Source: an uncultured Gemmatimonadales bacterium (GTDB taxonomy: Bacteria; Gemmatimonadota; Gemmatimonadetes; Gemmatimonadales; GWC2-71-9). Taken from it: a DNA stretch of 64,000 bases. The stretch's first letter is position 1. Each line of letters starts with the position of its first letter. Positions 1 through 64,000 of this stretch are shown here, piece by piece. The stretch lies in contig CAWCVB010000002.1 in the NCBI GenBank assembly GCA_963798915.1, positions 256,001-320,000 on the forward strand, given 5' to 3'. The position numbers and the translations under genes were made by a program. The notes beneath the pieces are model-generated. The model did not search any database and had not been told where the DNA came from. It was given only the letters and a program-made list of their open reading frames with translations.

Positions 1-2752
1 AGAAGTCATACTTGCCGTTCAGCATCAGCACCGGAATGTGGATGTGCGGCAGGTAGTTGATCGGGTCGACCTCCGGTCTCGGCCGCTCCATGGTGAGGCC
101 GGCGACATACAGGACCGCCGCCTTGACCCGCGGTTCGACCGCCGGAATGATCCCGCCCATGTTGGCGCCCCAGCTGTAGCCGAAGTAGGCAAACCGGGTG
201 CTGTCCATGTCTGGCCGGCTGCCGAGGTAGTCGAGGGTCCGCCGGAAGTCCTTCCCCCACATGATGACGTGATCCCGCCAGAAGATGGACTTGTCGGGGA
301 TGTCGCTCGTGAGGCTGTCGGACCGTTCGTAGGTGCTCCTGTAGATCGGCAGCACGAACGCACGTCCGCTCTTCACCACGAAGCTTGGCGTCATGTCGCG
401 CCGCGCGGCGCTGGTGCGGGTGTTGATCGCGCCGGAGCCGGGGAAGAACACGATGGGCTGGTACGGTGGCGTGCCGCTCCTGGGGAGGAAGACCCATGCT
501 TGCATCCGCTCTCCGCCGTACGCGGCGTTGAAGCTCACGAATTGGGCAATCCACTCGTCACTGCTCGAGTCCACGCGCTCGACCCGGGGCTGGAGCGGGA
601 GCGGATCGTAATCGAACTGGTGGCGGTAGCCCTCGACCACCGCATCCGGGACCGACGCGACCTTCGTGTAATCGGTAAACGACCGCACCAGCGGTCGCCG
701 CGCGAGCGCGAGATTGCTGTCCGCGGAGTCGTATCGCGCGAGCCGGATGCCGTTGATCGCCGAGCGATCCATCGGCGGCTGCGCATAGGCGTCGACGAAC
801 GCGTAGGTGGGGTCGCTCCAACCGCCTCCCTCGATGTAGCGCTCGCCGCTGGCCGCCTCCTCGTTGTAGCACCACTCGCGCACATTGCCCGCCATGTCGG
901 AGGCACCGACGAAGCTCACGGCGCGCGGCGTCCCGACGCGCCACGGCCCGGTGCCCTGCAGGTTGCTCAGCGGCACGATGGCGGACGAGAGCCAGATGCC
1001 CGCGGCGCGGGCCCAATGGTACACGGTGGGAAGCGACTTCCCCTTCCACTTGGCATACGCGGCGGCCTCGTACCAGCTCACGCCGCCGACCGGCATGTCC
1101 GCCTGTCCGGACGGATAGTCCCCGCCAACCCACGTCGAGGGTCCCGGGCGTCCCGTCTGGTCGACCAGGCGGGCCATCGCCTGCTGCCAGGTGAGTGTGC
1201 GGTTGCCCTCCCTGAACGGAAAGTCCCACCAGGTGCTGTCGCGATACCCGCCTGCCTCCACGAACGCCTTGTACTGGCGATTGGTCGTCTCGTATCGATC
1301 GATCTTCCAGTCGCGGAGCGAGAGCTCGGGTGAGCCTTCCGTGCCGACGAGAAAGGTGTTGTACCGGGGCCCGCCGGCGACGGCGATCATCGCCGAATCC
1401 GGATCGGCGACGGTCTGAAGCATCAGCGGATAGGCGTGGTAAAGGCCGGTCGTGTACAAGGTCCGGTACCCCGGCTCCTCGAAACGATAGAGGCCGGTCT
1501 GGAACGGGAGTTCCGTCGAATCGACCGGTGTCGTCCCGATGTAGTGCCAGATGCTGGTGTCCCTGAGAGATGCCCGGTACACCATGGCACCGGCCGGGCG
1601 GGTAATGATCGTGGGCCGGCGACCGTGACTCAACTGGGTGAATCGTTTCGCAAGAATCGTGTCGCGAGGCGCGATCGCCTTGGCACGGAGGCCCACGTAC
1701 CAGGCGCTGTCCATCTGGCCGTCGTCGATCATCCGCCCCATCTCGGGGATCGCCGTCTCGCTCACCCAGGCGTGACGCTGCATCTTCCGGACGCCCAGGA
1801 GCGCCACGGCAGCCACCCCGGCCACGGCGATGACCGCCAGCGCGATCTTCCGCCGCCGAGCCGCACGGCTGACACCCGGGACCATCGCGGTCCCGCCGGG
1901 TGTCACCAGCGCATCGAAGGCGGCGAGCAGCTCGTCCGCATTCTGGTACCGGCGGTCGGGATCCTTCGTCAGGCACCGCATCACGATGGCCGCGATGGCT
2001 GGCGGAACGGAGTCCGACAGTGGAGCGGGGGGCGTGAGGACGTGCGCCGTCATGACTGCCTGCGGCGTGCCCGTGAACGGTGGTGCACCGGAGAGGAGCT
2101 CGTACGCCATGGCGCCCAGGCTGTAGATATCGGCGCGGGCGTCGATCGATGGATCGGCCGCGGCCTGTTCCGGCGCCATGTATGCCGGTGTACCCACCGA
2201 GATGCCGATCTCGGTGAGGGTCGCTGAAGCGCTGCCGGACGCGTCGCTGTGGCCGGCCGCGAGCGCCTTGGCCACGCCGAAGTCCATCAACAGTGCATGC
2301 CCCTCGGCGAGCATGACGTTGTCGGGCTTGATGTCGCGATGGACCACACCATGGCGGTGGGCGTGCGCCAGGCCGTCGGTGACCTCCCGCAGCAGGCGCG
2401 TGGCCCCGGCCGGCGACATCGCGCCGTCGCGCGCGAGCCGGTCGCGCAGCGATTCGCCGCGCACGAACGGCATCACGTAATAGAGAAGGCCGTCGGCATC
2501 GCCCGAGTCCAGCAGCGGAAGGATGTGCGGGGACTGCAGGTGGGCGGCAATCCGGATCTCGCGCAGGAACCGCTCGGCGCCCAGCACGGCGGCCAGTTCC
2601 GGTTTGAGCACCTTGATCGCCACCTGGCGGCCGTGCTTCAGGTCCTCCGCCAGATACACCGTGGCCATGCCGCCCTGACCCAGCTCCCGCTCGATCGTGT
2701 AGCGGTCGGCGAGGGCGGCCCGGAGCGTGTCGAGGCTCATGATGCCGCTCAT
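1..2752 (-). CDS. K1: Ser/Thr kinase - TM - FGE/sulfatase-modifying-factor-like domain - alpha/beta serine hydrolase fusion (runs off the left edge)
   Basis: Translated by hand; absent from the ORF track because no stop lies in the window. Starts MSGIMSLDTLRAALADRYTIERELGQGGMATVY; has VAIK, HRDIKPDN, DFG, GTPAYMAPEQ. FGE-like motifs VSWYEAAAYAKWKGKSLPT and DMAGNVREW; hydrolase elbow GYSWG and LMLNGKYD. ATG overlaps the K2 stop (ATGA); alternative ATG at 2740. Confidence 0.9.
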   Translation of the reverse strand, partial: MSGIMSLDTLRAALADRYTIERELGQGGMATVYLAEDLKHGRQVAIKVLKPELAAVLGAERFLREIRIAAHLQSPHILPLLDSGDADGLLYYVMPFVRGESLRDRLARDGAMSPAGATRLLREVTDGLAHAHRHGVVHRDIKPDNVMLAEGHALLMDFGVAKALAAGHSDASGSASATLTEIGISVGTPAYMAPEQAAADPSIDARADIYSLGAMAYELLSGAPPFTGTPQAVMTAHVLTPPAPLSDSVPPAIAAIVMRCLTKDPDRRYQNADELLAAFDALVTPGGTAMVPGVSRAARRRKIALAVIAVAGVAAVALLGVRKMQRHAWVSETAIPEMGRMIDDGQMDSAWYVGLRAKAIAPRDTILAKRFTQLSHGRRPTIITRPAGAMVYRASLRDTSIWHYIGTTPVDSTELPFQTGLYRFEEPGYRTLYTTGLYHAYPLMLQTVADPDSAMIAVAGGPRYNTFLVGTEGSPELSLRDWKIDRYETTNRQYKAFVEAGGYRDSTWWDFPFREGNRTLTWQQAMARLVDQTGRPGPSTWVGGDYPSGQADMPVGGVSWYEAAAYAKWKGKSLPTVYHWARAAGIWLSSAIVPLSNLQGTGPWRVGTPRAVSFVGASDMAGNVREWCYNEEAASGERYIEGGGWSDPTYAFVDAYAQPPMDRSAINGIRLARYDSADSNLALARRPLVRSFTDYTKVASVPDAVVEGYRHQFDYDPLPLQPRVERVDSSSDEWIAQFVSFNAAYGGERMQAWVFLPRSGTPPYQPIVFFPGSGAINTRTSAARRDMTPSFVVKSGRAFVLPIYRSTYERSDSLTSDIPDKSIFWRDHVIMWGKDFRRTLDYLGSRPDMDSTRFAYFGYSWGANMGGIIPAVEPRVKAAVLYVAGLTMERPRPEVDPINYLPHIHIPVLMLNGKYDF

Positions 2753-5392
2753 CGCAGACTGTCCACGGTGTAGAGCAGCGATGTGTAGACCAGCTGGTCG
2801 TACGCGTACACCTGCGGATCGTCGGCCAGGGTCGGCCAGAACATGCCGCGCACCCCGCCGAGATCGCGGGAGGCGGCAGTGAACAGCGGGCCACGCTCAC
2901 CGGTCAGGGGGTCGATGCGGTCGAATTGCGGGGGCGCGACCGACCCGGAATTGGCCCATACCCAGACCTCCCGTCCATCCGGGCTCCAGCGCACCAGATA
3001 GTCTCCGGGACGGACGCCGAGCGCCCGGCGTGGCGCCCCTCCCCCCAGCGGATAGAGCGCCACACTGTCGCCGACCTGGGCCAGCACACTGCGGCCGTCC
3101 GGCGAGACGATCCCCTGCGACGTTCCGAGCGGCGTGACCGGGGTGAGGATTCCCCGCGGCAGCGAGTCCACGTAACAACGCCCGGCCTGCCCCGACTCCG
3201 TGCCGCAGAAGAACGCGATGGTGTCGCTCCCGGCGAGGCGAACGTCACCGGCGGACGCGTCGAATGCCTGCAACTGTCCGGCATCGATGCGCCGCGCCGT
3301 GCCCGGCCCCGTCGGGTAGAGCATGAGCCTGGGGGGCGTCGTGATCACCCCGGCCAGAACGAGCCCGCCGTCCGGGGACACCGCCAGCGGCGTTCCCTCG
3401 CCGAGGCGGCCCGGCGGCGAGCCGTTCGTGCCCCGGCGCAGCACCGAATAGTGGGAACCTCCCATGCCGCTCATGTCGCTGAACATGAGATACCGTCCGT
3501 CCCGGCTGAGGACCGGCCGGGCCGAAAGGTTACGCAGCCCGAGGTTCGTCTCCTCGGTGGCGCCCGGCCCCCGCCCGACGACGCGGTACATTTGCCGGTC
3601 ATCGGTAAGCAGCACCCGGCCCTGCGGGGAGACGTCCTGTACCGTCAGGCCGCCGGTGCCGGAGAGGGCCCAGCGGTCCTGCCCCGACCGGGCGAGCTCA
3701 CGCAGCGCGTAGCCGGCAACGCCGGCACTTGCGTCGCCCGCGGCCGAGTAGAGGATGGTCTTCCCGTCCGGCCGCCACGCGATCCCTTCGATGCTGGGGT
3801 AGTCTCCCGACCGTACCAGCTGTTGCCCCGCACGGTCGGCGATGACGGCATACCCGCGGTCGTCGAACCTGGCGGGGTGCTGGAGATACGCGATCGCGTC
3901 TCCCGAGGGCGAGATCCTGGGGTCGGACAGATAGCCCTGGGACCGGACCAGGACCGTCCCCACCGGGTACTCCAGCAGGTCGGTGCCGCTGCTGTCCCGA
4001 ATCACCGCCATGCTCTTCCCGTCCGGGCCCCAGTCGGCCTCGCGCACGCCGGTCGTCACCTCGTGGGGCGCCTCGCCCCCAAGCGACAGGGTCGCCAGCG
4101 TGCCGGTAAAGAGCCGGTGCCGTCCGACGTAGCGTGCATGCGTGAGGACGGCGAGCTCACCGGCCTGTGAGACGTTCAGCAGGTGTGTCGAATCCGGTCC
4201 GAACGGGGCGGGGTCCGGATGATCGGGCCGGATGACGTACAGGTGCGACTCCGTTCCAACGTCGGGCGTGCCGCTGAACACCATCGTCTTCCCATCGGGC
4301 ATGAAGCGCGCATTGAAGATCGTACGCGCATCGAACGTCTGGGCCGTGAACCACGGCGCCGAGGCCGGTGCCCCATGGCGGGGCAGGGCGACGGCCAGCA
4401 GTACCGCTCCCGCGGCCACCGCGACCGTGCCCCACCACCAGGGACTGCGCAGCAAGGGCCGGAAGCCCGGCGCGGTGGGCGACAACGCGCCACCCGCGCC
4501 CGGGCGCGCGGGCCTGAAGTGGGGATCCGCCAGCGCCGCGGCGAACTCCTTCGCCGTTGCAAACCGGTCGGCCGGCACCTTCTCCAGCGCGTGGTTCACC
4601 GCCGCCGCCACATTGGGCGGAACCGACCGGCGCGCCTTGGTCACCGGGGCGGGGTCCCCGGTCACGATCTTCATGATGATCTGCTGCACCGTGGCCCCAG
4701 TGTGTGGCGGGTCCCCGGTCAGCATCTCGTACAGCACCGCGCCGAGCGAGTAGATGTCCGAGCGGCTGGTGAGCTCTTTCTCGGCCGTCGCCTGTTCGGG
4801 CGACATGTAGTGCGGTGTGCCCAGGGACAGGCCCGTCTCGGTCATCCGGCCGCCCGCCGCGGCACTCACCGCCAGGGCGATCCCGAAATCCGCCACCATC
4901 GGCCGGCCGTCGTGCAGCAGGATGTTCTCGGGTTTGATGTCGCGGTGAATCACCCCGTGCCGGTGGGCATAATCCAGCGCATCCGCCACCTCCGTGGTGA
5001 TCCGGACTGCTTCGTCCACACTGAGCTGGGTCTCCCGGTTGAGCTTGTCCCGCAGGGTCTCGCCCTCGACGTAGGGCATGACGTAGTACAGGAGGTCTAC
5101 GGTCGACTGTCGACCGTCGACCGTCGACCGTTGACTGTCGACCCTGGCTATTCCCGAATCAAACAGCGGGAGAATGTGCGGATGCGAGAGTGCCGCGGTG
5201 GTCTTGATCTCGACCACGAAGCGCTCGGCCCCGATTACGGCGGCGAGCTCGGGCTTGAGGACCTTGATGCGCGACCTTGCGATCGTGCTTGAGGTCCTCG
5301 GCAAGATAGACCGTGGCCATGCCGCCCTGCCCGAGCTCACGCTCGATGCGGTAGCGGTCCGCGAGCGATGCGCGGAGCAACTCGAGGCTCAT
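2749..5392 (-). CDS. K2: Ser/Thr kinase - TM - TolB/PD40-like beta-propeller, with a +1 frameshift near 5268
   Basis: True N-terminus MSLELLRASLADRYRIERELGQGGMATVY...KHDRKVA is at the end of ORF 5159..5767; the rest is in ORF 2749..5340. The junction reads GCG-CATC-AAG where K7 has GCG-CTC-AAG. SPDG/SPSG-type repeats follow a hydrophobic helix. Confidence 0.88.
5094..5142. repeat. Tandem heptamer array, about 7 x (GTCGACN), inside the K2 kinase domain
   Basis: ggtctac ggtcgac tgtcgac cgtcgac cgtcgac cgttgac tgtcgac; encodes VDSQRSTVDGRQSTVD. Confidence 0.9.
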
Positions 5393-8052
5393 TGGCGGAG
5401 CTCCGGATAGTCGGCCAGCCAGTTGTCGATCCGGATCACCTGCGGGATGCCGCCGGTCCCGACCATCACGAAACGCTGTCCGTCGGCATCCACGTCGTAG
5501 TTCTTGTGGAACGCGGTGCTGATGTAGTACGGTGTGGTCTGGAACAGCGGCACCGGAGCCCCGACCTCGAGGGTTGGGGTGGTCCGGATGCGCACCGACA
5601 TCAGCATCTCCTCCGGCCCCACGAAGAAGAGTTCGCCACTCCGACGCGACCAGCGCGGCTGCCGTCCGCCTCGTGCCGAGACCTGAATCCGGCGGTCCTC
5701 GACATTGGGGAACGGCCGGATGTACACCTCGAAGATTCCCGACTCGCTCGAGGCATAGGCCAACCACTTCCCATCCGGCGAGAACTCCGGCGTGACATCG
5801 GATGAGGGAGAGGTGACGACCGGGATTGCCGGCTCGTCACTGCCCATCAGCTTGGCGTAGATGTCCGACCCGTTCTCCGCCTCCACCGAGGTTCGGAAGA
5901 CCATCCATCGGCCATCGGGCGACCAGATCGCATCGGCGACCCCCCGGGGCTCATCCACCGTCGGGGTCGGATCACCGACTCCGTCGTCGCGCACCTGCAG
6001 CACCGAGTCCTTGCCGCCACTGCGGTAGAACAGCAGCGAGCGCCCGTTCGGGTGCCATGCCGGCCTGAGGTTGTTCCGTCCACCGATCGGGCGGACCACC
6101 TGCGTGGCGGGCCCCTCGTCCAACTGCTTTACCTCGAGCGCATGCCCCACCGACATGGCGAGCCGGCGACCGTCGGGAGAAAGGGCCGGGGACTCGGCAA
6201 CGGGCGTCCGCCAGGCGGGGTCGATTTGCCGGGCAACACCGCTCCGATCGACCCAGTAGGCCCTCCGCGCGGCGCCGCCGTCGCGCCAGTAAAGCATCGA
6301 GCCGCTCGCCGAGAAGGCGGCATCGGCAATGGTGACGCCATTGTTCCGCAAGTCGGAGGCGAGCAACACCGGATTGCCGCGGAGCTCGAGCCGCTCGAGA
6401 TCGAAGGCCACCCCGTACACCTGTCGGCCGTCGGTTGAGAAGATGAATGCGCCGGTGGGGAGGATGGCGACGGGGATGCCCTCAGTCAGGTGTCGCGGCT
6501 CGGAGCTCCCCGCGGGGAGTGCGAGCAACTCGAGCGGGCCGGAGCCCCGCTGCCGGGTGAACACCACCCCTCGACCGCCCGGTACAGCCACTGGCCACCG
6601 GTCGGCGGTGGCCCGGCTGGCCTCGGGGCTCGTCAGGGTGTCGATGCGCCCGCCTGCACCCGGTATCCGGAAAATGCCCCCCAGCCTGGAGTAGTAGATG
6701 TAGCCATCATCACCCCAGGAGGCGCCGATGAACACCGAGTCGGCCACCAGTGTGCGGGGTGTCCCGCCCGAGAGTGGAATGGTCTGGAGCGCACCCTGGG
6801 AGAACACCGATCGCACGTAGGTCAGCTGGGAGCCGTCCGGCGAGAACTCGGGCCACCGGGCATCGGTTGTGCCCGGAATCTCGACGGGGTCGAGCTGGTT
6901 GAGCCGCTTGAGCAGCAGGTGGGTCGTCGATCCGCTGCCCGCTGCACCGGCAGTGGGGAACACGACATCGCGGCCATCAGGGGAGATGGCGAAGGTGCGT
7001 CCGACGATCGAGGCCGGTGCGAGGGAGTCCGGGAAGCTCAGGTACTCCTTGTGACTCTCGTCGGTTGTCGATGACGCAACACCGCCAGCGATCACCCCCC
7101 AGCCCGCGAGGACCGTCACCGCCGCCAGTGCCGCGATGCTGCGCCAATCGCGGAGCCAGCGCCCCGTGGTGGCTGGCCGGTCCCGCACGATCCCGCTGGT
7201 GCGGCGCGTCCCCGTGCCGTTCCCCGAGAGTGCCTCGGCGAACTCCCTGGCCGAGGCGAAGCGATCGGCCGGCAGGCGCTGGATCGCGGTGTGCACCGCA
7301 TCCTCGACTCCCGGCGGCACCGTCTTCCGGTAGGTGGTGACCGGCTCGGGCGTCGCGGTCATCACCTTGGCGATGATTGACTGCGCCGTGGGACCCGAGA
7401 ACGGCGGCTCGCCGGCGAGCATCTCGTAGAGCACGCAGCCGAGGGCATAGATGTCGGTGCGGGCGTCGAGGTCCCGCTCGCCCATGGCTTGCTCGGGGCT
7501 CATGTAGTGCGGCGTGCCGAGCGACATCCCTGTTTCGGTCATGCGGGTGCCGCCATCGGAACGGCTCACGGCGAGCGCGATGCCAAAGTCCGCCACCAGC
7601 GCCTGCCCGTCATGCAGCAGGATGTTCTCGGGCTTGATGTCGCGGTGGATCACCCCGTGTCGGTGGGCGTAGTCCAGGGCGCTCGCCACTTCGCTCGCGA
7701 TGCGGACGGCCTCGGGAATGGGGAGTTGCTTCTCGCGGGTCAGCCGGTCACGCAGCGATTCGCCTTCCACGAACGGCATCACGTAGTAGGCGGTCCCGTC
7801 GAGATCACCCGAGTCGATGAGCCCCAGGATGTGCGGGTGCTGCAGGTTGGCGATGGTCTTGATCTCGCGCAGGAATCGCTCGGCGCCGATCACGGCCGAG
7901 AGCTCGGGGCGCAGCACCTTGATGGCGACATCTCGCTCGTGCCTGAGGTCACGAGCGAGATAGACCGTGGCCATGCCGCCAGCGCCCAGTTCGCGCACGA
8001 TGGTGTAGCGGTCGTTCAGTGCGGCGGCGAGGCGCTCAGGCATCGTGCTCAC
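5389..8052 (-). CDS. K3: Ser/Thr kinase - TM - TolB/PD40-like beta-propeller
   Basis: 887-aa ORF with GAGGMATV, VAIK, HRDIKPEN, DFG, GTPHYMSPEQ; TM SIAALAAVTVLAGWGVIA; repeated SPDG motifs. GTG start overlaps the K4 stop (alternative ATG at 8043). Confidence 0.95.
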   Translation of the reverse strand: MSTMPERLAAALNDRYTIVRELGAGGMATVYLARDLRHERDVAIKVLRPELSAVIGAERFLREIKTIANLQHPHILGLIDSGDLDGTAYYVMPFVEGESLRDRLTREKQLPIPEAVRIASEVASALDYAHRHGVIHRDIKPENILLHDGQALVADFGIALAVSRSDGGTRMTETGMSLGTPHYMSPEQAMGERDLDARTDIYALGCVLYEMLAGEPPFSGPTAQSIIAKVMTATPEPVTTYRKTVPPGVEDAVHTAIQRLPADRFASAREFAEALSGNGTGTRRTSGIVRDRPATTGRWLRDWRSIAALAAVTVLAGWGVIAGGVASSTTDESHKEYLSFPDSLAPASIVGRTFAISPDGRDVVFPTAGAAGSGSTTHLLLKRLNQLDPVEIPGTTDARWPEFSPDGSQLTYVRSVFSQGALQTIPLSGGTPRTLVADSVFIGASWGDDGYIYYSRLGGIFRIPGAGGRIDTLTSPEASRATADRWPVAVPGGRGVVFTRQRGSGPLELLALPAGSSEPRHLTEGIPVAILPTGAFIFSTDGRQVYGVAFDLERLELRGNPVLLASDLRNNGVTIADAAFSASGSMLYWRDGGAARRAYWVDRSGVARQIDPAWRTPVAESPALSPDGRRLAMSVGHALEVKQLDEGPATQVVRPIGGRNNLRPAWHPNGRSLLFYRSGGKDSVLQVRDDGVGDPTPTVDEPRGVADAIWSPDGRWMVFRTSVEAENGSDIYAKLMGSDEPAIPVVTSPSSDVTPEFSPDGKWLAYASSESGIFEVYIRPFPNVEDRRIQVSARGGRQPRWSRRSGELFFVGPEEMLMSVRIRTTPTLEVGAPVPLFQTTPYYISTAFHKNYDVDADGQRFVMVGTGGIPQVIRIDNWLADYPELRQ

Positions 8053-10670
8053 CGGATACCGTCCACGGTGAACAGCCGAGACATGTAAGGGTACTCGTCG
8101 AACACATAGCTGTGCGGGTCGTCGGCCAGGCTGAGGAAGGCAACGGCCCGCACGTCGGTCAGGTCGCGCGGGATAATGTCCACGAGCGACTTGCGAGCGC
8201 CGGTGACGGGATTGACCCGATCAACGTGCAGCGGCGAGATCGCGTAGGGATTGGCCCAGACCCAGACCTCGTTCCCATCCGGGTTCCACCGGATCGGAAA
8301 ATCCTCGGCGCGGAAACCGAGAGCAGGCTCTGACGGGCCGCCGTCAGTCAGGTAGATCCTGAAGCTGTCCGCGATGGCCAGCACCCGGCTCCCGTCGGGT
8401 GACAGCCACCCGCGAGTCGTCCCCGGAGGGGTGACCGGAGTGATGGTGCCGGCGGGGAGGGTCTTGATGTAGCAGCGTGATGCCTGGTCTCGCTCCGCAG
8501 CGCAGAAGAAGACCGTGGAGTCTCGCGCAGTGACCGTGATGTAACCGGCATACGCGAGTGACTGGAACTGACCCGAGTCGAGCCGCTGTGCGCTGCCGGG
8601 GCCCGTCGGGTAGAGCATGAGCTTGGGCGGAGTGGAGAACACCAGTGCCAGGACGAGGCCGTTGTCGGCGGAAACGGCGGCCGGCTCACCTTCACCAAGC
8701 GGGATGGGAGGTGAGCCGTCGGTTCCGCGCCACAGCACCGTGTAATTGGGGCCGCCGAACGCGCCCTCGTCCGCAAACGCCAGGTACCGGCCGTCCCGGC
8801 TCATGTTCCCCACGGTGGACAGGTCACGGACACCCAAGGTCGTCTCTTCCGAGTCCCCCCGTCCTCGGCCAACCAGCACAAACGGCGTCTTGTCCTCGCT
8901 CACCAGCAGGCGGCCCGTCGGCGAGACATCCTGCACGATCAGGTTGCCGGCGCCGGACAGCACCAGCCGGTCTCGCCCGGAGCGGCTCAATGCACGGACC
9001 TGGTATTGGCTTCCTTGGCCGGTACCGGCGCCGGAATAGAAGATGCCGCTGCCGTCGGGCTGCCAGGCGATGCCCTCGAGGCCCCAGTGTTCGGGGGATT
9101 GCGCCACGGTACGGCCTGCGCGGTCGACGATGACAGCGGTTCCACGGTCGTCATACCTGCCCGGGTGATAGAAGTACGCCACCGCATCGCCCGACGGCGA
9201 CACGGCCGGGTCCGAGAGGTACCCGACCGACCGGGCGAGCACCGTATGCACGGGATACTCGAGCAGGTCGGTGCCGAGGCTGTCCCGGACAACTGCCATG
9301 CTCGTGTCATCGGGCGCCCAGTCGGCTTCCCGCACACCGGCCGCCAGCTCGCGCGGCGCCTCGCCTCCCAGTGACATGGTCGCAAGCGTGCCGAGGAACA
9401 GCCGGTGGGCGAGGTATTTCGCGTGGGTGAGTATCGCCAGCTTTCCACTCCTCGACACGCTCAGCAGGTGCGTCGAGTCCGGCCCGACCGCGACGGGATC
9501 GGGATGATCGGAACGGATCACGAGGAGCCGAGGGGTCTGGCCCACCGCCGGCATGGCGTCGTACACCATCGTCTGGCCATCGGGGGCAAACCGCGCATTG
9601 AAGATCGATTGTGACTCGAACGTCCACGGCGTGAAGCTCGGCACCGGCACTGACGTTCTCGAGTGGTTTGCGATCACGGCCAGCGTAACGGCCGCCACCA
9701 CAATGGCGGCGGCGGCCCACGACCAGGGGCTCCGAACCCAGCTCCGGAAGGTGCGGAGACTGGCACCTGCGGCGCTCAGTCCGGCCGCGGATTCGGTTGT
9801 GCTGAAGTGGAGATCGACCAGCGCCTCGGCGAAGGCCCTGGCGGAGTCGAAGCGATCGGCGGGCAGTTTCTCCAGCGCCTTGTCGAGGGCGGCCGCCACG
9901 TTGGGCGGCACATGCTTCCGCAGCGTCGTGACCGGTGCGGCGTCCTCCGCCACGATCTTCATGATGATCTGCTGCGCCGATGCGCCGGTATGGGGCGGAT
10001 TGCCGGTCAGCATCTCGAAGAGAACGGAGGCCAGCGAGTAGACGTCGCTCCGGGGACCGATCTCCTTGTCCGCGGTGGCCTGCTCGGGGCTCATGTAGTG
10101 GGGCGTGCCGAGACTCAGCCCGGTCTCGGTCATTCGCCCGCCAGCGGCGGCACTCACGGCCAGGGCGATCCCGAAGTCCGCCACCATCGCATGGCCGCCA
10201 TGCAACAGGATGTTCTCCGGCTTGACGTCGCGGTGGACGATCCCGTGCTCGTGGGCGTACTGGAGTGCGTCGAGCACTTCGCGCGCGATTCGCACGGCCT
10301 CATCGATTCCGAGTTGCGTCTCGCGATCGAGCCTGCTGCGGAGGGTCTCGCCGTCGATGAACGGCATGACATAGTAGAGCACGGTCGTCGGTCGACGGTC
10401 GTCGGTCGACGAGTCCATCGTGGCCGTTCCGGAATCGAAGAGAGGCAGAATATTGGGATGCTGGAGTGCTGCGGTGGTCTTGATCTCGACCACGAAGCGC
10501 TCGGCGCCGAGCACCGCGGCGAGCTCGGGCTTCAGCACCTTGATGGCGACCTCGCGGTCGTGCTTGAGGTCGTGGGCCAAGTAGACCGTGGCCATCCCGC
10601 CGGCCCCGAGCTCGCGCTCGAGGCGATAACGGTCCGACAGCGCGGCGGCGAGCCGGCTGAACCCGCTCAT
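8049..10670 (-). CDS. K4: Ser/Thr kinase - TM - beta-propeller (C-terminal module paralogous to that of K2)
   Basis: 873-aa ORF with intact kinase motifs; IFNARFAPDG...GPDSTHLL...LSDPAVSPSGDAVAY matches the K2 C-terminal module. Confidence 0.95.
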   Translation of the reverse strand: MSGFSRLAAALSDRYRLERELGAGGMATVYLAHDLKHDREVAIKVLKPELAAVLGAERFVVEIKTTAALQHPNILPLFDSGTATMDSSTDDRRPTTVLYYVMPFIDGETLRSRLDRETQLGIDEAVRIAREVLDALQYAHEHGIVHRDVKPENILLHGGHAMVADFGIALAVSAAAGGRMTETGLSLGTPHYMSPEQATADKEIGPRSDVYSLASVLFEMLTGNPPHTGASAQQIIMKIVAEDAAPVTTLRKHVPPNVAAALDKALEKLPADRFDSARAFAEALVDLHFSTTESAAGLSAAGASLRTFRSWVRSPWSWAAAAIVVAAVTLAVIANHSRTSVPVPSFTPWTFESQSIFNARFAPDGQTMVYDAMPAVGQTPRLLVIRSDHPDPVAVGPDSTHLLSVSRSGKLAILTHAKYLAHRLFLGTLATMSLGGEAPRELAAGVREADWAPDDTSMAVVRDSLGTDLLEYPVHTVLARSVGYLSDPAVSPSGDAVAYFYHPGRYDDRGTAVIVDRAGRTVAQSPEHWGLEGIAWQPDGSGIFYSGAGTGQGSQYQVRALSRSGRDRLVLSGAGNLIVQDVSPTGRLLVSEDKTPFVLVGRGRGDSEETTLGVRDLSTVGNMSRDGRYLAFADEGAFGGPNYTVLWRGTDGSPPIPLGEGEPAAVSADNGLVLALVFSTPPKLMLYPTGPGSAQRLDSGQFQSLAYAGYITVTARDSTVFFCAAERDQASRCYIKTLPAGTITPVTPPGTTRGWLSPDGSRVLAIADSFRIYLTDGGPSEPALGFRAEDFPIRWNPDGNEVWVWANPYAISPLHVDRVNPVTGARKSLVDIIPRDLTDVRAVAFLSLADDPHSYVFDEYPYMSRLFTVDGIR
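10383..10410. repeat. Tandem heptamer array (4 units) inside the K4 kinase domain
   Basis: ggtcgtc ggtcgac ggtcgtc ggtcgac, in the same loop as the K2, K7 and K15 arrays. Confidence 0.8.
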
Positions 10671-13327
10671 TCCTTCACCGTCGCCGCCAGAGCGGCGAAC
10701 CAGTGCTCCACCAGGACCACGCTCTGCCCGGCCAGTCCCGTTCTCCCCTTCTGCTGCTGAAACAGGAACGTGCGTTCCCCCGGCTCGACGACATACGCCT
10801 GGTGGAACGGATCGATCGTGAACCCGCCGGTTCCGAAGAGCGGGTGCACGCCGGCAACCTCAAGCGTCGGCCTGGCCTGGATCTGCGCCACCATGAGCCG
10901 GCTGCCGGTGGGGTCGACATAGAACAGCTCCGTTCCGTCGGACGACCATTCGGGCTGGTACCCGCCCCCGTTCGACACCTGCCAGCGGCCATCACCGGTA
11001 TTGGGAAAGGGACGGATGTACACCTCGTTCCTTCCTGATTCATTGGAGGCGTACGCCAGCCATTTCGAATCGGGCGACAGTGCGGGATTGAGTTCGGTGA
11101 ACGGGGTCGCCACCAGCGGGGCGGGCGTGGAGTCGCCGCCCAGGCGAACCCCGACCAGGTCTCCCGCGCCCGCGCTGCCGTTGTCGGTCCGCAGCAGCAG
11201 CCAGCGGCCATCGGCAGACCACTCCGCCTCCTGCACGGGGCGGTCGAGTTTGGCCAGGAGCCGGTCGGTGCCGGTGCCGTCGGCGGCACGGGCGTAGACA
11301 TTTCCGCCGTTGCCGCTGTCGCGGATGAAGGCGATGGCGCGGCCGTCGGGCGACCAGGTTGGGCGCCGGTCCTGCGCGCCGAAGGTGAGCCGCGTCAAGG
11401 GGCCGCGGTCGAGCTGCTTGACCCAGATGCTCAGCGCGCCGCTGCCGGGACCTGCACCCATCGCGAGCCGCCGCCCGTCCGGCGAGAGGGCCATCGAGTT
11501 GATTGCGGCGCTCCAGCCGGAATCGACCGGCGTCGCAATTCCCTCACGATTCACCCGCATCAGCTGCATCTCGGTACTGCCGGTGCCGCGGCGGTACATC
11601 ATGGCTCCCGCCGGAGACCAGGCCAGCATCGGTACCGGTCCCATGATCAGGACGTTTTGCAGCACCCGTACAGCCGTTCCGGTGACCTCGAGCTTGCCGA
11701 GGTCGAACGGTGCGGCGAGCGCGACGCCGTCGCGGCGAACGTACAGCAGCCGGCCGTCGGGCAGGTACCAGCCGCCAAAGGCGCCGTCCACCACAAGCTT
11801 CTGCCGGCCGGTTCGGAAATCGAGAGCATGCACGCTGGTGGTGAGGCACCCCGAGCTGCAAGCGCCGAAGAGCACGCCGCGCGCGCGGGGGAGGGGCTCG
11901 ATGTTGTACAGCCCGTATCCGGCCAGGGCGGAGTCGGCCATCACCAGCGACGACGCGCCGCCGTCGGCGCTGACTCGGCGCAGTTCGTTGCCGCTTCCAC
12001 CGGTGTAGACCAGCGTCCCGTCACTCAGCCAGGCGACCTTGAACTGCTGCGATGGCGCCGAATCGGCAACGGTGATCGGCGTGCCACCGGTGAGCCGAAT
12101 CTTCCTGAGCTGTCCGTCGGCCAGGAACGCGAGCCATTTCCCATCGGGCGAGAATGTCACGCCGTTCCCGCGCTGGGTCCCCGGGACCGAGACCGGATCG
12201 AGCTCGTCCTGGGACTTGATCCAGATCAGACCGTCCTGCCGGTCGTCCTTGAACGCCATGAGGCGGCCGTCGGGCGAGAAGGCCATCGATAGGATCGTGC
12301 TGCCGAGCCCCAGCGAATCGCCCAGGGTGATGTAGTTCCAGGCCGGTGCGGCCGGTTGCGGGCGGCCGAGCCAGCCCCACGCCGCCACCACGGCGGCCAG
12401 CACAACGACGGCCCACGGTGCGGCCGAGATCCAGCGTGAGCGCGCCGAACGCGGCCGCGCCGCGCCGGTCGCCCAGGCGTCCGGCTCCGCCCCCCGGCCG
12501 TTCAGCGCATCGGCGAACTCCGCCGCGCTGGCGAACCGGTCGGCCGGCAACTTCTCCAGCGCTTTATTGGTGGCCCACTCGACGCGGGGCGGGACCGACT
12601 TCCGCTGCAACGTGAGCGAGCGGGGCTCCTCGGTCATGACCCGGGCGACGATGGCCTGCGCGGTGGGGCCGGTGAACGGGGGCTCGCCCACCAGCATTTC
12701 ATAGGTGACCGCACCGAGCGCGTAGACGTCCGAGCGGGGGCCGATCTCACGTTCGCCCATCGCCTGCTCGGGCGACATGTACGTCGGCGTGCCGAGCGAC
12801 ATCCCCGTCTCGGTCATGCGGGTGCCACCGCCGGCACTGCTCACGGCCAGCGCGATTCCGAAATCGGCCACCAGCGCGTTGCCGTCGTGCAGGAGGATAT
12901 TTTCCGGCTTGATGTCGCGGTGGATGACGCCGTGGCGGTGCGCGTAGTCGAGGGCGGCGGCCACCTCGGTGGCAATTCGCACGGCCTCGGCGACCGCGAG
13001 CTGCTTTTCGCGGGTGAGCCGGTCGCGGAGACTTTCCCCTTCGACGTAGGGCATGACGTAGTACGCCGTTCCGTCCACCTCGCCCGAATCGATCAAGCCG
13101 AGAATGTGGGGGTGCTGCAGGGCGGCGATGGTCTGAATTTCCCGCACGAAGCGATCGGCCCCGATCACCGCCGCGAGTTCCGGCCGCAGCACCTTGATGG
13201 CCACCTGCCGCCGATGCCTCAGATCCTCTGCCAGATATACCGTGGCCATCCCGCCGGCCCCGAGTTCGCGCTCGACGCCATAACGGTCCGACAGCGCGGC
13301 GGCGAGCCGTGCCAAGGGGTCCCTCAG
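10667..13327 (-). CDS. K5: Ser/Thr kinase - TM - TolB/PD40-like beta-propeller
   Basis: ORF 10667..13315 (TTG start) has intact kinase motifs and SPDG repeats. Start proposed at CTG 13327: AGGAG lies 5 nt upstream, and the product MRDPLARLAAALSDRY matches the paralogs. Confidence 0.92.
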   Translation of the reverse strand: MRDPLARLAAALSDRYGVERELGAGGMATVYLAEDLRHRRQVAIKVLRPELAAVIGADRFVREIQTIAALQHPHILGLIDSGEVDGTAYYVMPYVEGESLRDRLTREKQLAVAEAVRIATEVAAALDYAHRHGVIHRDIKPENILLHDGNALVADFGIALAVSSAGGGTRMTETGMSLGTPTYMSPEQAMGEREIGPRSDVYALGAVTYEMLVGEPPFTGPTAQAIVARVMTEEPRSLTLQRKSVPPRVEWATNKALEKLPADRFASAAEFADALNGRGAEPDAWATGAARPRSARSRWISAAPWAVVVLAAVVAAWGWLGRPQPAAPAWNYITLGDSLGLGSTILSMAFSPDGRLMAFKDDRQDGLIWIKSQDELDPVSVPGTQRGNGVTFSPDGKWLAFLADGQLRKIRLTGGTPITVADSAPSQQFKVAWLSDGTLVYTGGSGNELRRVSADGGASSLVMADSALAGYGLYNIEPLPRARGVLFGACSSGCLTTSVHALDFRTGRQKLVVDGAFGGWYLPDGRLLYVRRDGVALAAPFDLGKLEVTGTAVRVLQNVLIMGPVPMLAWSPAGAMMYRRGTGSTEMQLMRVNREGIATPVDSGWSAAINSMALSPDGRRLAMGAGPGSGALSIWVKQLDRGPLTRLTFGAQDRRPTWSPDGRAIAFIRDSGNGGNVYARAADGTGTDRLLAKLDRPVQEAEWSADGRWLLLRTDNGSAGAGDLVGVRLGGDSTPAPLVATPFTELNPALSPDSKWLAYASNESGRNEVYIRPFPNTGDGRWQVSNGGGYQPEWSSDGTELFYVDPTGSRLMVAQIQARPTLEVAGVHPLFGTGGFTIDPFHQAYVVEPGERTFLFQQQKGRTGLAGQSVVLVEHWFAALAATVKE

Positions 13328-13601
13328 GTGTACTCCTGATCGGTGATCTGGAACAATACGTCCGTCTGGCCGGAGCGGCTACCACTCCTGGCCCACAGCG
13401 CCCTTCCGTCCCTCGAACCTGGCGAGTGAGCATTCGGCGGTGTTTCCGGACGCTGGCCATCCTCGACGGGTGTCAAAGGCTTATTATTGAGACTGATGGA
13501 AGACACCATCAGACAGCCGCTTCGAATTTCCATTCGTCACCATCCCCGCCCGCCCGGTCCCGGGGAAGTGCGTCGCTGACTCCTGTTCCAAGGCGGTAGG
13601 C

Positions 13602-15389
13602 ATGGCTGCAACCGACGTTTCACATCCCGACTACTACCACAAGGTGGTTGACTGCCAGTGGGCCTGTCCGGCCCACACCAACGTCCCCGGCTACCTCCGG
13701 CTGATCGCGCTGGGCCGCTACGACGACGCCTACATGCTCAACCGGGAGTCGAACGTCTTCCCGGGAATCCTGGGCCGCACCTGCGACCGCCCCTGCGAGC
13801 CGGCCTGCCGCCGGGGCCGGATCGACGACAAGCCGGTCGCGATTTGCCGCCTCAAGCGGGTCGCTGCCGACCGCCGCGGCGACATCACCGATCGCCTCCC
13901 GACCGGCGCCAGCGAGAAGAACGGCAAGCGGATCGCCTGTGTGGGTGCCGGCCCGGCCTCGCTTACGGTGGCCAACGACCTCCTCCCGCTGGGCTACGAG
14001 GTCACCATCTTCGAGCAGAACCCGACGCCCGGCGGCCTGATGCGGATCAACATTCCCGCATTCCGCCTCCCCCATCAGGTGCTGGATGAGGAATGTGACT
14101 ACGTGATCCGGATGGGCGCCGGGATGCGCTACGACACCCCGATCACCAGCATGAAGGCGCTGCTCGAGGAGGGCTACGACGCGGTGTTTGTGGGGAGCGG
14201 GGCGCCCAAGGGGAAAGAACTCGACCTTCCCGGCCGCTGGGACGCGCCCGACCAGGTCCACATCGGGATCGAGTGGCTCGCCAACATCCACTTCGGTCAC
14301 GTGACCGCAATCGAGCCGCGGGTGCTGATCATCGGTGTCGGCAACACCGCCATGGACTGCTGCCGCAGTGCCAAGCGCCTCGGCGCCACCGACGTGAAGG
14401 TGATCGCGCGGCGCGGCCGCAAGCACTTCAAGGCGTCGCCCTGGGAGCTGGAGGATGCCGAGGAGGAGCTGGTCGAGATCATCGAGAACCACCAGCCAAG
14501 CCGGTTCGTGGTCGAGGACGGCCGGCTCACCGGGCTGGAATTCGACGTGCTCGAGTGGGCCGAGGACGAGACCGGCCGGCAGCGGAGCAGGGTGCTCCGG
14601 CAGGAAGTCATTCCCTGCGACGCGGTGGTGCTCGCGATCGGCCAGGACAACGCCTTTCCGTGGATCGAGCGTGACGTCGGGATCGAGTTTGGCGAGTGGG
14701 AGATGCCGGTGGTGGACCGCACCACCTTCCAGTCCACGCGGCCCGGCATCTTCTTCGGCGGTGACGCGGCATGGGGCCCGGAGAACATCATCTGGGCCGT
14801 GGCCCACGGGCACGAAGCGGCGATCTCGATTCACGCGCACTGCGAGGGCCGCAACCTGCCCGACCGGCCGCCGCAGGGGATGACGCTGGCAAGCGCCAAG
14901 GTGGGGATGCAGAGCTGGTCATACGACAACGATTACGATCCCGACAAGCGCCAGCGGATGACCCATGAGGACCTCTCGACCCGGTTCCGCGACATCGGCA
15001 TCGAGGTGGAGCTGGGCTTCACCCCCGAGCAGGCGGCGATCGAAGTGCAGCGCTGCCTCAACTGCGACATCCAGACCCACTTCACGGCACCGCTCTGCAT
15101 CGAGTGCGACGCCTGTGTCGATGTCTGCCCCACCCGCTGCCTCACCATCACGACCAACGACTCACCCATCGACGAGTTGCGCCAGCGGCTCTCGGCACCG
15201 GCGCTGAACCTGGCCCAGGAGATCTACGTCTCCGGCGCGCTGCCACAGACCCGCCGGGTGATGGTCAAGGACGAGGACGTGTGTGTGCACTGCGGCCTCT
15301 GCGCCGAGCGGTGCCCCACCGCGGCGTGGGACATGCGAACGTTCGACCTGCAGCTGCCCTACGCGGGGCACGAGGCAATGGCACGATGA
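13602..15389 (+). CDS. FAD-dependent NAD(P)H:ferredoxin oxidoreductase, GltD-like, with C-terminal 4Fe-4S motifs
   Basis: CQWACP, GRTCDRPCEPAC, GAGPA and GVGNTAMD nucleotide-binding motifs, RCLNC, CIECDACVDVCP and CVHCGLCAERCP. Confidence 0.92.
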   Translation: MAATDVSHPDYYHKVVDCQWACPAHTNVPGYLRLIALGRYDDAYMLNRESNVFPGILGRTCDRPCEPACRRGRIDDKPVAICRLKRVAADRRGDITDRLPTGASEKNGKRIACVGAGPASLTVANDLLPLGYEVTIFEQNPTPGGLMRINIPAFRLPHQVLDEECDYVIRMGAGMRYDTPITSMKALLEEGYDAVFVGSGAPKGKELDLPGRWDAPDQVHIGIEWLANIHFGHVTAIEPRVLIIGVGNTAMDCCRSAKRLGATDVKVIARRGRKHFKASPWELEDAEEELVEIIENHQPSRFVVEDGRLTGLEFDVLEWAEDETGRQRSRVLRQEVIPCDAVVLAIGQDNAFPWIERDVGIEFGEWEMPVVDRTTFQSTRPGIFFGGDAAWGPENIIWAVAHGHEAAISIHAHCEGRNLPDRPPQGMTLASAKVGMQSWSYDNDYDPDKRQRMTHEDLSTRFRDIGIEVELGFTPEQAAIEVQRCLNCDIQTHFTAPLCIECDACVDVCPTRCLTITTNDSPIDELRQRLSAPALNLAQEIYVSGALPQTRRVMVKDEDVCVHCGLCAERCPTAAWDMRTFDLQLPYAGHEAMAR

Positions 15390-17185
15390 GCGGCATCAAC
15401 GACTTCGCGTTCAAGATCGGCACCGTCAACGGCACCGGCTCCGCCAGCGCCAATTCCCTGCTGATGCAGGCCATCTTCCGGATGGGAATCCCGGTGACGG
15501 GCAAGAATGTCTTCCCGAGCAACATCCAGGGGCTGCCCACCTGGTATGAAATGCGGGTCAGCGGCGACGGCTGGACCGCGCGGCCGTCGGCACTCGACCT
15601 GATGGTGGCGCTCAACCCGGCGACGTACGACCGGGACATCGCAGCGGTGCGGCCGGGCGGCTTCTTTCTCTACGACTCGAGCTGGCCGCTCGATCCCGGC
15701 CTGGTGCGCGAACATGTCACGATCCTCGGCGTGCCGTTCGGGCGGATGTGCGTGGAGGCATTCGAGCGCGACCGGGACCGCACCCTGATGCGCAACATCG
15801 TGTACGCCGGCGCGCTGGCGGCGCTGCTCGACATCGACATGGAGGTCGTGGCCGGGATGCTGGATGAGAAGTTCGCGAAGAAGCAGCGGCTCCTCGACGC
15901 CAACCACCAGGCGATCCGGATGGGATACGACTACACCCGCGAGCATTGCGACTGCCCGCTGCCGTTCCACCTGCAGCGAATGAACGGGACCAGCGACCAC
16001 GTGCTGCTGGACGGCAACACCGCCTGCGCCCTCGGTGCGGTCTATGCCGGCGCGACGGTCGGGGCCTGGTATCCGATCACCCCGTCGACATCGCTGATGG
16101 AGGCGTTCACCGCATTCTGCCGGGAGTTCCGGACCGACCCGGTCACCGGCGAGCACCGCTACGCGATCGTGCAGGCCGAGGACGAGCTGGCGGCCGCCGG
16201 GATCGCGATCGGGGCGGGGTGGGCCGGCGCCAGGGCGTTCACCAACACCTCCGGGCCCGGGATCTCGCTGATGCAGGAGTTCATCGGGCTCGCCTACTAT
16301 ACCGAAATTCCGGCGGTCTTCTTTGACATCCAGCGCTGCGGTCCGTCAACCGGGATGCCGACGCGGACGCAGCAGGGCGACCTGCTGATGCTGGCCTATG
16401 CCTCGCACGGCGACACCAGGCACCCGGTGCTCTACCCGGCCAACCCGGCAGAGTGCTTCGAGATGAGCGTCAAGGCGTTCGATATCGCCGAGCGCTTCCA
16501 GACGCCGGTGTTCGTCGCCTCCGACCTCGACATCGGGATGAACGACTGGATGACGCCGCGGCTGGGCTGGAACGACGACTATCGCCCGGATCGGGGCAAG
16601 GTGCTCGATGCTGCCGCGCTCGAGGCGCTGCCCCGCTTTTCCCGCTACCTGGATGTTGATGGTGACGGGATTGCGGCCCGGACCCTGCCTGGAGTCGGGG
16701 CCAAGGGGGCCTACTTCGTGCGCGGCTCGGGTCATGACAAGCACGCCGGGTACACCGAGGACGCCGACGCGTACCAGGAAGTGGTCGACCGGCTCAAGCG
16801 CAAGGTCGACGGCGCGGCGGCGGCGGTGCCGGCACCGGTGTTCGACCGGGAACCGGGCGCCACCATCGGCCTGGTGACGATCGGCGGTTGTGATGCGGCG
16901 GTGCGCGAGGCGGTGGCGACGCTCCGCTTGCAGGGGCTCCGGCTCGACCTGATGCGGATCCGCGGCTTCCCGTTCAGCGGCGAGGTGGCGGCGTTCCTGG
17001 CCGAGCACGACCAGCTCTTCGTGATCGAGCAGAACCGCGACGCGCAGTTGCGGTCGCTGCTCGCGATCGAGCTCGGGATCCCGCGCGACCGGATGACACC
17101 GGTGCTCGACTACGGCGGCCTGCCGCTCCCTGCGCAGGTGGTGATCGACGCGCTCTCCCGCACCGTGACGGAGGTGGCGGCATGA
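15386..17185 (+). CDS. korA: 2-oxoacid:ferredoxin oxidoreductase alpha subunit
   Basis: Starts MSGINDFAFKIGTVNGTGS at an ATGA overlap; WYPITPSTS, QAEDELAA, TSGPGISLMQE, QRCGPSTGMPT. Substrate specificity cannot be determined. Confidence 0.9.
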   Translation: MSGINDFAFKIGTVNGTGSASANSLLMQAIFRMGIPVTGKNVFPSNIQGLPTWYEMRVSGDGWTARPSALDLMVALNPATYDRDIAAVRPGGFFLYDSSWPLDPGLVREHVTILGVPFGRMCVEAFERDRDRTLMRNIVYAGALAALLDIDMEVVAGMLDEKFAKKQRLLDANHQAIRMGYDYTREHCDCPLPFHLQRMNGTSDHVLLDGNTACALGAVYAGATVGAWYPITPSTSLMEAFTAFCREFRTDPVTGEHRYAIVQAEDELAAAGIAIGAGWAGARAFTNTSGPGISLMQEFIGLAYYTEIPAVFFDIQRCGPSTGMPTRTQQGDLLMLAYASHGDTRHPVLYPANPAECFEMSVKAFDIAERFQTPVFVASDLDIGMNDWMTPRLGWNDDYRPDRGKVLDAAALEALPRFSRYLDVDGDGIAARTLPGVGAKGAYFVRGSGHDKHAGYTEDADAYQEVVDRLKRKVDGAAAAVPAPVFDREPGATIGLVTIGGCDAAVREAVATLRLQGLRLDLMRIRGFPFSGEVAAFLAEHDQLFVIEQNRDAQLRSLLAIELGIPRDRMTPVLDYGGLPLPAQVVIDALSRTVTEVAA

Positions 17186-18240
17186 GCTCGATCGCGAAGC
17201 CCCCCGTCTTCCATCCCAGCGCGCGCACCAACGCGCTTGGCCTCCAACTGCGCGACTACGAGGGGGGGATGTCGACCCTCTGTGCCGGGTGCGGGCATGA
17301 CTCGGTGACGGCAGCGCTGATCCAGGCGGCGTGGGAGCTGGCGATCCCGCCCCAGATGGCCGCCAAGATGAGCGGCATCGGCTGCTCGGCCAAGACCACC
17401 GCCTACTTCATGAAGCAGTCGCACGGCTTCAACAGCGTGCACGGCCGGATGCCGGCCGTCACCACCGGCGCGGCGGCGGCCAACCGCCAGCTGGTGTGCA
17501 TCGGTGTCTCGGGTGACGGCGACTCGCTGTCGATCGGCCTGGGACAGATGTGCCACGCAATCCGCCGCAACGTGAACATGCTTTATGTGCTCGACAACAA
17601 CGGCGTCTACGGCCTCACCAAGGGGCAGTTCTCCGCGTCGGCCGACGTGGGATCCAAGTCGAAGAAGGGCGAGGCCAACCTGCAGGCGCCGATTGACCCG
17701 GTGCTGCTGGGGCTGTCCCTGGGCGCGACCTTCGTGGCGCGATCGTTTTCGGGCGACAAGCGGCAGCTGGTGCCGATCCTCAAGGCGGGAATCGCCCATC
17801 GCGGCCTGGCGCTGGTGGACGTGATCTCGCCCTGCGTGACCTTCAACGATCACGAGGGGAGCACCAAGAGCTACGCGTACACCCGCACCCACGAGATCGA
17901 GGCGGTGGCGACCGACTTTGTTCCGCTGCAGCAGGAAATCACCGTGGCTCCCGGCGACGCGAAGGTGTTCGAGGTGCCCATGCACGACGGCACCCGGGTG
18001 CGACTCCGCCCCACCACCGACGACTACGATCCCACCGACCGCACCTCCGCCTACGCCCACGTGCGCGCCTGCCAGGCCCGGGGCGAGATCGCCACGGGCC
18101 TGTTGTTCGTGGATGAGTCGAGCGGCCGGGAAATGTGTGACGGGCTCCACCTGCCGGCCGCGCCACTGCACGACCTTCCTTACGAGACGCTCTGTCCCGG
18201 GAGCACAGCGCTCGACGAGCTGATGGGGCGGTATCGCTAG
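17182..18240 (+). CDS. korB: 2-oxoacid:ferredoxin oxidoreductase beta subunit (TPP-binding)
   Basis: LCAGCGH, SGIGCS, HGR, GDGD...DNNGVYGLTKGQFS, SPCVTFN. Confidence 0.92.
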   Translation: MSSIAKPPVFHPSARTNALGLQLRDYEGGMSTLCAGCGHDSVTAALIQAAWELAIPPQMAAKMSGIGCSAKTTAYFMKQSHGFNSVHGRMPAVTTGAAAANRQLVCIGVSGDGDSLSIGLGQMCHAIRRNVNMLYVLDNNGVYGLTKGQFSASADVGSKSKKGEANLQAPIDPVLLGLSLGATFVARSFSGDKRQLVPILKAGIAHRGLALVDVISPCVTFNDHEGSTKSYAYTRTHEIEAVATDFVPLQQEITVAPGDAKVFEVPMHDGTRVRLRPTTDDYDPTDRTSAYAHVRACQARGEIATGLLFVDESSGREMCDGLHLPAAPLHDLPYETLCPGSTALDELMGRYR

Positions 18241-18269
18241 GAGCGACCAGCTTGAGCGTCAGTCATGAT

Positions 18270-18410
18270 GCACGCTCGACGTGCGGCCCGAGCTCGTCGC
18301 TGAAGCGACGGCTCGGCAGGTGTCGCTGAAGCGACCGATGCGTTCGAGGCCTGACCGACCCGTCGTCACTCGAGTGACACGTGCCGAGCCGCGGCTTCCA
18401 GCCGCGAGCC
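18270..18410. repeat. Cluster of REP-like hairpins between convergent genes
   Basis: gtcgc-tgaa-gcgac twice (18296-18309, 18322-18335), perfect palindrome gtcactcgagtgac (18365-18378), and ccgagccgcggcttccagccgcgagcc (18384-18410), which recurs at 50592. Confidence 0.7.
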
Positions 18411-18424
18411 CGACTGGTCAACGC

Positions 18425-21109
18425 TCATGGCGCGGGCCCCCACTTGAGACTCGGCGTGAAATGCTCGATCCTGACGAGCTGGGGTGGCGCGTCGGTGCCC
18501 TGTCCCACCATCAGAAAGTGCCGGTCGTCCGGGGCCACGGCATAGCGCGCATAGTCCAGCCCGGTCGCGGCGTCGCTGTGGAACAAGGCGTGCGGCGCGC
18601 CGGACCGGAACACGGGATTGGTGTCGACCTCCACGGCCATCAGGTCGAGCGTGCTGATGGCCCGGAAGAACAGTTCCTTTCCGGAATGCGCCCAGCGTGG
18701 TTCCACGCCTCCGTCCGTTGACACCTGCCACACCCCGCGGTTCACGTCCGGAAAGGGCCGCACGTACACCTCGCGCCGGCCGGAGGCAGTGGATACGTAG
18801 GCAATCCGGTGGCCGTCCGGCGAGATCACCGGGTTGGTTTCGGCCGCCGGTCCGGTGATGAGCGGCTGGAGCGTCGTATCGGAGCCGAGCCGCATGCCCA
18901 GGATGTCACCGGATCCGGCCTGGGCGCCAGAGGTCCGTACGACCAGCCACTGCCCGTCCGGTGATTCGCCGACCTCGGTGATGTCACGGTCACTCCGGAC
19001 GACCAGCGTGACACCACCTGTCCCGTCGGCCTGTTTCCGGAAGACCGCCTGCGGGTGCACGCGCTCGGAAATGAAGAGGATGGAGCGTCCGTCCCCGGCC
19101 CAGCTCGGGCGCACATCGGGAGCCGGATCCAGGGTGAAGCGGGTGAGCGGCCCTGACGGCAGTTGCTTGATCCAGATATCCGTGCCGGTGGTGCCGGCGC
19201 GCGAGAGTTCGACGGCCACCCGCTGGCCATCCGGTGACAGCGCTACTCCACGGATCTCACCGCCCTCCCGCCAGTCCCGGTCCACCGGGTGCGCCGTGCC
19301 GTCGCCTGCCACCCAGTCCAGCCGCGAGGTGGCACCCGGGGAGCCCGCGACATAGTAGAGCGCTCCGTCATCGCTCGCTGCCAGGTCCACCCCGGCGTAG
19401 GTGCCGCTTATGCGAGTACCGGACGCCACCGCCCTCGGCGGGGCAGTGAGCGCGAGGCGGCCCTCGTCGAAGGGGGCTGCCTGCAATGTCCCATCAACCG
19501 TCACGAAGAGCAGGTATCCGGCGGCATACCGGGCGCTCACCGCCTGGGTAACCACGCGGTGCTCGCCGGTACCAAGCCGCCAGGCCATGATGGAGAAATC
19601 TCCCGGGGCATCATTGGCATGGCGAAGCCGGAAGAGCGCCACTCGGTTCCCGGGGAGGATCTGCGGCCAGGCGATGCCGGTCTCATGCTGGAGCGTATCG
19701 AGCGGCGCCACCGTCCCGCGATCACTGCCATCGGGCCGTACCCGCTGCAGGCCTCCGACATCCGCGTCGAAATAGATGTATCCGTCGCTGGCCCAGTAGG
19801 CGCCGCTCGTGCCCAGGGGCGCCCCGACCACGGTCCGCGGCATCCCTCCACCAAGCTGCACCACCTTCATGATGCGACCATCGCGATCGGTGACGAAGCC
19901 GACCTGCCGGCCGTCGGGAGAGATGAACGGGTCGTAGGCGCCTTCCGTCCCGGGAATCGGAGTCGCGTTCAGGGTATTGCTGTGCTTCAGCCACAACCGT
20001 CCGCCAACCGAATCCCCACCGGTGTACACCAGGATGGATCCATCCCGGGAGACGGCCATATGGGTCCCCAGCATGGAAAGGCTCGGTGCCTGATCCGGAG
20101 GAAATCCCACGGCGAACTGCGACGGGAGCGACGGCTCCGATCGGAGTCGTCCCCAGAGCCAGAGCGCGACCGCGAGCACTGCGACGATCCAGCCCGCCAA
20201 GTTCATCAGACGGGAGAGTGGGCGATGGCGACTTCCCGTGCGCTCCCGTGTTCCGGAGGTGGAAGAGGCGATGGTCGTGGCACCGGAGAGCGCACTGGCA
20301 AATGCTGCTGTGCTGGCGAACCGGTCTGCGGGCAATTTCTGTAACGCGGTGAGCACCGCCGCATCCACGTGCTCCGGCACCGTCTTCCGCACGTCGCGCA
20401 GTGGCACCGGCTCCGCCGTGACCACCTTGGCCACGATCGCCTGTGCCGTGGGACCGGTGAAGGGCGGCTCGCCCGCGAGCATCTCGTAGGTCATCGCACC
20501 GAGCGCGTACACGTCGCTCTGAGCGGTGATCTCCCGCTCACCCATGGCCTGCTCGGGGCTCATGTAGTGCGGCGTGCCGAGCGACATCCCGGTTTCCGTC
20601 ATGCGGGTCCCGGCGGTCTTGCTCACCGCGAGTGCGATGCCGAAGTCGGCCACCAGGGCCTGGCCATCGTGCAGCATCACGTTCTCGGGCTTGATGTCGC
20701 GGTGGATCACGCCGTGGCGGTGGGCATAGTCGAGGGCGCTGGCCACCTCGCCGGCGATGCGGACGGCATCCCCGATGGGCAGCTGCTTCTCGCGGGCGAG
20801 CCGGTCGCGCAGTGACTCGCCCTCCACATACGGCATCACATAGAAGAGGAAGCTGCCGGCCTCACCCGAGTCGAAGAGCGGCAGGATGTGCGGGTGCTGC
20901 AGGTTGGCGGTAGTGCGAATTTCGGAGAGGAAGCGCTCGGCGCCGATCACGGCGGCAAGCTCGGGGCGGAGCACCTTGATCGCCACCTTGCGGTGGTGCT
21001 TGAGGTCTTCGGCGAGATAGACGGTGGCCATGCCGCCTTGGCCAAGTTCGCGCTCGATGCGGTAGCGGTCGGCGAGGGCGGCAGCCAGCTGCTCGACGGA
21101 GTCATTCAT
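18425..21109 (-). CDS. K6: Ser/Thr kinase - TM - TolB/PD40-like beta-propeller
   Basis: C-terminal 894 aa of ORF 18425..22681; own ATG (MNDSVEQLAAALADRY) overlaps the TGA at 21106-21108; intact kinase motifs. Confidence 0.93.
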   Translation of the reverse strand: MNDSVEQLAAALADRYRIERELGQGGMATVYLAEDLKHHRKVAIKVLRPELAAVIGAERFLSEIRTTANLQHPHILPLFDSGEAGSFLFYVMPYVEGESLRDRLAREKQLPIGDAVRIAGEVASALDYAHRHGVIHRDIKPENVMLHDGQALVADFGIALAVSKTAGTRMTETGMSLGTPHYMSPEQAMGEREITAQSDVYALGAMTYEMLAGEPPFTGPTAQAIVAKVVTAEPVPLRDVRKTVPEHVDAAVLTALQKLPADRFASTAAFASALSGATTIASSTSGTRERTGSRHRPLSRLMNLAGWIVAVLAVALWLWGRLRSEPSLPSQFAVGFPPDQAPSLSMLGTHMAVSRDGSILVYTGGDSVGGRLWLKHSNTLNATPIPGTEGAYDPFISPDGRQVGFVTDRDGRIMKVVQLGGGMPRTVVGAPLGTSGAYWASDGYIYFDADVGGLQRVRPDGSDRGTVAPLDTLQHETGIAWPQILPGNRVALFRLRHANDAPGDFSIMAWRLGTGEHRVVTQAVSARYAAGYLLFVTVDGTLQAAPFDEGRLALTAPPRAVASGTRISGTYAGVDLAASDDGALYYVAGSPGATSRLDWVAGDGTAHPVDRDWREGGEIRGVALSPDGQRVAVELSRAGTTGTDIWIKQLPSGPLTRFTLDPAPDVRPSWAGDGRSILFISERVHPQAVFRKQADGTGGVTLVVRSDRDITEVGESPDGQWLVVRTSGAQAGSGDILGMRLGSDTTLQPLITGPAAETNPVISPDGHRIAYVSTASGRREVYVRPFPDVNRGVWQVSTDGGVEPRWAHSGKELFFRAISTLDLMAVEVDTNPVFRSGAPHALFHSDAATGLDYARYAVAPDDRHFLMVGQGTDAPPQLVRIEHFTPSLKWGPAP

Positions 21110-22591
21110 GGATGTTGCTCGACGGCCTGGTGTGCCAGTGTCACCAGCGACCAGTAGGGCGGGGGATATCCGTCGCGCGCCCGGGCTTCGGCAGCCGCCC
21201 CACGCAGGTCCGCCGCCAGCGCGCGCTGGCGCGTCACGAACGCCTCGTGTGCCAGTGCTGATGATGCCGACATCCCTTCCGGAACAGGCCCGTGGCCGCC
21301 CAGGGCTGACCAGCACCCAGCTGTATCCCTTGGCCAGCCGCACGAGCGGCAGCCGATACCATGCATGATCCAGGGCTCGGCCCTCATCCGCCTGGTCGAG
21401 CATGGCATCAAGTACCGCGTTATCCAGGTGATCCTGCCAGAGCGCCGCGCTGTCCCGCCACTCGGCGACGACCACCAGTTGAGGATCGTACTCCAGATCT
21501 GATGGTTCCTGCGTCTCGAAGTGCCGGACGCCGAGCTCGGAGAGCCAGCGTCGGATGCCGGGGCGGGAGATGGTGGAGCGTCCCATCCACAGCGTGATGC
21601 CCTCGTCGTGGTAGGCGGACGAGGCCACCTCCGAACAGAAGAGGTGCGAGGGATCACTGTAGTCCATCGTGAAGTCGTACGGGATGTGACCGGCCCGCGC
21701 GCGTGCCAGCATGCGCGACGCGGCACGATGCGGCAGCATGGGGTCGGCTTCAAGAGCGGGCAGGTCCGCCCTCGGACGCAGCACCATCACGCGCAGCTTC
21801 TTGTCGGCCAGGTACTGCTCGGCGCTGGACACGGCGACGCCGATCTCGATGTGCGCTTCGATGACCGACACCTGGCGCGTGGCCGAATCGATGTAGACCA
21901 GGCCGACGTGCGAAAAATTTCCCGGGTAGTCATTGCCGCGGGCGATGAGCGCTGACGTGGGATAGCCGCCGCGGGAGACCAGCATGTCACCCGAATGAAT
22001 GCGAACGCCATGCACCAGGGCGGACGGCGTGGCGGACGGTTCGTCGCGTCCGAGAAGAAGCGCGGGACTGCTGTCGGGGTGCTGCAGCATCGCCTCCTCC
22101 ACCGCGGCCCGGGCGCCATAGAGCAGGCGATAGAGGCGTTGCCTTGCCTCGAGCTGGTCGGGATCCCAGTGACGCGACTGGTCCTTGATAACCTCGCGGA
22201 GCCGGCCGGCAAGCGCGACGTAGCCCCGGAGCTGCGAGGGACAGGCCGCGACGACGGGGCCGGTGGCGAAGAAGTCATCTTCCAGGGCCTGGAGGCGGGG
22301 ATCTGTCGGCCTCACCGGGGTGCCGGCGAGACTGTCGAGGTCTGCCGCCACGTCAGCGATCCTGAGGGCGGATGTATTGGTGGCTCCGCTGCAGCCGGCC
22401 GCTCGCGCAGCGACGAAGCGGCCCTCGAGCGCGCGCCAGAGCGAGTCCTGGTTCCAGGCAAAGGGAACACCGCGTGGCGGCGCGGGCGGCACCCTTACCG
22501 AGCGAGCGGGAACCGAGAGGAGCAGCACACCGAGGACACCAGCGAGGGTGATCCCGAGGCGTGACCGGGCAGTCAAGAGGCGAGCTCGCAC
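21106..22591 (-). CDS. Permuted papain-like (YiiX/YebB-type NlpC/P60) amidase with N-terminal membrane anchor; +1 frameshift near 21304
   Basis: GDMLVSRGG...GNFSHVG (His) precedes YDF...LFCSEV (Cys). The C-terminus (GGHGPVPEGMS...GYPPPYW...) is in ORF 21106..21753; removing one base of the GGG run at 21303-21305 joins the two. Start position approximate. Confidence 0.78.
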
Positions 22592-22595
22592 GCTT

Positions 22596-23957
22596 TCAGC
22601 GACGGGCCCGCAATGCACGCACGCGAACCAGATAATAGAGCACCGACCCAGCCAGTACAGCGGACATGTACAGCACCTCATGCAGGGTGGAATGCGCCAG
22701 CACCCAGAGCACCACGGCCGATGCGAGCAGGGCCACCGTGGGTCCGCCGGGTGCGCGGAAGCTGCCGGCGGGCCGCGGGCGCGTGTACCGCAAGCGCAGC
22801 GCGGCCAGGCAGACAGCCAGATAGATCAGCAGCAGCGCCATGCTCGCCAGCACGGCCAGCACCTGGAAGCCGCCGCTCAGGCTGAGCAGCAGGGTGACGG
22901 CCGCGAAGGCGATGATCGAAATCCACGGCGTATGGAAGCGCGGATGCACCCGTGCCAACGCCTGAGGCAGCATGCCGCTTTCCGACGCGGCCAGAAAGGC
23001 GCGCGGCGTGCCGATCATGTCGGCCGCCAGTGCGCCGAAGACGGCGACAGCGGTGCAGGCCACCACGATGCTGCGCCCCGGACCGGCGGCCAGCCGCTGG
23101 GCCAGGTCCGCGAGCGGCGTCGCGCTGCCATGGGCCAACTCGCTGCCCAGCACCCCCTGCGCCACCAGCTGGAGCACAACGTACAGCAGCACCAGCGCAC
23201 CCGCGGCGCCAAGAATTCCCCGTGGCACGGTCCGGGTGGGATCGCGAATCTCGCCGCTGGGCGTGAGCGCGCTCTCCATCCCACCAAAGGCGAAGAAGAG
23301 CACCAGCGTGCCGGCGCCCAGCTGCGACACCGAGGGCCACCCATTCCATGTCAGGTTGGACCATTGGACCGCCAGCAGACCAACCACGGCCAGCAGCAGC
23401 AGCGGCGCCAGCTTGGCCACTGTGGTGGCAACCGCGAGCCGGGTACCCTGGCGCACGCCCCTGATGTTGATGACGGCGAGGCTGCCAAAGAGCAGAACCA
23501 GACCGAACATGCGGGGCACACCGCCGGCAAGAGGTGGAAGGACCGTTGCCACCGCATCCAGCAGCACGTGGGCAATGGCGGCGTCGGACGCCGCCGACCA
23601 GATGATCGCAAAGACCACCCACGCCAGGAAACCCGACAGCGGCCCGAACGCCTCCTCGATGTAGGCCACGGACCCGCCGGATCGGGTGACTTGGCTGCCC
23701 ACCTCGGCAAAGCAGGTCAGTACCAGGATGATCAGGGCGCCGCAGACGAGATAGGCCAGGATCGCGGCGGGTCCCAGAATGGCGGCCACCACGGCGGGCA
23801 GCGCGAAGATGCCGGCGCCAATCGTCAGGTTGATGGCATTGGCGCCCAAAGCCCATGGGCCGATGGCGCGGACCAGCACCGACTCTGCCGCTGGTAGCGT
23901 CGGCGGAGTCGAGGCTGGCAAGACCGGGGCGGTGAATTCGCTGCCGGTAATTGTCAT
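22596..23957 (-). CDS. APC-family amino acid permease
   Basis: 453 aa, about 12 hydrophobic segments; IGAGIF, FAEVGS, GG.V.YIEEAFG, FFAFGGMES, HPRFHTP. Confidence 0.93.
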   Translation of the reverse strand: MTITGSEFTAPVLPASTPPTLPAAESVLVRAIGPWALGANAINLTIGAGIFALPAVVAAILGPAAILAYLVCGALIILVLTCFAEVGSQVTRSGGSVAYIEEAFGPLSGFLAWVVFAIIWSAASDAAIAHVLLDAVATVLPPLAGGVPRMFGLVLLFGSLAVINIRGVRQGTRLAVATTVAKLAPLLLLAVVGLLAVQWSNLTWNGWPSVSQLGAGTLVLFFAFGGMESALTPSGEIRDPTRTVPRGILGAAGALVLLYVVLQLVAQGVLGSELAHGSATPLADLAQRLAAGPGRSIVVACTAVAVFGALAADMIGTPRAFLAASESGMLPQALARVHPRFHTPWISIIAFAAVTLLLSLSGGFQVLAVLASMALLLIYLAVCLAALRLRYTRPRPAGSFRAPGGPTVALLASAVVLWVLAHSTLHEVLYMSAVLAGSVLYYLVRVRALRARR

Positions 23958-26695
23958 GGCGAGGCGAGCTTCAACTGCTTCAGTTCGGCACGCCAGTTGA
24001 AGATCACGTTGAGGGACGTCGCGTCACTGCCGCCGGCGGTCACCATCAGGAACCGGCGGCCATCGGGATGCACGTCGTACCCGCGGTAGTACTCCTGCAT
24101 CCCCAGCCCGGTGCCATCAAACAGCAAGTGCGGGACACCATGGGTGAACGAGCGTCCGGTGGTGACGGGGACCGCGTACATGTCACCCCGCTGACTTCGG
24201 AAGAAGAGCTCCTTCCCGTCTCGCCGCCAGAGCGGCTCGACACCTCCGCCGACCGATACCACGTAGCGCGCCGAGTCCACGTTGGGAAATGGACGAACAT
24301 GAACCTGTGGGGTGCCGGCTTCCGCGGAGACATAGGCCAGCCATTGGCCATCGGGCGAAAGTGCGATGGCATAATTGTCGTAGCGCGACGGGAGGATGGA
24401 ACGCGGCGTGCTGTCAACGCCGTTCCTGATCTGCATCAGGTGACGCGACCCGGGCCCCGAGCCTTCCGATCGGAAGAGGGTGAAGCGTCCCTGGGGATCG
24501 AAGAGGATCTCGTCAAGTCCGACGTCCGGGGGCGAAGCCGGTTCGGCGGCATCGCTCCCGTCGGCCCGGCGCATCCAGGCCGTGCGCCGGCCATCCCGGC
24601 TCGCGAGATAGGCGACCCGCTTGCCGTCGGGCGTCCAGACAGGGCGGTTAGCGCTGACGACGTCAAAAGAAAGTCGGCTGAGCGCGCCGGTGGCGAGTTG
24701 TTCGATCCAGATCTGGTCATCTCCCAATTCACTTCGCGTTACCGCGATCTGGCTGGCATCCGGGGAAAGAGCAAGTGCGGAAACGACCAGCGCCGGATCG
24801 GACGGAACCGCGGTCCGCTGGCCATCGCGGTCCACCCAGACCAGCCCGGCCCGGTCGCCGGATGTGGGCTGGTACACCAGGGTGCCGTTCGACGACACCG
24901 CGAATTGCACGGTGCCGTTGCTTCCGTCGGTCTGCACGTTGCGACGGACCAGCACGGGAGTTCCCGCGAGGCGACCGCCCCTCGCATCAAGCGGCGCCTC
25001 CAGAAGATTGCCCTCGGCGGTGCCGATCACGATCATGCCGCCGCCGATGTAGCGGACATAGGAGCCCGGGGCAAGATCGGTGACGGCGCCCGAGGCGACG
25101 TCGACGAGGCCGATATGGTTGGAGGTGATCGAGCCTTTCCAGACCATGACCAGCGCCTGCCGGCTGCCAGGCAGCACGTCGGGAAAGTCGAGTTCCTGGA
25201 TGGCCTGGGTCGAGTCCGGCCGGGCGATCCGCGTGACGGCGCCACCGGAGGATGATACGCGCGCCAGGTTGCGGCTGGCGTCGGTGAAGTAGATCTGGCC
25301 GTCATCGGCCCAGTCGGCTCCGCCGAACTGCGCCACGGAATCAGCGACCAGCGTGCGAGCGACTCCGCCGGTGAGCGCGATCACCTTGAGCGCGAGACGG
25401 CCTCCGTCAGCGGTGACGAATCCCACCGATTGCCCGTCAGGAGAGAAGAACGGCGCGAACGCGCCCTTGGTGTCAGGGAGCGGGCGGGCGGCGGGCTGGT
25501 CCAGTTCACGGACCCAGAGTGCGTTGTCTGCCCCGTTGGGCCCGACAAACACAACGCGCCGCCCGGAGGGGGCAATGGCGAGCCTGATATTGGCGATGGC
25601 GCGAACCCGGACGCTGTCGCCCAGGGTGATGGTCGCGTGCACCACCTCATCCGGCCCGACGCTGCCGGGGTCGGCTCCCTTTCCTCGCAGCATGAGACTT
25701 GCCGCGAGTGCCAGGACCGCCGCCACCGCAACGCCGATCAGCGCAAGGCTGCGGCGGTCGCGGATCCAGACGCGCGCGGGGCCAGCGGCATGCGCATCCA
25801 TTCCCGCCATGGTGTAGCCCGGATCGTTGAGCGCCTCGGCAAATTCCCTGGCGGTGGCGAACCGATCAGCGGGCAGGCGTTCGACGGCCTTGGCTACCGC
25901 CGCCGCGACGTTGGGTGGCACGGACTTCCGGAGCCGGGTGACCGGGGCCGCTTCCTCGGTCACGATCTTCATGATGATCTGCTGCGCCGAGGTGCCCATG
26001 TGAGGCGGCTCGCCGGTCAGCATTTCATAGAGCACGCTGCCGAGCGAATAGATATCGCTCCGGCCGGTGATCTCCTTGTCGGCGGTGGCCTGCTCGGGGC
26101 TCATGTAGTGCGGGGTGCCAAGCGACATCCCGGTCTCGGTCATCCGGCCGCCCGCGGCGGCACTCAAGGCCAGCGCAATGCCGAAGTCGGCCACCATGGG
26201 CCGGCCGTCGTGGAGGAGAATGTTCTCCGGCTTGATGTCGCGGTGGATCACCCCGTGGCGGTGGGCGTAGTCCAGGGCATCGGCCACGCTGGTGGCGATG
26301 CGCACCGACTCCTCAATGCCCAGCTGGGTCTCGCGGTCGAGCTTGCTGCGGAGGGTCTCGCCGTCGATGAACGGCATGACGTAGTACAGGAGGTCTACGG
26401 TCGACTGTCGACCGTCGACCGTCGACCGTTGACTGTCGACCCTGGCTATTCCCGAATCAAACAGCGGGAGAATGTGCGGATGCGAGAGTGCCGCGGTGGT
26501 CTTGATCTCGACCACGAAGCGCTCGGCGCCGATTACGGCGGCGAGCTCGGGCTTGAGGACCTTGAGCGCGACCTTGCGATCGTGCTTGAGGTCCTCGGCA
26601 AGATAGACCGTGGCCATGCCGCCCTGGCCCAGCTCACGCTCGATGCGGTAGCGGTCGGATAATGCGCTGGAAAGACGGGTGAGAGCGTCAGTCAT
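23954..26695 (-). CDS. K7: Ser/Thr kinase - TM - TolB/PD40-like beta-propeller
   Basis: 913-aa ORF with intact kinase motifs, TM LALIGVAVAAVLALAASLML and SPDG repeats. Confidence 0.95.
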   Translation of the reverse strand: MTDALTRLSSALSDRYRIERELGQGGMATVYLAEDLKHDRKVALKVLKPELAAVIGAERFVVEIKTTAALSHPHILPLFDSGIARVDSQRSTVDGRQSTVDLLYYVMPFIDGETLRSKLDRETQLGIEESVRIATSVADALDYAHRHGVIHRDIKPENILLHDGRPMVADFGIALALSAAAGGRMTETGMSLGTPHYMSPEQATADKEITGRSDIYSLGSVLYEMLTGEPPHMGTSAQQIIMKIVTEEAAPVTRLRKSVPPNVAAAVAKAVERLPADRFATAREFAEALNDPGYTMAGMDAHAAGPARVWIRDRRSLALIGVAVAAVLALAASLMLRGKGADPGSVGPDEVVHATITLGDSVRVRAIANIRLAIAPSGRRVVFVGPNGADNALWVRELDQPAARPLPDTKGAFAPFFSPDGQSVGFVTADGGRLALKVIALTGGVARTLVADSVAQFGGADWADDGQIYFTDASRNLARVSSSGGAVTRIARPDSTQAIQELDFPDVLPGSRQALVMVWKGSITSNHIGLVDVASGAVTDLAPGSYVRYIGGGMIVIGTAEGNLLEAPLDARGGRLAGTPVLVRRNVQTDGSNGTVQFAVSSNGTLVYQPTSGDRAGLVWVDRDGQRTAVPSDPALVVSALALSPDASQIAVTRSELGDDQIWIEQLATGALSRLSFDVVSANRPVWTPDGKRVAYLASRDGRRTAWMRRADGSDAAEPASPPDVGLDEILFDPQGRFTLFRSEGSGPGSRHLMQIRNGVDSTPRSILPSRYDNYAIALSPDGQWLAYVSAEAGTPQVHVRPFPNVDSARYVVSVGGGVEPLWRRDGKELFFRSQRGDMYAVPVTTGRSFTHGVPHLLFDGTGLGMQEYYRGYDVHPDGRRFLMVTAGGSDATSLNVIFNWRAELKQLKLASP
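26392..26440. repeat. Tandem heptamer array inside the K7 kinase domain, identical to the K2 array
   Basis: ggtctac ggtcgac tgtcgac cgtcgac cgtcgac cgttgac tgtcgac. Confidence 0.9.
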
Positions 26696-26757
26696 GGTGC
26701 ACTCCCGCTCGAGCGGTGGCCGTCGGCGACAGCGGGTGCCAGCCGATCTTGGTTCAT
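26692..26757 (-). pseudogene. Decayed kinase-start mini-ORF (21 aa)
   Basis: MNQDRLAPAVADGHRSSGSAP*; restoring one base gives DRLAPAVADGHR(I)ERE, resembling DRLAAALADRYRIERE. Its TGA overlaps the K7 ATG. Confidence 0.7.
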
Positions 26758-26764
26758 GCTCCTG

Positions 26765-28219
26765 TCACCGGCCGGCACTGCTGGATGGCCACACGACCTC
26801 CCCCTGTTTGATGACTCGGTACACCCGCCGCACGTTGGCGATGTCCCGGGCGGGATCGGCGTCGAGCATCACCAGATCACCCGACTTGCCGGGCTCGAGC
26901 GTGCCGAAGTCACGCTCCCGATTCATGGCGCGGGCGCCATTGCGGGTCGCGTCCACCAGGACCTCCATCGGGGCAAGCCCGGCCTGCTGCATCAGGTCCA
27001 TTTCGCGGTAGACGGACGGACCGTGGAAGGTGCCTGGGTTGCCGGCATCGGTGCCCATCGCGACCACGATGCCGGCGTCGTGCACGCGCTTGAGATTGGC
27101 GAGCCCATTCTGCAGTGACGGGTTCGGCGGCGCGTGGGGCTGGGGTCCTCGCGCCCAGACCGGCCGGAGCGAGTCCGGGATACCGCGGCTGAATTGCGCC
27201 TTCGACGCGGAATCCACGCAGGCCGTCGGGTACGGGAGAGCGTCTGGGCTGGTCGCCATGTACGCGTTGGGATAGCCCTCGAGGACAGTCAGCGTCGGGG
27301 TATAGATGACGTGATGCTCCCGCGCGAGGGTCAGGAACTCGTCATCCACCGGCCCCGAAAAGACGCTGTGCACCAGGACCCGCGCGCCCGCGCGAATCGC
27401 GTCCTTCGCTTCCCAGAGCCCGGTGGCGTGGACGATCAGTGGCAGATGGACGCTGTCCGCTTCGGCACCGGCGACATGCACCAGCGCGCTGAAGTGCGCG
27501 CTGTCGGCAGATGTCCAGTTCCCCGGCACGATGTACCAGACCTTGATCGCGGCCGATCCCATCGCCGCGTGCGAGCGGACGGCGGCGCGAACCGCGGTGT
27601 CCGACGCCATGAAGACGAACTGCCGCTCATCGGGGAGATTGACGTCTACGTCAATGGTGCTGAGCAGCGCGCCGGCCGCGGCCACATGCGGCACATGCGG
27701 ATCGCGCTCGCCCCGGGCCTGGAACCCGCGGGTCCAGGGATAGCCGCCCACGTCGAAGGTGGCGGTGACGCCGGCGCAGAGATCCGCCCGGAAGAACCGC
27801 TCCGGGTGATCGCGCATCGACGCGACCACCGCCGGGTACTGGTGGCTGGCGCGGACGTCCGCCGCGTCGGGCCGGGCATCGAACCAGCCGGTCTGGCCGT
27901 AGTGGACGTGGGCATCCACCAGTCCAGGAATGATCCACTTGCCGCGCGCATCCACGATCGTCGCGCCGGACGGGACCGGTATTGCACTCGACCTTCCCAC
28001 CGCGACGATCCGGCCGTCCTGGATAAGCACCGCCCCATCCTGGATCGGCGCGGCACCCGTGCCGTCGATCAGCGTTCCGCCGCGTACGACGAGCGTTGGC
28101 GCTGCCGCGCGGGTCTGCTGGGCGGCGGCAGCAGCCGTGAACCAGACAACGGAAAGCAGGCAGAGCGAACCACTCCGCCATGCAGAGAGCCACGGCCGCT
28201 CGGCACGCGGGATCGACAT
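26765..28219 (-). CDS. Secreted amidohydrolase-family protein
   Basis: Signal-like N-terminus; IIPGLVDAHVH (HxH), LIVHAT, LVHS, MGTDAG, GTLEPGKSGDLVMLDADP. Confidence 0.92.
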   Translation of the reverse strand: MSIPRAERPWLSAWRSGSLCLLSVVWFTAAAAAQQTRAAAPTLVVRGGTLIDGTGAAPIQDGAVLIQDGRIVAVGRSSAIPVPSGATIVDARGKWIIPGLVDAHVHYGQTGWFDARPDAADVRASHQYPAVVASMRDHPERFFRADLCAGVTATFDVGGYPWTRGFQARGERDPHVPHVAAAGALLSTIDVDVNLPDERQFVFMASDTAVRAAVRSHAAMGSAAIKVWYIVPGNWTSADSAHFSALVHVAGAEADSVHLPLIVHATGLWEAKDAIRAGARVLVHSVFSGPVDDEFLTLAREHHVIYTPTLTVLEGYPNAYMATSPDALPYPTACVDSASKAQFSRGIPDSLRPVWARGPQPHAPPNPSLQNGLANLKRVHDAGIVVAMGTDAGNPGTFHGPSVYREMDLMQQAGLAPMEVLVDATRNGARAMNRERDFGTLEPGKSGDLVMLDADPARDIANVRRVYRVIKQGEVVWPSSSAGR

Positions 28220-28480
28220 CGGTTACCACCTTGGATCGGGTTGATCGACCCGCTGCGCTGGCGTGGCGGGGAATCTGGAAGTAGAAGCTCTGTCCGTCGG
28301 GAGCGGCAATGTCGGGGGAATCCACTCCCAGAGTCTAATGCGGGAATCGCGGGACGGTTAGAGGGCGGTTCGGCCCCCGGCGCTTCCCCTCGTCGTCCCG
28401 GACCAGGGTGTGGCAGAACCCGCCCTGCCGCCCCATACTGAGTACGCTCGCGTCTGCGCTTCCTTCAACAGGCGGTTTCC

Positions 28481-31400
28481 GTGCGTGCTGCGCTCCGAGT
28501 CATCCTCGCTGCTTCCTTCCTTTCGGCTTCGGCCGCCGTGGCCGAAGCCCAGTCACCTGACACCTACGCCGAAATGCGCTGGCGCTCGATCGGCCCGCCC
28601 CGGGCGGGGCGCACCCGTGCCCTCGCCGGCGTGCCCAGCCAGCCGAACGTTTTCTATGCCGGGTTCGATAACGGCGGCGTCTGGCGATCCACCGACTACG
28701 GCTCCACCTGGCAGCCGATTTTCGATCAGGAGCCGACCGGTTCGATCGGCGCGATCGCCGTGGCCGCATCCGACCCGAGCATCATCTACGTCGGCACCGG
28801 CGCCGGCATCATCCGCCCCGACCTCTCGACCGGCAACGGTCTCTACAAGTCCACCGACGCCGGAAAGACCTGGACCCACCTGGGCCTCGACGAGACACAG
28901 ATGATCGCCTGGATCGCGATCGATCCGACCGACCCCAATCGGCTCTTCGTCGCGGCTCTCGGCCACCCCTACGGACCCAACGCCGAGCGAGGAATCTTCC
29001 GTTCTACCGACGGGGGAACCACCTGGGAAAAGGTGCTGTACCATGATGAGTACACCAGCGGGAACAGCGTCATCATTGATCCCGCCGATCCGAGCATCGT
29101 CTACGCCGCGCTCTGGCAGCAGCAGCAGAGTTTCCGGGAGGGGGATGAATTCGGTGGGGCCGGCAACGGCATCTTCAAGTCCACCGACGGCGGCACGACC
29201 TGGAAGCACCTGACCGAGGGCCTTCCCGATGCCATCGAGGCAAACCTGGCCGTGGCGCCGAGCGATCCCAGCCGGCTTTACGCAATGGTGGCCGGCGTGG
29301 CGCCAGCCGGTGCCAGGAACAAAGGAGGTCCGACCACCGGCGTCGTCGGTTTCTACACCTCCGCCGACCGTGGCGAGCACTGGACTGCAGTCGATGCACC
29401 GGGCATTCCGGCGGACACTTCGGGCCCCGCCGATCCGCGTCCGCTCGCGCGCATTGGCGGGGGCGATCTCCCCACGATCACCGTCGACCCGAAGCGCCCG
29501 AGCGTGGTCTACAGCTCGACCATTGTGCTCTGGCGCACCAGTGATGGCGGGCATACCTGGTCCGCAGTGCGCGGCTCTCCGGGCGGGGACGATTACCAGA
29601 ACACGTGGGTCAACCCGAACAACCCCGATATCCTCTTCGCGGTCTCCGACCAGGGGGCGGTGATCTCGGCCAACCACGGCGAATCGTGGAGCAACTGGTA
29701 TACCCAGCCGACCGCCGCGATGTATCACGTCACCACCGACAACGCCTTTCCCTATCGCGTCTGCGGCGGCCAACAGGATTCCGGCTCGGGATGTGTCGAC
29801 AGCAGGTCGATGGACGGCGAGATCACATTCCACGACTGGCATCCGGTCAACATCCAGGAATACGGCATCGCTGCGCCCGATCCCCGCGATCCCGACCTGG
29901 TCTACGGGAGCGGCCGCACCAACATCTCGCTGTACAATCGGCAAACCGGCCAGACCACTCACCTCGGTCCCGACGAGGTGGAGCGGGGCGAGGAGTATGG
30001 CCGCAATGTGCGAACGATGCCGCTTCACTGGTCGCCGGTCGCTCCCGATGTGCTCTTCTACGCCTCGAACGTCGTGTGGAAGAGCACTGATCACGGCCGG
30101 AGCTGGAGCCGGATAAGCCCCGACCTTGCGCGGCGGACGTGGACTGTGCCGGCCAGCGCCGGGAAGTACGCCGAGGGCGTCCACGCCGAGGCCAAGGGGG
30201 CGATTACCGCGTTGGCCCCCTCGCCGCGCGACGTGCAGGTGCTGTGGGCCGGGACCGACGACGGTGCCATTCAGATAACCAGTGATGGTGGCGCCACCTG
30301 GCGCAACGTGACGCCCGCCGCCATCAAGCCGTGGACTCGCATCTTCAACCTCGATGCCGGGCATTTCGATGCCTCCACCGCTTACGCCGCCGCCAACACG
30401 ATGCGGATCGATGACCCGGACCCGCACTTCTGGCGCACGCACGATGGCGGGAAGACCTGGAGCGAGATCGACACCGGCCTGGCACCGGGTGCCGTCGCGA
30501 ACGCGATCCGGGAGGATCCCAGGGTGCCGGGTCTGCTCTACGCCTCGACCGAGACGCAGGTCTGGGTCTCGTTCGATGATGGCGATCACTGGCAGTCACT
30601 CCGGCAGAACATGCCGGCGGTATCGGTGCGCGATCTCCAGGTGAAGGACGACACGAGCTGTCTCTGCGCCGACCTGGTGGCCGCTACTCACGGGCGAGGG
30701 TTCTGGATCCTCGACGACGTGACGCCCCTCCGCCAGGCGGCCGCAGCCTGGGCCGCGAAAGCCGCCTACCTCTTCAAACCCGCACCGGCGGTGCGGGTGC
30801 GCTTCGGTACCAACGATCCCACGCCCTGGCCGCCGGAGGTGCCGGCCGGCGAGAACCCGCCGCCGGGCGGGATCATCGACTACTACCTGGCCGCCGATGT
30901 ATCGGGCCCGGTCGCGCTCGAGATTCTCGATTCGGCGGGTGTGGTGGTCCGCTCATACTCCAGCGAAGACTCGGTGCTGGTGCCCGATCCTGCGCTCGAT
31001 CCGGCGGGTTACGAAAAAATCTGTCAGCGAGACTTCCGCGCGCCCGACTGCAATGTGCCGCTCTACTGGGCGGCGCCGCAGATGCGCCTCTCCACCAAGG
31101 CCGGTATGCATCGCTTCGGTTGGGACCTTCGCTTCGATCCGATCGGAGAGCGGGGTCCAGGTCGAGACAACGGGGCCGCCGTGCCGCACCGGACCTATCC
31201 CGCGGCATACGCGCCCTGGGCGCCGCCCGGCGCGTACACCGTGCGGCTCACCGTGGGTGGGACGCGCTACACTCAACCCCTCAAACTGCATCTCGACCCG
31301 CGAGTTACCACACCGGCGCCGGCGCTCGCTCGGCTCGCTGCGTTATCGCGGGAGATGTACGTCGGCGCCAGTACGGCGCATGCCGCTGCATTGCGAGCGC

Positions 31401-31771
31401 GGGCGCTGGCAGCCGTGCTCCGCAAGATGGACGGTAAGGACGTGGCCCGTTTCCGGGCGCAGGTTGAATCGTTGGCGCCCGCGCCGGTGGCCGGCACCGG
31501 CGGCCGGGTTCGCGGCCGGGGCCGCCCGGGCAGCGAGCAGCCCGCGCCCACCCTCGATGCCGTGAGCGCCGAAATGCTCGACGCGGCCATGGCGATGCAG
31601 GACGCGGACGTGGCGCCGACAGCGGAAGAAGTCGCGGCGTGCGCGCGGGCCCGCACCCATGCCGGGTCGGTGCTGCGGAAGTGGAACGCTTTGGTGGGGG
31701 ATCGTCTCCGGCAGCTCAATGCGCGGAGGAAGGCGGCGGGGCAGCCGGAGATTGCGGTGCCGAGCCCGTAA
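28481..31771 (+). CDS. Secreted BNR/Asp-box (VPS10/sortilin-like) beta-propeller protein, putative glycosyl hydrolase
   Basis: Signal peptide; WRSIGP.RAGR, many S/T-x-D-x-G-x-T/S-W Asp-boxes, VCGGQQDSGS, ATHGRGFWILDD. Confidence 0.9.
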   Translation: MRAALRVILAASFLSASAAVAEAQSPDTYAEMRWRSIGPPRAGRTRALAGVPSQPNVFYAGFDNGGVWRSTDYGSTWQPIFDQEPTGSIGAIAVAASDPSIIYVGTGAGIIRPDLSTGNGLYKSTDAGKTWTHLGLDETQMIAWIAIDPTDPNRLFVAALGHPYGPNAERGIFRSTDGGTTWEKVLYHDEYTSGNSVIIDPADPSIVYAALWQQQQSFREGDEFGGAGNGIFKSTDGGTTWKHLTEGLPDAIEANLAVAPSDPSRLYAMVAGVAPAGARNKGGPTTGVVGFYTSADRGEHWTAVDAPGIPADTSGPADPRPLARIGGGDLPTITVDPKRPSVVYSSTIVLWRTSDGGHTWSAVRGSPGGDDYQNTWVNPNNPDILFAVSDQGAVISANHGESWSNWYTQPTAAMYHVTTDNAFPYRVCGGQQDSGSGCVDSRSMDGEITFHDWHPVNIQEYGIAAPDPRDPDLVYGSGRTNISLYNRQTGQTTHLGPDEVERGEEYGRNVRTMPLHWSPVAPDVLFYASNVVWKSTDHGRSWSRISPDLARRTWTVPASAGKYAEGVHAEAKGAITALAPSPRDVQVLWAGTDDGAIQITSDGGATWRNVTPAAIKPWTRIFNLDAGHFDASTAYAAANTMRIDDPDPHFWRTHDGGKTWSEIDTGLAPGAVANAIREDPRVPGLLYASTETQVWVSFDDGDHWQSLRQNMPAVSVRDLQVKDDTSCLCADLVAATHGRGFWILDDVTPLRQAAAAWAAKAAYLFKPAPAVRVRFGTNDPTPWPPEVPAGENPPPGGIIDYYLAADVSGPVALEILDSAGVVVRSYSSEDSVLVPDPALDPAGYEKICQRDFRAPDCNVPLYWAAPQMRLSTKAGMHRFGWDLRFDPIGERGPGRDNGAAVPHRTYPAAYAPWAPPGAYTVRLTVGGTRYTQPLKLHLDPRVTTPAPALARLAALSREMYVGASTAHAAALRARALAAVLRKMDGKDVARFRAQVESLAPAPVAGTGGRVRGRGRPGSEQPAPTLDAVSAEMLDAAMAMQDADVAPTAEEVAACARARTHAGSVLRKWNALVGDRLRQLNARRKAAGQPEIAVPSP

Positions 31772-31835
31772 GGCGGTCGCTGGCGGCTCGGCGGCGCGCG
31801 GTTGTTGTGGTGGAGCGGTTGCGATAAAGAGGCGC

Positions 31836-31886
31836 AAAAGGGAGTCGATGGCGGCAGGCGCGTTCTGCCACTCGCCATCGGCTCCC
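31836..31886 (-). terminator. Intrinsic terminator for the HAF-repeat gene (possibly bidirectional)
   Basis: gggagtcgatggcg ... cgccatcggctccc inverted repeat (13/14), followed by TTTT on the minus strand, about 20 nt past the stop at 31906. Confidence 0.65.
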
Positions 31887-31905
31887 CATTGTCAGGCGAT
31901 GAACT

Positions 31906-33282
31906 CTACCGCGCGTTTCCCACTCCACGGTGCCGGACCAGTTGCCGGACGCTCGCGGAGAGTCTTGGCGGGATCGCTCGGCGCGCCGCCTGCGGGGTGT
32001 TCGAGCTGGACGTGCCGGGCCTCGGCGTCGCCAGGAAGGCATGGGCCTCGAACGTGTTCAGGTCCAGCGCCAACCCCGCGATCTGTCCTTCCTGATTGAT
32101 GGCCAGCGGAGCGATGACGTAGAGCATCCCGTCGGGCGGCAGGAGCGAGTTGATGTCGGTGAAGACATCGTCCTGCCAGATGTAGCCTCGGCAGAGTTCA
32201 AAGGCGACGTCGCACGAGGCGCCGACCATCTGTCCCCGGTCGTTCGCGTTGAACGGGGTGTTCTGGCGGTCCAGGGCATCCGGGCTCATCAGCCCGAGGT
32301 CCTGGATGCCGGTCTGCTTCGTCCAACGGAACGGGTGGAGCGTCCCGTCGAGGAGCCCGGCCGCCCCGAAGACTTCACCCTTGTTGTTGACGACGGCCGC
32401 AAACCCGCTGTTGGGGTCGCCAAGATTGCCCAGATCGATGGGCGTGCCGTGGTCCCAGAGCACCGCGTGCGCGCCCAACCCGGTCCCGCCGAACGTCGTG
32501 TTCGAGCACAGGCCGGATGTACCGACCACCTGGCCGTTGTCGTTGTTCCGGACCGCCATTGCTACTTCGTCTCCGGGGAGCGGCGGCAGAACCCGGATGT
32601 GGCCGTGCTCCCAGGTCACCGCCTGAAAATGGCTCTGCTGAGGCGCCATGCAGGTGCCGTCGAGCACGCCATCTTCCGCCAGACCGACGATCTGCCCCTG
32701 ACTGTTCATCGTCAGGGCCGCGGCGTTGTTTCCGCCGAGTCCCGGGAGCGGTGTCATGACGCCCTTCCGCCAGACACCCGCACGGCAGAGGAGACCGGTG
32801 CCGAATCCGCAGAAGTTCTCGCCCAGTGGATCGGGTGTGGAGACTTCGGAGAGAATCGAGACCACCTCGCTTCCCGCTCTTCCAGCCGCCTGGGCGTTGA
32901 GCCCCGTGCCGAGCCCTTCAAGGGTGCCGACGTCCATCATCTGTCCGCGAACCCAGCGGAAGCCGTGCTGAAATTCCCCGGTTACGTTGGCGGCCCCGGT
33001 CACCTCCCCTGCATCGCTGACATCGAAGGCGATGCTGAACGACCCGCCGAGCGTGCCGAGATCGACGATGTCGTAGAGCGGCTGGGCGCGCGCCGACGCG
33101 GCGGTCGCCGCAGTCGCGGAAGGCAGGGTCGGCGGCTCCGAGCACGCTGCCAGGAGGCCCGCCACGGCCAGGGCGAGCGGCAGCCGCCAGGCTCGTGTCG
33201 GTGGCCTCCACAACCTGGAATCGGGCGATATGATGGCCGCGAGGGTCCGCGGGTGGATCGCGGCTGTCAGTGAAGCGCGCAT
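31906..33282 (-). CDS. HAF-repeat extracellular (lipo)protein
   Basis: GGAGA RBS before ATG 33282; lipobox-like LLAAC; repeats DLGTLGG..S.A..V...G.V.G, HGFRW, HAVLW, HPFRW, HAFL. Confidence 0.85.
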   Translation of the reverse strand: MRASLTAAIHPRTLAAIISPDSRLWRPPTRAWRLPLALAVAGLLAACSEPPTLPSATAATAASARAQPLYDIVDLGTLGGSFSIAFDVSDAGEVTGAANVTGEFQHGFRWVRGQMMDVGTLEGLGTGLNAQAAGRAGSEVVSILSEVSTPDPLGENFCGFGTGLLCRAGVWRKGVMTPLPGLGGNNAAALTMNSQGQIVGLAEDGVLDGTCMAPQQSHFQAVTWEHGHIRVLPPLPGDEVAMAVRNNDNGQVVGTSGLCSNTTFGGTGLGAHAVLWDHGTPIDLGNLGDPNSGFAAVVNNKGEVFGAAGLLDGTLHPFRWTKQTGIQDLGLMSPDALDRQNTPFNANDRGQMVGASCDVAFELCRGYIWQDDVFTDINSLLPPDGMLYVIAPLAINQEGQIAGLALDLNTFEAHAFLATPRPGTSSSNTPQAARRAIPPRLSASVRQLVRHRGVGNAR

Positions 33283-33442
33283 GGGTGTTCTCCGGAACGG
33301 GTGTGCTGCCCGCCTCTGGTCTTCGGCGTGCAGGGGCCATATCATCTCGCTCAGGTATACGCGCAGAACCTCTCCAGATCCTGACATGCCCCCGCGCTTT
33401 TCCCGGAGTGGGCGGCCAAACGACCGGAAATGCCGCAGGGGT

Positions 33443-34042
33443 ATGACAATGGCCACGCCGCAGTCCGCCATAACCGAAGTGCTGGGTCAGGTGCGCGACG
33501 GGGTGCCGGGCGCGATGGACCGCCTCGTCGAGCTGGTGTACGCCGACCTCGCTCGCCTTGCGCACCGCCAGCTTGGGCTCGAAGCAGCCGGACATACCCT
33601 CTCCACGACCGATCTCATCCACGAGGCCTATATCCGGCTCGTGGACCAGACACGCACCCAGTGGGCCGATCGGGCGCATTTCTTTGCCGTGGCCGCGCAT
33701 GTGATGCGGCGCGTGCTCGTGGACCACGCAAGGCGGCACCGGGCGGAACGACGCGGTGGGCCGAAGCGGCGTGTTGTTTCGATCGAGGTACTGGAGTCCG
33801 CGGACATCGCGAGCCTCACTACCGACCAGCGCGCCGACGTCCTGCTCGAGATGGATGATGCGCTCGAACGGCTCGCCCAGCTGGACGAGCGTCAGGCGAG
33901 GGTGGTGGAGTGCCGGTTCTTTGGGGGACTGACAGAGGAGGATACGGCCGCAGCGCTTAACGTCACCCCGCGCACGGTGGCGCGCGATTGGGTCAAGGCG
34001 CGCGGGTGGCTATCCCGAATGCTGTGCGATGATCTTTCCTGA
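33443..34042 (+). CDS. ECF sigma factor of the kinase-associated (TIGR02999/ECF43-like) type
   Basis: ITEVL...AMDRLVELVYADLARLA...HTLSTTDLIHEAYIRL...RAHFFAVAAHVMRRVLVDHAR; sigma4 region VVECRFFGGLT...TVARDW.KARGWL; overlaps the downstream kinase gene. Confidence 0.92.
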   Translation: MTMATPQSAITEVLGQVRDGVPGAMDRLVELVYADLARLAHRQLGLEAAGHTLSTTDLIHEAYIRLVDQTRTQWADRAHFFAVAAHVMRRVLVDHARRHRAERRGGPKRRVVSIEVLESADIASLTTDQRADVLLEMDDALERLAQLDERQARVVECRFFGGLTEEDTAAALNVTPRTVARDWVKARGWLSRMLCDDLS

Positions 34043-36740
34043 GCGGCATCGGGATCGTGACCTCTCCCCAGAGCGCTGGCGGGAGCTCGACCGCGTCATG
34101 GACGGCGCGCTCGATCTCCCGTCCGCCGCGCGTGCGGCGTACCTCGATGCGATCTGCGGCACGGATTCCGCGCTGCGCGAAAGCGCCGCGCGCCTGGTGG
34201 ACGCCTGCGAGCGTGCAGGGAGCTCAGGCGGCCTCCTCGCCACGCCGGCCGCTGCCTTCGCGGCTCCCTTGCTTGCCGATCTCGCCGCGCGGGACGCCGA
34301 ACGCGCGGACCAGCGCCGCGCCGCGGTTCTCGGCGCGCTGCGGACCGCACTCTCGGGACGTTACGCCGTCGAGCACGAAGCCGGGCGTGGCGGAATGGCC
34401 ACGGTCTATCTGGCAACGGACCTCCGCCACGACCGCGCCGTCGCCGTCAAGGTCGTCGAGCGGAGCGTCGCGCCAGCGGCCGCCGAGCGCTTTCTTCACG
34501 AGATCCGCACCGCCGCTCGTCTCACGCACCCGCACATACTTGGCGTCCACGACTCGGGTGAGTCGGACGGGCTGCTCTACTATGTGATGCCGTACGTCGA
34601 TGGCGAGACCCTGCGGGCGCGCCTGGAGCGCGAAGGCGCACTTCCACTCACGGACGCTCTGCGCCTGCTGCGCGAGCTTGCCGATGCGCTGTCATATGCT
34701 CATGCGCGCGGCATTGCGCACTGCGACCTCAAACCCGAGAACGTGCTCCTCTCAGGTGGGCACGCCGTCGTCGCCGACTTCGGGATCGCGAAGGCACTGG
34801 CGGCCGCCACCGGGGCAGGCACCGATGCAGGCACGGGACCGCCGTCGCCTGGCGGAGTGCTTGGCACTGCGGCCTACATGGCTCCCGAGCAGGCGCGCGG
34901 CGACGAGGCCACCGACCATCGGGCAGACCTGTACGCACTCGGCGTACTCGCCTACGAGGTGCTCGCCGGAGAGCACCCGTTCCGCGGACGTCCGCGGGAG
35001 GCGCTCATCCTCGCGCACCGGACGGAGGCGCCGCCGCCACTCGGGATCCGGTGTCCGGAGGTGCCGACCGCGCTCGCCGCGCTGGTGATGCAGTTGCTCG
35101 CCAAGGACCCGGCCGCGCGCCCGCAGAGCGCCGCCGACGTGCTGCCCGCTCTGGATGCTGCGGCGGCCCTGCCGTCGGGAGGACGGTTTGCAAGCGGCGG
35201 GACACTGCTGGCGGCTGCGGCAGCGTTGCTCGTCATCGCCGCCCTGGGCGGGTACTCCATCTGGGGCGGAGCCGCAGCGGTGCGCGACGCACGCTCGGGA
35301 CGCGCGATTCGCACGGTCGCCGTGCTTCCGTTCGTGAATGCGGGCGGCTCCGCGGCCGACGAATACTTCAGCGACGGGATCAGGGACGAGGTGGCGCACG
35401 CGCTCGCGCAGCTGCCGGAGCTGCGGGTCGCGGGCCGGACCTCGAGCTACGCCTTCAAGGGAAAGGCCGTGGCGGTCCAGGAGATCGGGCGGGAGCTCGA
35501 CGTCAGTGCCCTGGTCGGCGGCACGGTCCGGCGCACGGGAAATCGGCTGCGGGTGAGCGCGCAACTCGTGAGCACGGGAGACGGGAAGGTGCTCTGGGAC
35601 AGCACCTTCGAAAACCGGTCCGGCGATCTCTTTTCGATGCAGGACCAGTTCACCCGCGCCATCGTCTCGGCCCTCGCTCCGGCACTGGCGCAGCGTGGCG
35701 GTGGTGCTTCGACGATCGACCTCCGGCGCGGTACAGCGGACCAGGAGGCGTACGATTCGTACCTGAGGGGCCGGTACTACTGGGGCCTCCGTGGCGGCGA
35801 GAACGTCAGCCGCTCCATCGCCAACTTCCGTCAGGCGATCGAGCGCGACCCGACATTTGCCCGGGCGCATGCCGGCCTGGCGATGGCCTACGCAGTCCTG
35901 CCGATGTACGGCCCCGACCCGAGCGATTCGATCGAGGCGCTGGTCCTTGGCAGCGCCGAACGCGCAGTGGCACTCGACTCTACCCTCGCCGACGCGCAGC
36001 TTGCGATGGGAATGGCGGTCGACATGCGGCTGGAGTTCCGCGCCGCTCTCGCCCGGTATCGCGCGGCGGTGGTCCTCGACCCGTCCTCGGTCACCGGACA
36101 CCACTGGCTCGGGTTTGCTCTGCTCAATCTGGGGCGCAGCGACGAGGCATTGGTCGAGTTGCGTCATGCCACTGAACTCGACCCGCTGTCCACCACGCCG
36201 GCGAGCGCGCTCTCGACCGCGCTGCTGTTCGCCCGGAGGTTCCCCGAGTCCGCCACCGCCGCCCGCCGGGCACTGGCCATCGATTCCACCTTCGCGTTCG
36301 CCATCTGGACGCTGGGAATGGCGCAGGTGTTCGGGGGGCAGCCGGACAGCGCCGTGCAGACCCTGGAACGCGGGATGCGGGTGCACCCGGAGGACAGCAG
36401 AATGTCCTCGGGGCTGGTCTTGGCGTACGCCGCGGCGGGCCGCTGGGCCGAGGCCGCGCGGGTACGCGGGCGGCTCCACGCCCTGGGGAGAGAGCCCGCC
36501 AGTGGCATCGAAGGGGCACTTGCGGATCTGGTCTTCGGTGACCGTGAGCCGCTCGTGCGCCTCTTGACCAGCGAGGCGGGGCAGGATCGCTACATCCGCT
36601 CCGGCGGCGCGTTCGGCTGCGATCCACTATTCGATCCGCTCTGGGCCGATGCGCGCTTCCGCGCCGCGATGCGGAAGCTCACGGTCGAGCCATGTCACCT
36701 CGCCCGGGCGTGGCCGCTTCCACGCCGCCCCGACACCTGA
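34029..36740 (+). CDS. K8: ECF-partner Ser/Thr kinase (non-RD) - TM - TolB-N-like - TPR
   Basis: N-terminal helical extension PERWRELDRVMDGALDL...RAAYLDAICG.D..LR typical of ECF-linked kinases; HCDLKPEN, DFG; VAVLPFVN...EYFSDG; TPR-like repeats; DPLFDPL..DARF C-terminus. Confidence 0.93.
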   Translation: MIFPERHRDRDLSPERWRELDRVMDGALDLPSAARAAYLDAICGTDSALRESAARLVDACERAGSSGGLLATPAAAFAAPLLADLAARDAERADQRRAAVLGALRTALSGRYAVEHEAGRGGMATVYLATDLRHDRAVAVKVVERSVAPAAAERFLHEIRTAARLTHPHILGVHDSGESDGLLYYVMPYVDGETLRARLEREGALPLTDALRLLRELADALSYAHARGIAHCDLKPENVLLSGGHAVVADFGIAKALAAATGAGTDAGTGPPSPGGVLGTAAYMAPEQARGDEATDHRADLYALGVLAYEVLAGEHPFRGRPREALILAHRTEAPPPLGIRCPEVPTALAALVMQLLAKDPAARPQSAADVLPALDAAAALPSGGRFASGGTLLAAAAALLVIAALGGYSIWGGAAAVRDARSGRAIRTVAVLPFVNAGGSAADEYFSDGIRDEVAHALAQLPELRVAGRTSSYAFKGKAVAVQEIGRELDVSALVGGTVRRTGNRLRVSAQLVSTGDGKVLWDSTFENRSGDLFSMQDQFTRAIVSALAPALAQRGGGASTIDLRRGTADQEAYDSYLRGRYYWGLRGGENVSRSIANFRQAIERDPTFARAHAGLAMAYAVLPMYGPDPSDSIEALVLGSAERAVALDSTLADAQLAMGMAVDMRLEFRAALARYRAAVVLDPSSVTGHHWLGFALLNLGRSDEALVELRHATELDPLSTTPASALSTALLFARRFPESATAARRALAIDSTFAFAIWTLGMAQVFGGQPDSAVQTLERGMRVHPEDSRMSSGLVLAYAAAGRWAEAARVRGRLHALGREPASGIEGALADLVFGDREPLVRLLTSEAGQDRYIRSGGAFGCDPLFDPLWADARFRAAMRKLTVEPCHLARAWPLPRRPDT

Positions 36741-36791
36741 TATTCCACGCCACGACGTGCGCCAGTAGTCGTGGCGGCGTTGGTGCCGATA

Positions 36792-36815
36792 GCCGAGCTC
36801 ACGCTCGAGGCGATA
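36792..36815 (-). pseudogene. Short kinase 5' remnant (YRLERELG)
   Basis: tatcgcctcgagcgtgagctcggc is nearly identical to the subdomain-I codons of K2 and K4 and sits isolated in an intergenic region. Confidence 0.5.
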
Positions 36816-36938
36816 GGGGCTGGAGCTCGTCGCTCGTTGCTGAACTGACCAAAACGATTGTGGGTCGTAGGCTCTGGCGGCCGTGACTGACCAGCGGTAG
36901 CCTTCGGACACTCGACTCCGGACACCTTGGAGCTGCTC

Positions 36939-37376
36939 ATGCCTATCGTGCTGCTTTCACGCCGCGGTTTCGTGGCGGGATGCACCACCGTCCTGCTCGG
37001 CGCCCACGCCCCCCGCCTCGGTGCGGCCATGCGCTGCGGCCAGCCCACCTCCCGGCGCCGCGGCCCGCACCCGACGCCGCGCGTCGGCATCAACGCGTCG
37101 AAGGTGCTCAGGCCAGATCAGCTGAGCGACGCGCCGGAGGCATTGCCCGCCTTCGAGGCCGCCAGGAAAATCCCCCAGATCCTTGATGGCATCCGCTGCC
37201 ACTGCGGCTGCGCCGATCTTGAGGGATTCTACTCCCTGCTCAGCTGCTACGAGGGCGACGGCATGGCGCGGATGTGCGTAGTATGCCAGGGCCAGGCACG
37301 GCTGGCGGAACGCCTGTTCACGTCGGGGCGAACGCTCGACGATATCCGTGACGCGATCGACGCGAGGTTCGGATGA
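36939..37376 (+). CDS. PCYCGC-motif-like Cys-rich protein with twin-arginine-like leader
   Basis: SRRGFV leader; ILDGIRCHCGC...SLLSCY...MCVVCQG; GGAG RBS. Confidence 0.8.
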   Translation: MPIVLLSRRGFVAGCTTVLLGAHAPRLGAAMRCGQPTSRRRGPHPTPRVGINASKVLRPDQLSDAPEALPAFEAARKIPQILDGIRCHCGCADLEGFYSLLSCYEGDGMARMCVVCQGQARLAERLFTSGRTLDDIRDAIDARFG

Positions 37377-38257
37377 GAACGGCCTCTCTCGTCCTGCTCA
37401 TGATCCTGGTCACGGCTGCACCGGCCAGCGCGCAAATCCGCGCGAGCGAGCGCGCACGAGTCCGGCAGGTGGTGGACGGCACAACGATCACGATTGATTA
37501 CGCGCGCCCGCGGGTGCGCGGCCGGGCACCCATTTTTGGCGGGGCAGTGTGGTGGGGAGAGGTATGGACCCCCGGCGCCAACATGGCGACAACCCTGGAA
37601 ACCGATCACGATATCCTGCTCGACAGCCGGCCGGTGCCGAAAGGCAAGTATTCGGTATGGATGGTGGTGGACAGCGGGCCGCAGTGGACGATGGTGCTCG
37701 ACACTGTGTGGGAGCAGTACCATGAGGACCGGCCCCCTGCGCGGGGCGGACAGATCCGGTGGGCGGTGACGCCGGAAGTCGGCCCCGCGACAGAGGTGCT
37801 CACCTGGAGTTTTCCCGAGATCACCTCGACCGGTGGCATGATCCGCATGCAGTGGGCCGACCGCGCCGTGTCGCTCCCGTTCACCGTGCCGCCGAGTCAT
37901 CCGCTGACCACCGATCGTACCGAGGCCGCTCCGCTGGTGGGCCGCTATCGCATGACCTGGATCGAAGACGGCGGCAGCGCGGGCTCCGACAGTGGGCGGC
38001 AGATCGTGGAGATTACCTACGAGAATGGCGCGCTGCTCGCGCGCTGGGCGCCGAAGCTCTGGGGCCCGGATGACCAGACCTGGCTCATTCGCCTGGCACG
38101 GAACTGGTTCAGCCCGGGGTTCCGGCGGGATGGGAAGCTGGTGGACGTGTTCACAGAATGGGTGCTCGAGTTCGATGTCGTGGGGACCGAGGCGCGCGGA
38201 TTCGAGATCCGTGGGGAGCGCGACCTGCTGTGGGCCAAGGCCTCGCGATTGAGATAG
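37373..38257 (+). CDS. DUF2911-family secreted protein with C-terminal extension
   Basis: Signal peptide; AS..A.V.Q...GTTITIDYARP.VRGR..IFGG.V.WG.VWTPGAN.AT; ATGA-coupled to the upstream gene. Confidence 0.85.
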   Translation: MRTASLVLLMILVTAAPASAQIRASERARVRQVVDGTTITIDYARPRVRGRAPIFGGAVWWGEVWTPGANMATTLETDHDILLDSRPVPKGKYSVWMVVDSGPQWTMVLDTVWEQYHEDRPPARGGQIRWAVTPEVGPATEVLTWSFPEITSTGGMIRMQWADRAVSLPFTVPPSHPLTTDRTEAAPLVGRYRMTWIEDGGSAGSDSGRQIVEITYENGALLARWAPKLWGPDDQTWLIRLARNWFSPGFRRDGKLVDVFTEWVLEFDVVGTEARGFEIRGERDLLWAKASRLR

Positions 38258-38282
38258 TTATCGTATGGAACAGCGATGATGC

Positions 38283-39647
38283 TCAGCCATCGTCGCTGAT
38301 TCCATCGCTGCGCTCGGAGCTGTCGAGGTCCACCGCCACGACGGAACAGATCGGATCGGGCGCAGCACCAGGAATGGTGAGACGAATGCCTGCCGTCGTG
38401 GATTCGCTGGTGATGGACCGGCCCGGATCGGCCAGGAGCCGGGCGGCGCGCATGCTGCGGACTCCGGGCAGCATGACCGGCGCGGTGGGCCAATCGGCCA
38501 GGAGCAGGTAGCGCCGGTTTCCCTTCGTGGTGGACCGAAACGATGTCCCGGCAAACGCTGAAGCGGTGGTCCCGTAGATCGCCTCACCGTTCACCCGCAT
38601 CCAGCGCCCGATTCCCTTCAGTGCCTCGACGCTCTCCTCCGGGAGGGTACCGTCCGGCTTGGGGCCGACGTTGAGCAGCAGGTTGCCGCCCTTCGACGCC
38701 GTCTCGGTGAGGAGGCCGATCAACTGCGGCACGGTCTTGAAGTGATGATCTTCCCGGTTGAATCCCCAGTTGTTGTTCATGGTGATGCAGGATTCCCAGT
38801 CCACGCCGGGCAGGCCGGTGACGGGCACCTGCTGCTCGGGGGTGCCGAAGTCGCCCAGGTGATCCGTGATCGGCGCGGCCGACCATCCCTCCACCCGGTT
38901 GTTGACGATGACCGAAGATTGGACCGACCGGCAGCGATCGTAGAGTGCCTTGCCCATCTCGTGCGTCCAGGTGCCTTCCCAGTTTCCGTCGAACCACATG
39001 ACTCCGATGTCGCCATAATTATTGAGCAGCTCGCCCACCTGCCGGTGCAGGTAATCCACGTAGCGGCTGAAGCGGGCACCGTCCACCGGCCTGGTCTCCG
39101 CCTCCCAGTCCCGCCGCGGAAGGTAGTCGGCGTGATGCCAGTCCATGATCGAGTGATACCAGCAGGGAACGATGCCCTCTGCACGGCAGGCGCGGGCGAT
39201 CTCCCGCATGATGTCGCGCTTGAACGGCGTAGAGCGGATGCAGAAGTCCGTCTGGCGGGAATCGAAGAGGCAGAAGCCGTCGTGGTGCTTGGTGGTGATG
39301 GTGACGTAGCGGGCGCCGGCATCCCTGGCAGCGGCGATCCAGCGTTCGGCGTCGAACTTCACCGGGTTGAAGCGGCCGACCAGTTTGTCGTACTCGGCGA
39401 GAGGAATATGGGCATTGTTGCGGATCCACTCCGCGTAGTCGGTCCGCCCGCCCCACGCGCCCTGGAGAATCGAGTAAAGTCCCCAGTGGATGAACATGCC
39501 GAACCGGGCATCCCGCCACCAGTCGAGGCGGGAGTCGGGCGGCACGGTGCGGAGGATTCCGGGCCATCGCCGAGGCTCGCCAAGAGCAATGACGCCCGCC
39601 GCCGAGGCGCCGAGCCGAAGGAAGTCGCGCCGGGGGAGGGCGGTCAT
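38283..39647 (-). CDS. Alpha-L-fucosidase (GH29), Tat-exported
   Basis: MTALPRRDFLRLG Tat leader; WWRDARFGMFIHWGLYS, TKHHDGFCLF, WFDG nucleophile motif, SKGGNLLLNVGP. Confidence 0.93.
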   Translation of the reverse strand: MTALPRRDFLRLGASAAGVIALGEPRRWPGILRTVPPDSRLDWWRDARFGMFIHWGLYSILQGAWGGRTDYAEWIRNNAHIPLAEYDKLVGRFNPVKFDAERWIAAARDAGARYVTITTKHHDGFCLFDSRQTDFCIRSTPFKRDIMREIARACRAEGIVPCWYHSIMDWHHADYLPRRDWEAETRPVDGARFSRYVDYLHRQVGELLNNYGDIGVMWFDGNWEGTWTHEMGKALYDRCRSVQSSVIVNNRVEGWSAAPITDHLGDFGTPEQQVPVTGLPGVDWESCITMNNNWGFNREDHHFKTVPQLIGLLTETASKGGNLLLNVGPKPDGTLPEESVEALKGIGRWMRVNGEAIYGTTASAFAGTSFRSTTKGNRRYLLLADWPTAPVMLPGVRSMRAARLLADPGRSITSESTTAGIRLTIPGAAPDPICSVVAVDLDSSERSDGISDDG

Positions 39648-39697
39648 GCCATCATCTTCTGAACGTCGTGGGCCGCTGACGAGATGCGTGACATGAG

Positions 39698-42361
39698 CTA
39701 ACGAGCGCCGGCGCCGTTCAGCCGCGCGTTCAGCTCGGTCAACCAACCGTATGCCACCAGCAGTTCGGGGCGCTGCGCGCTGCGGATCATGAGAAACCGG
39801 GTGCCATCGGCCGACACGTCATAGTTGGCGTGGGGTGCCTGCGCGAACATGTAATCATCGGCGAACAAGTCGGTGCGACCTGTCACCGCGAACGCAGGCG
39901 TCGTCGAGACAGACGCGGCGACGAGATGGCGCCCATCACGATAGAAAATCCTTCGGCCATCGGGCGCCCACACTGGCTCGGACCCGCCGCCCACCGAGAC
40001 CTGGACTCGGCCGCCCGGCCCGGGGAAGGGCTGTACCACCACTTCGGATTTTCCCGAGGCATCGGTCGCATAGGCGACCCACTTCCCGTCGGGTGAGACC
40101 CGAGGCTGCGCCTCGACGAAGTCGCTCGCCGCTATTGGGCGTTGGGTGGTATCGCCGGTCATCGCCCGCGCCATCACGTCAGCCTGCGTTGAACCGGCGT
40201 CATCCTGCTGATACACCAGCGACGTCCCATCGTGCGAGACCACCGCCTCATAGTAGTCATGCGCGTCGCTGGCCAGGAGCGGCGCTGGCGGCATGCTGAG
40301 GTCGGCCGGCTGCCACCAGATGGCAGTGCGGCTTCCGCGGTCGGCACGGTAGAGGATCCGGGTCCCGTCGGGCGTCCACTCGGGCCGATCATTCAGCGAG
40401 CCCGAATTGGTGAGGCGTGAGGGAGTGCCGGAGCCGATATCATAGATCCAGATATCGGACCGTCCTCCCGTGCCGACCGCCATGGCGAATCGCTTTCCGT
40501 CGGGCGAGAGACGCGGATAGGCGTACGGCTGCGGATCGTCCAGCACCGGTTGGAAGCGGCCTTGCAGGTCCACCCACCCGATCGTTCCCGCGCTGTTGGA
40601 CGGCTGATAGACCAGCGTGCCGGTGGGCGACAGCGCGGCCTCGCTGGAACCGGCGACGGTGGTGGCGACCGTGGGGCCGAGCACGACCGGGTTGCCCACG
40701 GTGCGTCCGCGAGCGAGGTCGATCCGAGCCGCCATCAGTGCGCCGGTCGGGGCGACGTACACCAGCGTCCCGTTGATGAGGGCCAGTGGATCCAGGGCGC
40801 TGAGCGCGAACCGGGTGATCTTGCCGGTCTCGAGCGACACCGCAGCCAGGTGCGTCCGCGCCAGTCCGCCGGTCAACGTGATGGAGAACAAGGCCTGCTT
40901 CCCGCCCGGCAGCACCCGGGGCTGCTGGAAGTAGAGCTCGCCCGCCGCCGCGTCCGGCTTGGCGATGACCCGCGGTTCTCCGCCGCTCGCCGGCAGGCCG
41001 AGCAGGCCGCCAGCACTGCCGACCAGGATGGTCCCGTCGGCACTCCAGGCCAGTCCCACCTGTCCCACGCCGGTCGGACCGACGACGACGGGCGTGCCGC
41101 CGGTCACCTGCACCTTCCAGATCACGTTGCCAACCAGGAACGCGATCCATTTTCCTTCGGGTCCGAAGACCGGTTGCTGGGCACCGTCGGTGCCGGCGAG
41201 GAACGTCGCCTGCGCCTCGTCCAGCCGGCGGACGTAGAGGCGAGCGGTACCGTTGTCGCCCGCCAGTGCGTAGGCGATGGTTCTGCCGTCGGGAGACAAG
41301 GCGACGTTGGTGCCTTGCGCCGCGTTGGTGACCAGCATGGTGGACCGCAGCTCGATCGGGAACCGGACCACCGCGGGCGTGCGCTCCCGGTGGGCGGCCC
41401 GCCATTCGATCACGGCAAGGACCGCCGCAGCCAGCAGTGCGAGGCCGAGGGTGAGGACCAGCGGGTTCCGCGAGCCGCGCGCGCTGCTGCGGGCACTGAG
41501 GTACGTCGCGCTTGTTGCGGTCCCTCCGCGTCCCTGCAGGGCTTCACTGAACTCGGCGGCGGTGGCAAACCGGTCGGCGGGGAGCTTTTCGAGCGCCGTG
41601 AGGACCGCGGCCTCCACATGCGGCGGCACCGTGCGCCGCTGCGGGCTGATCGGCCGTGGCGCCTCGGTGACGACCCGGGCCACGATGGCCTGGGCCGTGC
41701 TGCCGGTGAAGGGCGGGTCGCCGGTAAGCATTTCGTAGGTGATGCAGCCGAGGGCATAGACATCGCTGGCAGGGCCGATCTCCCGCTCGCCCATGGCCTG
41801 TTCGGGGCTCATGTAGGTGGGCGTGCCGAGACTCATGCCGGTTTCGGTCATCCGGGTGCTGCCGCCGGCGCTGCTCACGGCCAGCGCGATGCCGAAATCG
41901 GCGACCAGGGCCGCACCGTCGTGGAGCAGTACGTTCTCCGGCTTGATGTCGCGGTGGATCACCCCGTGGCGGTGGGCGTAGCCGAGCGCGCCGGCGACCT
42001 CGGTGGCAATCCGCACCGCGTCGGCCACCGGCAGCTGCTTCTCCCGCAGCAACCGGTCGCGCAGCGATTCCCCCTCCACGAACGGCATGACGTAATAGGC
42101 GGTGCCGTTCACCTCGCCCGAGTCGATCAGTCCCAGGATGTGGGGATGCTGCAGATTGGCGATGGTCTTGATCTCGCGCACGAAGCGATCGGCGCCGATG
42201 ACGGCGGCGAGTTCCGGCCGCAGGACCTTGATGGCCACCGGGCGCTCGTGCCGGAGATCCTCGGCCAGGTACACCGTGGCCATGCCGCCGGCGCCCAGCT
42301 CCCGCTCGATGCGGTAGCGGTCGGCCAGGGCGGCGGCGAGGCGGGCAGCGGCTTCCATCAT
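39698..42361 (-). CDS. K9: Ser/Thr kinase - TM - TolB/PD40-like beta-propeller
   Basis: 887-aa ORF with intact kinase motifs, a TM helix and SPDG repeats. Confidence 0.95.
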   Translation of the reverse strand: MMEAAARLAAALADRYRIERELGAGGMATVYLAEDLRHERPVAIKVLRPELAAVIGADRFVREIKTIANLQHPHILGLIDSGEVNGTAYYVMPFVEGESLRDRLLREKQLPVADAVRIATEVAGALGYAHRHGVIHRDIKPENVLLHDGAALVADFGIALAVSSAGGSTRMTETGMSLGTPTYMSPEQAMGEREIGPASDVYALGCITYEMLTGDPPFTGSTAQAIVARVVTEAPRPISPQRRTVPPHVEAAVLTALEKLPADRFATAAEFSEALQGRGGTATSATYLSARSSARGSRNPLVLTLGLALLAAAVLAVIEWRAAHRERTPAVVRFPIELRSTMLVTNAAQGTNVALSPDGRTIAYALAGDNGTARLYVRRLDEAQATFLAGTDGAQQPVFGPEGKWIAFLVGNVIWKVQVTGGTPVVVGPTGVGQVGLAWSADGTILVGSAGGLLGLPASGGEPRVIAKPDAAAGELYFQQPRVLPGGKQALFSITLTGGLARTHLAAVSLETGKITRFALSALDPLALINGTLVYVAPTGALMAARIDLARGRTVGNPVVLGPTVATTVAGSSEAALSPTGTLVYQPSNSAGTIGWVDLQGRFQPVLDDPQPYAYPRLSPDGKRFAMAVGTGGRSDIWIYDIGSGTPSRLTNSGSLNDRPEWTPDGTRILYRADRGSRTAIWWQPADLSMPPAPLLASDAHDYYEAVVSHDGTSLVYQQDDAGSTQADVMARAMTGDTTQRPIAASDFVEAQPRVSPDGKWVAYATDASGKSEVVVQPFPGPGGRVQVSVGGGSEPVWAPDGRRIFYRDGRHLVAASVSTTPAFAVTGRTDLFADDYMFAQAPHANYDVSADGTRFLMIRSAQRPELLVAYGWLTELNARLNGAGAR

Positions 42362-45237
42362 CGCGGCACTCCTTGATCTCCCAGCGCAGCTAACTCCGCC
42401 CGCACGCTGTCCCTCTGGGGAATGCGCGACGGTTCCGGGTTGACCCGGAGATGAAGGTAGTTTCGATAGGCACGGATGGCTCCTGCCTGGTCTCCGTTTT
42501 GTGCCGCGAGCCGTCCCTCAAGCCGGAACGATTCGGCGAGACCGGCAGCCTCGGGTTGTCCCTGGATGGACCAGCGGCGGCGCACTGCCCGGAGCGCGCG
42601 ATCCGTCCGACCCTCGATCTCGTAAAGCCGGGCTAACTCGATCGAACCCCAATTCATATTTTGCTGGAAACCCCGCCACAAGGAGTCGGCCAGGTCCACC
42701 AGATGTGGGGCCGTCGGCCTGTTATCCTGAACCGCCAGCCATGCGTCACTCAGGACAACGATACGCGACCAGTCGCCTTGCAGCGTATCCATGCCGGCCG
42801 CCGTGCGAGCACCGGCCGTGGCCCGGGCGCCCGCCGTCAGGTCTCCCCGTGAAAGCCTCCACACGTCCCCCATGTCAGTGGCCAACGCCATGCTGTCCGG
42901 CGGTTCGCCACCGAACCAAATGGCGCCGGTAACGATGGCGGTCGGGCCCATATCGGGAGTCAAGCTTCGCAGTGTATCCATCCACCGTGCCGCCTCCAAT
43001 GGCCGGCCTTCATTCCATAACGTCTCCGCCATGGTCAGGGCGACCTGCACCCGCTGATCCGTCGTGGTGGCCCGCCGATGGATGGCGGCGAGCAGCGCCG
43101 ACTGGTGGGCGATCGTGACGCTGTCCAACGGATCATCTTGAAGGATTATCGCAGGCACGTTGGCGGGCAGCGAATCCAGCGCGGCCAGAAACAGCCGGAT
43201 ACCCGCAGTGTCGCCGGTGGCCGCCAACCAGTCCCAGCGCGCCCGGTTGGCCAACTCTCCTGTTGAATCGAGCGCGAGTTGCCGCGTGGTCCAGAGACGC
43301 TGGGCCGTGGTATCAGACGAGACAAAGGCAAGGCGGGCCAGGTGATCGACCGGGCCACCGAAGAGCGAGTCCTCTTGAAAGGCCCGCTCGAAGGCCTGGC
43401 GCGATCGCATCTGTGGATTCTGCACATCCGAAAGCTGACCCCAGTGATACAGCGCATCACCCAGGTAGTACCAGGCCTCGGCGCTCTCGGGCATAAGCTC
43501 GGTCGCCCGTTCTCGGTCGGCGATCTGTTCGGTCCAGGGGGTCGCGCGTGGATAGCGGGAACCGAGACGAATGGAAAGGAAGAGCTGATCATACTGGTTC
43601 AATCGGTCGCGGTACTGCCATGCCAGGCGCCGGACGCGGTCCATATCGCCCGTCGCGCGGTGCCACCCATCCGCCTCGATGAGAGCAGAGAGGGCGAGCG
43701 CAAATGTCGAATCGAGACGCGCCGCGCGTTCCAGGAGCGGGGTCGCGTCCTCAAAAGCACCGCGACGATAGGCCGCTCGCCCGTCGAGATAAGCTCGGAG
43801 CGCGTCGAGACTGGTGGTCGTGAGAGCACTGAGTTGCGTGGAGCTGGCACCGGCATCGAGCGCCAGAAGTCGGGCAGTGAAACGATCGACCAAGATGAAG
43901 AGGCTATCCTTCGGGCCTTCGACGCTGGTCTCAGCCACCGTGCGACCACCCGGCATTTCAACCAGAGTTCCGCTGAGCACGAGGTGTTCCGGTGGACCCA
44001 CAATGCTGCCTTCAAGGACTCTGCCTGCGCCGACTTTTCGAGCCACTCCGGCCATTGCCGCTGCGGAAAGGTCGTCGGATTCAGTTCCGCCGGCGTCGCG
44101 GACAGCGGCCAACACTGACCGGGCGTCCGCCGCGCGAACGCCGCCCTCACCGGTCAGCTTGGTCTGCAGCAAGTCGAGCATCCCCTGCCGCAGGTACTGG
44201 ACACTCTGATCGGCACCGGCCACCCGAAAGGGCATGACCGCAATGACATTGGGGTCCAGAAGATGCCCGGCGGAGCGAGACCACGGCCTCCACAGGATGA
44301 GCACGAACCCCGCCAGTACCACGAGCATCAGGAAGACAAGGGGGCGACCCTTCTTGCCCGGCGCCGGCGCTGGAATCGAAGCGCCAGCACGCATACCAGC
44401 ACCGGTAGACGGGTCAAGGGCTCGGGCAAACTCCGCCATGGACGCGAATCGATCGGCGGGAACTTTGCTCAGGGCTTTGGCCACGGCAGCGTCGACTTCA
44501 TCGGATACCGAGTCCCGCACCACCCGGAGCCGGGTCGGCCGTTCGGTCATCAGTTTGGCGATGATCGCGCGCGCATTGGGTCCGGTGACCGGCGGCTCGC
44601 CCGCCAGCATCTCGTACAGTACGGCGCCGAGACTGTAGACATCGCTCCGCGCGTCGAGGTCCCGGTCGCCGGTCGCCTGCTCGGGGCTCATGTACTGCGG
44701 CGTGCCGAGAGAGAGGCCGGTCTCGGTGAGTCGGTTGCCTCCCGCCTCCTGAACCGCCAGGGCGATGCCGAAATCCGCCAGCATCGCCTCGCCTTCGTGG
44801 AGCAGGATATTCCCCGGCTTGATGTCACGGTGGATGACGCCGTGGCGGTGGGCATAGTCGAGCGCACCGGCCACCTCGGTCGCGATCCGCACCGCGTCAG
44901 CCACCGGAAGCTGGGCCTCCCGGTTGAGCCGGTCGCGGAGCGATTCGCCCTCCACGTAGGGCATCACATAGTAAAGGAAGGAATCGGCTTCCCCCGAGTC
45001 GTGGAGCGGGAGGATGTGGGGATGCTGGAGGTTGGCGGTAGTCCGGATCTCGCCCAGGAAGCGTTCGGCTCCGATAACGGCGGCCAGCTCTGGGCGCAGC
45101 ACCTTCACGGCGACCTTGCGATGATGCTTGAGATCCTCGGCGAGATAGACCGTGGCCATGCCGCCCGCGCCGAGCTCCCGGTCGATGCGGTAGCGGTCAG
45201 CCAAGGCCGCGGCGAGACGAGAAGACGCTTCCGTCAT
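42358..45237 (-). CDS. K10: Ser/Thr kinase - TM - TolB-N-like - TPR-like helical domain
   Basis: 959 aa; HRDIKPGN, DFG; TM LVFLMLVVLAGFVLILW; VIAVMPFRV; TTTSLDALRAYLDG...LDSTFALA. Confidence 0.93.
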   Translation of the reverse strand: MTEASSRLAAALADRYRIDRELGAGGMATVYLAEDLKHHRKVAVKVLRPELAAVIGAERFLGEIRTTANLQHPHILPLHDSGEADSFLYYVMPYVEGESLRDRLNREAQLPVADAVRIATEVAGALDYAHRHGVIHRDIKPGNILLHEGEAMLADFGIALAVQEAGGNRLTETGLSLGTPQYMSPEQATGDRDLDARSDVYSLGAVLYEMLAGEPPVTGPNARAIIAKLMTERPTRLRVVRDSVSDEVDAAVAKALSKVPADRFASMAEFARALDPSTGAGMRAGASIPAPAPGKKGRPLVFLMLVVLAGFVLILWRPWSRSAGHLLDPNVIAVMPFRVAGADQSVQYLRQGMLDLLQTKLTGEGGVRAADARSVLAAVRDAGGTESDDLSAAAMAGVARKVGAGRVLEGSIVGPPEHLVLSGTLVEMPGGRTVAETSVEGPKDSLFILVDRFTARLLALDAGASSTQLSALTTTSLDALRAYLDGRAAYRRGAFEDATPLLERAARLDSTFALALSALIEADGWHRATGDMDRVRRLAWQYRDRLNQYDQLFLSIRLGSRYPRATPWTEQIADRERATELMPESAEAWYYLGDALYHWGQLSDVQNPQMRSRQAFERAFQEDSLFGGPVDHLARLAFVSSDTTAQRLWTTRQLALDSTGELANRARWDWLAATGDTAGIRLFLAALDSLPANVPAIILQDDPLDSVTIAHQSALLAAIHRRATTTDQRVQVALTMAETLWNEGRPLEAARWMDTLRSLTPDMGPTAIVTGAIWFGGEPPDSMALATDMGDVWRLSRGDLTAGARATAGARTAAGMDTLQGDWSRIVVLSDAWLAVQDNRPTAPHLVDLADSLWRGFQQNMNWGSIELARLYEIEGRTDRALRAVRRRWSIQGQPEAAGLAESFRLEGRLAAQNGDQAGAIRAYRNYLHLRVNPEPSRIPQRDSVRAELAALGDQGVPR

Positions 45238-45521
45238 GCCCCCCGCCCTTCACGCGGCTGAACGCCGCGGCTCGGCAAGATGTCGCGGTGCGACAGTCGC
45301 GTCGCCGGTATCTCGGCGTGGCGAAGCCACGCTCTGCCGAGCAGCGAATTGATTCGCGGGGCCGTCCGAGTGCCAAGACCACCTTCGCCAACCAATCGCG
45401 GAGCGATCGTCTGCCCCTTCGCGGCGCTCAGGACAGGCTCAGGCGTGACGACAGTCGCGGCCCGCTCGATGCGGTAGCGGTCGGCCAAGGCGGCCGTGAG
45501 GCGATCAACACTCATGGTCAT
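45234..45521 (-). pseudogene. Kinase-start remnant followed by REP-like palindromes (95-aa ORF)
   Basis: MTMSVDRLTAALADRYRIER, then non-kinase sequence made of hairpins (cccttcgcggcgctcaggacaggctc; gcgtggcgaagccacgc; cgcggctgaacgccgcggctcggca); TGA overlaps the K10 ATG. Confidence 0.85.
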
Positions 45522-45524
45522 GCC

Positions 45525-47876
45525 TCATAGAAAATTGAGCCGCTTCATCAGCTCCACGAAACGCGGTTCCGACCGCAGGGGATCGAAGATGTGGTCCATC
45601 TTGAGCCACACCAGGGACTGCGAATCGGCGGCGTAGGCCTGCTCGAGATAATCGAGGACGCGGGGGTGGTCGCCCAGGCCAAGGTAGACCAGGGCGAGGT
45701 CGAACGGGTTTCCCTCCCCGCTTGGCGACATCCGCTTGAGCCGGTCGATGCTCGCCATCGCGCGGGCGCGGTCACCGGACTTGCCATATGCGTACGCCAG
45801 GTACGCAGTGGCGAATGACGGCGCCCCAAGGGACTGGGAGCGCTCAAGCTTGGGGATCGCCGCCCGGTAGTTGCCGGTCTGCAGTGCCAGCTGCCCTTCC
45901 TCCAGCGGCGGGAAGAAGAAGGTTGGATCGAGCTCGGCGGCTCGCCGGGAGAGTTCCAACACCGGGGCTGCTTTTCGATCGAACATGAACGGCATCATGT
46001 TGTCGATCAGGATCGACGGGGAGAGCGGATCGAGTTTCGCCGCCACTGCTCCCTCGACCTTCGCCTCCTCCAGTCTTCCCACAATCGAGAGCACCAGGCC
46101 GAACTGGTCGTGGGCAAAAGCGTAATTGGGATTGAGAGCGATCGCGCGCCGGAACTCGCGCTCGCTTCCGGTCCAGTCATGCTCGTACCAGGCCTTGAAC
46201 ACGGCCAGCGACGTGTGCGCCTCGGCCGACGTGCTATCGAGCGCCACGGCACGCTCCGCAGCGTCCCGCGCGGGGCGCCCCGCGTCGGTCGCGCTGATGA
46301 ATCCCTCGTTGAATCCGGCCCAGGTGTACGCATCGGACAGTCCCGACCAGGCAGGGGCGAAGTCCGGGCTGAGCTTCACCGCCTCGTTGAACTGGGCAAT
46401 GGCCTTCTGCAGGTTCTCATCAGTGGGGCGATTGAAGAAGAAGCGGCCCTTGAGGTACGCATCGTGGGCCTCGGGATTGACGGTTGGCGCCGCGGCGAGG
46501 CGGGACTGCTCGCCCGGCGTCAGCCGAACGTTGATGGCGCTGGCGATGGCCGAGGCCAGCTCCGCCTGAAGTGTCAGCACGTCACTCGACCGGCGCTCGA
46601 ACGTCTGCGCCCAGAGATGCTTGTCAATCCGGGCGTCGATCAGCTGGGCGTTGATCCGGACCCGATCGCCGGAGCGGGTCACGGATCCCTCCACGATCGC
46701 ATCTACACCGAGCGCCTTGGCAATCTCCGGAGTGGAGAGGCGGCCGCGTCCCTTGAACTGCATTGCCGACCCGCGCGAGGTGACCCGCAGCTGGCTGATC
46801 GTCGCCAGGTCGCTGGTCAGCTCATCGGTCATTCCCTCGGCGAAATACTCCTGGGTGGAGTCGGCAGAATAGTTGTCGAGCGGCAGGACGGCGATCGAGC
46901 GAATGGCGCCGCCGGGTTCCGCTGGGGCCACACCACCACGCTGGCGGTAGAGGACCACGCCGACGATGAGGACGAGAAGGAGGCCGATGGCCAGCCCGGC
47001 TCCCCGCCACCCTCCTGGCCACGCCAGCCAGGCGCGGCGCGGCGTCAGGGCCGGAGGGCTCGAGAGCGCCCCGGCAAAATCGCGCGCGCTGGCAAAGCGG
47101 TCGATCGGCGCCTTGGCGAGCGCGCGCATCACCGCCGCGTCAATCGCTGCCGGAACGGTCTGTCGCAGCACTCGCAGTGACGTCGGGCGCTCGGTCATCA
47201 GCTTCGCCACCACCGCCTGGACCGACCCCCCGGTCACGGGCGGCTCACCCGCGAGCATCTCGTATGTCACCGCCCCGAGGGAATAGATGTCGCTGCGGGC
47301 ATCGAGGTGGCGATCGCCCGCGGCCTGTTCCGGGCTCATGTAGCTCGGCGTGCCCAGGGACAAACCGGTCCCGGTGAGGCGGTCGCCTCCGGCCTCGCTG
47401 ATGGCCAGCGCAATGCCGAAGTCGGTGAGAATCGCCTCGCCCTCATGGAGCAGGATGTTTTCTGGCTTGATGTCGCGATGGATCACGCCCTGGCGGTGGG
47501 CGTAGTCGAGCGCCGCGGCAACCTGCCGCGCGATGGCGAGCGCTTCGTCGATTCCGAGCTGGCCTTCCCGCGTGAGCTTGCTGCGCAGCGATTCGCCGCG
47601 CACGAAGGGCATGACGTAGAACAGGGTGCCGTCCACGGCGCCGGACTCGATCAGCGTCAGGATGTGAGGGTGGTCGAGCCGAGCGGTGATCTTCACTTCA
47701 GCAAGGAAGCGCTCGGCGCCCAGCGCCACGGCCAGCTCGGGCCGCAGGACCTTGATTGCCACCTGACGGCCGTGCTTGAGATCCTGGGCGAGATACACCG
47801 TGGCCATGCCGCCGGCGCCGAGTTCGCGCTCAATCACATATCGGTCGGCCAGGGCCGCGGCGAGCTGATCGCTCAC
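45525..47876 (-). CDS. K11: Ser/Thr kinase - TM - TolB-N-like - TPR
   Basis: GTG start (MSDQLAAALADRY) overlaps the K12 stop; SIAVLPLDNYS...EYFAEGMTDEL; TPRs; DPLRSEPRF C-terminus. Confidence 0.94.
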   Translation of the reverse strand: MSDQLAAALADRYVIERELGAGGMATVYLAQDLKHGRQVAIKVLRPELAVALGAERFLAEVKITARLDHPHILTLIESGAVDGTLFYVMPFVRGESLRSKLTREGQLGIDEALAIARQVAAALDYAHRQGVIHRDIKPENILLHEGEAILTDFGIALAISEAGGDRLTGTGLSLGTPSYMSPEQAAGDRHLDARSDIYSLGAVTYEMLAGEPPVTGGSVQAVVAKLMTERPTSLRVLRQTVPAAIDAAVMRALAKAPIDRFASARDFAGALSSPPALTPRRAWLAWPGGWRGAGLAIGLLLVLIVGVVLYRQRGGVAPAEPGGAIRSIAVLPLDNYSADSTQEYFAEGMTDELTSDLATISQLRVTSRGSAMQFKGRGRLSTPEIAKALGVDAIVEGSVTRSGDRVRINAQLIDARIDKHLWAQTFERRSSDVLTLQAELASAIASAINVRLTPGEQSRLAAAPTVNPEAHDAYLKGRFFFNRPTDENLQKAIAQFNEAVKLSPDFAPAWSGLSDAYTWAGFNEGFISATDAGRPARDAAERAVALDSTSAEAHTSLAVFKAWYEHDWTGSEREFRRAIALNPNYAFAHDQFGLVLSIVGRLEEAKVEGAVAAKLDPLSPSILIDNMMPFMFDRKAAPVLELSRRAAELDPTFFFPPLEEGQLALQTGNYRAAIPKLERSQSLGAPSFATAYLAYAYGKSGDRARAMASIDRLKRMSPSGEGNPFDLALVYLGLGDHPRVLDYLEQAYAADSQSLVWLKMDHIFDPLRSEPRFVELMKRLNFL

Positions 47877-50570
47877 CGGACCACCCATGCCGCGTCATTC
47901 TTCAGCAACGCCTGGATGCGGGGATCATCACGGATTCCGTCGAAGAGGGGGTCGAGACGGATGGAGGCCGGGGTGATTTCCAGCACTGACGCCCAGGTGA
48001 CCGGCGTGCGAGCCCGTGCCGTGATCAGCCGGATGGCCTCGTCGCGATGTCCCAGCAGCAGGTGAATTGCTATCAGGCCGTCGACGCTTCGCGGGCCCTC
48101 GGCGGCATCACGCGCCGCCGGATTCAACACGATCGCGCGCTGGCCCTCTTCAACGGCGTCAACGGCGCGCCCCTGGATCGCGCGGGAGATGCCCAGGATC
48201 GTGTGGAAGTCGGCGGCAGTTCCGAAGACGCCGGCTCCACCCAAGCGGTCGAGGAAGGCGCTGGCGAGCCGTGCGGCCGAATCGGCGCGCGCCCGGGCCC
48301 GGGCGAGTGAACCCGACGCCACGTCATCGAGAGCCAGATATATCAACTGCTGCGGCCGATCGAGTGGTCGGGCGTTCTCGGTCTGGTTCAATGCCACGGC
48401 GGCGGCGTCGAACTGGCGGGCAATGCGCGCCAGCATGGCCGTCATCCCCGCGCGCAGCTCGGGCGAGACTCCTGTCGGAAGCGACGCAACGAACGTTCGG
48501 GCCGCCGCAGTATCTCCTCGGCCGAACACGATCGCCCAGAACAACCGCCCGGTATTGACTTCGCTCGCTGGGTCGACAATCTGGGCCCGGCGCAGCATCT
48601 GCTCAGCCTCGGGTAGTCGCCGCGTCACCAGGTAGGTCCATCCCATGTCACTCAGCGCGCCAGCGTTTCTCGGATCAAGCGCGATCAGCTTCCGTTCCGC
48701 GGCGAGCGCCTCGTCCCAATGGCCCCGTCGGCGCGCGATGAACCCGACCCCCGCGACCGCGTCGGCGTCGCTGGGCCGGGCCGCGGCCACGGCCCGGAAG
48801 AGAGCGAGCGCGGCGTCGAAGTCGGCTCGCGCGTAGTACGCGATAGTACGCCTGGGCGATCTTCGTCTCGGATGACGCCGGCGCCAGCGCTACGGCGCGA
48901 TTCAGGGCAGCCCGGGCCGGCAACGTATCGCTCGTCGTACCTTCGCGCACCAGCCAGCTCCGCGCCGCCGCGAGGCCGGCCCATGCCTCGGCGAAATTCG
49001 AATCGAGCGCGACCGCGCGCTCGAAGGCGCGCGTGGCCCCGGTGTCGGTGATGAACGTGCCGCGATTGGCGAACATCGCCTGCCCGCGATGGTACCAGTC
49101 GATCGCCTCGAGGTTTTGGGTCGGCGCCTTCCGCGCCGCCGCGATCTCCGAACTGGTGAAGCTCGCCCGGAGTGCCTGCGCCACGTTGCTCGCGATGTCA
49201 CCCTGGATGGTGAAGATGTTCTGCGCCGACAGCTCGCGATCGTAGGAGTCGGCCCAGATCTGGCGATCGCTCGGCGCATCCACCAGCTGCACCGTCACGC
49301 GCACCTGGTTGCCGGCCCGCTGGACCTGGCCCTGCAGCAGGCTCTGCACGCCCAGTTCCGACCCGATCTGTCGGGTCCCCTTGGTGGTGTGCCGGTATTC
49401 CTGCACCGAGTTCCGCGACGTCACCTGCAGCGCGCCAAGACGGGTCAGGTCAGTCAGGATTTCGCTCTGCATGCCGTCGGTGAACGCCGCATTACTGCTG
49501 TCGCCGCCGACGTTCTCAAACGGCAGCACCGCCACCGACCGCGGGCCCGTGGCGCCACGGGTAGCGCCGGCGCCACGTCCTGTGGCTCGCGTGAGCGCAT
49601 AGCCGCCGGCCGCCAGCACTAGCAGTCCGATCGCGGCCATGGCCCAGCGCGGTACGCGGCTGAACAGCGCCCTGGCCGGACGGGCCGCGGCAACTGGCAT
49701 CGTGGCCGTTGGCGTCAATCCTCCGCTCGGCGTGGCCAGCGGCTCGAGCTGCGCCAGCATCTCTTCGGCGGACTGCCACCGGTCTGCCGGCCGCTTCTCC
49801 AGGGCCTTCATGATGACATTCGTCAGCGCCGGCGAAAGCGACGGCCGGTGGCTGCTCAGGAGCTCGGGTGCCTGCATCACGTGCGCGGCGAGAACCTGCT
49901 GCGGTGAGGCGCCGGTGAAGGGCGGACGTCCGGCCAGCAGCTCGTAGCCCATGACGCCCAGCGCATAGATGTCGACGCGGTGGTCGAGATGCGGATCCGC
50001 ACTCGCCTGTTCCGGCGCCATGTATGCCGGGGTGCCGAGGGCCACGCCAAGGGTGGTAAGGCGGTTCTGCCCGCTCGCCTCGTTCACCGCCTTGGCGACG
50101 CCGAAATCCATCACCAGCGCGTGACGGCCGGAGAGCATCACGTTCTCGGGCTTGATGTCGCGGTGCACCACGCCCCGGCTGTGGGCGTGGCCCAGCGCAT
50201 CGGCGATCTCGGAGAGCAGTCGCACCGCCTCGTGGACCGGGAGCTCCCCCTGGCGCGTCAGACGCTCGCGGAGCGACTCGCCTTCCACGTAGGGCATGAC
50301 GTAGTAGAGGAAGCCGTCGGCGCTGCCGGAATCGAACACGCCGAGGATGTGGGGGTGCTGGAGCCGCGCGGCGATCTCGATCTCCTGCGTGAAGCGATCG
50401 GGACCGAGCGCGGCGGTCAGGTCCGGCCGCAGCACCTTGATGGCCACCTGGCGGCGATGCCTGATGTCTTCGGCGAGATAGACCGTGGCCATGCCGCCCG
50501 CACCAAGCTCGCGCTCGATGCGATACCGGCTGGCGAGGGCGGCAGAAAGTCGCGTGAGGGTATCAGGCAT
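47873..50570 (-). CDS. K12: Ser/Thr kinase - TM - TolB-N-like - TPR, with a +1 frameshift near 48842
   Basis: ORF 48675..50570 (kinase, SVAVLPFEN) and ORF 47873..48790 (TPRs, DPLFDGIRDDPR) join if one base is removed at TAC TAT C GCG TAC TAC. Confidence 0.87.
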
Positions 50571-50640
50571 GTTGCACCCTCAGTTCACCGCCCGAGCCGC
50601 GGCTTGCAGCCGCGAGCCGATCGATTGACGCGGTTGGCAT
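50563..50640 (-). pseudogene. Decayed kinase-start mini-ORF (25 aa) containing a REP-like hairpin
   Basis: ATG directly follows the K13 TAG: MPTASIDRLAAASRGSGGELRVQHA*; its stop overlaps the K12 start by 8 nt. Confidence 0.65.
50592..50618 (+). repeat. REP-like hairpin, 26/27 identical to 18384-18410
   Basis: ccgagccgcggcttgcagccgcgagcc. Confidence 0.75.
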
Positions 50641-53324
50641 CTACTGCCTTACCCGGGCGAGCTTGGCGGCCGTTTCCGTCCACCACCCGAGCACCACGTC
50701 AACCCTCGCCCGCGGCGGGGCCTTGATGAACAGGAAGTGCAGGCCGTCCGGAGAGACGTCAAAGGCATCCGCTTGGGAGTCACGGAAATACCGGCTGGCG
50801 TCGAACAGCCGCTGCGACGACCCGGCCGGGTTCGGCTTGCGCTCGTCCATTGGGGTGGCCATGACTATGGACTGGCCGTCCAGATAGAAAAGCTGCCGGC
50901 CATCGCGCGCCCAGATCGGGCTCGTGCCGCCGGCGTTCGACACCTGGATCCGCGCACCGCCGTCCGGGAACGGCGTGAGATACACCTCGTCGCGTCCCGA
51001 CGCGTCCGAGGTGTACGCCAGCCAGTGCCCGTCCGGTGAAACGGCGGGATTGCGTTCGTCGGCACGGGTCGTGACCAATGGACGCGCGCTGGTATCGCCT
51101 TTGGCCGCCGCGAAGATGTCGCGCCGCGTGCGACCATCGTCATAGCCCTCGCGGAACGCGAAGTCGTGGCCGGCGGCCGGCCAACTGACCTCTTGCACGT
51201 GCCTCGCGCGCGCCAGGACCAGGCGGAGCGTGTCGCTGCCGTCAACGGGGACCGAGAATAGCTGGCGCAAGCCGCTGCTGCTCCCATGGTCACTGGAGAA
51301 GAACAGGCGGCGTCCGTCCGGCGTCCACGCCGGGCGGAACGAGTAATCGCCGGTGGAGGTGAGTCGTGAGAACGTGCGCCGCCGCAGGTCGTACACCCAG
51401 ATAGTGGACGTCGTACCGGACGGGTCTCCGACCGCAGCGGCGATCTGCTCGCCGCTGGGCGAGAGCGCCACGCCGAGATAGGGTCGGGCGAGCGTCGAGT
51501 CCACGATGGTCTCGACGCCCTCGCGGGACACCCATGTGAGCAGCGAGACCGCGCTGGTCGCCGGCTGGTAGAATAATGTCCCGTCGCGGCCCACCGCCGC
51601 GGCCATGCCTCCGTCCGCGGTGTACACCCCCGTCAGCACGGGGACGGACGTGCCGCTCACGCGATGGCCATCGAACGGTTGGGCCTGCACCGATCCATCA
51701 GCGGTTGCGTAGAGCAGCCAGCCATCGCGAACTGCCAGCGGCAGCAGGCCGGCCACGAGCTTGGTCCGCGTGCCAGCCCGCAGGTCGAACGCCACGATCC
51801 AGCCGTTCGCGAGGGAGCCGACCCCACGGGTCGCCGCCAGCAGTGTTCGGCCATCGTCGAGCATGAGTGGATACTGCAGACCGCCGCTCCCCGTAGCCGA
51901 CACGCTGTCGGCGGAAATGGTCGCGACGTCCTCGGTCGGTCCGCCGGTGGCCGGAATGCGCGCGATCGCAGTGCCGGCGTCACCGTGGCAATAATAGATG
52001 TAGCCGTCCGTTGCCCACGACACGCCGCATTTGCCGGACGCGTCCCTCGTCAACAGCGCCGGTGCGCGTCCGTCCACGCCAATGGTGTGGAACTCCTTGG
52101 ACCGTGTGGTGTACGCGATGCTTCTGCCGTCAGGTGAAAAGGTCACGTCACCTGCCGAGGCCGTTCCCGGCAGCAATTCCGAGGTGTCGCGGTCCATCCA
52201 ACGCACCCGGATACCCGGGCTGGCCCCGCCAAAGTCGGAATAAGCCAATGCCCGGCCGTCAGGCGACACAGCCGGCTGCGTGGTCGATCCCACCACCGTG
52301 GATGCACCCGACAGGGAAAAGCGCACGACGCGCAGCGCCGGCGAGGGCCGATGGAGCGCGTATCCCACCGCGCCCGCCGCCACCAGCATCGCGGCCACGG
52401 CGGCGTACCGCCACCACCGCGCGCCGCGCTGGCCGGTCGACGCCGCGGAGAACGGGCTGGCCGTGGTTCCGGCGAACGACGGGTTCTCGAGCGCGTCGGC
52501 GAACGCCTTCGCGCTGTCGAAGCGATCCGCCGGCAGCTTCTCCAGCGCCTTCGCGACGCGCCGCCGCCACGTTCGGCGGCACCGACTTGCGGAGCTCGGT
52601 CACCGGCGCGCGCGTGCTCGGTCATGATCTTCATGATGATCTGCTGCGCCGAGCCGCCCGACGTGCGGCGGCTGGCCCGGCGAGCATCTCGTACAGCACG
52701 CTCGCCGAGCGAGTAGAGTCGCTGCGGCCGTGATCTCCTTCTCGGCCGTGGCCTGCTCGGGGCTCATGTAGTGCGGCGTGCCGAGCGAGCAGCCCGGTCT
52801 CGGTCATGCGGCCGCCCGCCGCGGCGCTCACCGCGAGCGCGATGCCGAAGTCGGCCACCATCGGCCGGCCGTCGTGCAGCAGGATGTTCTCCGGCTTGAT
52901 GTCGCGGTGGATCACGCCCGTGCCGGTGCGCGTAGTCGCAGCGCGTCGGCCACCTCGGTCGTGATGCCGCACCGCCTCATCGATGCCGAGCTGCGGTCTC
53001 GCGGTCGAGCTTGCTCGCGGAGCGTCTCGCCGTCGATGAACGGCATCACGTAGTAGAGGAAGCCCGTCGCGCCGTCGCCGCTGAATCGAAGAGCGGCAGG
53101 ATGTGCGGATGCTGCAGCGCCGCGGTGGTCTTGATCTCCAGCACGAACCGCTCGGCGCCGAGCACGGCGGCGAGCTCGGGCTTAGCACCTTGAGCGCGAC
53201 CTGGCGATCGTGCTTCAGGTCTCGGCGAGATAGACGGTGGCCATGCCGCCTGGCCGAGCTCGCGCTCGATGCGGTAGCGGTCGGCGAGGGCCGAGACGAG
53301 CGGGCGCGCGCGGGGGGCCGTCAC
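50641..53324 (-). pseudogene. K13: Ser/Thr kinase - TM - beta-propeller; kinase half broken by many indels (pseudogene or poor assembly consensus)
   Basis: Kinase motifs are scattered over ORFs 53046..53360, 52631..53188, 52259..52603 and 52143..52634; the 585-aa TM+propeller ORF 50641..52398 is intact; GTG start overlaps the K14 stop. Confidence 0.8.
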
Positions 53325-55987
53325 TGGTGCGCCTTCGCCGCCGCGAGCAGCGCCCGCCACTGGTCGACGTAGACGACGCGCGCCCTCGCCGACCCGGCGT
53401 CGCGCTTCTCCAGCATCAGGAAGTCGCCTCCGGGCAGCACGTCGTACGCGACGGCGCCGAGGCCCTGTTCGAAGCGGTCCATGGAGAAGAGGGCGCGCCG
53501 GGAGCGCACGGTGAACCCGGCGCCGGTCGTCACCTCGGAGGCCATGAGGCTGTCGCCGCCGATGTAGAACAGCTCGCGGCCGTCGCGGGACCAGCGGGGC
53601 GTCCTTCCACCGCCGGCAGAGACCTGCCAGAGGTCGGCGCGCGAGGGGTCGGTGGACCGGACGTACATTTCGCCCTCGGATGCGTACGCCAGCCAGCGCC
53701 CGTCGGGCGAGGGACGGGGGGAGTGTACGCGCGCCGGCAAGACCGACGATCAGGCCCGGTCGGCGGCGGTGGGCTGGTCGAGGGAGTGGGCGTAGATGGC
53801 GCTCCGGCCGGGCTGGAATCTCAGGTAATAGAGCGTGCGGCCGTCCGCCGAGGGTGCCGGGCTCCGACGTTCATCGCCGTATCACGCACGACGCTGCGCG
53901 GAGGCGATGCGCTGCCCACCGTCGCCTGGAAGATCTCGCCCACCTGGGCATCGTTGGCGGCGAAGAACAGAGTTGCGCCCGTCGGCGCTGAAGGCCGGAG
54001 CGCTCGTCACGGTCGCGGGGACCGTGATCCGGCTGGCGGCGCCGCTGCGCAGATCGCGCACCAGGATGTCCCAGGTTCCAAGCTCGACCGAGGCTGCTGC
54101 GCGAGTGCCATCGCGCGAGGCCGCGACGTCGCGGGCGTACCCCACCCACGTGGAGTCGAGGAGCGCCACGGCACCGTCGCGGCGGACGCGCGCGAAGCTC
54201 AGCCGGGGCGTGTGCGAGCCGCCCGTCGCGAACACGAGCTGCCCGCTCCGCGCGACGGCGATCTGCGGGAACGCGTCGGTGCCGATCATGGTCCCCACCG
54301 TAAGGGGCACGGGCGCGCCCGTGATGCGGCGCTTCGCCGCGTCGAAGGGCACGGCCACCAGCGTGCTGTCCGGCCGCACGACCAGGAGATATCCCGGATT
54401 CAGGTAGCGGGCCCAGAAGCCGGGCGTGAGCAGTCGGTGGCGTCCCGTGGCGGGGTCGGACACGGCGATCCGGAAACGCGAGTTGTCGCCGTAGTTGCGC
54501 GGTATCACCACGAACAGGACAGCCTTTCCGCCCGGGAGCGGGCTGCCGCCCGTGTGGAAGACCTCGCCGGCTGCGGCATCCAGGCGGGTGACCTGCTCCC
54601 ACGCGACACCGCGCACGGGCACCCGCAGGATTCCGGCGTGGCCGCTGACGAGCAGGTGGTCGTTATCCGCCCACTCGATGACCGAAAAGCTGGGCAGCGT
54701 ATCGGTCACCGTCGTGACGGGTCCGCCGGTGGGCGACACCAGGCGCAGCGCATGACCCTCGAGAAACGCCACCCGGCGCCCATCCGGCGAGACCGCCGGA
54801 TAGCTCGCGCTGTCGGTGCCAGGCAGCGGCCGCGGATCCAGCGCGTCCGCGTCCCGGACCCAGAGCCCGGTTCCTGCCGAGGCGCGCGCTACGTAGACCA
54901 GCCTCGATCCGTCCGGCGAGAGCGCGAAGGAGCCCTCGGGAAGTGCGCTGTCGGGAAACGAGAGCGTCGCGAGCCAGGGGTGGTCGCCGGCCGCCGCCGA
55001 CAGCGGATTGGTACGCCCCACGCCGCCGGCTCCCCGCCTCCAGCCCCACGCCGCCGCGGCCAGGGCAATCAGAGCGATCACGGCCGAGGCGCTCGTCGCC
55101 CGGTGCCGCCGCCAACCATCCGGACGCCCTGGACCGGTAGCGCGGGCCCGGAAGGAATGGGTCGTCAGCGCACCGGCGAACTCCGCCGCGGCGCCGAAGC
55201 GGTCGGCCGGCAGCTTCTCCAGCGCGGTATGGACCGCCGCTTCTACGTACGCCGGCACGCTGCGGCGCCGCGTCGCCAGCGGCTTCGGCTTCTCCGTGAT
55301 CACCTGCGCCACGATCGCCTGGGCGGTGGGGCCGGTGAATGGCGGCTCGCCGGCGAGCATCTCGTAGGTGACCGCGCCGAGCGCATAGATGTCGGAGCGC
55401 GGCCCGATCCCCCGCTCGCCCATGGCCTGCTCGGGGCTCATGTACTGCGGCGTGCCGAGCGAGAGGCCGGTCTGGGTCATGCGCTGCCCACCGGCCTGCT
55501 GCACGGCGAGCGCTATCCCGAAGTCCGCTACCAGGGCATGCCCGTTCTGGAGGAGGATGTTCTCGGGCTTCACGTCGCGGTGCACCACGCCCCGCTCATG
55601 TGCGTACTGCAGTGCGTCCGCGACTTCGGTGGCGATGCGCACCGCGTCGCTCACGGGAAGCTGCTGCTCGCGCTCGAGGCGGGCGCGGAGCGTCTCCCCC
55701 TCTACCAACGGCATCACGTAGTAGAGGAAACCATCGGCCGAGCCGCTGTCGAACAGCGGCAGGATGTGCGGGTGCTGCAGCGACGCGGTCAGCTCGATCT
55801 CCCTGAGGAAACGCTCCGGCCCCAACATCGCCGAGAGCTCCGGGTGGAGGACCTTGATCGCGACACGCCGGCGGTGCTTGAGGTCCTGGGCCAGGTATAC
55901 CGTGGCCATCCCGCCCTGGCCCAACTCGCGCTCGATGCGGTAGCGGTCGGCCAGGGCCGCGGCGAGTCGTTCCGGGGCGTCGCTCAT
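53321..55987 (-). CDS. K14: Ser/Thr kinase - TM - beta-propeller; C-terminal part frameshifted at about 53.7-54.0 kb
   Basis: ORF 53882..55987 has an intact kinase and most of the propeller; the last blades (SPDGRWLAY...WQVS.GGG..PRWSRDGRELFY) are in ORF 53321..53740. Confidence 0.85.
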
Positions 55988-58692
55988 TGCTTCACCTTTG
56001 CCGTGAGGTCGGCAAAGAAGTGCTCGACCAGCACCAGGTCCTGGCCCCGCTCGCGGTCGGGCCGACGGATCATCACAAAGTGGCTGTCGTCCGGCGCGAC
56101 GTCATACTGCGGGCGGTTGACCGCGTTGGCATACGCCGTCACCGGGAAGAGCGCGCGGGCACTGCCGGGGGAGAATCCGGCGCCGGGCGCCACCGGAAGG
56201 CTCATCAAGCGGCCGTGGCTCCGAAAGAAGAGCTCGCGTCCGTTGTGGGCCCATCGGGGCTCGCTGCCGCCACCCTGCGAGATGGGATACTTCACCTGCA
56301 TGTCGGGAAATGAGGCGACATAGACCTCCGAGGAGCCCGAGTGATCCGAGGTGAAGGCCAGCCATCGGCTGTCGGGCGAGAGGGCGATCTGGGTGTTGAA
56401 GCTGCTGTCGGAGTAGATCATGTGGAGGGTAGTGTCGCCCCTCAGGCGCCGAGCGTGAATGACGCCGAACGAGGCCTGATCATCGGCCCGCACTACCAGC
56501 CATTCCCCATCGCGACTGAATTCCGCCTCCCAGATGCCGGCGTCGATGTGGAGCAGGAGCCGGGGGGGCGCGCTGCCATCGAGCGGGGCCTGGTAGACTT
56601 CGTTTGCGCCCGCGTTCGACGAGAGGCCGTTGGTGGTCGTGAAGGCAAAGCTGCGCCCATCCGCAGACCAGCTCGGGCGCCAGCTTCCGAGGTCACCACG
56701 GGAAATCCGCAGGCGGGACCCATCTTGGCGGCGGACCCAGAGCTGGGTCACGCCCTCGCGCACGCTGACGGCGAGGGCCTTGCCATCGGGGGAGAGCGCG
56801 GGATACTCGAAGTTTCCCGTCCAGTCCGGCGCGAAGGGTTGCTCGGTGCCGTCGCGCGAGACCCGGACGAGGGTCGACTTCCGGAGATCCTGGGTACCAA
56901 ACGACAGGAGCGCCGTGCCCGATGCCGACAGGGCCAGGCCATTCGGCGCCACGCCATCGGCGATCGAGATCGCGCCCGAGGTAACGGTCATGCGCTTCAG
57001 ATCGAACCCAACCGCATAGAGGCCGCCATCCCGACTGGTGTAGAGCAGGTGTCCGGTGGGGGAGTACCAGCCGCCCGTGGCATTGGGCACCAGGAGCCGG
57101 GTCGTGTCGCGCGCAATATCAAAGACGTAGACCGCCGAGCCGCTGGCGCAGTTGCCTGGGCAACCGGTGAACAGCAAGCCGCGGCTTCCCGGAAGCGCGG
57201 TCAGCACCGATGGATCATCACGGTGCCCAACAGTCGCGGGGCGCAATGTCGTGACCGGTCCCCCATCGCCGGGGACACGCGCCAGGGCGTTGGCGACATC
57301 AATGAAGGCGACGGTCCCGTCGTCGAGCCAGGCGCCGACCGGATAGGTCTCGTTCGCCGAACTGGCGAGCTGAATCGATCCCCCACCAGAGACACGAACC
57401 TTCCGGAGGATGCCGCCATGGACGAAGTATCCGATCCAGTTGCCATCGGGCGAGAAGAAGGGTCCCGACGCACCCTCCGTTCCGTCGATCGCCGTGGGCC
57501 GGGCTTCGTTGCGTCTCTTGAGGAACAGCCGTGTCTCGTCGCCGATCGAATCCGAGAAGACGATATTTTCCCCATCGGGTGAGATGGCGACCCGGGTCTC
57601 GGTCCGCACTGAACTGGGGAGCAGGAAGTCAGGATACGGGGTATTCCAGAGCAACACCCGCTGGCGGCTGGGCAGCATCACGGCGCCCGGACGCAACCAG
57701 CCCCAGAGGGCTGCGGCGCCGAGCAGGAGGGCCAGCACTGGAAACACATACTGCATGCGCCGACTGGTTGGCGGCGGCGGCATCGGCCGCGGCATCGTCC
57801 GGCGGCTGGTGGTGCCGCTATCGCTGAGCGCTGCGGCGAACTCCGCCGCTGAGGAATAGCGGTCGGCCGGCAGCTTCTCGAGCGCCGTAAACACCGCCGC
57901 CTCAACCCCGGGCGGCACGCTCTTGCGCTGGAGCGTGAGCGGGCGCGGCTCCTCCGTCATCACCCGCGCAATGATCGCCTGGGCGGTGGGACCATTGAAT
58001 GGCGGCTCACCCACCAGCATCTCGTAGGTGATGCAGCCCAGGGCATACACGTCGCTGCGGGCGGTGATTTCCCGCTCACCCATGGCCTGCTCAGGGCTCA
58101 TGTAGTGCGGGGTGCCGAGACTCATGCCGGTCTCGGTCATCCGGGTACCGGCGCCACTGCTGGCGGCGAGCGCAATGCCAAAATCGGCCACCAGTGCGCT
58201 GCCGTCATGCAGCAGGATATTCTCGGGCTTGATGTCGCGATGGATCACACTGTGCCGATGGGCGTAATCCAGCGCGCTCGCCACTTCGGTGGCGATCCGC
58301 ACCGCGTCACCGATCGGCAACTGTTTCTCCCGGGTGATCCGCTCGCGCAGCGATTCGCCCTCGACGTACGGCATCACGTAGTATAGGAAGTCGACGGTCG
58401 ACGGTCGACTGTCGACTGTTGACCGTGGACCCTCGACCGCTGCCACACCCGAATCGATCAGCGCCAGGATATGCGGGTGCTGCAGGTTGGCGGTGGTCCG
58501 GATCTCGGCCAGAAACCGCTCGGCGCCGATGACCGCGGCCAGCTCGGGTCGCAGGACCTTGATGGCCACCTTGCGGTGGTGCTTCAGGTCTTCGGCGAGA
58601 TAGACCGTCGCCATGCCGCCCGCGCCCAACTCGCGCTCGATGGCGTACCGGTTGGCGAGGGCGCTGGAAAGGCGGCTGAGCGCGTCAGTCAT
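55984..58692 (-). CDS. K15: Ser/Thr kinase - TM - TolB/PD40-like beta-propeller
   Basis: Starts MTDALSRLSSALANRY at 58692; intact kinase motifs, TM and SPDG repeats. Confidence 0.95.
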   Translation of the reverse strand: MTDALSRLSSALANRYAIERELGAGGMATVYLAEDLKHHRKVAIKVLRPELAAVIGAERFLAEIRTTANLQHPHILALIDSGVAAVEGPRSTVDSRPSTVDFLYYVMPYVEGESLRERITREKQLPIGDAVRIATEVASALDYAHRHSVIHRDIKPENILLHDGSALVADFGIALAASSGAGTRMTETGMSLGTPHYMSPEQAMGEREITARSDVYALGCITYEMLVGEPPFNGPTAQAIIARVMTEEPRPLTLQRKSVPPGVEAAVFTALEKLPADRYSSAAEFAAALSDSGTTSRRTMPRPMPPPPTSRRMQYVFPVLALLLGAAALWGWLRPGAVMLPSRQRVLLWNTPYPDFLLPSSVRTETRVAISPDGENIVFSDSIGDETRLFLKRRNEARPTAIDGTEGASGPFFSPDGNWIGYFVHGGILRKVRVSGGGSIQLASSANETYPVGAWLDDGTVAFIDVANALARVPGDGGPVTTLRPATVGHRDDPSVLTALPGSRGLLFTGCPGNCASGSAVYVFDIARDTTRLLVPNATGGWYSPTGHLLYTSRDGGLYAVGFDLKRMTVTSGAISIADGVAPNGLALSASGTALLSFGTQDLRKSTLVRVSRDGTEQPFAPDWTGNFEYPALSPDGKALAVSVREGVTQLWVRRQDGSRLRISRGDLGSWRPSWSADGRSFAFTTTNGLSSNAGANEVYQAPLDGSAPPRLLLHIDAGIWEAEFSRDGEWLVVRADDQASFGVIHARRLRGDTTLHMIYSDSSFNTQIALSPDSRWLAFTSDHSGSSEVYVASFPDMQVKYPISQGGGSEPRWAHNGRELFFRSHGRLMSLPVAPGAGFSPGSARALFPVTAYANAVNRPQYDVAPDDSHFVMIRRPDRERGQDLVLVEHFFADLTAKVKQ
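58389..58437. repeat. Tandem heptamer array (7 units) inside the K15 kinase domain
   Basis: agtcgac ggtcgac ggtcgac tgtcgac tgttgac cgtggac cctcgac; encodes VEGPRSTVDSRPSTVD. Confidence 0.9.
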
Positions 58693-58781
58693 GGGGTAGA
58701 CAAGCGCGTCGCTGAAGCCGCGAGGCCGATTACATAGCCATCGGCGAGCGCGTCGGGGTGACGTGCCAGGAGGTCGGTCAG
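58689..58781 (-). pseudogene. Decayed kinase-start remnant (30 codons)
   Basis: CTG ACC GAC... = LTDLLARHPDALADGYVIG LAASATRLSTP*, resembling MTDALARLSAALADRYVIE; contains cgcggcttcagcgacgcg; TGA overlaps the K15 ATG. Confidence 0.6.
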
Positions 58782-58849
58782 TCCAGGGTCCGGATTGGGA
58801 TGCTTGAAGGTGGGGCTGAGGACCTGTTTCCGCTAGGTAAGCCGCCCTG

Positions 58850-59239
58850 TCAGTTGGCCAAGGGCGGCTCCCAGAGTTCGATCCGGTTGCCTTCCGGGTC
58901 CATGACCCAGCCGAACCGGCCGAACTCCGACGCGTCAGTGCGGCTGTCAACGTCGCAGCCACCGGCCCGCAGCGCTGCCAGCGCCTCATCCAGGTCTTCC
59001 ACCCGGTAGTTGATCATGAAGGGCGCGCTGCCGGGGTCGAAATAGCCGGTATCGGCCGGGAAAATGCTCCAGGCTGTCCCGGTCTGGCGGCCGGCCGGAC
59101 TGGACGGTGCGCCATCGAAGGACACGCCGCCCCACGTGCCGATCTCGAGTCCGAGGTGCGCGCGGTACCACTCGCGCAGCGCCTCTGGATCCCGGGCTTT
59201 GAAGAAAATCCCGCCGATGCCCACCACTCGAATACTCAT
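58850..59239 (-). CDS. VOC/glyoxalase-family protein
   Basis: RVVGIGGIFFKARDP..L..WY...LG; MINYRVEDLD; GRFGWVMDPEGNRIELWEP. Confidence 0.93.
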   Translation of the reverse strand: MSIRVVGIGGIFFKARDPEALREWYRAHLGLEIGTWGGVSFDGAPSSPAGRQTGTAWSIFPADTGYFDPGSAPFMINYRVEDLDEALAALRAGGCDVDSRTDASEFGRFGWVMDPEGNRIELWEPPLAN

Positions 59240-59386
59240 GGCAGCCTCACCTTGAATCGGTACACTACTGGCAAGCCGAGCGAGTCCTCTCCCACCGCGC
59301 AGACGTGATCATCGTGAAAGGCCAGCTGCGAACCCGCCTCGCGCACGGTATCTTCGCTCGCTTTCAGCTTTCAGCCCGCTCACGCC

Positions 59387-60157
59387 TTACGCCTCTCCAT
59401 ATAACTTCCCTGGCTCCAGCCCCGCCAGCTCCACCAGAAAGCTGCTGAGCCAGGCGACTACGTCACGGAGGAAGCGCTCACCCTTCTCCGACGAGGCCGC
59501 CAGCGGGTTGCCGACGCCGGTATCGTCGGTGACCTCGACCCAATGCCGCGGTGTCCAGGCCGAGCCGTCGCGGAAGGCTCGGATGGTGAACGCGCGGGCC
59601 GTGCCGGGGCCGGCGCTCGAGAGCGGTCGCACCAGCATGGGCGCCAGGTGCTGCATGACGCTGGTCTCGAGTTCGCCGGCGTGGTCGCCCGCGTCAGTGA
59701 AGTAGTCGGCCGGGTTGATGGCATTGTACCAGTTGGCCTGGCAGAGCAGCATATCGGTTTCCGGCCCAAGCTCCCGGATGATCTGCCGGAAATCATTGCC
59801 GCCGTGCCCGTTGAGGATCACCAGCTTGCGGATGCCGTGCGCGCCGAGGGAGGGGAGCAGGTCCCGGATGACCGCCAGCTGGGTGGACGGATTCATGTTG
59901 AGGCAAAGCGGAATCTCGCGTTGCCCGGTCTGCACGCCGAACGGTATGGTCGGCAGCACCACGACACGCGCACCCTTGCTCCACGCATCCGCCGCGGCGC
60001 GCAGCGCCACAGCCTCGACCTGGATGGTGTCGGTTCCATAGGGCAGGTGACGGTTATGCGCTTCAGTGGCGCCCCACGGGAGCACGGCGACATCGAATGG
60101 CGCCCTGCGGAGGTCTTCCCAGCAGGCTTCCGCGACGACATAGGGGCGAGCGGTCAT
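59387..60157 (-). CDS. Creatininase-family amidohydrolase
   Basis: LPWGATEAHNRHLPYGTD, LNGHGGN, DHAGELETS, GVGNP..AS.EKG. Confidence 0.93.
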   Translation of the reverse strand: MTARPYVVAEACWEDLRRAPFDVAVLPWGATEAHNRHLPYGTDTIQVEAVALRAAADAWSKGARVVVLPTIPFGVQTGQREIPLCLNMNPSTQLAVIRDLLPSLGAHGIRKLVILNGHGGNDFRQIIRELGPETDMLLCQANWYNAINPADYFTDAGDHAGELETSVMQHLAPMLVRPLSSAGPGTARAFTIRAFRDGSAWTPRHWVEVTDDTGVGNPLAASSEKGERFLRDVVAWLSSFLVELAGLEPGKLYGEA

Positions 60158-60355
60158 GCGGATGGGAACTCCTGTGCGTGGACGGTGCCGGGACAGCCGG
60201 TCCCGGCGCGAGTATCATGCGCCGATGCGTGGTCAACTCAATCTTGGCCGATCACTTTCACGAATACCAGTGCGTGAGCCGAAGCGCTTGACGCTTTCCC
60301 CGTTGGGCGTGAACTTCCGCCACACCCTCGCCACCCGCCCTCTCTGGATCACATC

Positions 60356-62854
60356 ATGAGAATTTCACTGCTGTCCCTGCTGCTCGCCTCCACACTGGCC
60401 GGTGCATTGCACGGACAGGGCGTTGCGCCGGCTGCATCAGCCAGAGCGGACGATCCCTGGCTCTGGCTGGAACCGGTCCGCTCCGACAGCGCGATGCAAT
60501 GGGTGCATGCGGAGAATGCAGTGACGCTCGCCAAGTACGCTCAGTCGCCAGCGTTCGACAGCCTCCGCGAGACGATCCGGCACGTGCTCGACTCCGACGC
60601 GCGGATTCCCTACGTCAACCGCATGGGTTCGTACCTCTACAATTTCTGGCGTGACCAGGCACATCCCCGGGGCATCTGGCGCCGCACCACGTTGGAGGAA
60701 TACCGGAAGCCGGAGCCCCGCTGGGACGTGTTGCTCGACGTGGACTCACTGGGCCGGGCTGAAGGTACCGGCTGGGTCTACCACGGCGCGCAATGCCTGG
60801 AGCCGGCGTACACCCGCTGCCTCGTCTCGCTCTCGCCCAACGGCGGCGATGCCTCGGCGGTGCGCGAATTCGACCTGACCACGCGGCGTTTCGTGGAGAA
60901 CGGTTTCACCCTGTCGGCCGCCAAGTCCCGGGTGAGCTGGATCGACCAGGATCACATCTACATCGGCACCGACTTCGGCCCCGGGTCAATGACGACGTCC
61001 AGCTATCCGCGCATCGCCAAGCGGTGGCGCCGGGGCACGCCGCTCGCCTCCGCCACGGTGGTGTATGAGGGAAAGCCGACCGACATGTCAGTCAGCGCAT
61101 ACCGCGATCGCACGCCCGGCTACCAGCGAGATTTCATCTCGGTGGCACGCGATTTCTACCACGATACACGCTATCTGCTGCAGGACGGCAAGCGCATCAA
61201 GGTGGACGTGCCCGAGGATGCCGGCGTGGATTTTCATCGGGAATGGCTGCTGCTCGAACTGCGATCATCCTGGACCACGGGCGGCCGCACCTGGCCGGCC
61301 GGGGCGTTGCTGGCGATCAAGGCGGATGCCTTCCTGGGTGGCGCGCGCGAGTTCCAGGCACTCTTCCTGCCAACCCGGCACACGTCGCTCGCGTCCCATC
61401 GCTGGACCCGGCATCACCTGATTCTCGGCTTGCTCGACGACGTCAAGAGCCGCCTGGAAGTCCTCACCCCCGGGCCAGGTGAGTGGGCCCGCGCCCCGCT
61501 GGCCGGCGCGCCGGCGTTGAGCACGGTCGGCGTGGTGGACACCGATCCGGACTCGACCGACGAGTACTGGCTCAGCGTGGAAGGGTTCCTGGCTCCGGCG
61601 GCACTCGAACGGGGCGTCCTCGACAGCGTCGAAATCGAAACCATCAAGCAGGGGCCGGCCTTCTTCGACGCGACGCCCTACGAGGTCACCCAACATTTCG
61701 TCAGCTCGAAGGACGGGACCCAGGTGCCGTACTTTCAGGTGTCAGGCAAGGGCATGCCGCTCGACGGGAGTCATCCCACGCTGCTGTTTGGCTATGGCGG
61801 CTTTGAAATTTCCGAAGTGCCGGCGTACGATGGCGTGCTTGGCCCCGCCTGGCTCGATCGAGGCGGCGTCTATGTGGTGGCCAACATCCGGGGTGGCGGC
61901 GAGTACGGCCCTGACTGGCACAACGCTGCGCTGCGTGAGCACCGCTCGCGCGCGTACGAGGATTTTGCCGCCGTGGCGCAGGACCTGGTCGATCGCGGCG
62001 TCACCACGCCGACCCACCTCGGTGCGGAAGGACGCAGCAACGGCGGCCTGCTGATGGGCAACATGTACACCCGCTGGCCCCAGCTCTTCGGCGCGATCGT
62101 CTGTGGCGTGCCGCTGCTCGACATGAAGCGCTACACGCATCTCTCCGCGGGTGCATCGTGGATCGCCGAGTATGGCGATCCCGACAAGCCGGCCGACTGG
62201 ACGTTCATCCGGACATTCTCGCCCTACCAGAACGTGCGGGCCGGCATGGACTACCCGCCCATCCTTTTCTACACCGCAACCAGCGACGACCGGGTGGGCC
62301 CGGTGCAGGCGCGGAAGATGACGGCAAAACTGCAATCCATGGGCTATGGCAACGTCTGGCTGCACGAAAACACCGAGGGTGGCCACGCTGGGTCATCCGA
62401 CAACAGCCAACTGGCCTTCCGCCGGGCGCTGACGTACCGGTTTCTGTGGGAGAAGCTGAGAGCTAAGAGACTGAGAGCCAAGGGCATTAGCTTCCGCTCC
62501 AGCGCTCAGTCCCTAATCCCTCTTCCCGCTCCAGCAACGCCTGCTTCCGCTCAATGCCCCAGCGATACCCGGCCAGGCTGCCGTCCTGCCGCACGGCGCG
62601 GTGGCAGGGCACCAGCACCGCAAGCGGGTTGCTGGCGCAGGCGTGCGCCACGGCCCGCACGGCGGATGGCCGACCGATACGACGCGCAATCTCACTGTAG
62701 GACCGGGTGCTTCCGGCCGGAATCCGGCGCAGCTCCTGCCAGACACTCTGCTGGAACGCGGTGCCCTGCATGTCGAGCGGCAGGTCGCCTCCCGTTCCGG
62801 GCCGCTCCACCGCACCCACCACCTGTGAGGCGAGCTTGGCATCGCCATGAATGA
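60356..62854 (+). CDS. Secreted prolyl oligopeptidase (S9A); homology appears to end near 62460 although the ORF reads on to 62854
   Basis: Signal peptide, DPWLWLE, GYGGF, ANIRGGGEYGPDWH, catalytic GRSNGG, DDRV, GGH. Confidence 0.92.
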   Translation: MRISLLSLLLASTLAGALHGQGVAPAASARADDPWLWLEPVRSDSAMQWVHAENAVTLAKYAQSPAFDSLRETIRHVLDSDARIPYVNRMGSYLYNFWRDQAHPRGIWRRTTLEEYRKPEPRWDVLLDVDSLGRAEGTGWVYHGAQCLEPAYTRCLVSLSPNGGDASAVREFDLTTRRFVENGFTLSAAKSRVSWIDQDHIYIGTDFGPGSMTTSSYPRIAKRWRRGTPLASATVVYEGKPTDMSVSAYRDRTPGYQRDFISVARDFYHDTRYLLQDGKRIKVDVPEDAGVDFHREWLLLELRSSWTTGGRTWPAGALLAIKADAFLGGAREFQALFLPTRHTSLASHRWTRHHLILGLLDDVKSRLEVLTPGPGEWARAPLAGAPALSTVGVVDTDPDSTDEYWLSVEGFLAPAALERGVLDSVEIETIKQGPAFFDATPYEVTQHFVSSKDGTQVPYFQVSGKGMPLDGSHPTLLFGYGGFEISEVPAYDGVLGPAWLDRGGVYVVANIRGGGEYGPDWHNAALREHRSRAYEDFAAVAQDLVDRGVTTPTHLGAEGRSNGGLLMGNMYTRWPQLFGAIVCGVPLLDMKRYTHLSAGASWIAEYGDPDKPADWTFIRTFSPYQNVRAGMDYPPILFYTATSDDRVGPVQARKMTAKLQSMGYGNVWLHENTEGGHAGSSDNSQLAFRRALTYRFLWEKLRAKRLRAKGISFRSSAQSLIPLPAPATPASAQCPSDTRPGCRPAARRGGRAPAPQAGCWRRRAPRPARRMADRYDAQSHCRTGCFRPESGAAPARHSAGTRCPACRAAGRLPFRAAPPHPPPVRRAWHRHE

Positions 62855-63245
62855 GCTCGGCCCGCGGAAAGCGTTGATGCAGGTCGATCATCAAGGCGTC
62901 GTGGTCGTCGCCCAGCATGACGGCGCAAACGCCGAGGGTGCTCTGGGCGACCAGGATCAGGCCGAGCGACGAGGGCTTGAAGGTGAACCAGATCCTGCTC
63001 GGCTGATGAACGCCGCCAGCAACATCCTTGTCCGGCTTGCAGCGCTTGCACGGGCGGAAGCCGGCTCGCTCGGCGTCAGCCCGGGTGGGATGGAATTGCA
63101 CGTTCTCCGGGCGGGCCAGCCGAGCCGAGCACGAGGGGCGGCAGTAGACGCCCGTGGTCCGCACGGAGTAATAGAAGGTGCCGTCCGCTTCCGTGTCCCG
63201 CTCGAGAATCGCTTCCCAGCGTGGGTCCGCCATGATCTTCTGCAT
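62487..63245 (-). CDS. ada: Ada-like protein: Zn-binding methylphosphotriester domain plus O6-methylguanine methyltransferase (no AraC HTH)
   Basis: SVRTTGVYCRPSC...GFRPCKRCKP; GTAFQQSVW..L..IP.G.T.SY; ACASNP...VPCHR. Confidence 0.9.
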   Translation of the reverse strand: MQKIMADPRWEAILERDTEADGTFYYSVRTTGVYCRPSCSARLARPENVQFHPTRADAERAGFRPCKRCKPDKDVAGGVHQPSRIWFTFKPSSLGLILVAQSTLGVCAVMLGDDHDALMIDLHQRFPRAELIHGDAKLASQVVGAVERPGTGGDLPLDMQGTAFQQSVWQELRRIPAGSTRSYSEIARRIGRPSAVRAVAHACASNPLAVLVPCHRAVRQDGSLAGYRWGIERKQALLEREEGLGTERWSGS

Positions 63246-63314
63246 TGTGTCCGTCCTCCCGCCAGTGTGGTGTGTGCGTCACGACAAGAAGGTAGGGCAG
63301 GGCAGGCGTATGAT

Positions 63315-63331
63315 CTCGCCATTTTCGGACA
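63315..63331 (-). promoter_or_regulatory. Putative activator box upstream of ada
   Basis: TGTCCGAAAATGGCGAG on the minus strand, 20 nt before a TACCTT -10-like hexamer. Confidence 0.6.
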
Positions 63332-63397
63332 ACAATATTCTGCTCGGTGTTGGCACATAAAGCGTTGTCAAGGCACGAGTTGAATCAGAGAATTACC

Positions 63398-63414
63398 TGT
63401 CCGGAAATGGCTAG
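63398..63414 (+). promoter_or_regulatory. Putative activator box upstream of alkA
   Basis: TGTCCGGAAATGGCTAG (15/17 identical to the other box), 20 nt before a TATCAT -10-like hexamer. Confidence 0.6.
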
Positions 63415-63446
63415 TCCAGAATCCTCCATGGCATTATCATGATGGC

Positions 63447-64000
63447 ATGACGGACGACGCCACGGCGCTCTATCAGGCCTATACCTCGCGCGACCCGCGC
63501 TTCGACGGGGTTTTCTTCATTGGAGTGACATCGACCGGGATCTACTGTCGGCCGGTGTGCACTGCGCGGACGCCCAAGCAAGCCAATTGCCGGTTTTTCC
63601 AGAGCGCGGAAGCGGCAGAAAAGGCGGCCTTCCGGCCCTGCCTCAGATGCCGGCCGGAGCTGGCTCCGGGTAACGCGCCGGTGGACGATGCGCATCGGAT
63701 CGCCGAGCTGGTGGCGCAGCGGATCGAACAAGGTGCCTTGGACAACGGGGGCGGCCTGGAAGACATCGCCCGCACTTTCGGTTGGAGTTCACGGCAGATT
63801 CGCCGGCTGGTGCACAACGAACTTGGCGTTTCGCCCATGGACCTGGTGATGACCCGTCGCCTCCTCCTGGCCAAGCAGCTGCTCACCGAGACGACGTTAC
63901 CGGTGATCGAAGTGGCATTTGCCAGCGGTTTTGCCAGTCTTCGCCGGTTCAATGATGCCTTCAGCCGACGGTATGGCATGCCTCCAACGCAATTGCGTAA
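63447..64000 (+). CDS. alkA: Ada Zn-binding + AraC HTH protein, probably an AdaA-AlkA fusion (DNA-3-methyladenine glycosylase II); partial
   Basis: Hand translation: MTDDATALYQAYTSRDPRFDGVFFIGVTSTGIYCRPVC...FRPCLRCRPELAPG...RLLLAKQLLTETTLPVIEVAFASGFASLRRFNDAF. The glycosylase domain would lie beyond the window. Confidence 0.85.
   Translation, partial: MTDDATALYQAYTSRDPRFDGVFFIGVTSTGIYCRPVCTARTPKQANCRFFQSAEAAEKAAFRPCLRCRPELAPGNAPVDDAHRIAELVAQRIEQGALDNGGGLEDIARTFGWSSRQIRRLVHNELGVSPMDLVMTRRLLLAKQLLTETTLPVIEVAFASGFASLRRFNDAFSRRYGMPPTQLR

Follow-up and report, generated by a model that had tools for sequence, protein, structure and literature searches.

A tandem array of receptor-type Hanks kinases in a Gemmatimonadales bacterium, probably a birth-and-death family with gene conversion

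The window, that is, the whole stretch of 64,000 nt (64 kb) of DNA analysed here, comes from a Gemmatimonadales bacterium (soil, phylum Gemmatimonadota) and holds 15 loci for Hanks-type Ser/Thr kinases, 14 on the minus and one on the plus strand, as located by tblastn with the K3 kinase domain. The Pfam family Pkinase (PF00069) is matched in every gene for which the preliminary description had claimed a kinase, with 129.8–178 bits at 14 loci and 32.9 bits in the K13 fragment (gathering cut-off, 31.7), and both searches bear out the picture of 14 co-oriented kinase genes in three runs plus K8. The kinases had also been called closely similar, which is only moderately true: amino-acid identity to K3 is 50–77% for 14 loci, K13 being degraded, and DNA identity between paralogs in the kinase region is mostly 55–81%. 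The longest exact repeat among the paralogs measures 155 nt and is shared by K2 and K7; in the other 90 of the 91 pairs, exact runs reach at most 49 nt. The neighbours of the array are metabolic and transport genes.

The first run lies on the minus strand and begins with K5 (10667..13315; Pkinase 3e-49, PD40 2.1e-25), which has a transmembrane (TM) helix and is separated by a 286-nt gap from a divergent oxidoreductase operon. It continues with K4 (8049..10670; Pkinase 6.2e-45), with a TM helix and a divergent double β-propeller, and K3 (5389..8052; Pkinase 9.7e-51, PD40 2.7e-20, TM helix at about residue 306). K2 (2749..5392) follows, its start ATG at 5392 overlapping the K3 stop (ATGA); it combines kinase, TM helix, and a K4-type double propeller, with 61% identity to K4 over 840 aa, and is disrupted by one extra nucleotide at 5268 (frame change at 5270/5268 by tblastn), a frameshift that could be an assembly error. 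K1 (2..2752; Pkinase 1.8e-49, FGE-sulfatase 3.3e-22, TM helix at about residue 303) is truncated at its C-terminus by the left end of the window.

In the second run, also on the minus strand, K7 (23954..26695) and K6 (18425..21109), both made up of kinase, TM helix, and PD40 propeller, are separated by an amino-acid permease gene (22596-23957; AA_permease_2 1.3e-46) and a C92 (YaeF/YiiX-like) peptidase-like gene (about 21106-22681; Peptidase_C92 1.3e-08). In the latter, third-position G+C by frame and two-frame translations place an apparent frame change near 21400. The stop of this gene is overlapped by the K6 start ATG at 21109, and the closest database ortholog of K6 (894 aa, 90% sensor identity) is without the C92 part. 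The single plus-strand kinase gene, K8 (34029-36740; Pkinase 1.2e-43 and TPR families), encodes an N-terminal extension of about 100 aa followed by kinase, TM helix, and TPR region, and it is overlapped by an ECF sigma factor gene on the same strand (33230-34042; Sigma70_ECF 2.6e-51, TIGR02999 4.6e-60).

The third run, again on the minus strand, begins with K15 (55984..58692; Pkinase 6.4e-47, PD40 1.1e-20, TM helix), whose start at 58692 is placed by alignment to residue 1 of K10, and ends with K9 (39698..42361; Pkinase 7.6e-49, PD40 2.4e-28, TM helix). Three of its genes are disrupted, which brings the total with K2 to four of the 14 on the minus strand, and these broken units carry random lesions. 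K14 (53321..55987), with kinase, TM helix, and PD40 propeller, has in-frame TGA codons at 53882-53884 and 53750-53752. K13 (50641..53324) is a pseudogene, its sensor ORF still matching PD40 (9.9e-27) and its degraded kinase spread over three frames in alignments that hold two to four stops each. K12 (47873..50570; kinase, TM helix, TolB_N, and TPR) has its reading frame shifted where 10 nt are duplicated in tandem near 48790, and is thereby split into ORFs in different frames at 48675-50570 and 47873-48790. K11 (45525..47888; Pkinase 1.3e-47, TolB_N, TPR families) and K10 (42358..45237; Pkinase 4e-49, TPR matches in the C-terminal region) each have a TM helix and flank a 95-codon ORF (45234..45521), whose TGA overlaps the K10 ATG. 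Codons 1–20 of this stub correspond to the kinase N-terminus and the remainder is unrelated; its tblastn matches are limited to kinase residues 1–20, and an additional copy of repeat family D20 lies within it at 45449-45500, in agreement with the DNA alignment. The stub may be what a deletion has left of a former cassette, with the ATGA junction retained.

Stop/start overlaps had been claimed at 11 junctions between neighbouring kinase genes, and all 11 tetranucleotides are present in the sequence, although only seven of them (2749, 5389, 8049, 10667, 42358, 53321, and 55984) join a kinase stop to a kinase start by 4 nt. The remaining four are of other kinds: 21106 is the stop of the C92-peptidase-like gene at the K6 start, 23954 is the K7 stop at the permease start, 45234 is the stop of the stub (K11 stops at 45525), and at 47873 the overlap amounts to 4 nt only with a GTG at 47876 and to 16 nt with the first start, ATG 47888. 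ATGA, GTGA, and TTGA junctions also occur in the arrays of relatives. Since 4-nt overlaps are found at most junctions of the co-directional runs, the genes are probably co-transcribed and translationally coupled, an operon structure deduced from the overlaps; promoter and terminator scans of the array gave scores no better than those of shuffled sequences.

The architecture of constant kinase and variable sensor in coupled genes that had been proposed is upheld. The catalytic motifs (Gly-rich loop, VAIK, HRD, DFG, APE) are found in 14 of 14 aligned kinases (K13 left out), K8 reading HCD in place of HRD, and all 14 genes that were translated (again leaving K13 out) show by hydropathy a single hydrophobic helix C-terminal to the kinase, as had been noted; it peaks between residues 277 and 318, and at residue 393 in K8. 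Two extra hydropathy peaks, at residue 69 of K8 and residue 144 of K9, fall within or ahead of the kinase. In all likelihood these are single-pass receptor-type kinases composed of a cytoplasmic N-terminal kinase, a juxtamembrane linker, the helix, and a C-terminal domain. Because Arg/Lys-rich segments precede the membrane helix and the C-terminal domains are TolB-like, these domains would be periplasmic and ligand-binding; ligand would then be expected to activate the kinase, and the array to serve in signalling.

The C-terminal modules comprise ten β-propellers, the TPR regions of K10–K12 and of K8, and the FGE-sulfatase-like domain of K1, which belongs to a family that we take to be the one formerly named DUF323. 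PD40 (PF07676) is matched with E values from 1e-9 to 2e-28 in K2, K3, K5, K6, K7, K9, K13, K14, and K15, and only weakly (0.0032) in K4. The AlphaFold2 model of the K4 sensor is all-β (pLDDT 90.4) and in Foldseek it matches the double propellers 2ymu, 1nr0, and LRP6; many of the 1181 K4 homologs carry PD40. The K2/K4 sensor is, according to the model, predicted to be a β-propeller too, so that the three types proposed stand as propeller, TPR, and FGE-sulfatase-like, but not with K2/K4 as a non-propeller type. Identity with TolB proper, of the Tol-Pal system, is rejected (77.1 bits for K3 and 29.1 for K11, against a TIGR02800 cut-off of 343), the likeness being at the level of the domain only. 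The sensor types have orthologs elsewhere at 75–90% identity, and each of them is an old, conserved lineage, not a hypervariable surface. Kinase and sensor are under different constraint, with dN/dS of 0.10–0.25 and 0.31–0.95, respectively.

Relatives of the array were sought through the anchor gene at 15386-17185, which matched 80 loci, mostly in Gemmatimonadota; three of these adjoin co-oriented kinase genes (L001, L025, and L027, with 78–84% anchor identity), five have one kinase match, and 72 have none. As compared with the window, the two closest relatives, L001 and L025, differ in the number and the order of kinase genes, in keeping with the variation that had been anticipated: the best K6 counterpart in L001 (63.5% identity) lies upstream of the anchor, whereas K6 in the window lies downstream, and the K5-like sensor of L001 occupies the third upstream position, not the first. 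L001 also has one frameshifted kinase, and L025 one kinase-only fragment. The dS between kinase paralogs (0.67–0.92) is no lower than that of the species split at the anchor genes (0.46–0.48), and most kinase exchanges are therefore old.

One exchange is recent. K2 carries a gene-conversion tract (5075..5359, minus strand) with its partner in K7 (26373-26656), in which 285 nt differ by three substitutions and one indel and include the 155-nt exact run; its borders are sharp, its flanks diverge steeply, and it extends across 74 polymorphic sites in succession (p = 0.0005 in the global permutation test). It represents one recent conversion event and is the sole globally significant tract within the window, K4/K5 and K7/K9 passing the pairwise comparison only.

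Trees of kinase and sensor halves, built separately, reject clades of each other, with AU p-values that are optimistic since the tested clades were picked after the trees were seen: kinase data reject the sensor clades {K5, L001_a} (p-AU 0.001) and {K15, L025_c} (p 0.037), and sensor data reject the kinase clades {K15, L001_a} (9e-5), {K3, K5, K9} (5e-7), {K5, K9} (about 0), and the seven-member K2/K4/K7 clade (0.0017). Kinase data do not reject the sensor pairs {K6, L001_b} (p 0.40) and {K2, K4} (p 0.24), and sensor data do not reject the kinase clade {L025_d, L027_a} (p 0.26). The sensor tree is a quick tree, a fast search was used for four of the five constraints placed on the sensors, and the sensor topology is weakened by the strong divergence of the sensors, whose dS is about 1 or more and thus saturated. 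Kinase identity reaches 80% or more in 18 pairs, whose sensors are 19–59% identical. Individual proteins are mosaic as well: L001_a is K15-like (92–100%) over residues 121–260 and K5-like from about residues 260–300, and in the database protein P0003 a sensor with 84.5% identity to that of K4 is joined to a kinase only 65.1% identical to that of K4 and 81.6–86.5% identical to the kinases of K15 and L001_a, the switch lying at about residues 255–285. A single clade for the four kinases with K4-type sensors is rejected (AU p 0.0018, delta lnL 101), and in P0003, a relative's protein, the kinase has been cleanly replaced. The trees are thus incongruent and gene order differs between relatives, the opposite of the congruent trees and fixed order that would have spoken against re-pairing. 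The proposal that recombination between kinase-coding regions re-pairs sensors is sustained by the tract, the trees, P0003, the stub with its ATGA junction, and the differing gene order and number among the relatives.

These data point, with good probability, to a lineage-specific tandem expansion of receptor-type Hanks kinases, that is, a birth-and-death family with gene conversion. Genes would break (four here), shrink to a stub (one here), and vary in number and order between relatives; exchange among the conserved 5′ halves that encode the kinases, by homologous recombination or by gene conversion, would homogenise the kinases within the genome and also re-pair kinase modules with those of the sensors, the breakpoints falling where the kinase domain ends. 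The tandem paralogs, pseudogenes, differences in order and copy number between relatives, and statistical signs of exchange (permutation, AU) by which such families are recognised are all found. If plain tandem duplication and divergence had been at work, with a kinase merely more constrained and no recombination, the lower dN/dS of the kinase would be expected, and {K6, L001_b}, {K2, K4}, and {L025_d, L027_a} are indeed compatible with both halves; rate differences, however, leave topology unchanged, while the halves reject each other's clades, the borders of the K2/K7 tract are sharp, and the P0003 and L001_a mosaics change partner at the domain border, all of which contradicts this reading and makes it distinctly improbable. 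At the other extreme stands the self-rearranging receptor library of the preliminary description, in which frequent kinase-domain recombination, on the scale of populations or lifetimes, would adaptively swap, duplicate, and delete sensors. The recent tract with its 155-nt run, the stub with its preserved frame and ATGA junction, the variation among relatives, and the kinase swap at 84.5% sensor identity favour it, but with 55–81% identity and exact runs of at most 49 nt in 90 of 91 pairs the kinase regions are poor substrates for frequent RecA exchange, the dS of kinase paralogs exceeds that of the species split, the sensors have conserved orthologs (75–90%), and every cassette is a full gene with complete kinase and its own start codon, so that no rearrangement is needed to express a sensor. 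The 34 ORFs searched with Pfam included neither a recombinase nor a reverse transcriptase (those at 37247-37900 and 62847-63383 matched no family), and they showed no silent or truncated donor cassettes and no expression site, each unit consisting of kinase, start, and sensor; long near-identical repeats are likewise absent from the cassette borders, only K2/K7 sharing more than 49 nt exactly. As an active mechanism such a library is not borne out by these observations and is improbable. Programmed systems (pilE/pilS-type conversion, shufflons, diversity-generating retroelements) were rejected as models, donors and border repeats being missing and no recombinase occurring among the scanned ORFs. 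Change in the array appears instead to be an evolutionary process, comparable to that of plant receptor-kinase and R-gene clusters, and not a programmed rearrangement device.

Two further readings concern the nature of the genes and of the contig. Anti-phage defence kinases, as single-gene systems of PD-T4-6/Stk2-like type in a defence island, are suggested by PADLOC, whose PD-T4-6 and mad6 models match with E values down to 2.5e-93; these matches, nevertheless, are confined to the generic kinase domain (residues ~10–290), NCBIfam MAD6 reaches 159–186 bits against a cut-off of 460 and PglW is also far below its cut-off, a sensor beyond the membrane helix would point away from cytoplasmic phage components, and the neighbours are metabolic and transport genes, which leaves a defence role very improbable. 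An artefact joining dispersed paralogs into a false tandem array may come to mind, since the sequence seems to stem from a contig of metagenome type (784,222 nt) and several genes are frameshifted. Misassembly is unlikely, indeed scarcely credible, because the paralogs, at 55–81% DNA identity with one shared 155-nt exact repeat, are too divergent for erroneous joining and the independent L001 and L025 assemblies hold similar arrays by the same anchor operon; the precise 4-nt overlaps at the junctions also argue against it.

The expansion is of a known kind. In the families treated in PMC11032199, Myxobacteria and Planctomycetota have membrane-spanning kinases with cytoplasmic Pkinase and periplasmic WD40 or TPR arrays, species-specific clades are ascribed to 'duplication and/or recombination', and some duplicates are adjacent, which points to tandem duplication. 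By comparison with what is reported there, the array differs in host phylum (Gemmatimonadota), in its PD40/TolB-type propellers, and in having 14 co-oriented genes in three coupled runs, and recombination, deduced from clades in those families, is seen directly here in the tract, the AU incongruence, and the kinase replacement. As described in PMC2176072, Trichodesmium has neighbouring paralogous STK genes with DUF323 domains (Tery_0460 to Tery_0463), and cyanobacterial kinase-domain trees depart from the accessory domains, with gain, loss, and domain shuffling; those arrays are smaller, and the passages of that paper drawn on here give no mechanism test or conversion tracts. The earlier view that no such array had been described is thus too strong, tandem STK paralogs and discordant trees being already reported in these two sources (PMC11032199, PMC2176072). 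Bacterial histidine kinases also join a conserved core to shuffled sensors, within-lineage expansion being the main source of new sensors, but in the account of PMC1630713 they form another superfamily with N-terminal sensors and mostly dispersed paralogs, not operon-like tandem runs. PknD of Mycobacterium tuberculosis, as presented in PMC1847690, shares the layout of kinase, single TM helix, and extracytoplasmic β-propeller. It is a single gene, unlike the array, and the NCBIfam PknD model matches here in the kinase only, with 129–163 bits against a cut-off of 839. Its propeller presumably belongs to another repeat family than those of the array.

In plants, clusters of receptor-like kinase and resistance genes consist of tandem paralogs, pseudogenes among them, that undergo gene conversion or unequal crossing-over and vary in their presence between relatives. 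The array shows the same features of turnover, as an analogy between arrays without homology, and differs in its translationally coupled, operon-like runs and in its reversed domain order, with the kinase first and the sensor last. Extensive sets of receptor-type Ser/Thr kinases are characteristic of soil bacteria that lead complex lives, and the way in which input modules recombine with output modules in them has mostly been deduced from trees. The locus offers a compact, checkable case, in which pseudogenes occur together with a recent conversion and the scar of a deletion, and close relatives show one sensor lineage joined to two kinase modules. It therefore indicates that in bacterial tandem arrays ordinary homologous recombination, acting on conserved kinase halves, is able to join sensors to new kinases. 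A very abundant, uncharacterised class of receptors in Gemmatimonadota, that of a kinase with a TolB-like double propeller, comes into view as well. A bolder and rather doubtful extension would make of the array a set of receptors that is still being actively recombined within natural populations, with GTCGACC repeats as slippage-prone on/off switches for single receptors; homologous exchange of kinase 5′ halves would then continually re-pair the output modules (kinases) with the periplasmic input modules (propeller or TPR) and delete or duplicate cassettes, in a bacterial counterpart of the plant receptor-kinase clusters. These heptanucleotide repeats are present in six to seven copies in the kinase β4–β5 loop of K2, K7, and K15.

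The 15 genes K1 to K15 all match the Pfam Pkinase family, giving 15 Hanks-type kinase domains in a window with a G+C content of about 0.68, and a tblastn query with the K3 kinase domain retrieves 14 minus-strand loci and one plus-strand locus, confirming the arrangement first described, of 14 co-oriented kinase genes in three runs plus K8. The cluster is real and striking. Run 1, K5-K4-K3-K2-K1, extends on the minus strand from 13315 down to 2, with K1 running past the left edge; run 2 (26695 down to 18425, minus) consists of K7, an amino-acid permease, a C92-peptidase-like gene and K6; and run 3 (58692 down to 39698, minus) reads K15-K14-K13-K12-K11-stub-K10-K9, the stub being a 95-codon ORF. 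Runs 1 and 2 are separated by a three-gene 2-oxoacid:ferredoxin oxidoreductase-like operon (13602-18240, plus), whose first gene has Fer4_20, Pyr_redox_2 and 4Fe-4S dicluster domains and which is kept at 78-91% identity in relatives, where it was used as synteny anchor. The other, equally ordinary, genes between the runs encode an amidohydrolase, a sortilin/BNR protein, a HAF-repeat protein, DUF2911 and a fucosidase; the sortilin/BNR (Asp-box) repeat protein (1096 aa) and the HAF-repeat protein (521 aa) lie between run 2 and K8, at 28481-33471. In runs 1 and 3, predicted promoter and terminator sites are no more numerous than in shuffled sequences, so that these scans are uninformative on operon structure.

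The Gly-rich loop, the VAIK lysine, HRD, DFG and APE are kept in all 14 protein-aligned kinases, with HCD for HRD in K8, and a single hydrophobic helix, preceded by Arg/Lys-rich residues, directly follows the kinase in 14/14 translated genes, as had been proposed; this pattern would fit a cytoplasmic kinase with its C-terminal domain, the sensor, facing outward. The three kinds of sensor anticipated are indeed found in the Pfam assignments, namely PD40/TolB-like propellers (K3, K5, K6, K7, K9, K13, K14, K15), TPR modules (K10-K12 and K8, with a TolB_N domain also in K11 and K12) and an FGE-sulfatase-like domain (K1), but the sensor type common to K2 and K4, barely recognised by Pfam, is not a type of its own. 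Its database homologs carry PD40, and its AlphaFold2 model (37-row alignment; mean pLDDT 90.4) is all-beta and matches double propellers in Foldseek, such as 2ymu, 1nr0 and LRP6, which rules out a separate, unknown type; the K2/K4 sensor is thus predicted to be a propeller, and propellers make up 10 of the 14 minus-strand sensors. NCBIfam yields generic kinase, TolB and TPR matches only, all under the cut-offs, and no named family.

The kinases, initially called closely similar, share 50-77% amino-acid identity with K3, and their kinase regions 55-81% identity at the DNA level. In all 18 pairs with kinase identity of at least 80%, sensor identity is only 19-59%. Separate trees of the two halves, proposed at the outset, prove incongruent, with several clades mutually rejected. 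The kinase tree (26 rows, including kinases, suffixed _a, _b and so on, from the related loci L001, L025 and L027) contains the clades {K2, K4, K7, L025_a, L025_b, L025_f, L001_c}, {K3, K5, K9}, {K15, L001_a} and {K10, K11}, whereas the tree of 20 propeller sensors, obtained by a quick search only, groups {K2, K4}, {K5, L001_a}, {K15, L025_c} and {K6, L001_b}. With clades named for testing only after the trees were known, and with some constrained searches fast, the kinase data reject {K5, L001_a} (p 0.001) and {K15, L025_c} (p 0.037) but not {K6, L001_b} or {K2, K4}; the sensor data, saturated at synonymous sites, reject {K15, L001_a} (9e-5), {K3, K5, K9} (5e-7), {K5, K9} and the seven-member K2/K4/K7 clade (0.0017), but not {L025_d, L027_a}. 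Individual proteins are mosaic as well. Over residues 121-260 L001_a shares 92-100% identity with K15, and beyond that it is closest to K5. In the database protein P0003 the sensor shares 84.5% identity with that of K4, and the kinase shares 65.1% with the K4 kinase versus 81.6-86.5% with the K15 and L001_a kinases; the change of partner falls at residues ~255-285, and the juxtamembrane segment is K4-like. A single clade for the four kinases with K4-type sensors is rejected by the AU test (p 0.0018) and accepted without P0003. Recombination between conserved kinase halves is well supported as an evolutionary mechanism.

Within the window, a conversion tract joins K2 (5075-5359) and K7 (26373-26656), which differ by three substitutions and one indel over 285 nt, including a 155-nt exact run, with flanks that diverge at once and copies that lie 21 kb apart. 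In a Sawyer-type permutation (570 polymorphic sites, 14 kinases, 2000 permutations) the K2/K7 run of 74 concordant sites reaches a global p of 0.0005; K4/K5 and K7/K9 pass at the pairwise level only. Tandem repeats of GTCGACC, in 6-7 copies, are present in the coding sequence of K2, K7 and K15 (5102-5143, 26400-26441 and 58390-58439), and about four copies of a variant in K4 (10382-10408). Translated, they add 17 residues to the kinase beta4-beta5 loop, an insert absent from all other window kinases; L001_b and L001_c have inserts of other sequence there, and the other 10 kinases of L001, L025 and L027 none. Since K15 belongs to a kinase clade other than that of K2, K4 and K7, conversion may have carried the insert between kinases. 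A slip of one repeat unit would shift the reading frame.

Relatives were sought with the oxidoreductase gene at 15386-17185, for which 80 loci, mostly from Gemmatimonadota, were fetched (best match, 84% identity). Co-oriented kinase genes stand beside this anchor only in L001 (five kinases), L025 (six) and L027 (one), with one kinase match each in five other loci and zero in 72, so that the array is confined to a narrow lineage. Comparison across relatives, as originally suggested, shows that gene order is not conserved between L001 and the window: the best K6 counterpart is upstream of the anchor in L001, K6 itself being downstream, and the L001 sensor closest to K5 sits third upstream rather than first. 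Junctions in relatives are also ATGA, GTGA or TTGA. In L001 (5255-8166) a kinase and its sensor are in different frames, and in L025 (15609-16727) a kinase-only ORF of 373 codons lies between two full genes. Each sensor type is a conserved lineage: for the K4 sensor the database contains relatives at 84, 83 and 81% identity (1181 matches in total), and for the K6 sensor at 90, 76 and 75% (359 matches at E <= 1e-100).

Lesions disrupt four of the 14 minus-strand genes. K2 carries a 1-nt insertion at 5268 and K12 a 10-nt tandem duplication near 48790; K13 has accumulated many stops and frame changes; and K14 contains in-frame TGA codons at 53750-53752 and 53882-53884, which are taken as nonsense mutations, the sequence past both still aligning in the same frame to propeller sensors. 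All 11 of the 4-nt junctions listed in the preliminary description are present, but kinase/kinase overlaps number only seven: the overlap at 47873 depends on the start codon chosen, those at 21106 and 23954 involve a non-kinase partner, and 45234 is the stop of the stub (45234-45521, minus). The stub, whose codons 1-20 correspond to a kinase N-terminus, the rest having no match, still shares its terminal ATGA with the start of K10, and is read as the scar of a deleted cassette, that is, of one kinase-sensor gene.

These observations can be set against the idea of a self-rearranging receptor library. Its core, recombination between kinase halves, is well founded, but among the ORFs scanned with Pfam and NCBIfam there is neither a recombinase or reverse transcriptase nor a silent cassette or expression site. 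This argues against a programmed or rapid library, which is possible but unsupported. As to tempo, the anchor genes of the window and of L001 are separated by a dS of 0.46-0.48, kinase pairs, within or between genomes, by 0.67-0.92, and sensors by about 1 or more; kinase dS exceeding anchor dS, the exchanges are old, the K2/K7 tract excepted. A defence system is rejected, as PADLOC matches are limited to the kinase domain. The locus fits a birth-and-death family whose modules are re-paired from time to time by gene conversion and unequal exchange between kinase halves, and the cluster belongs to an already known kind of expansion. Published accounts describe Planctomycetota membrane STKs with periplasmic WD40/TPR arrays, and also adjacent duplicates (PMC11032199), neighbouring DUF323 STK paralogs in Trichodesmium with kinase trees out of step with accessory domains (PMC2176072), lineage-specific expansion of histidine kinases with domain shuffling (PMC1630713), and an acidobacterium with large families of STK paralogs (PMC3174227). 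Among the papers listed in literature searches, covered for the most part at the level of titles and abstracts, none describes a Gemmatimonadota kinase array or a conversion tract between tandem STK genes.

Two genes deserve separate mention. Upstream of K6, the C92 (YaeF/YiiX-like) peptidase-like gene (21106-22681) is open in the K6 frame as part of a 1418-aa ORF, for which the stored gene call has 1308 aa. A K6-C92 peptidase fusion is countered by third-position G+C by reading frame in the C92-like region, by a second frame there that ends at 21106, and by K6 orthologs of 894 aa without C92, all of which point to two separate genes, the C92-like one having a frame change near 21400. K8 (34029-36740, plus), which has an extension of ~100 residues ahead of the kinase, lies downstream of an ECF sigma factor gene (PF07638, TIGR02999) that overlaps its start by 14 nt, the pair occupying 33230-36740; such sigma factor-kinase pairs form a known class.
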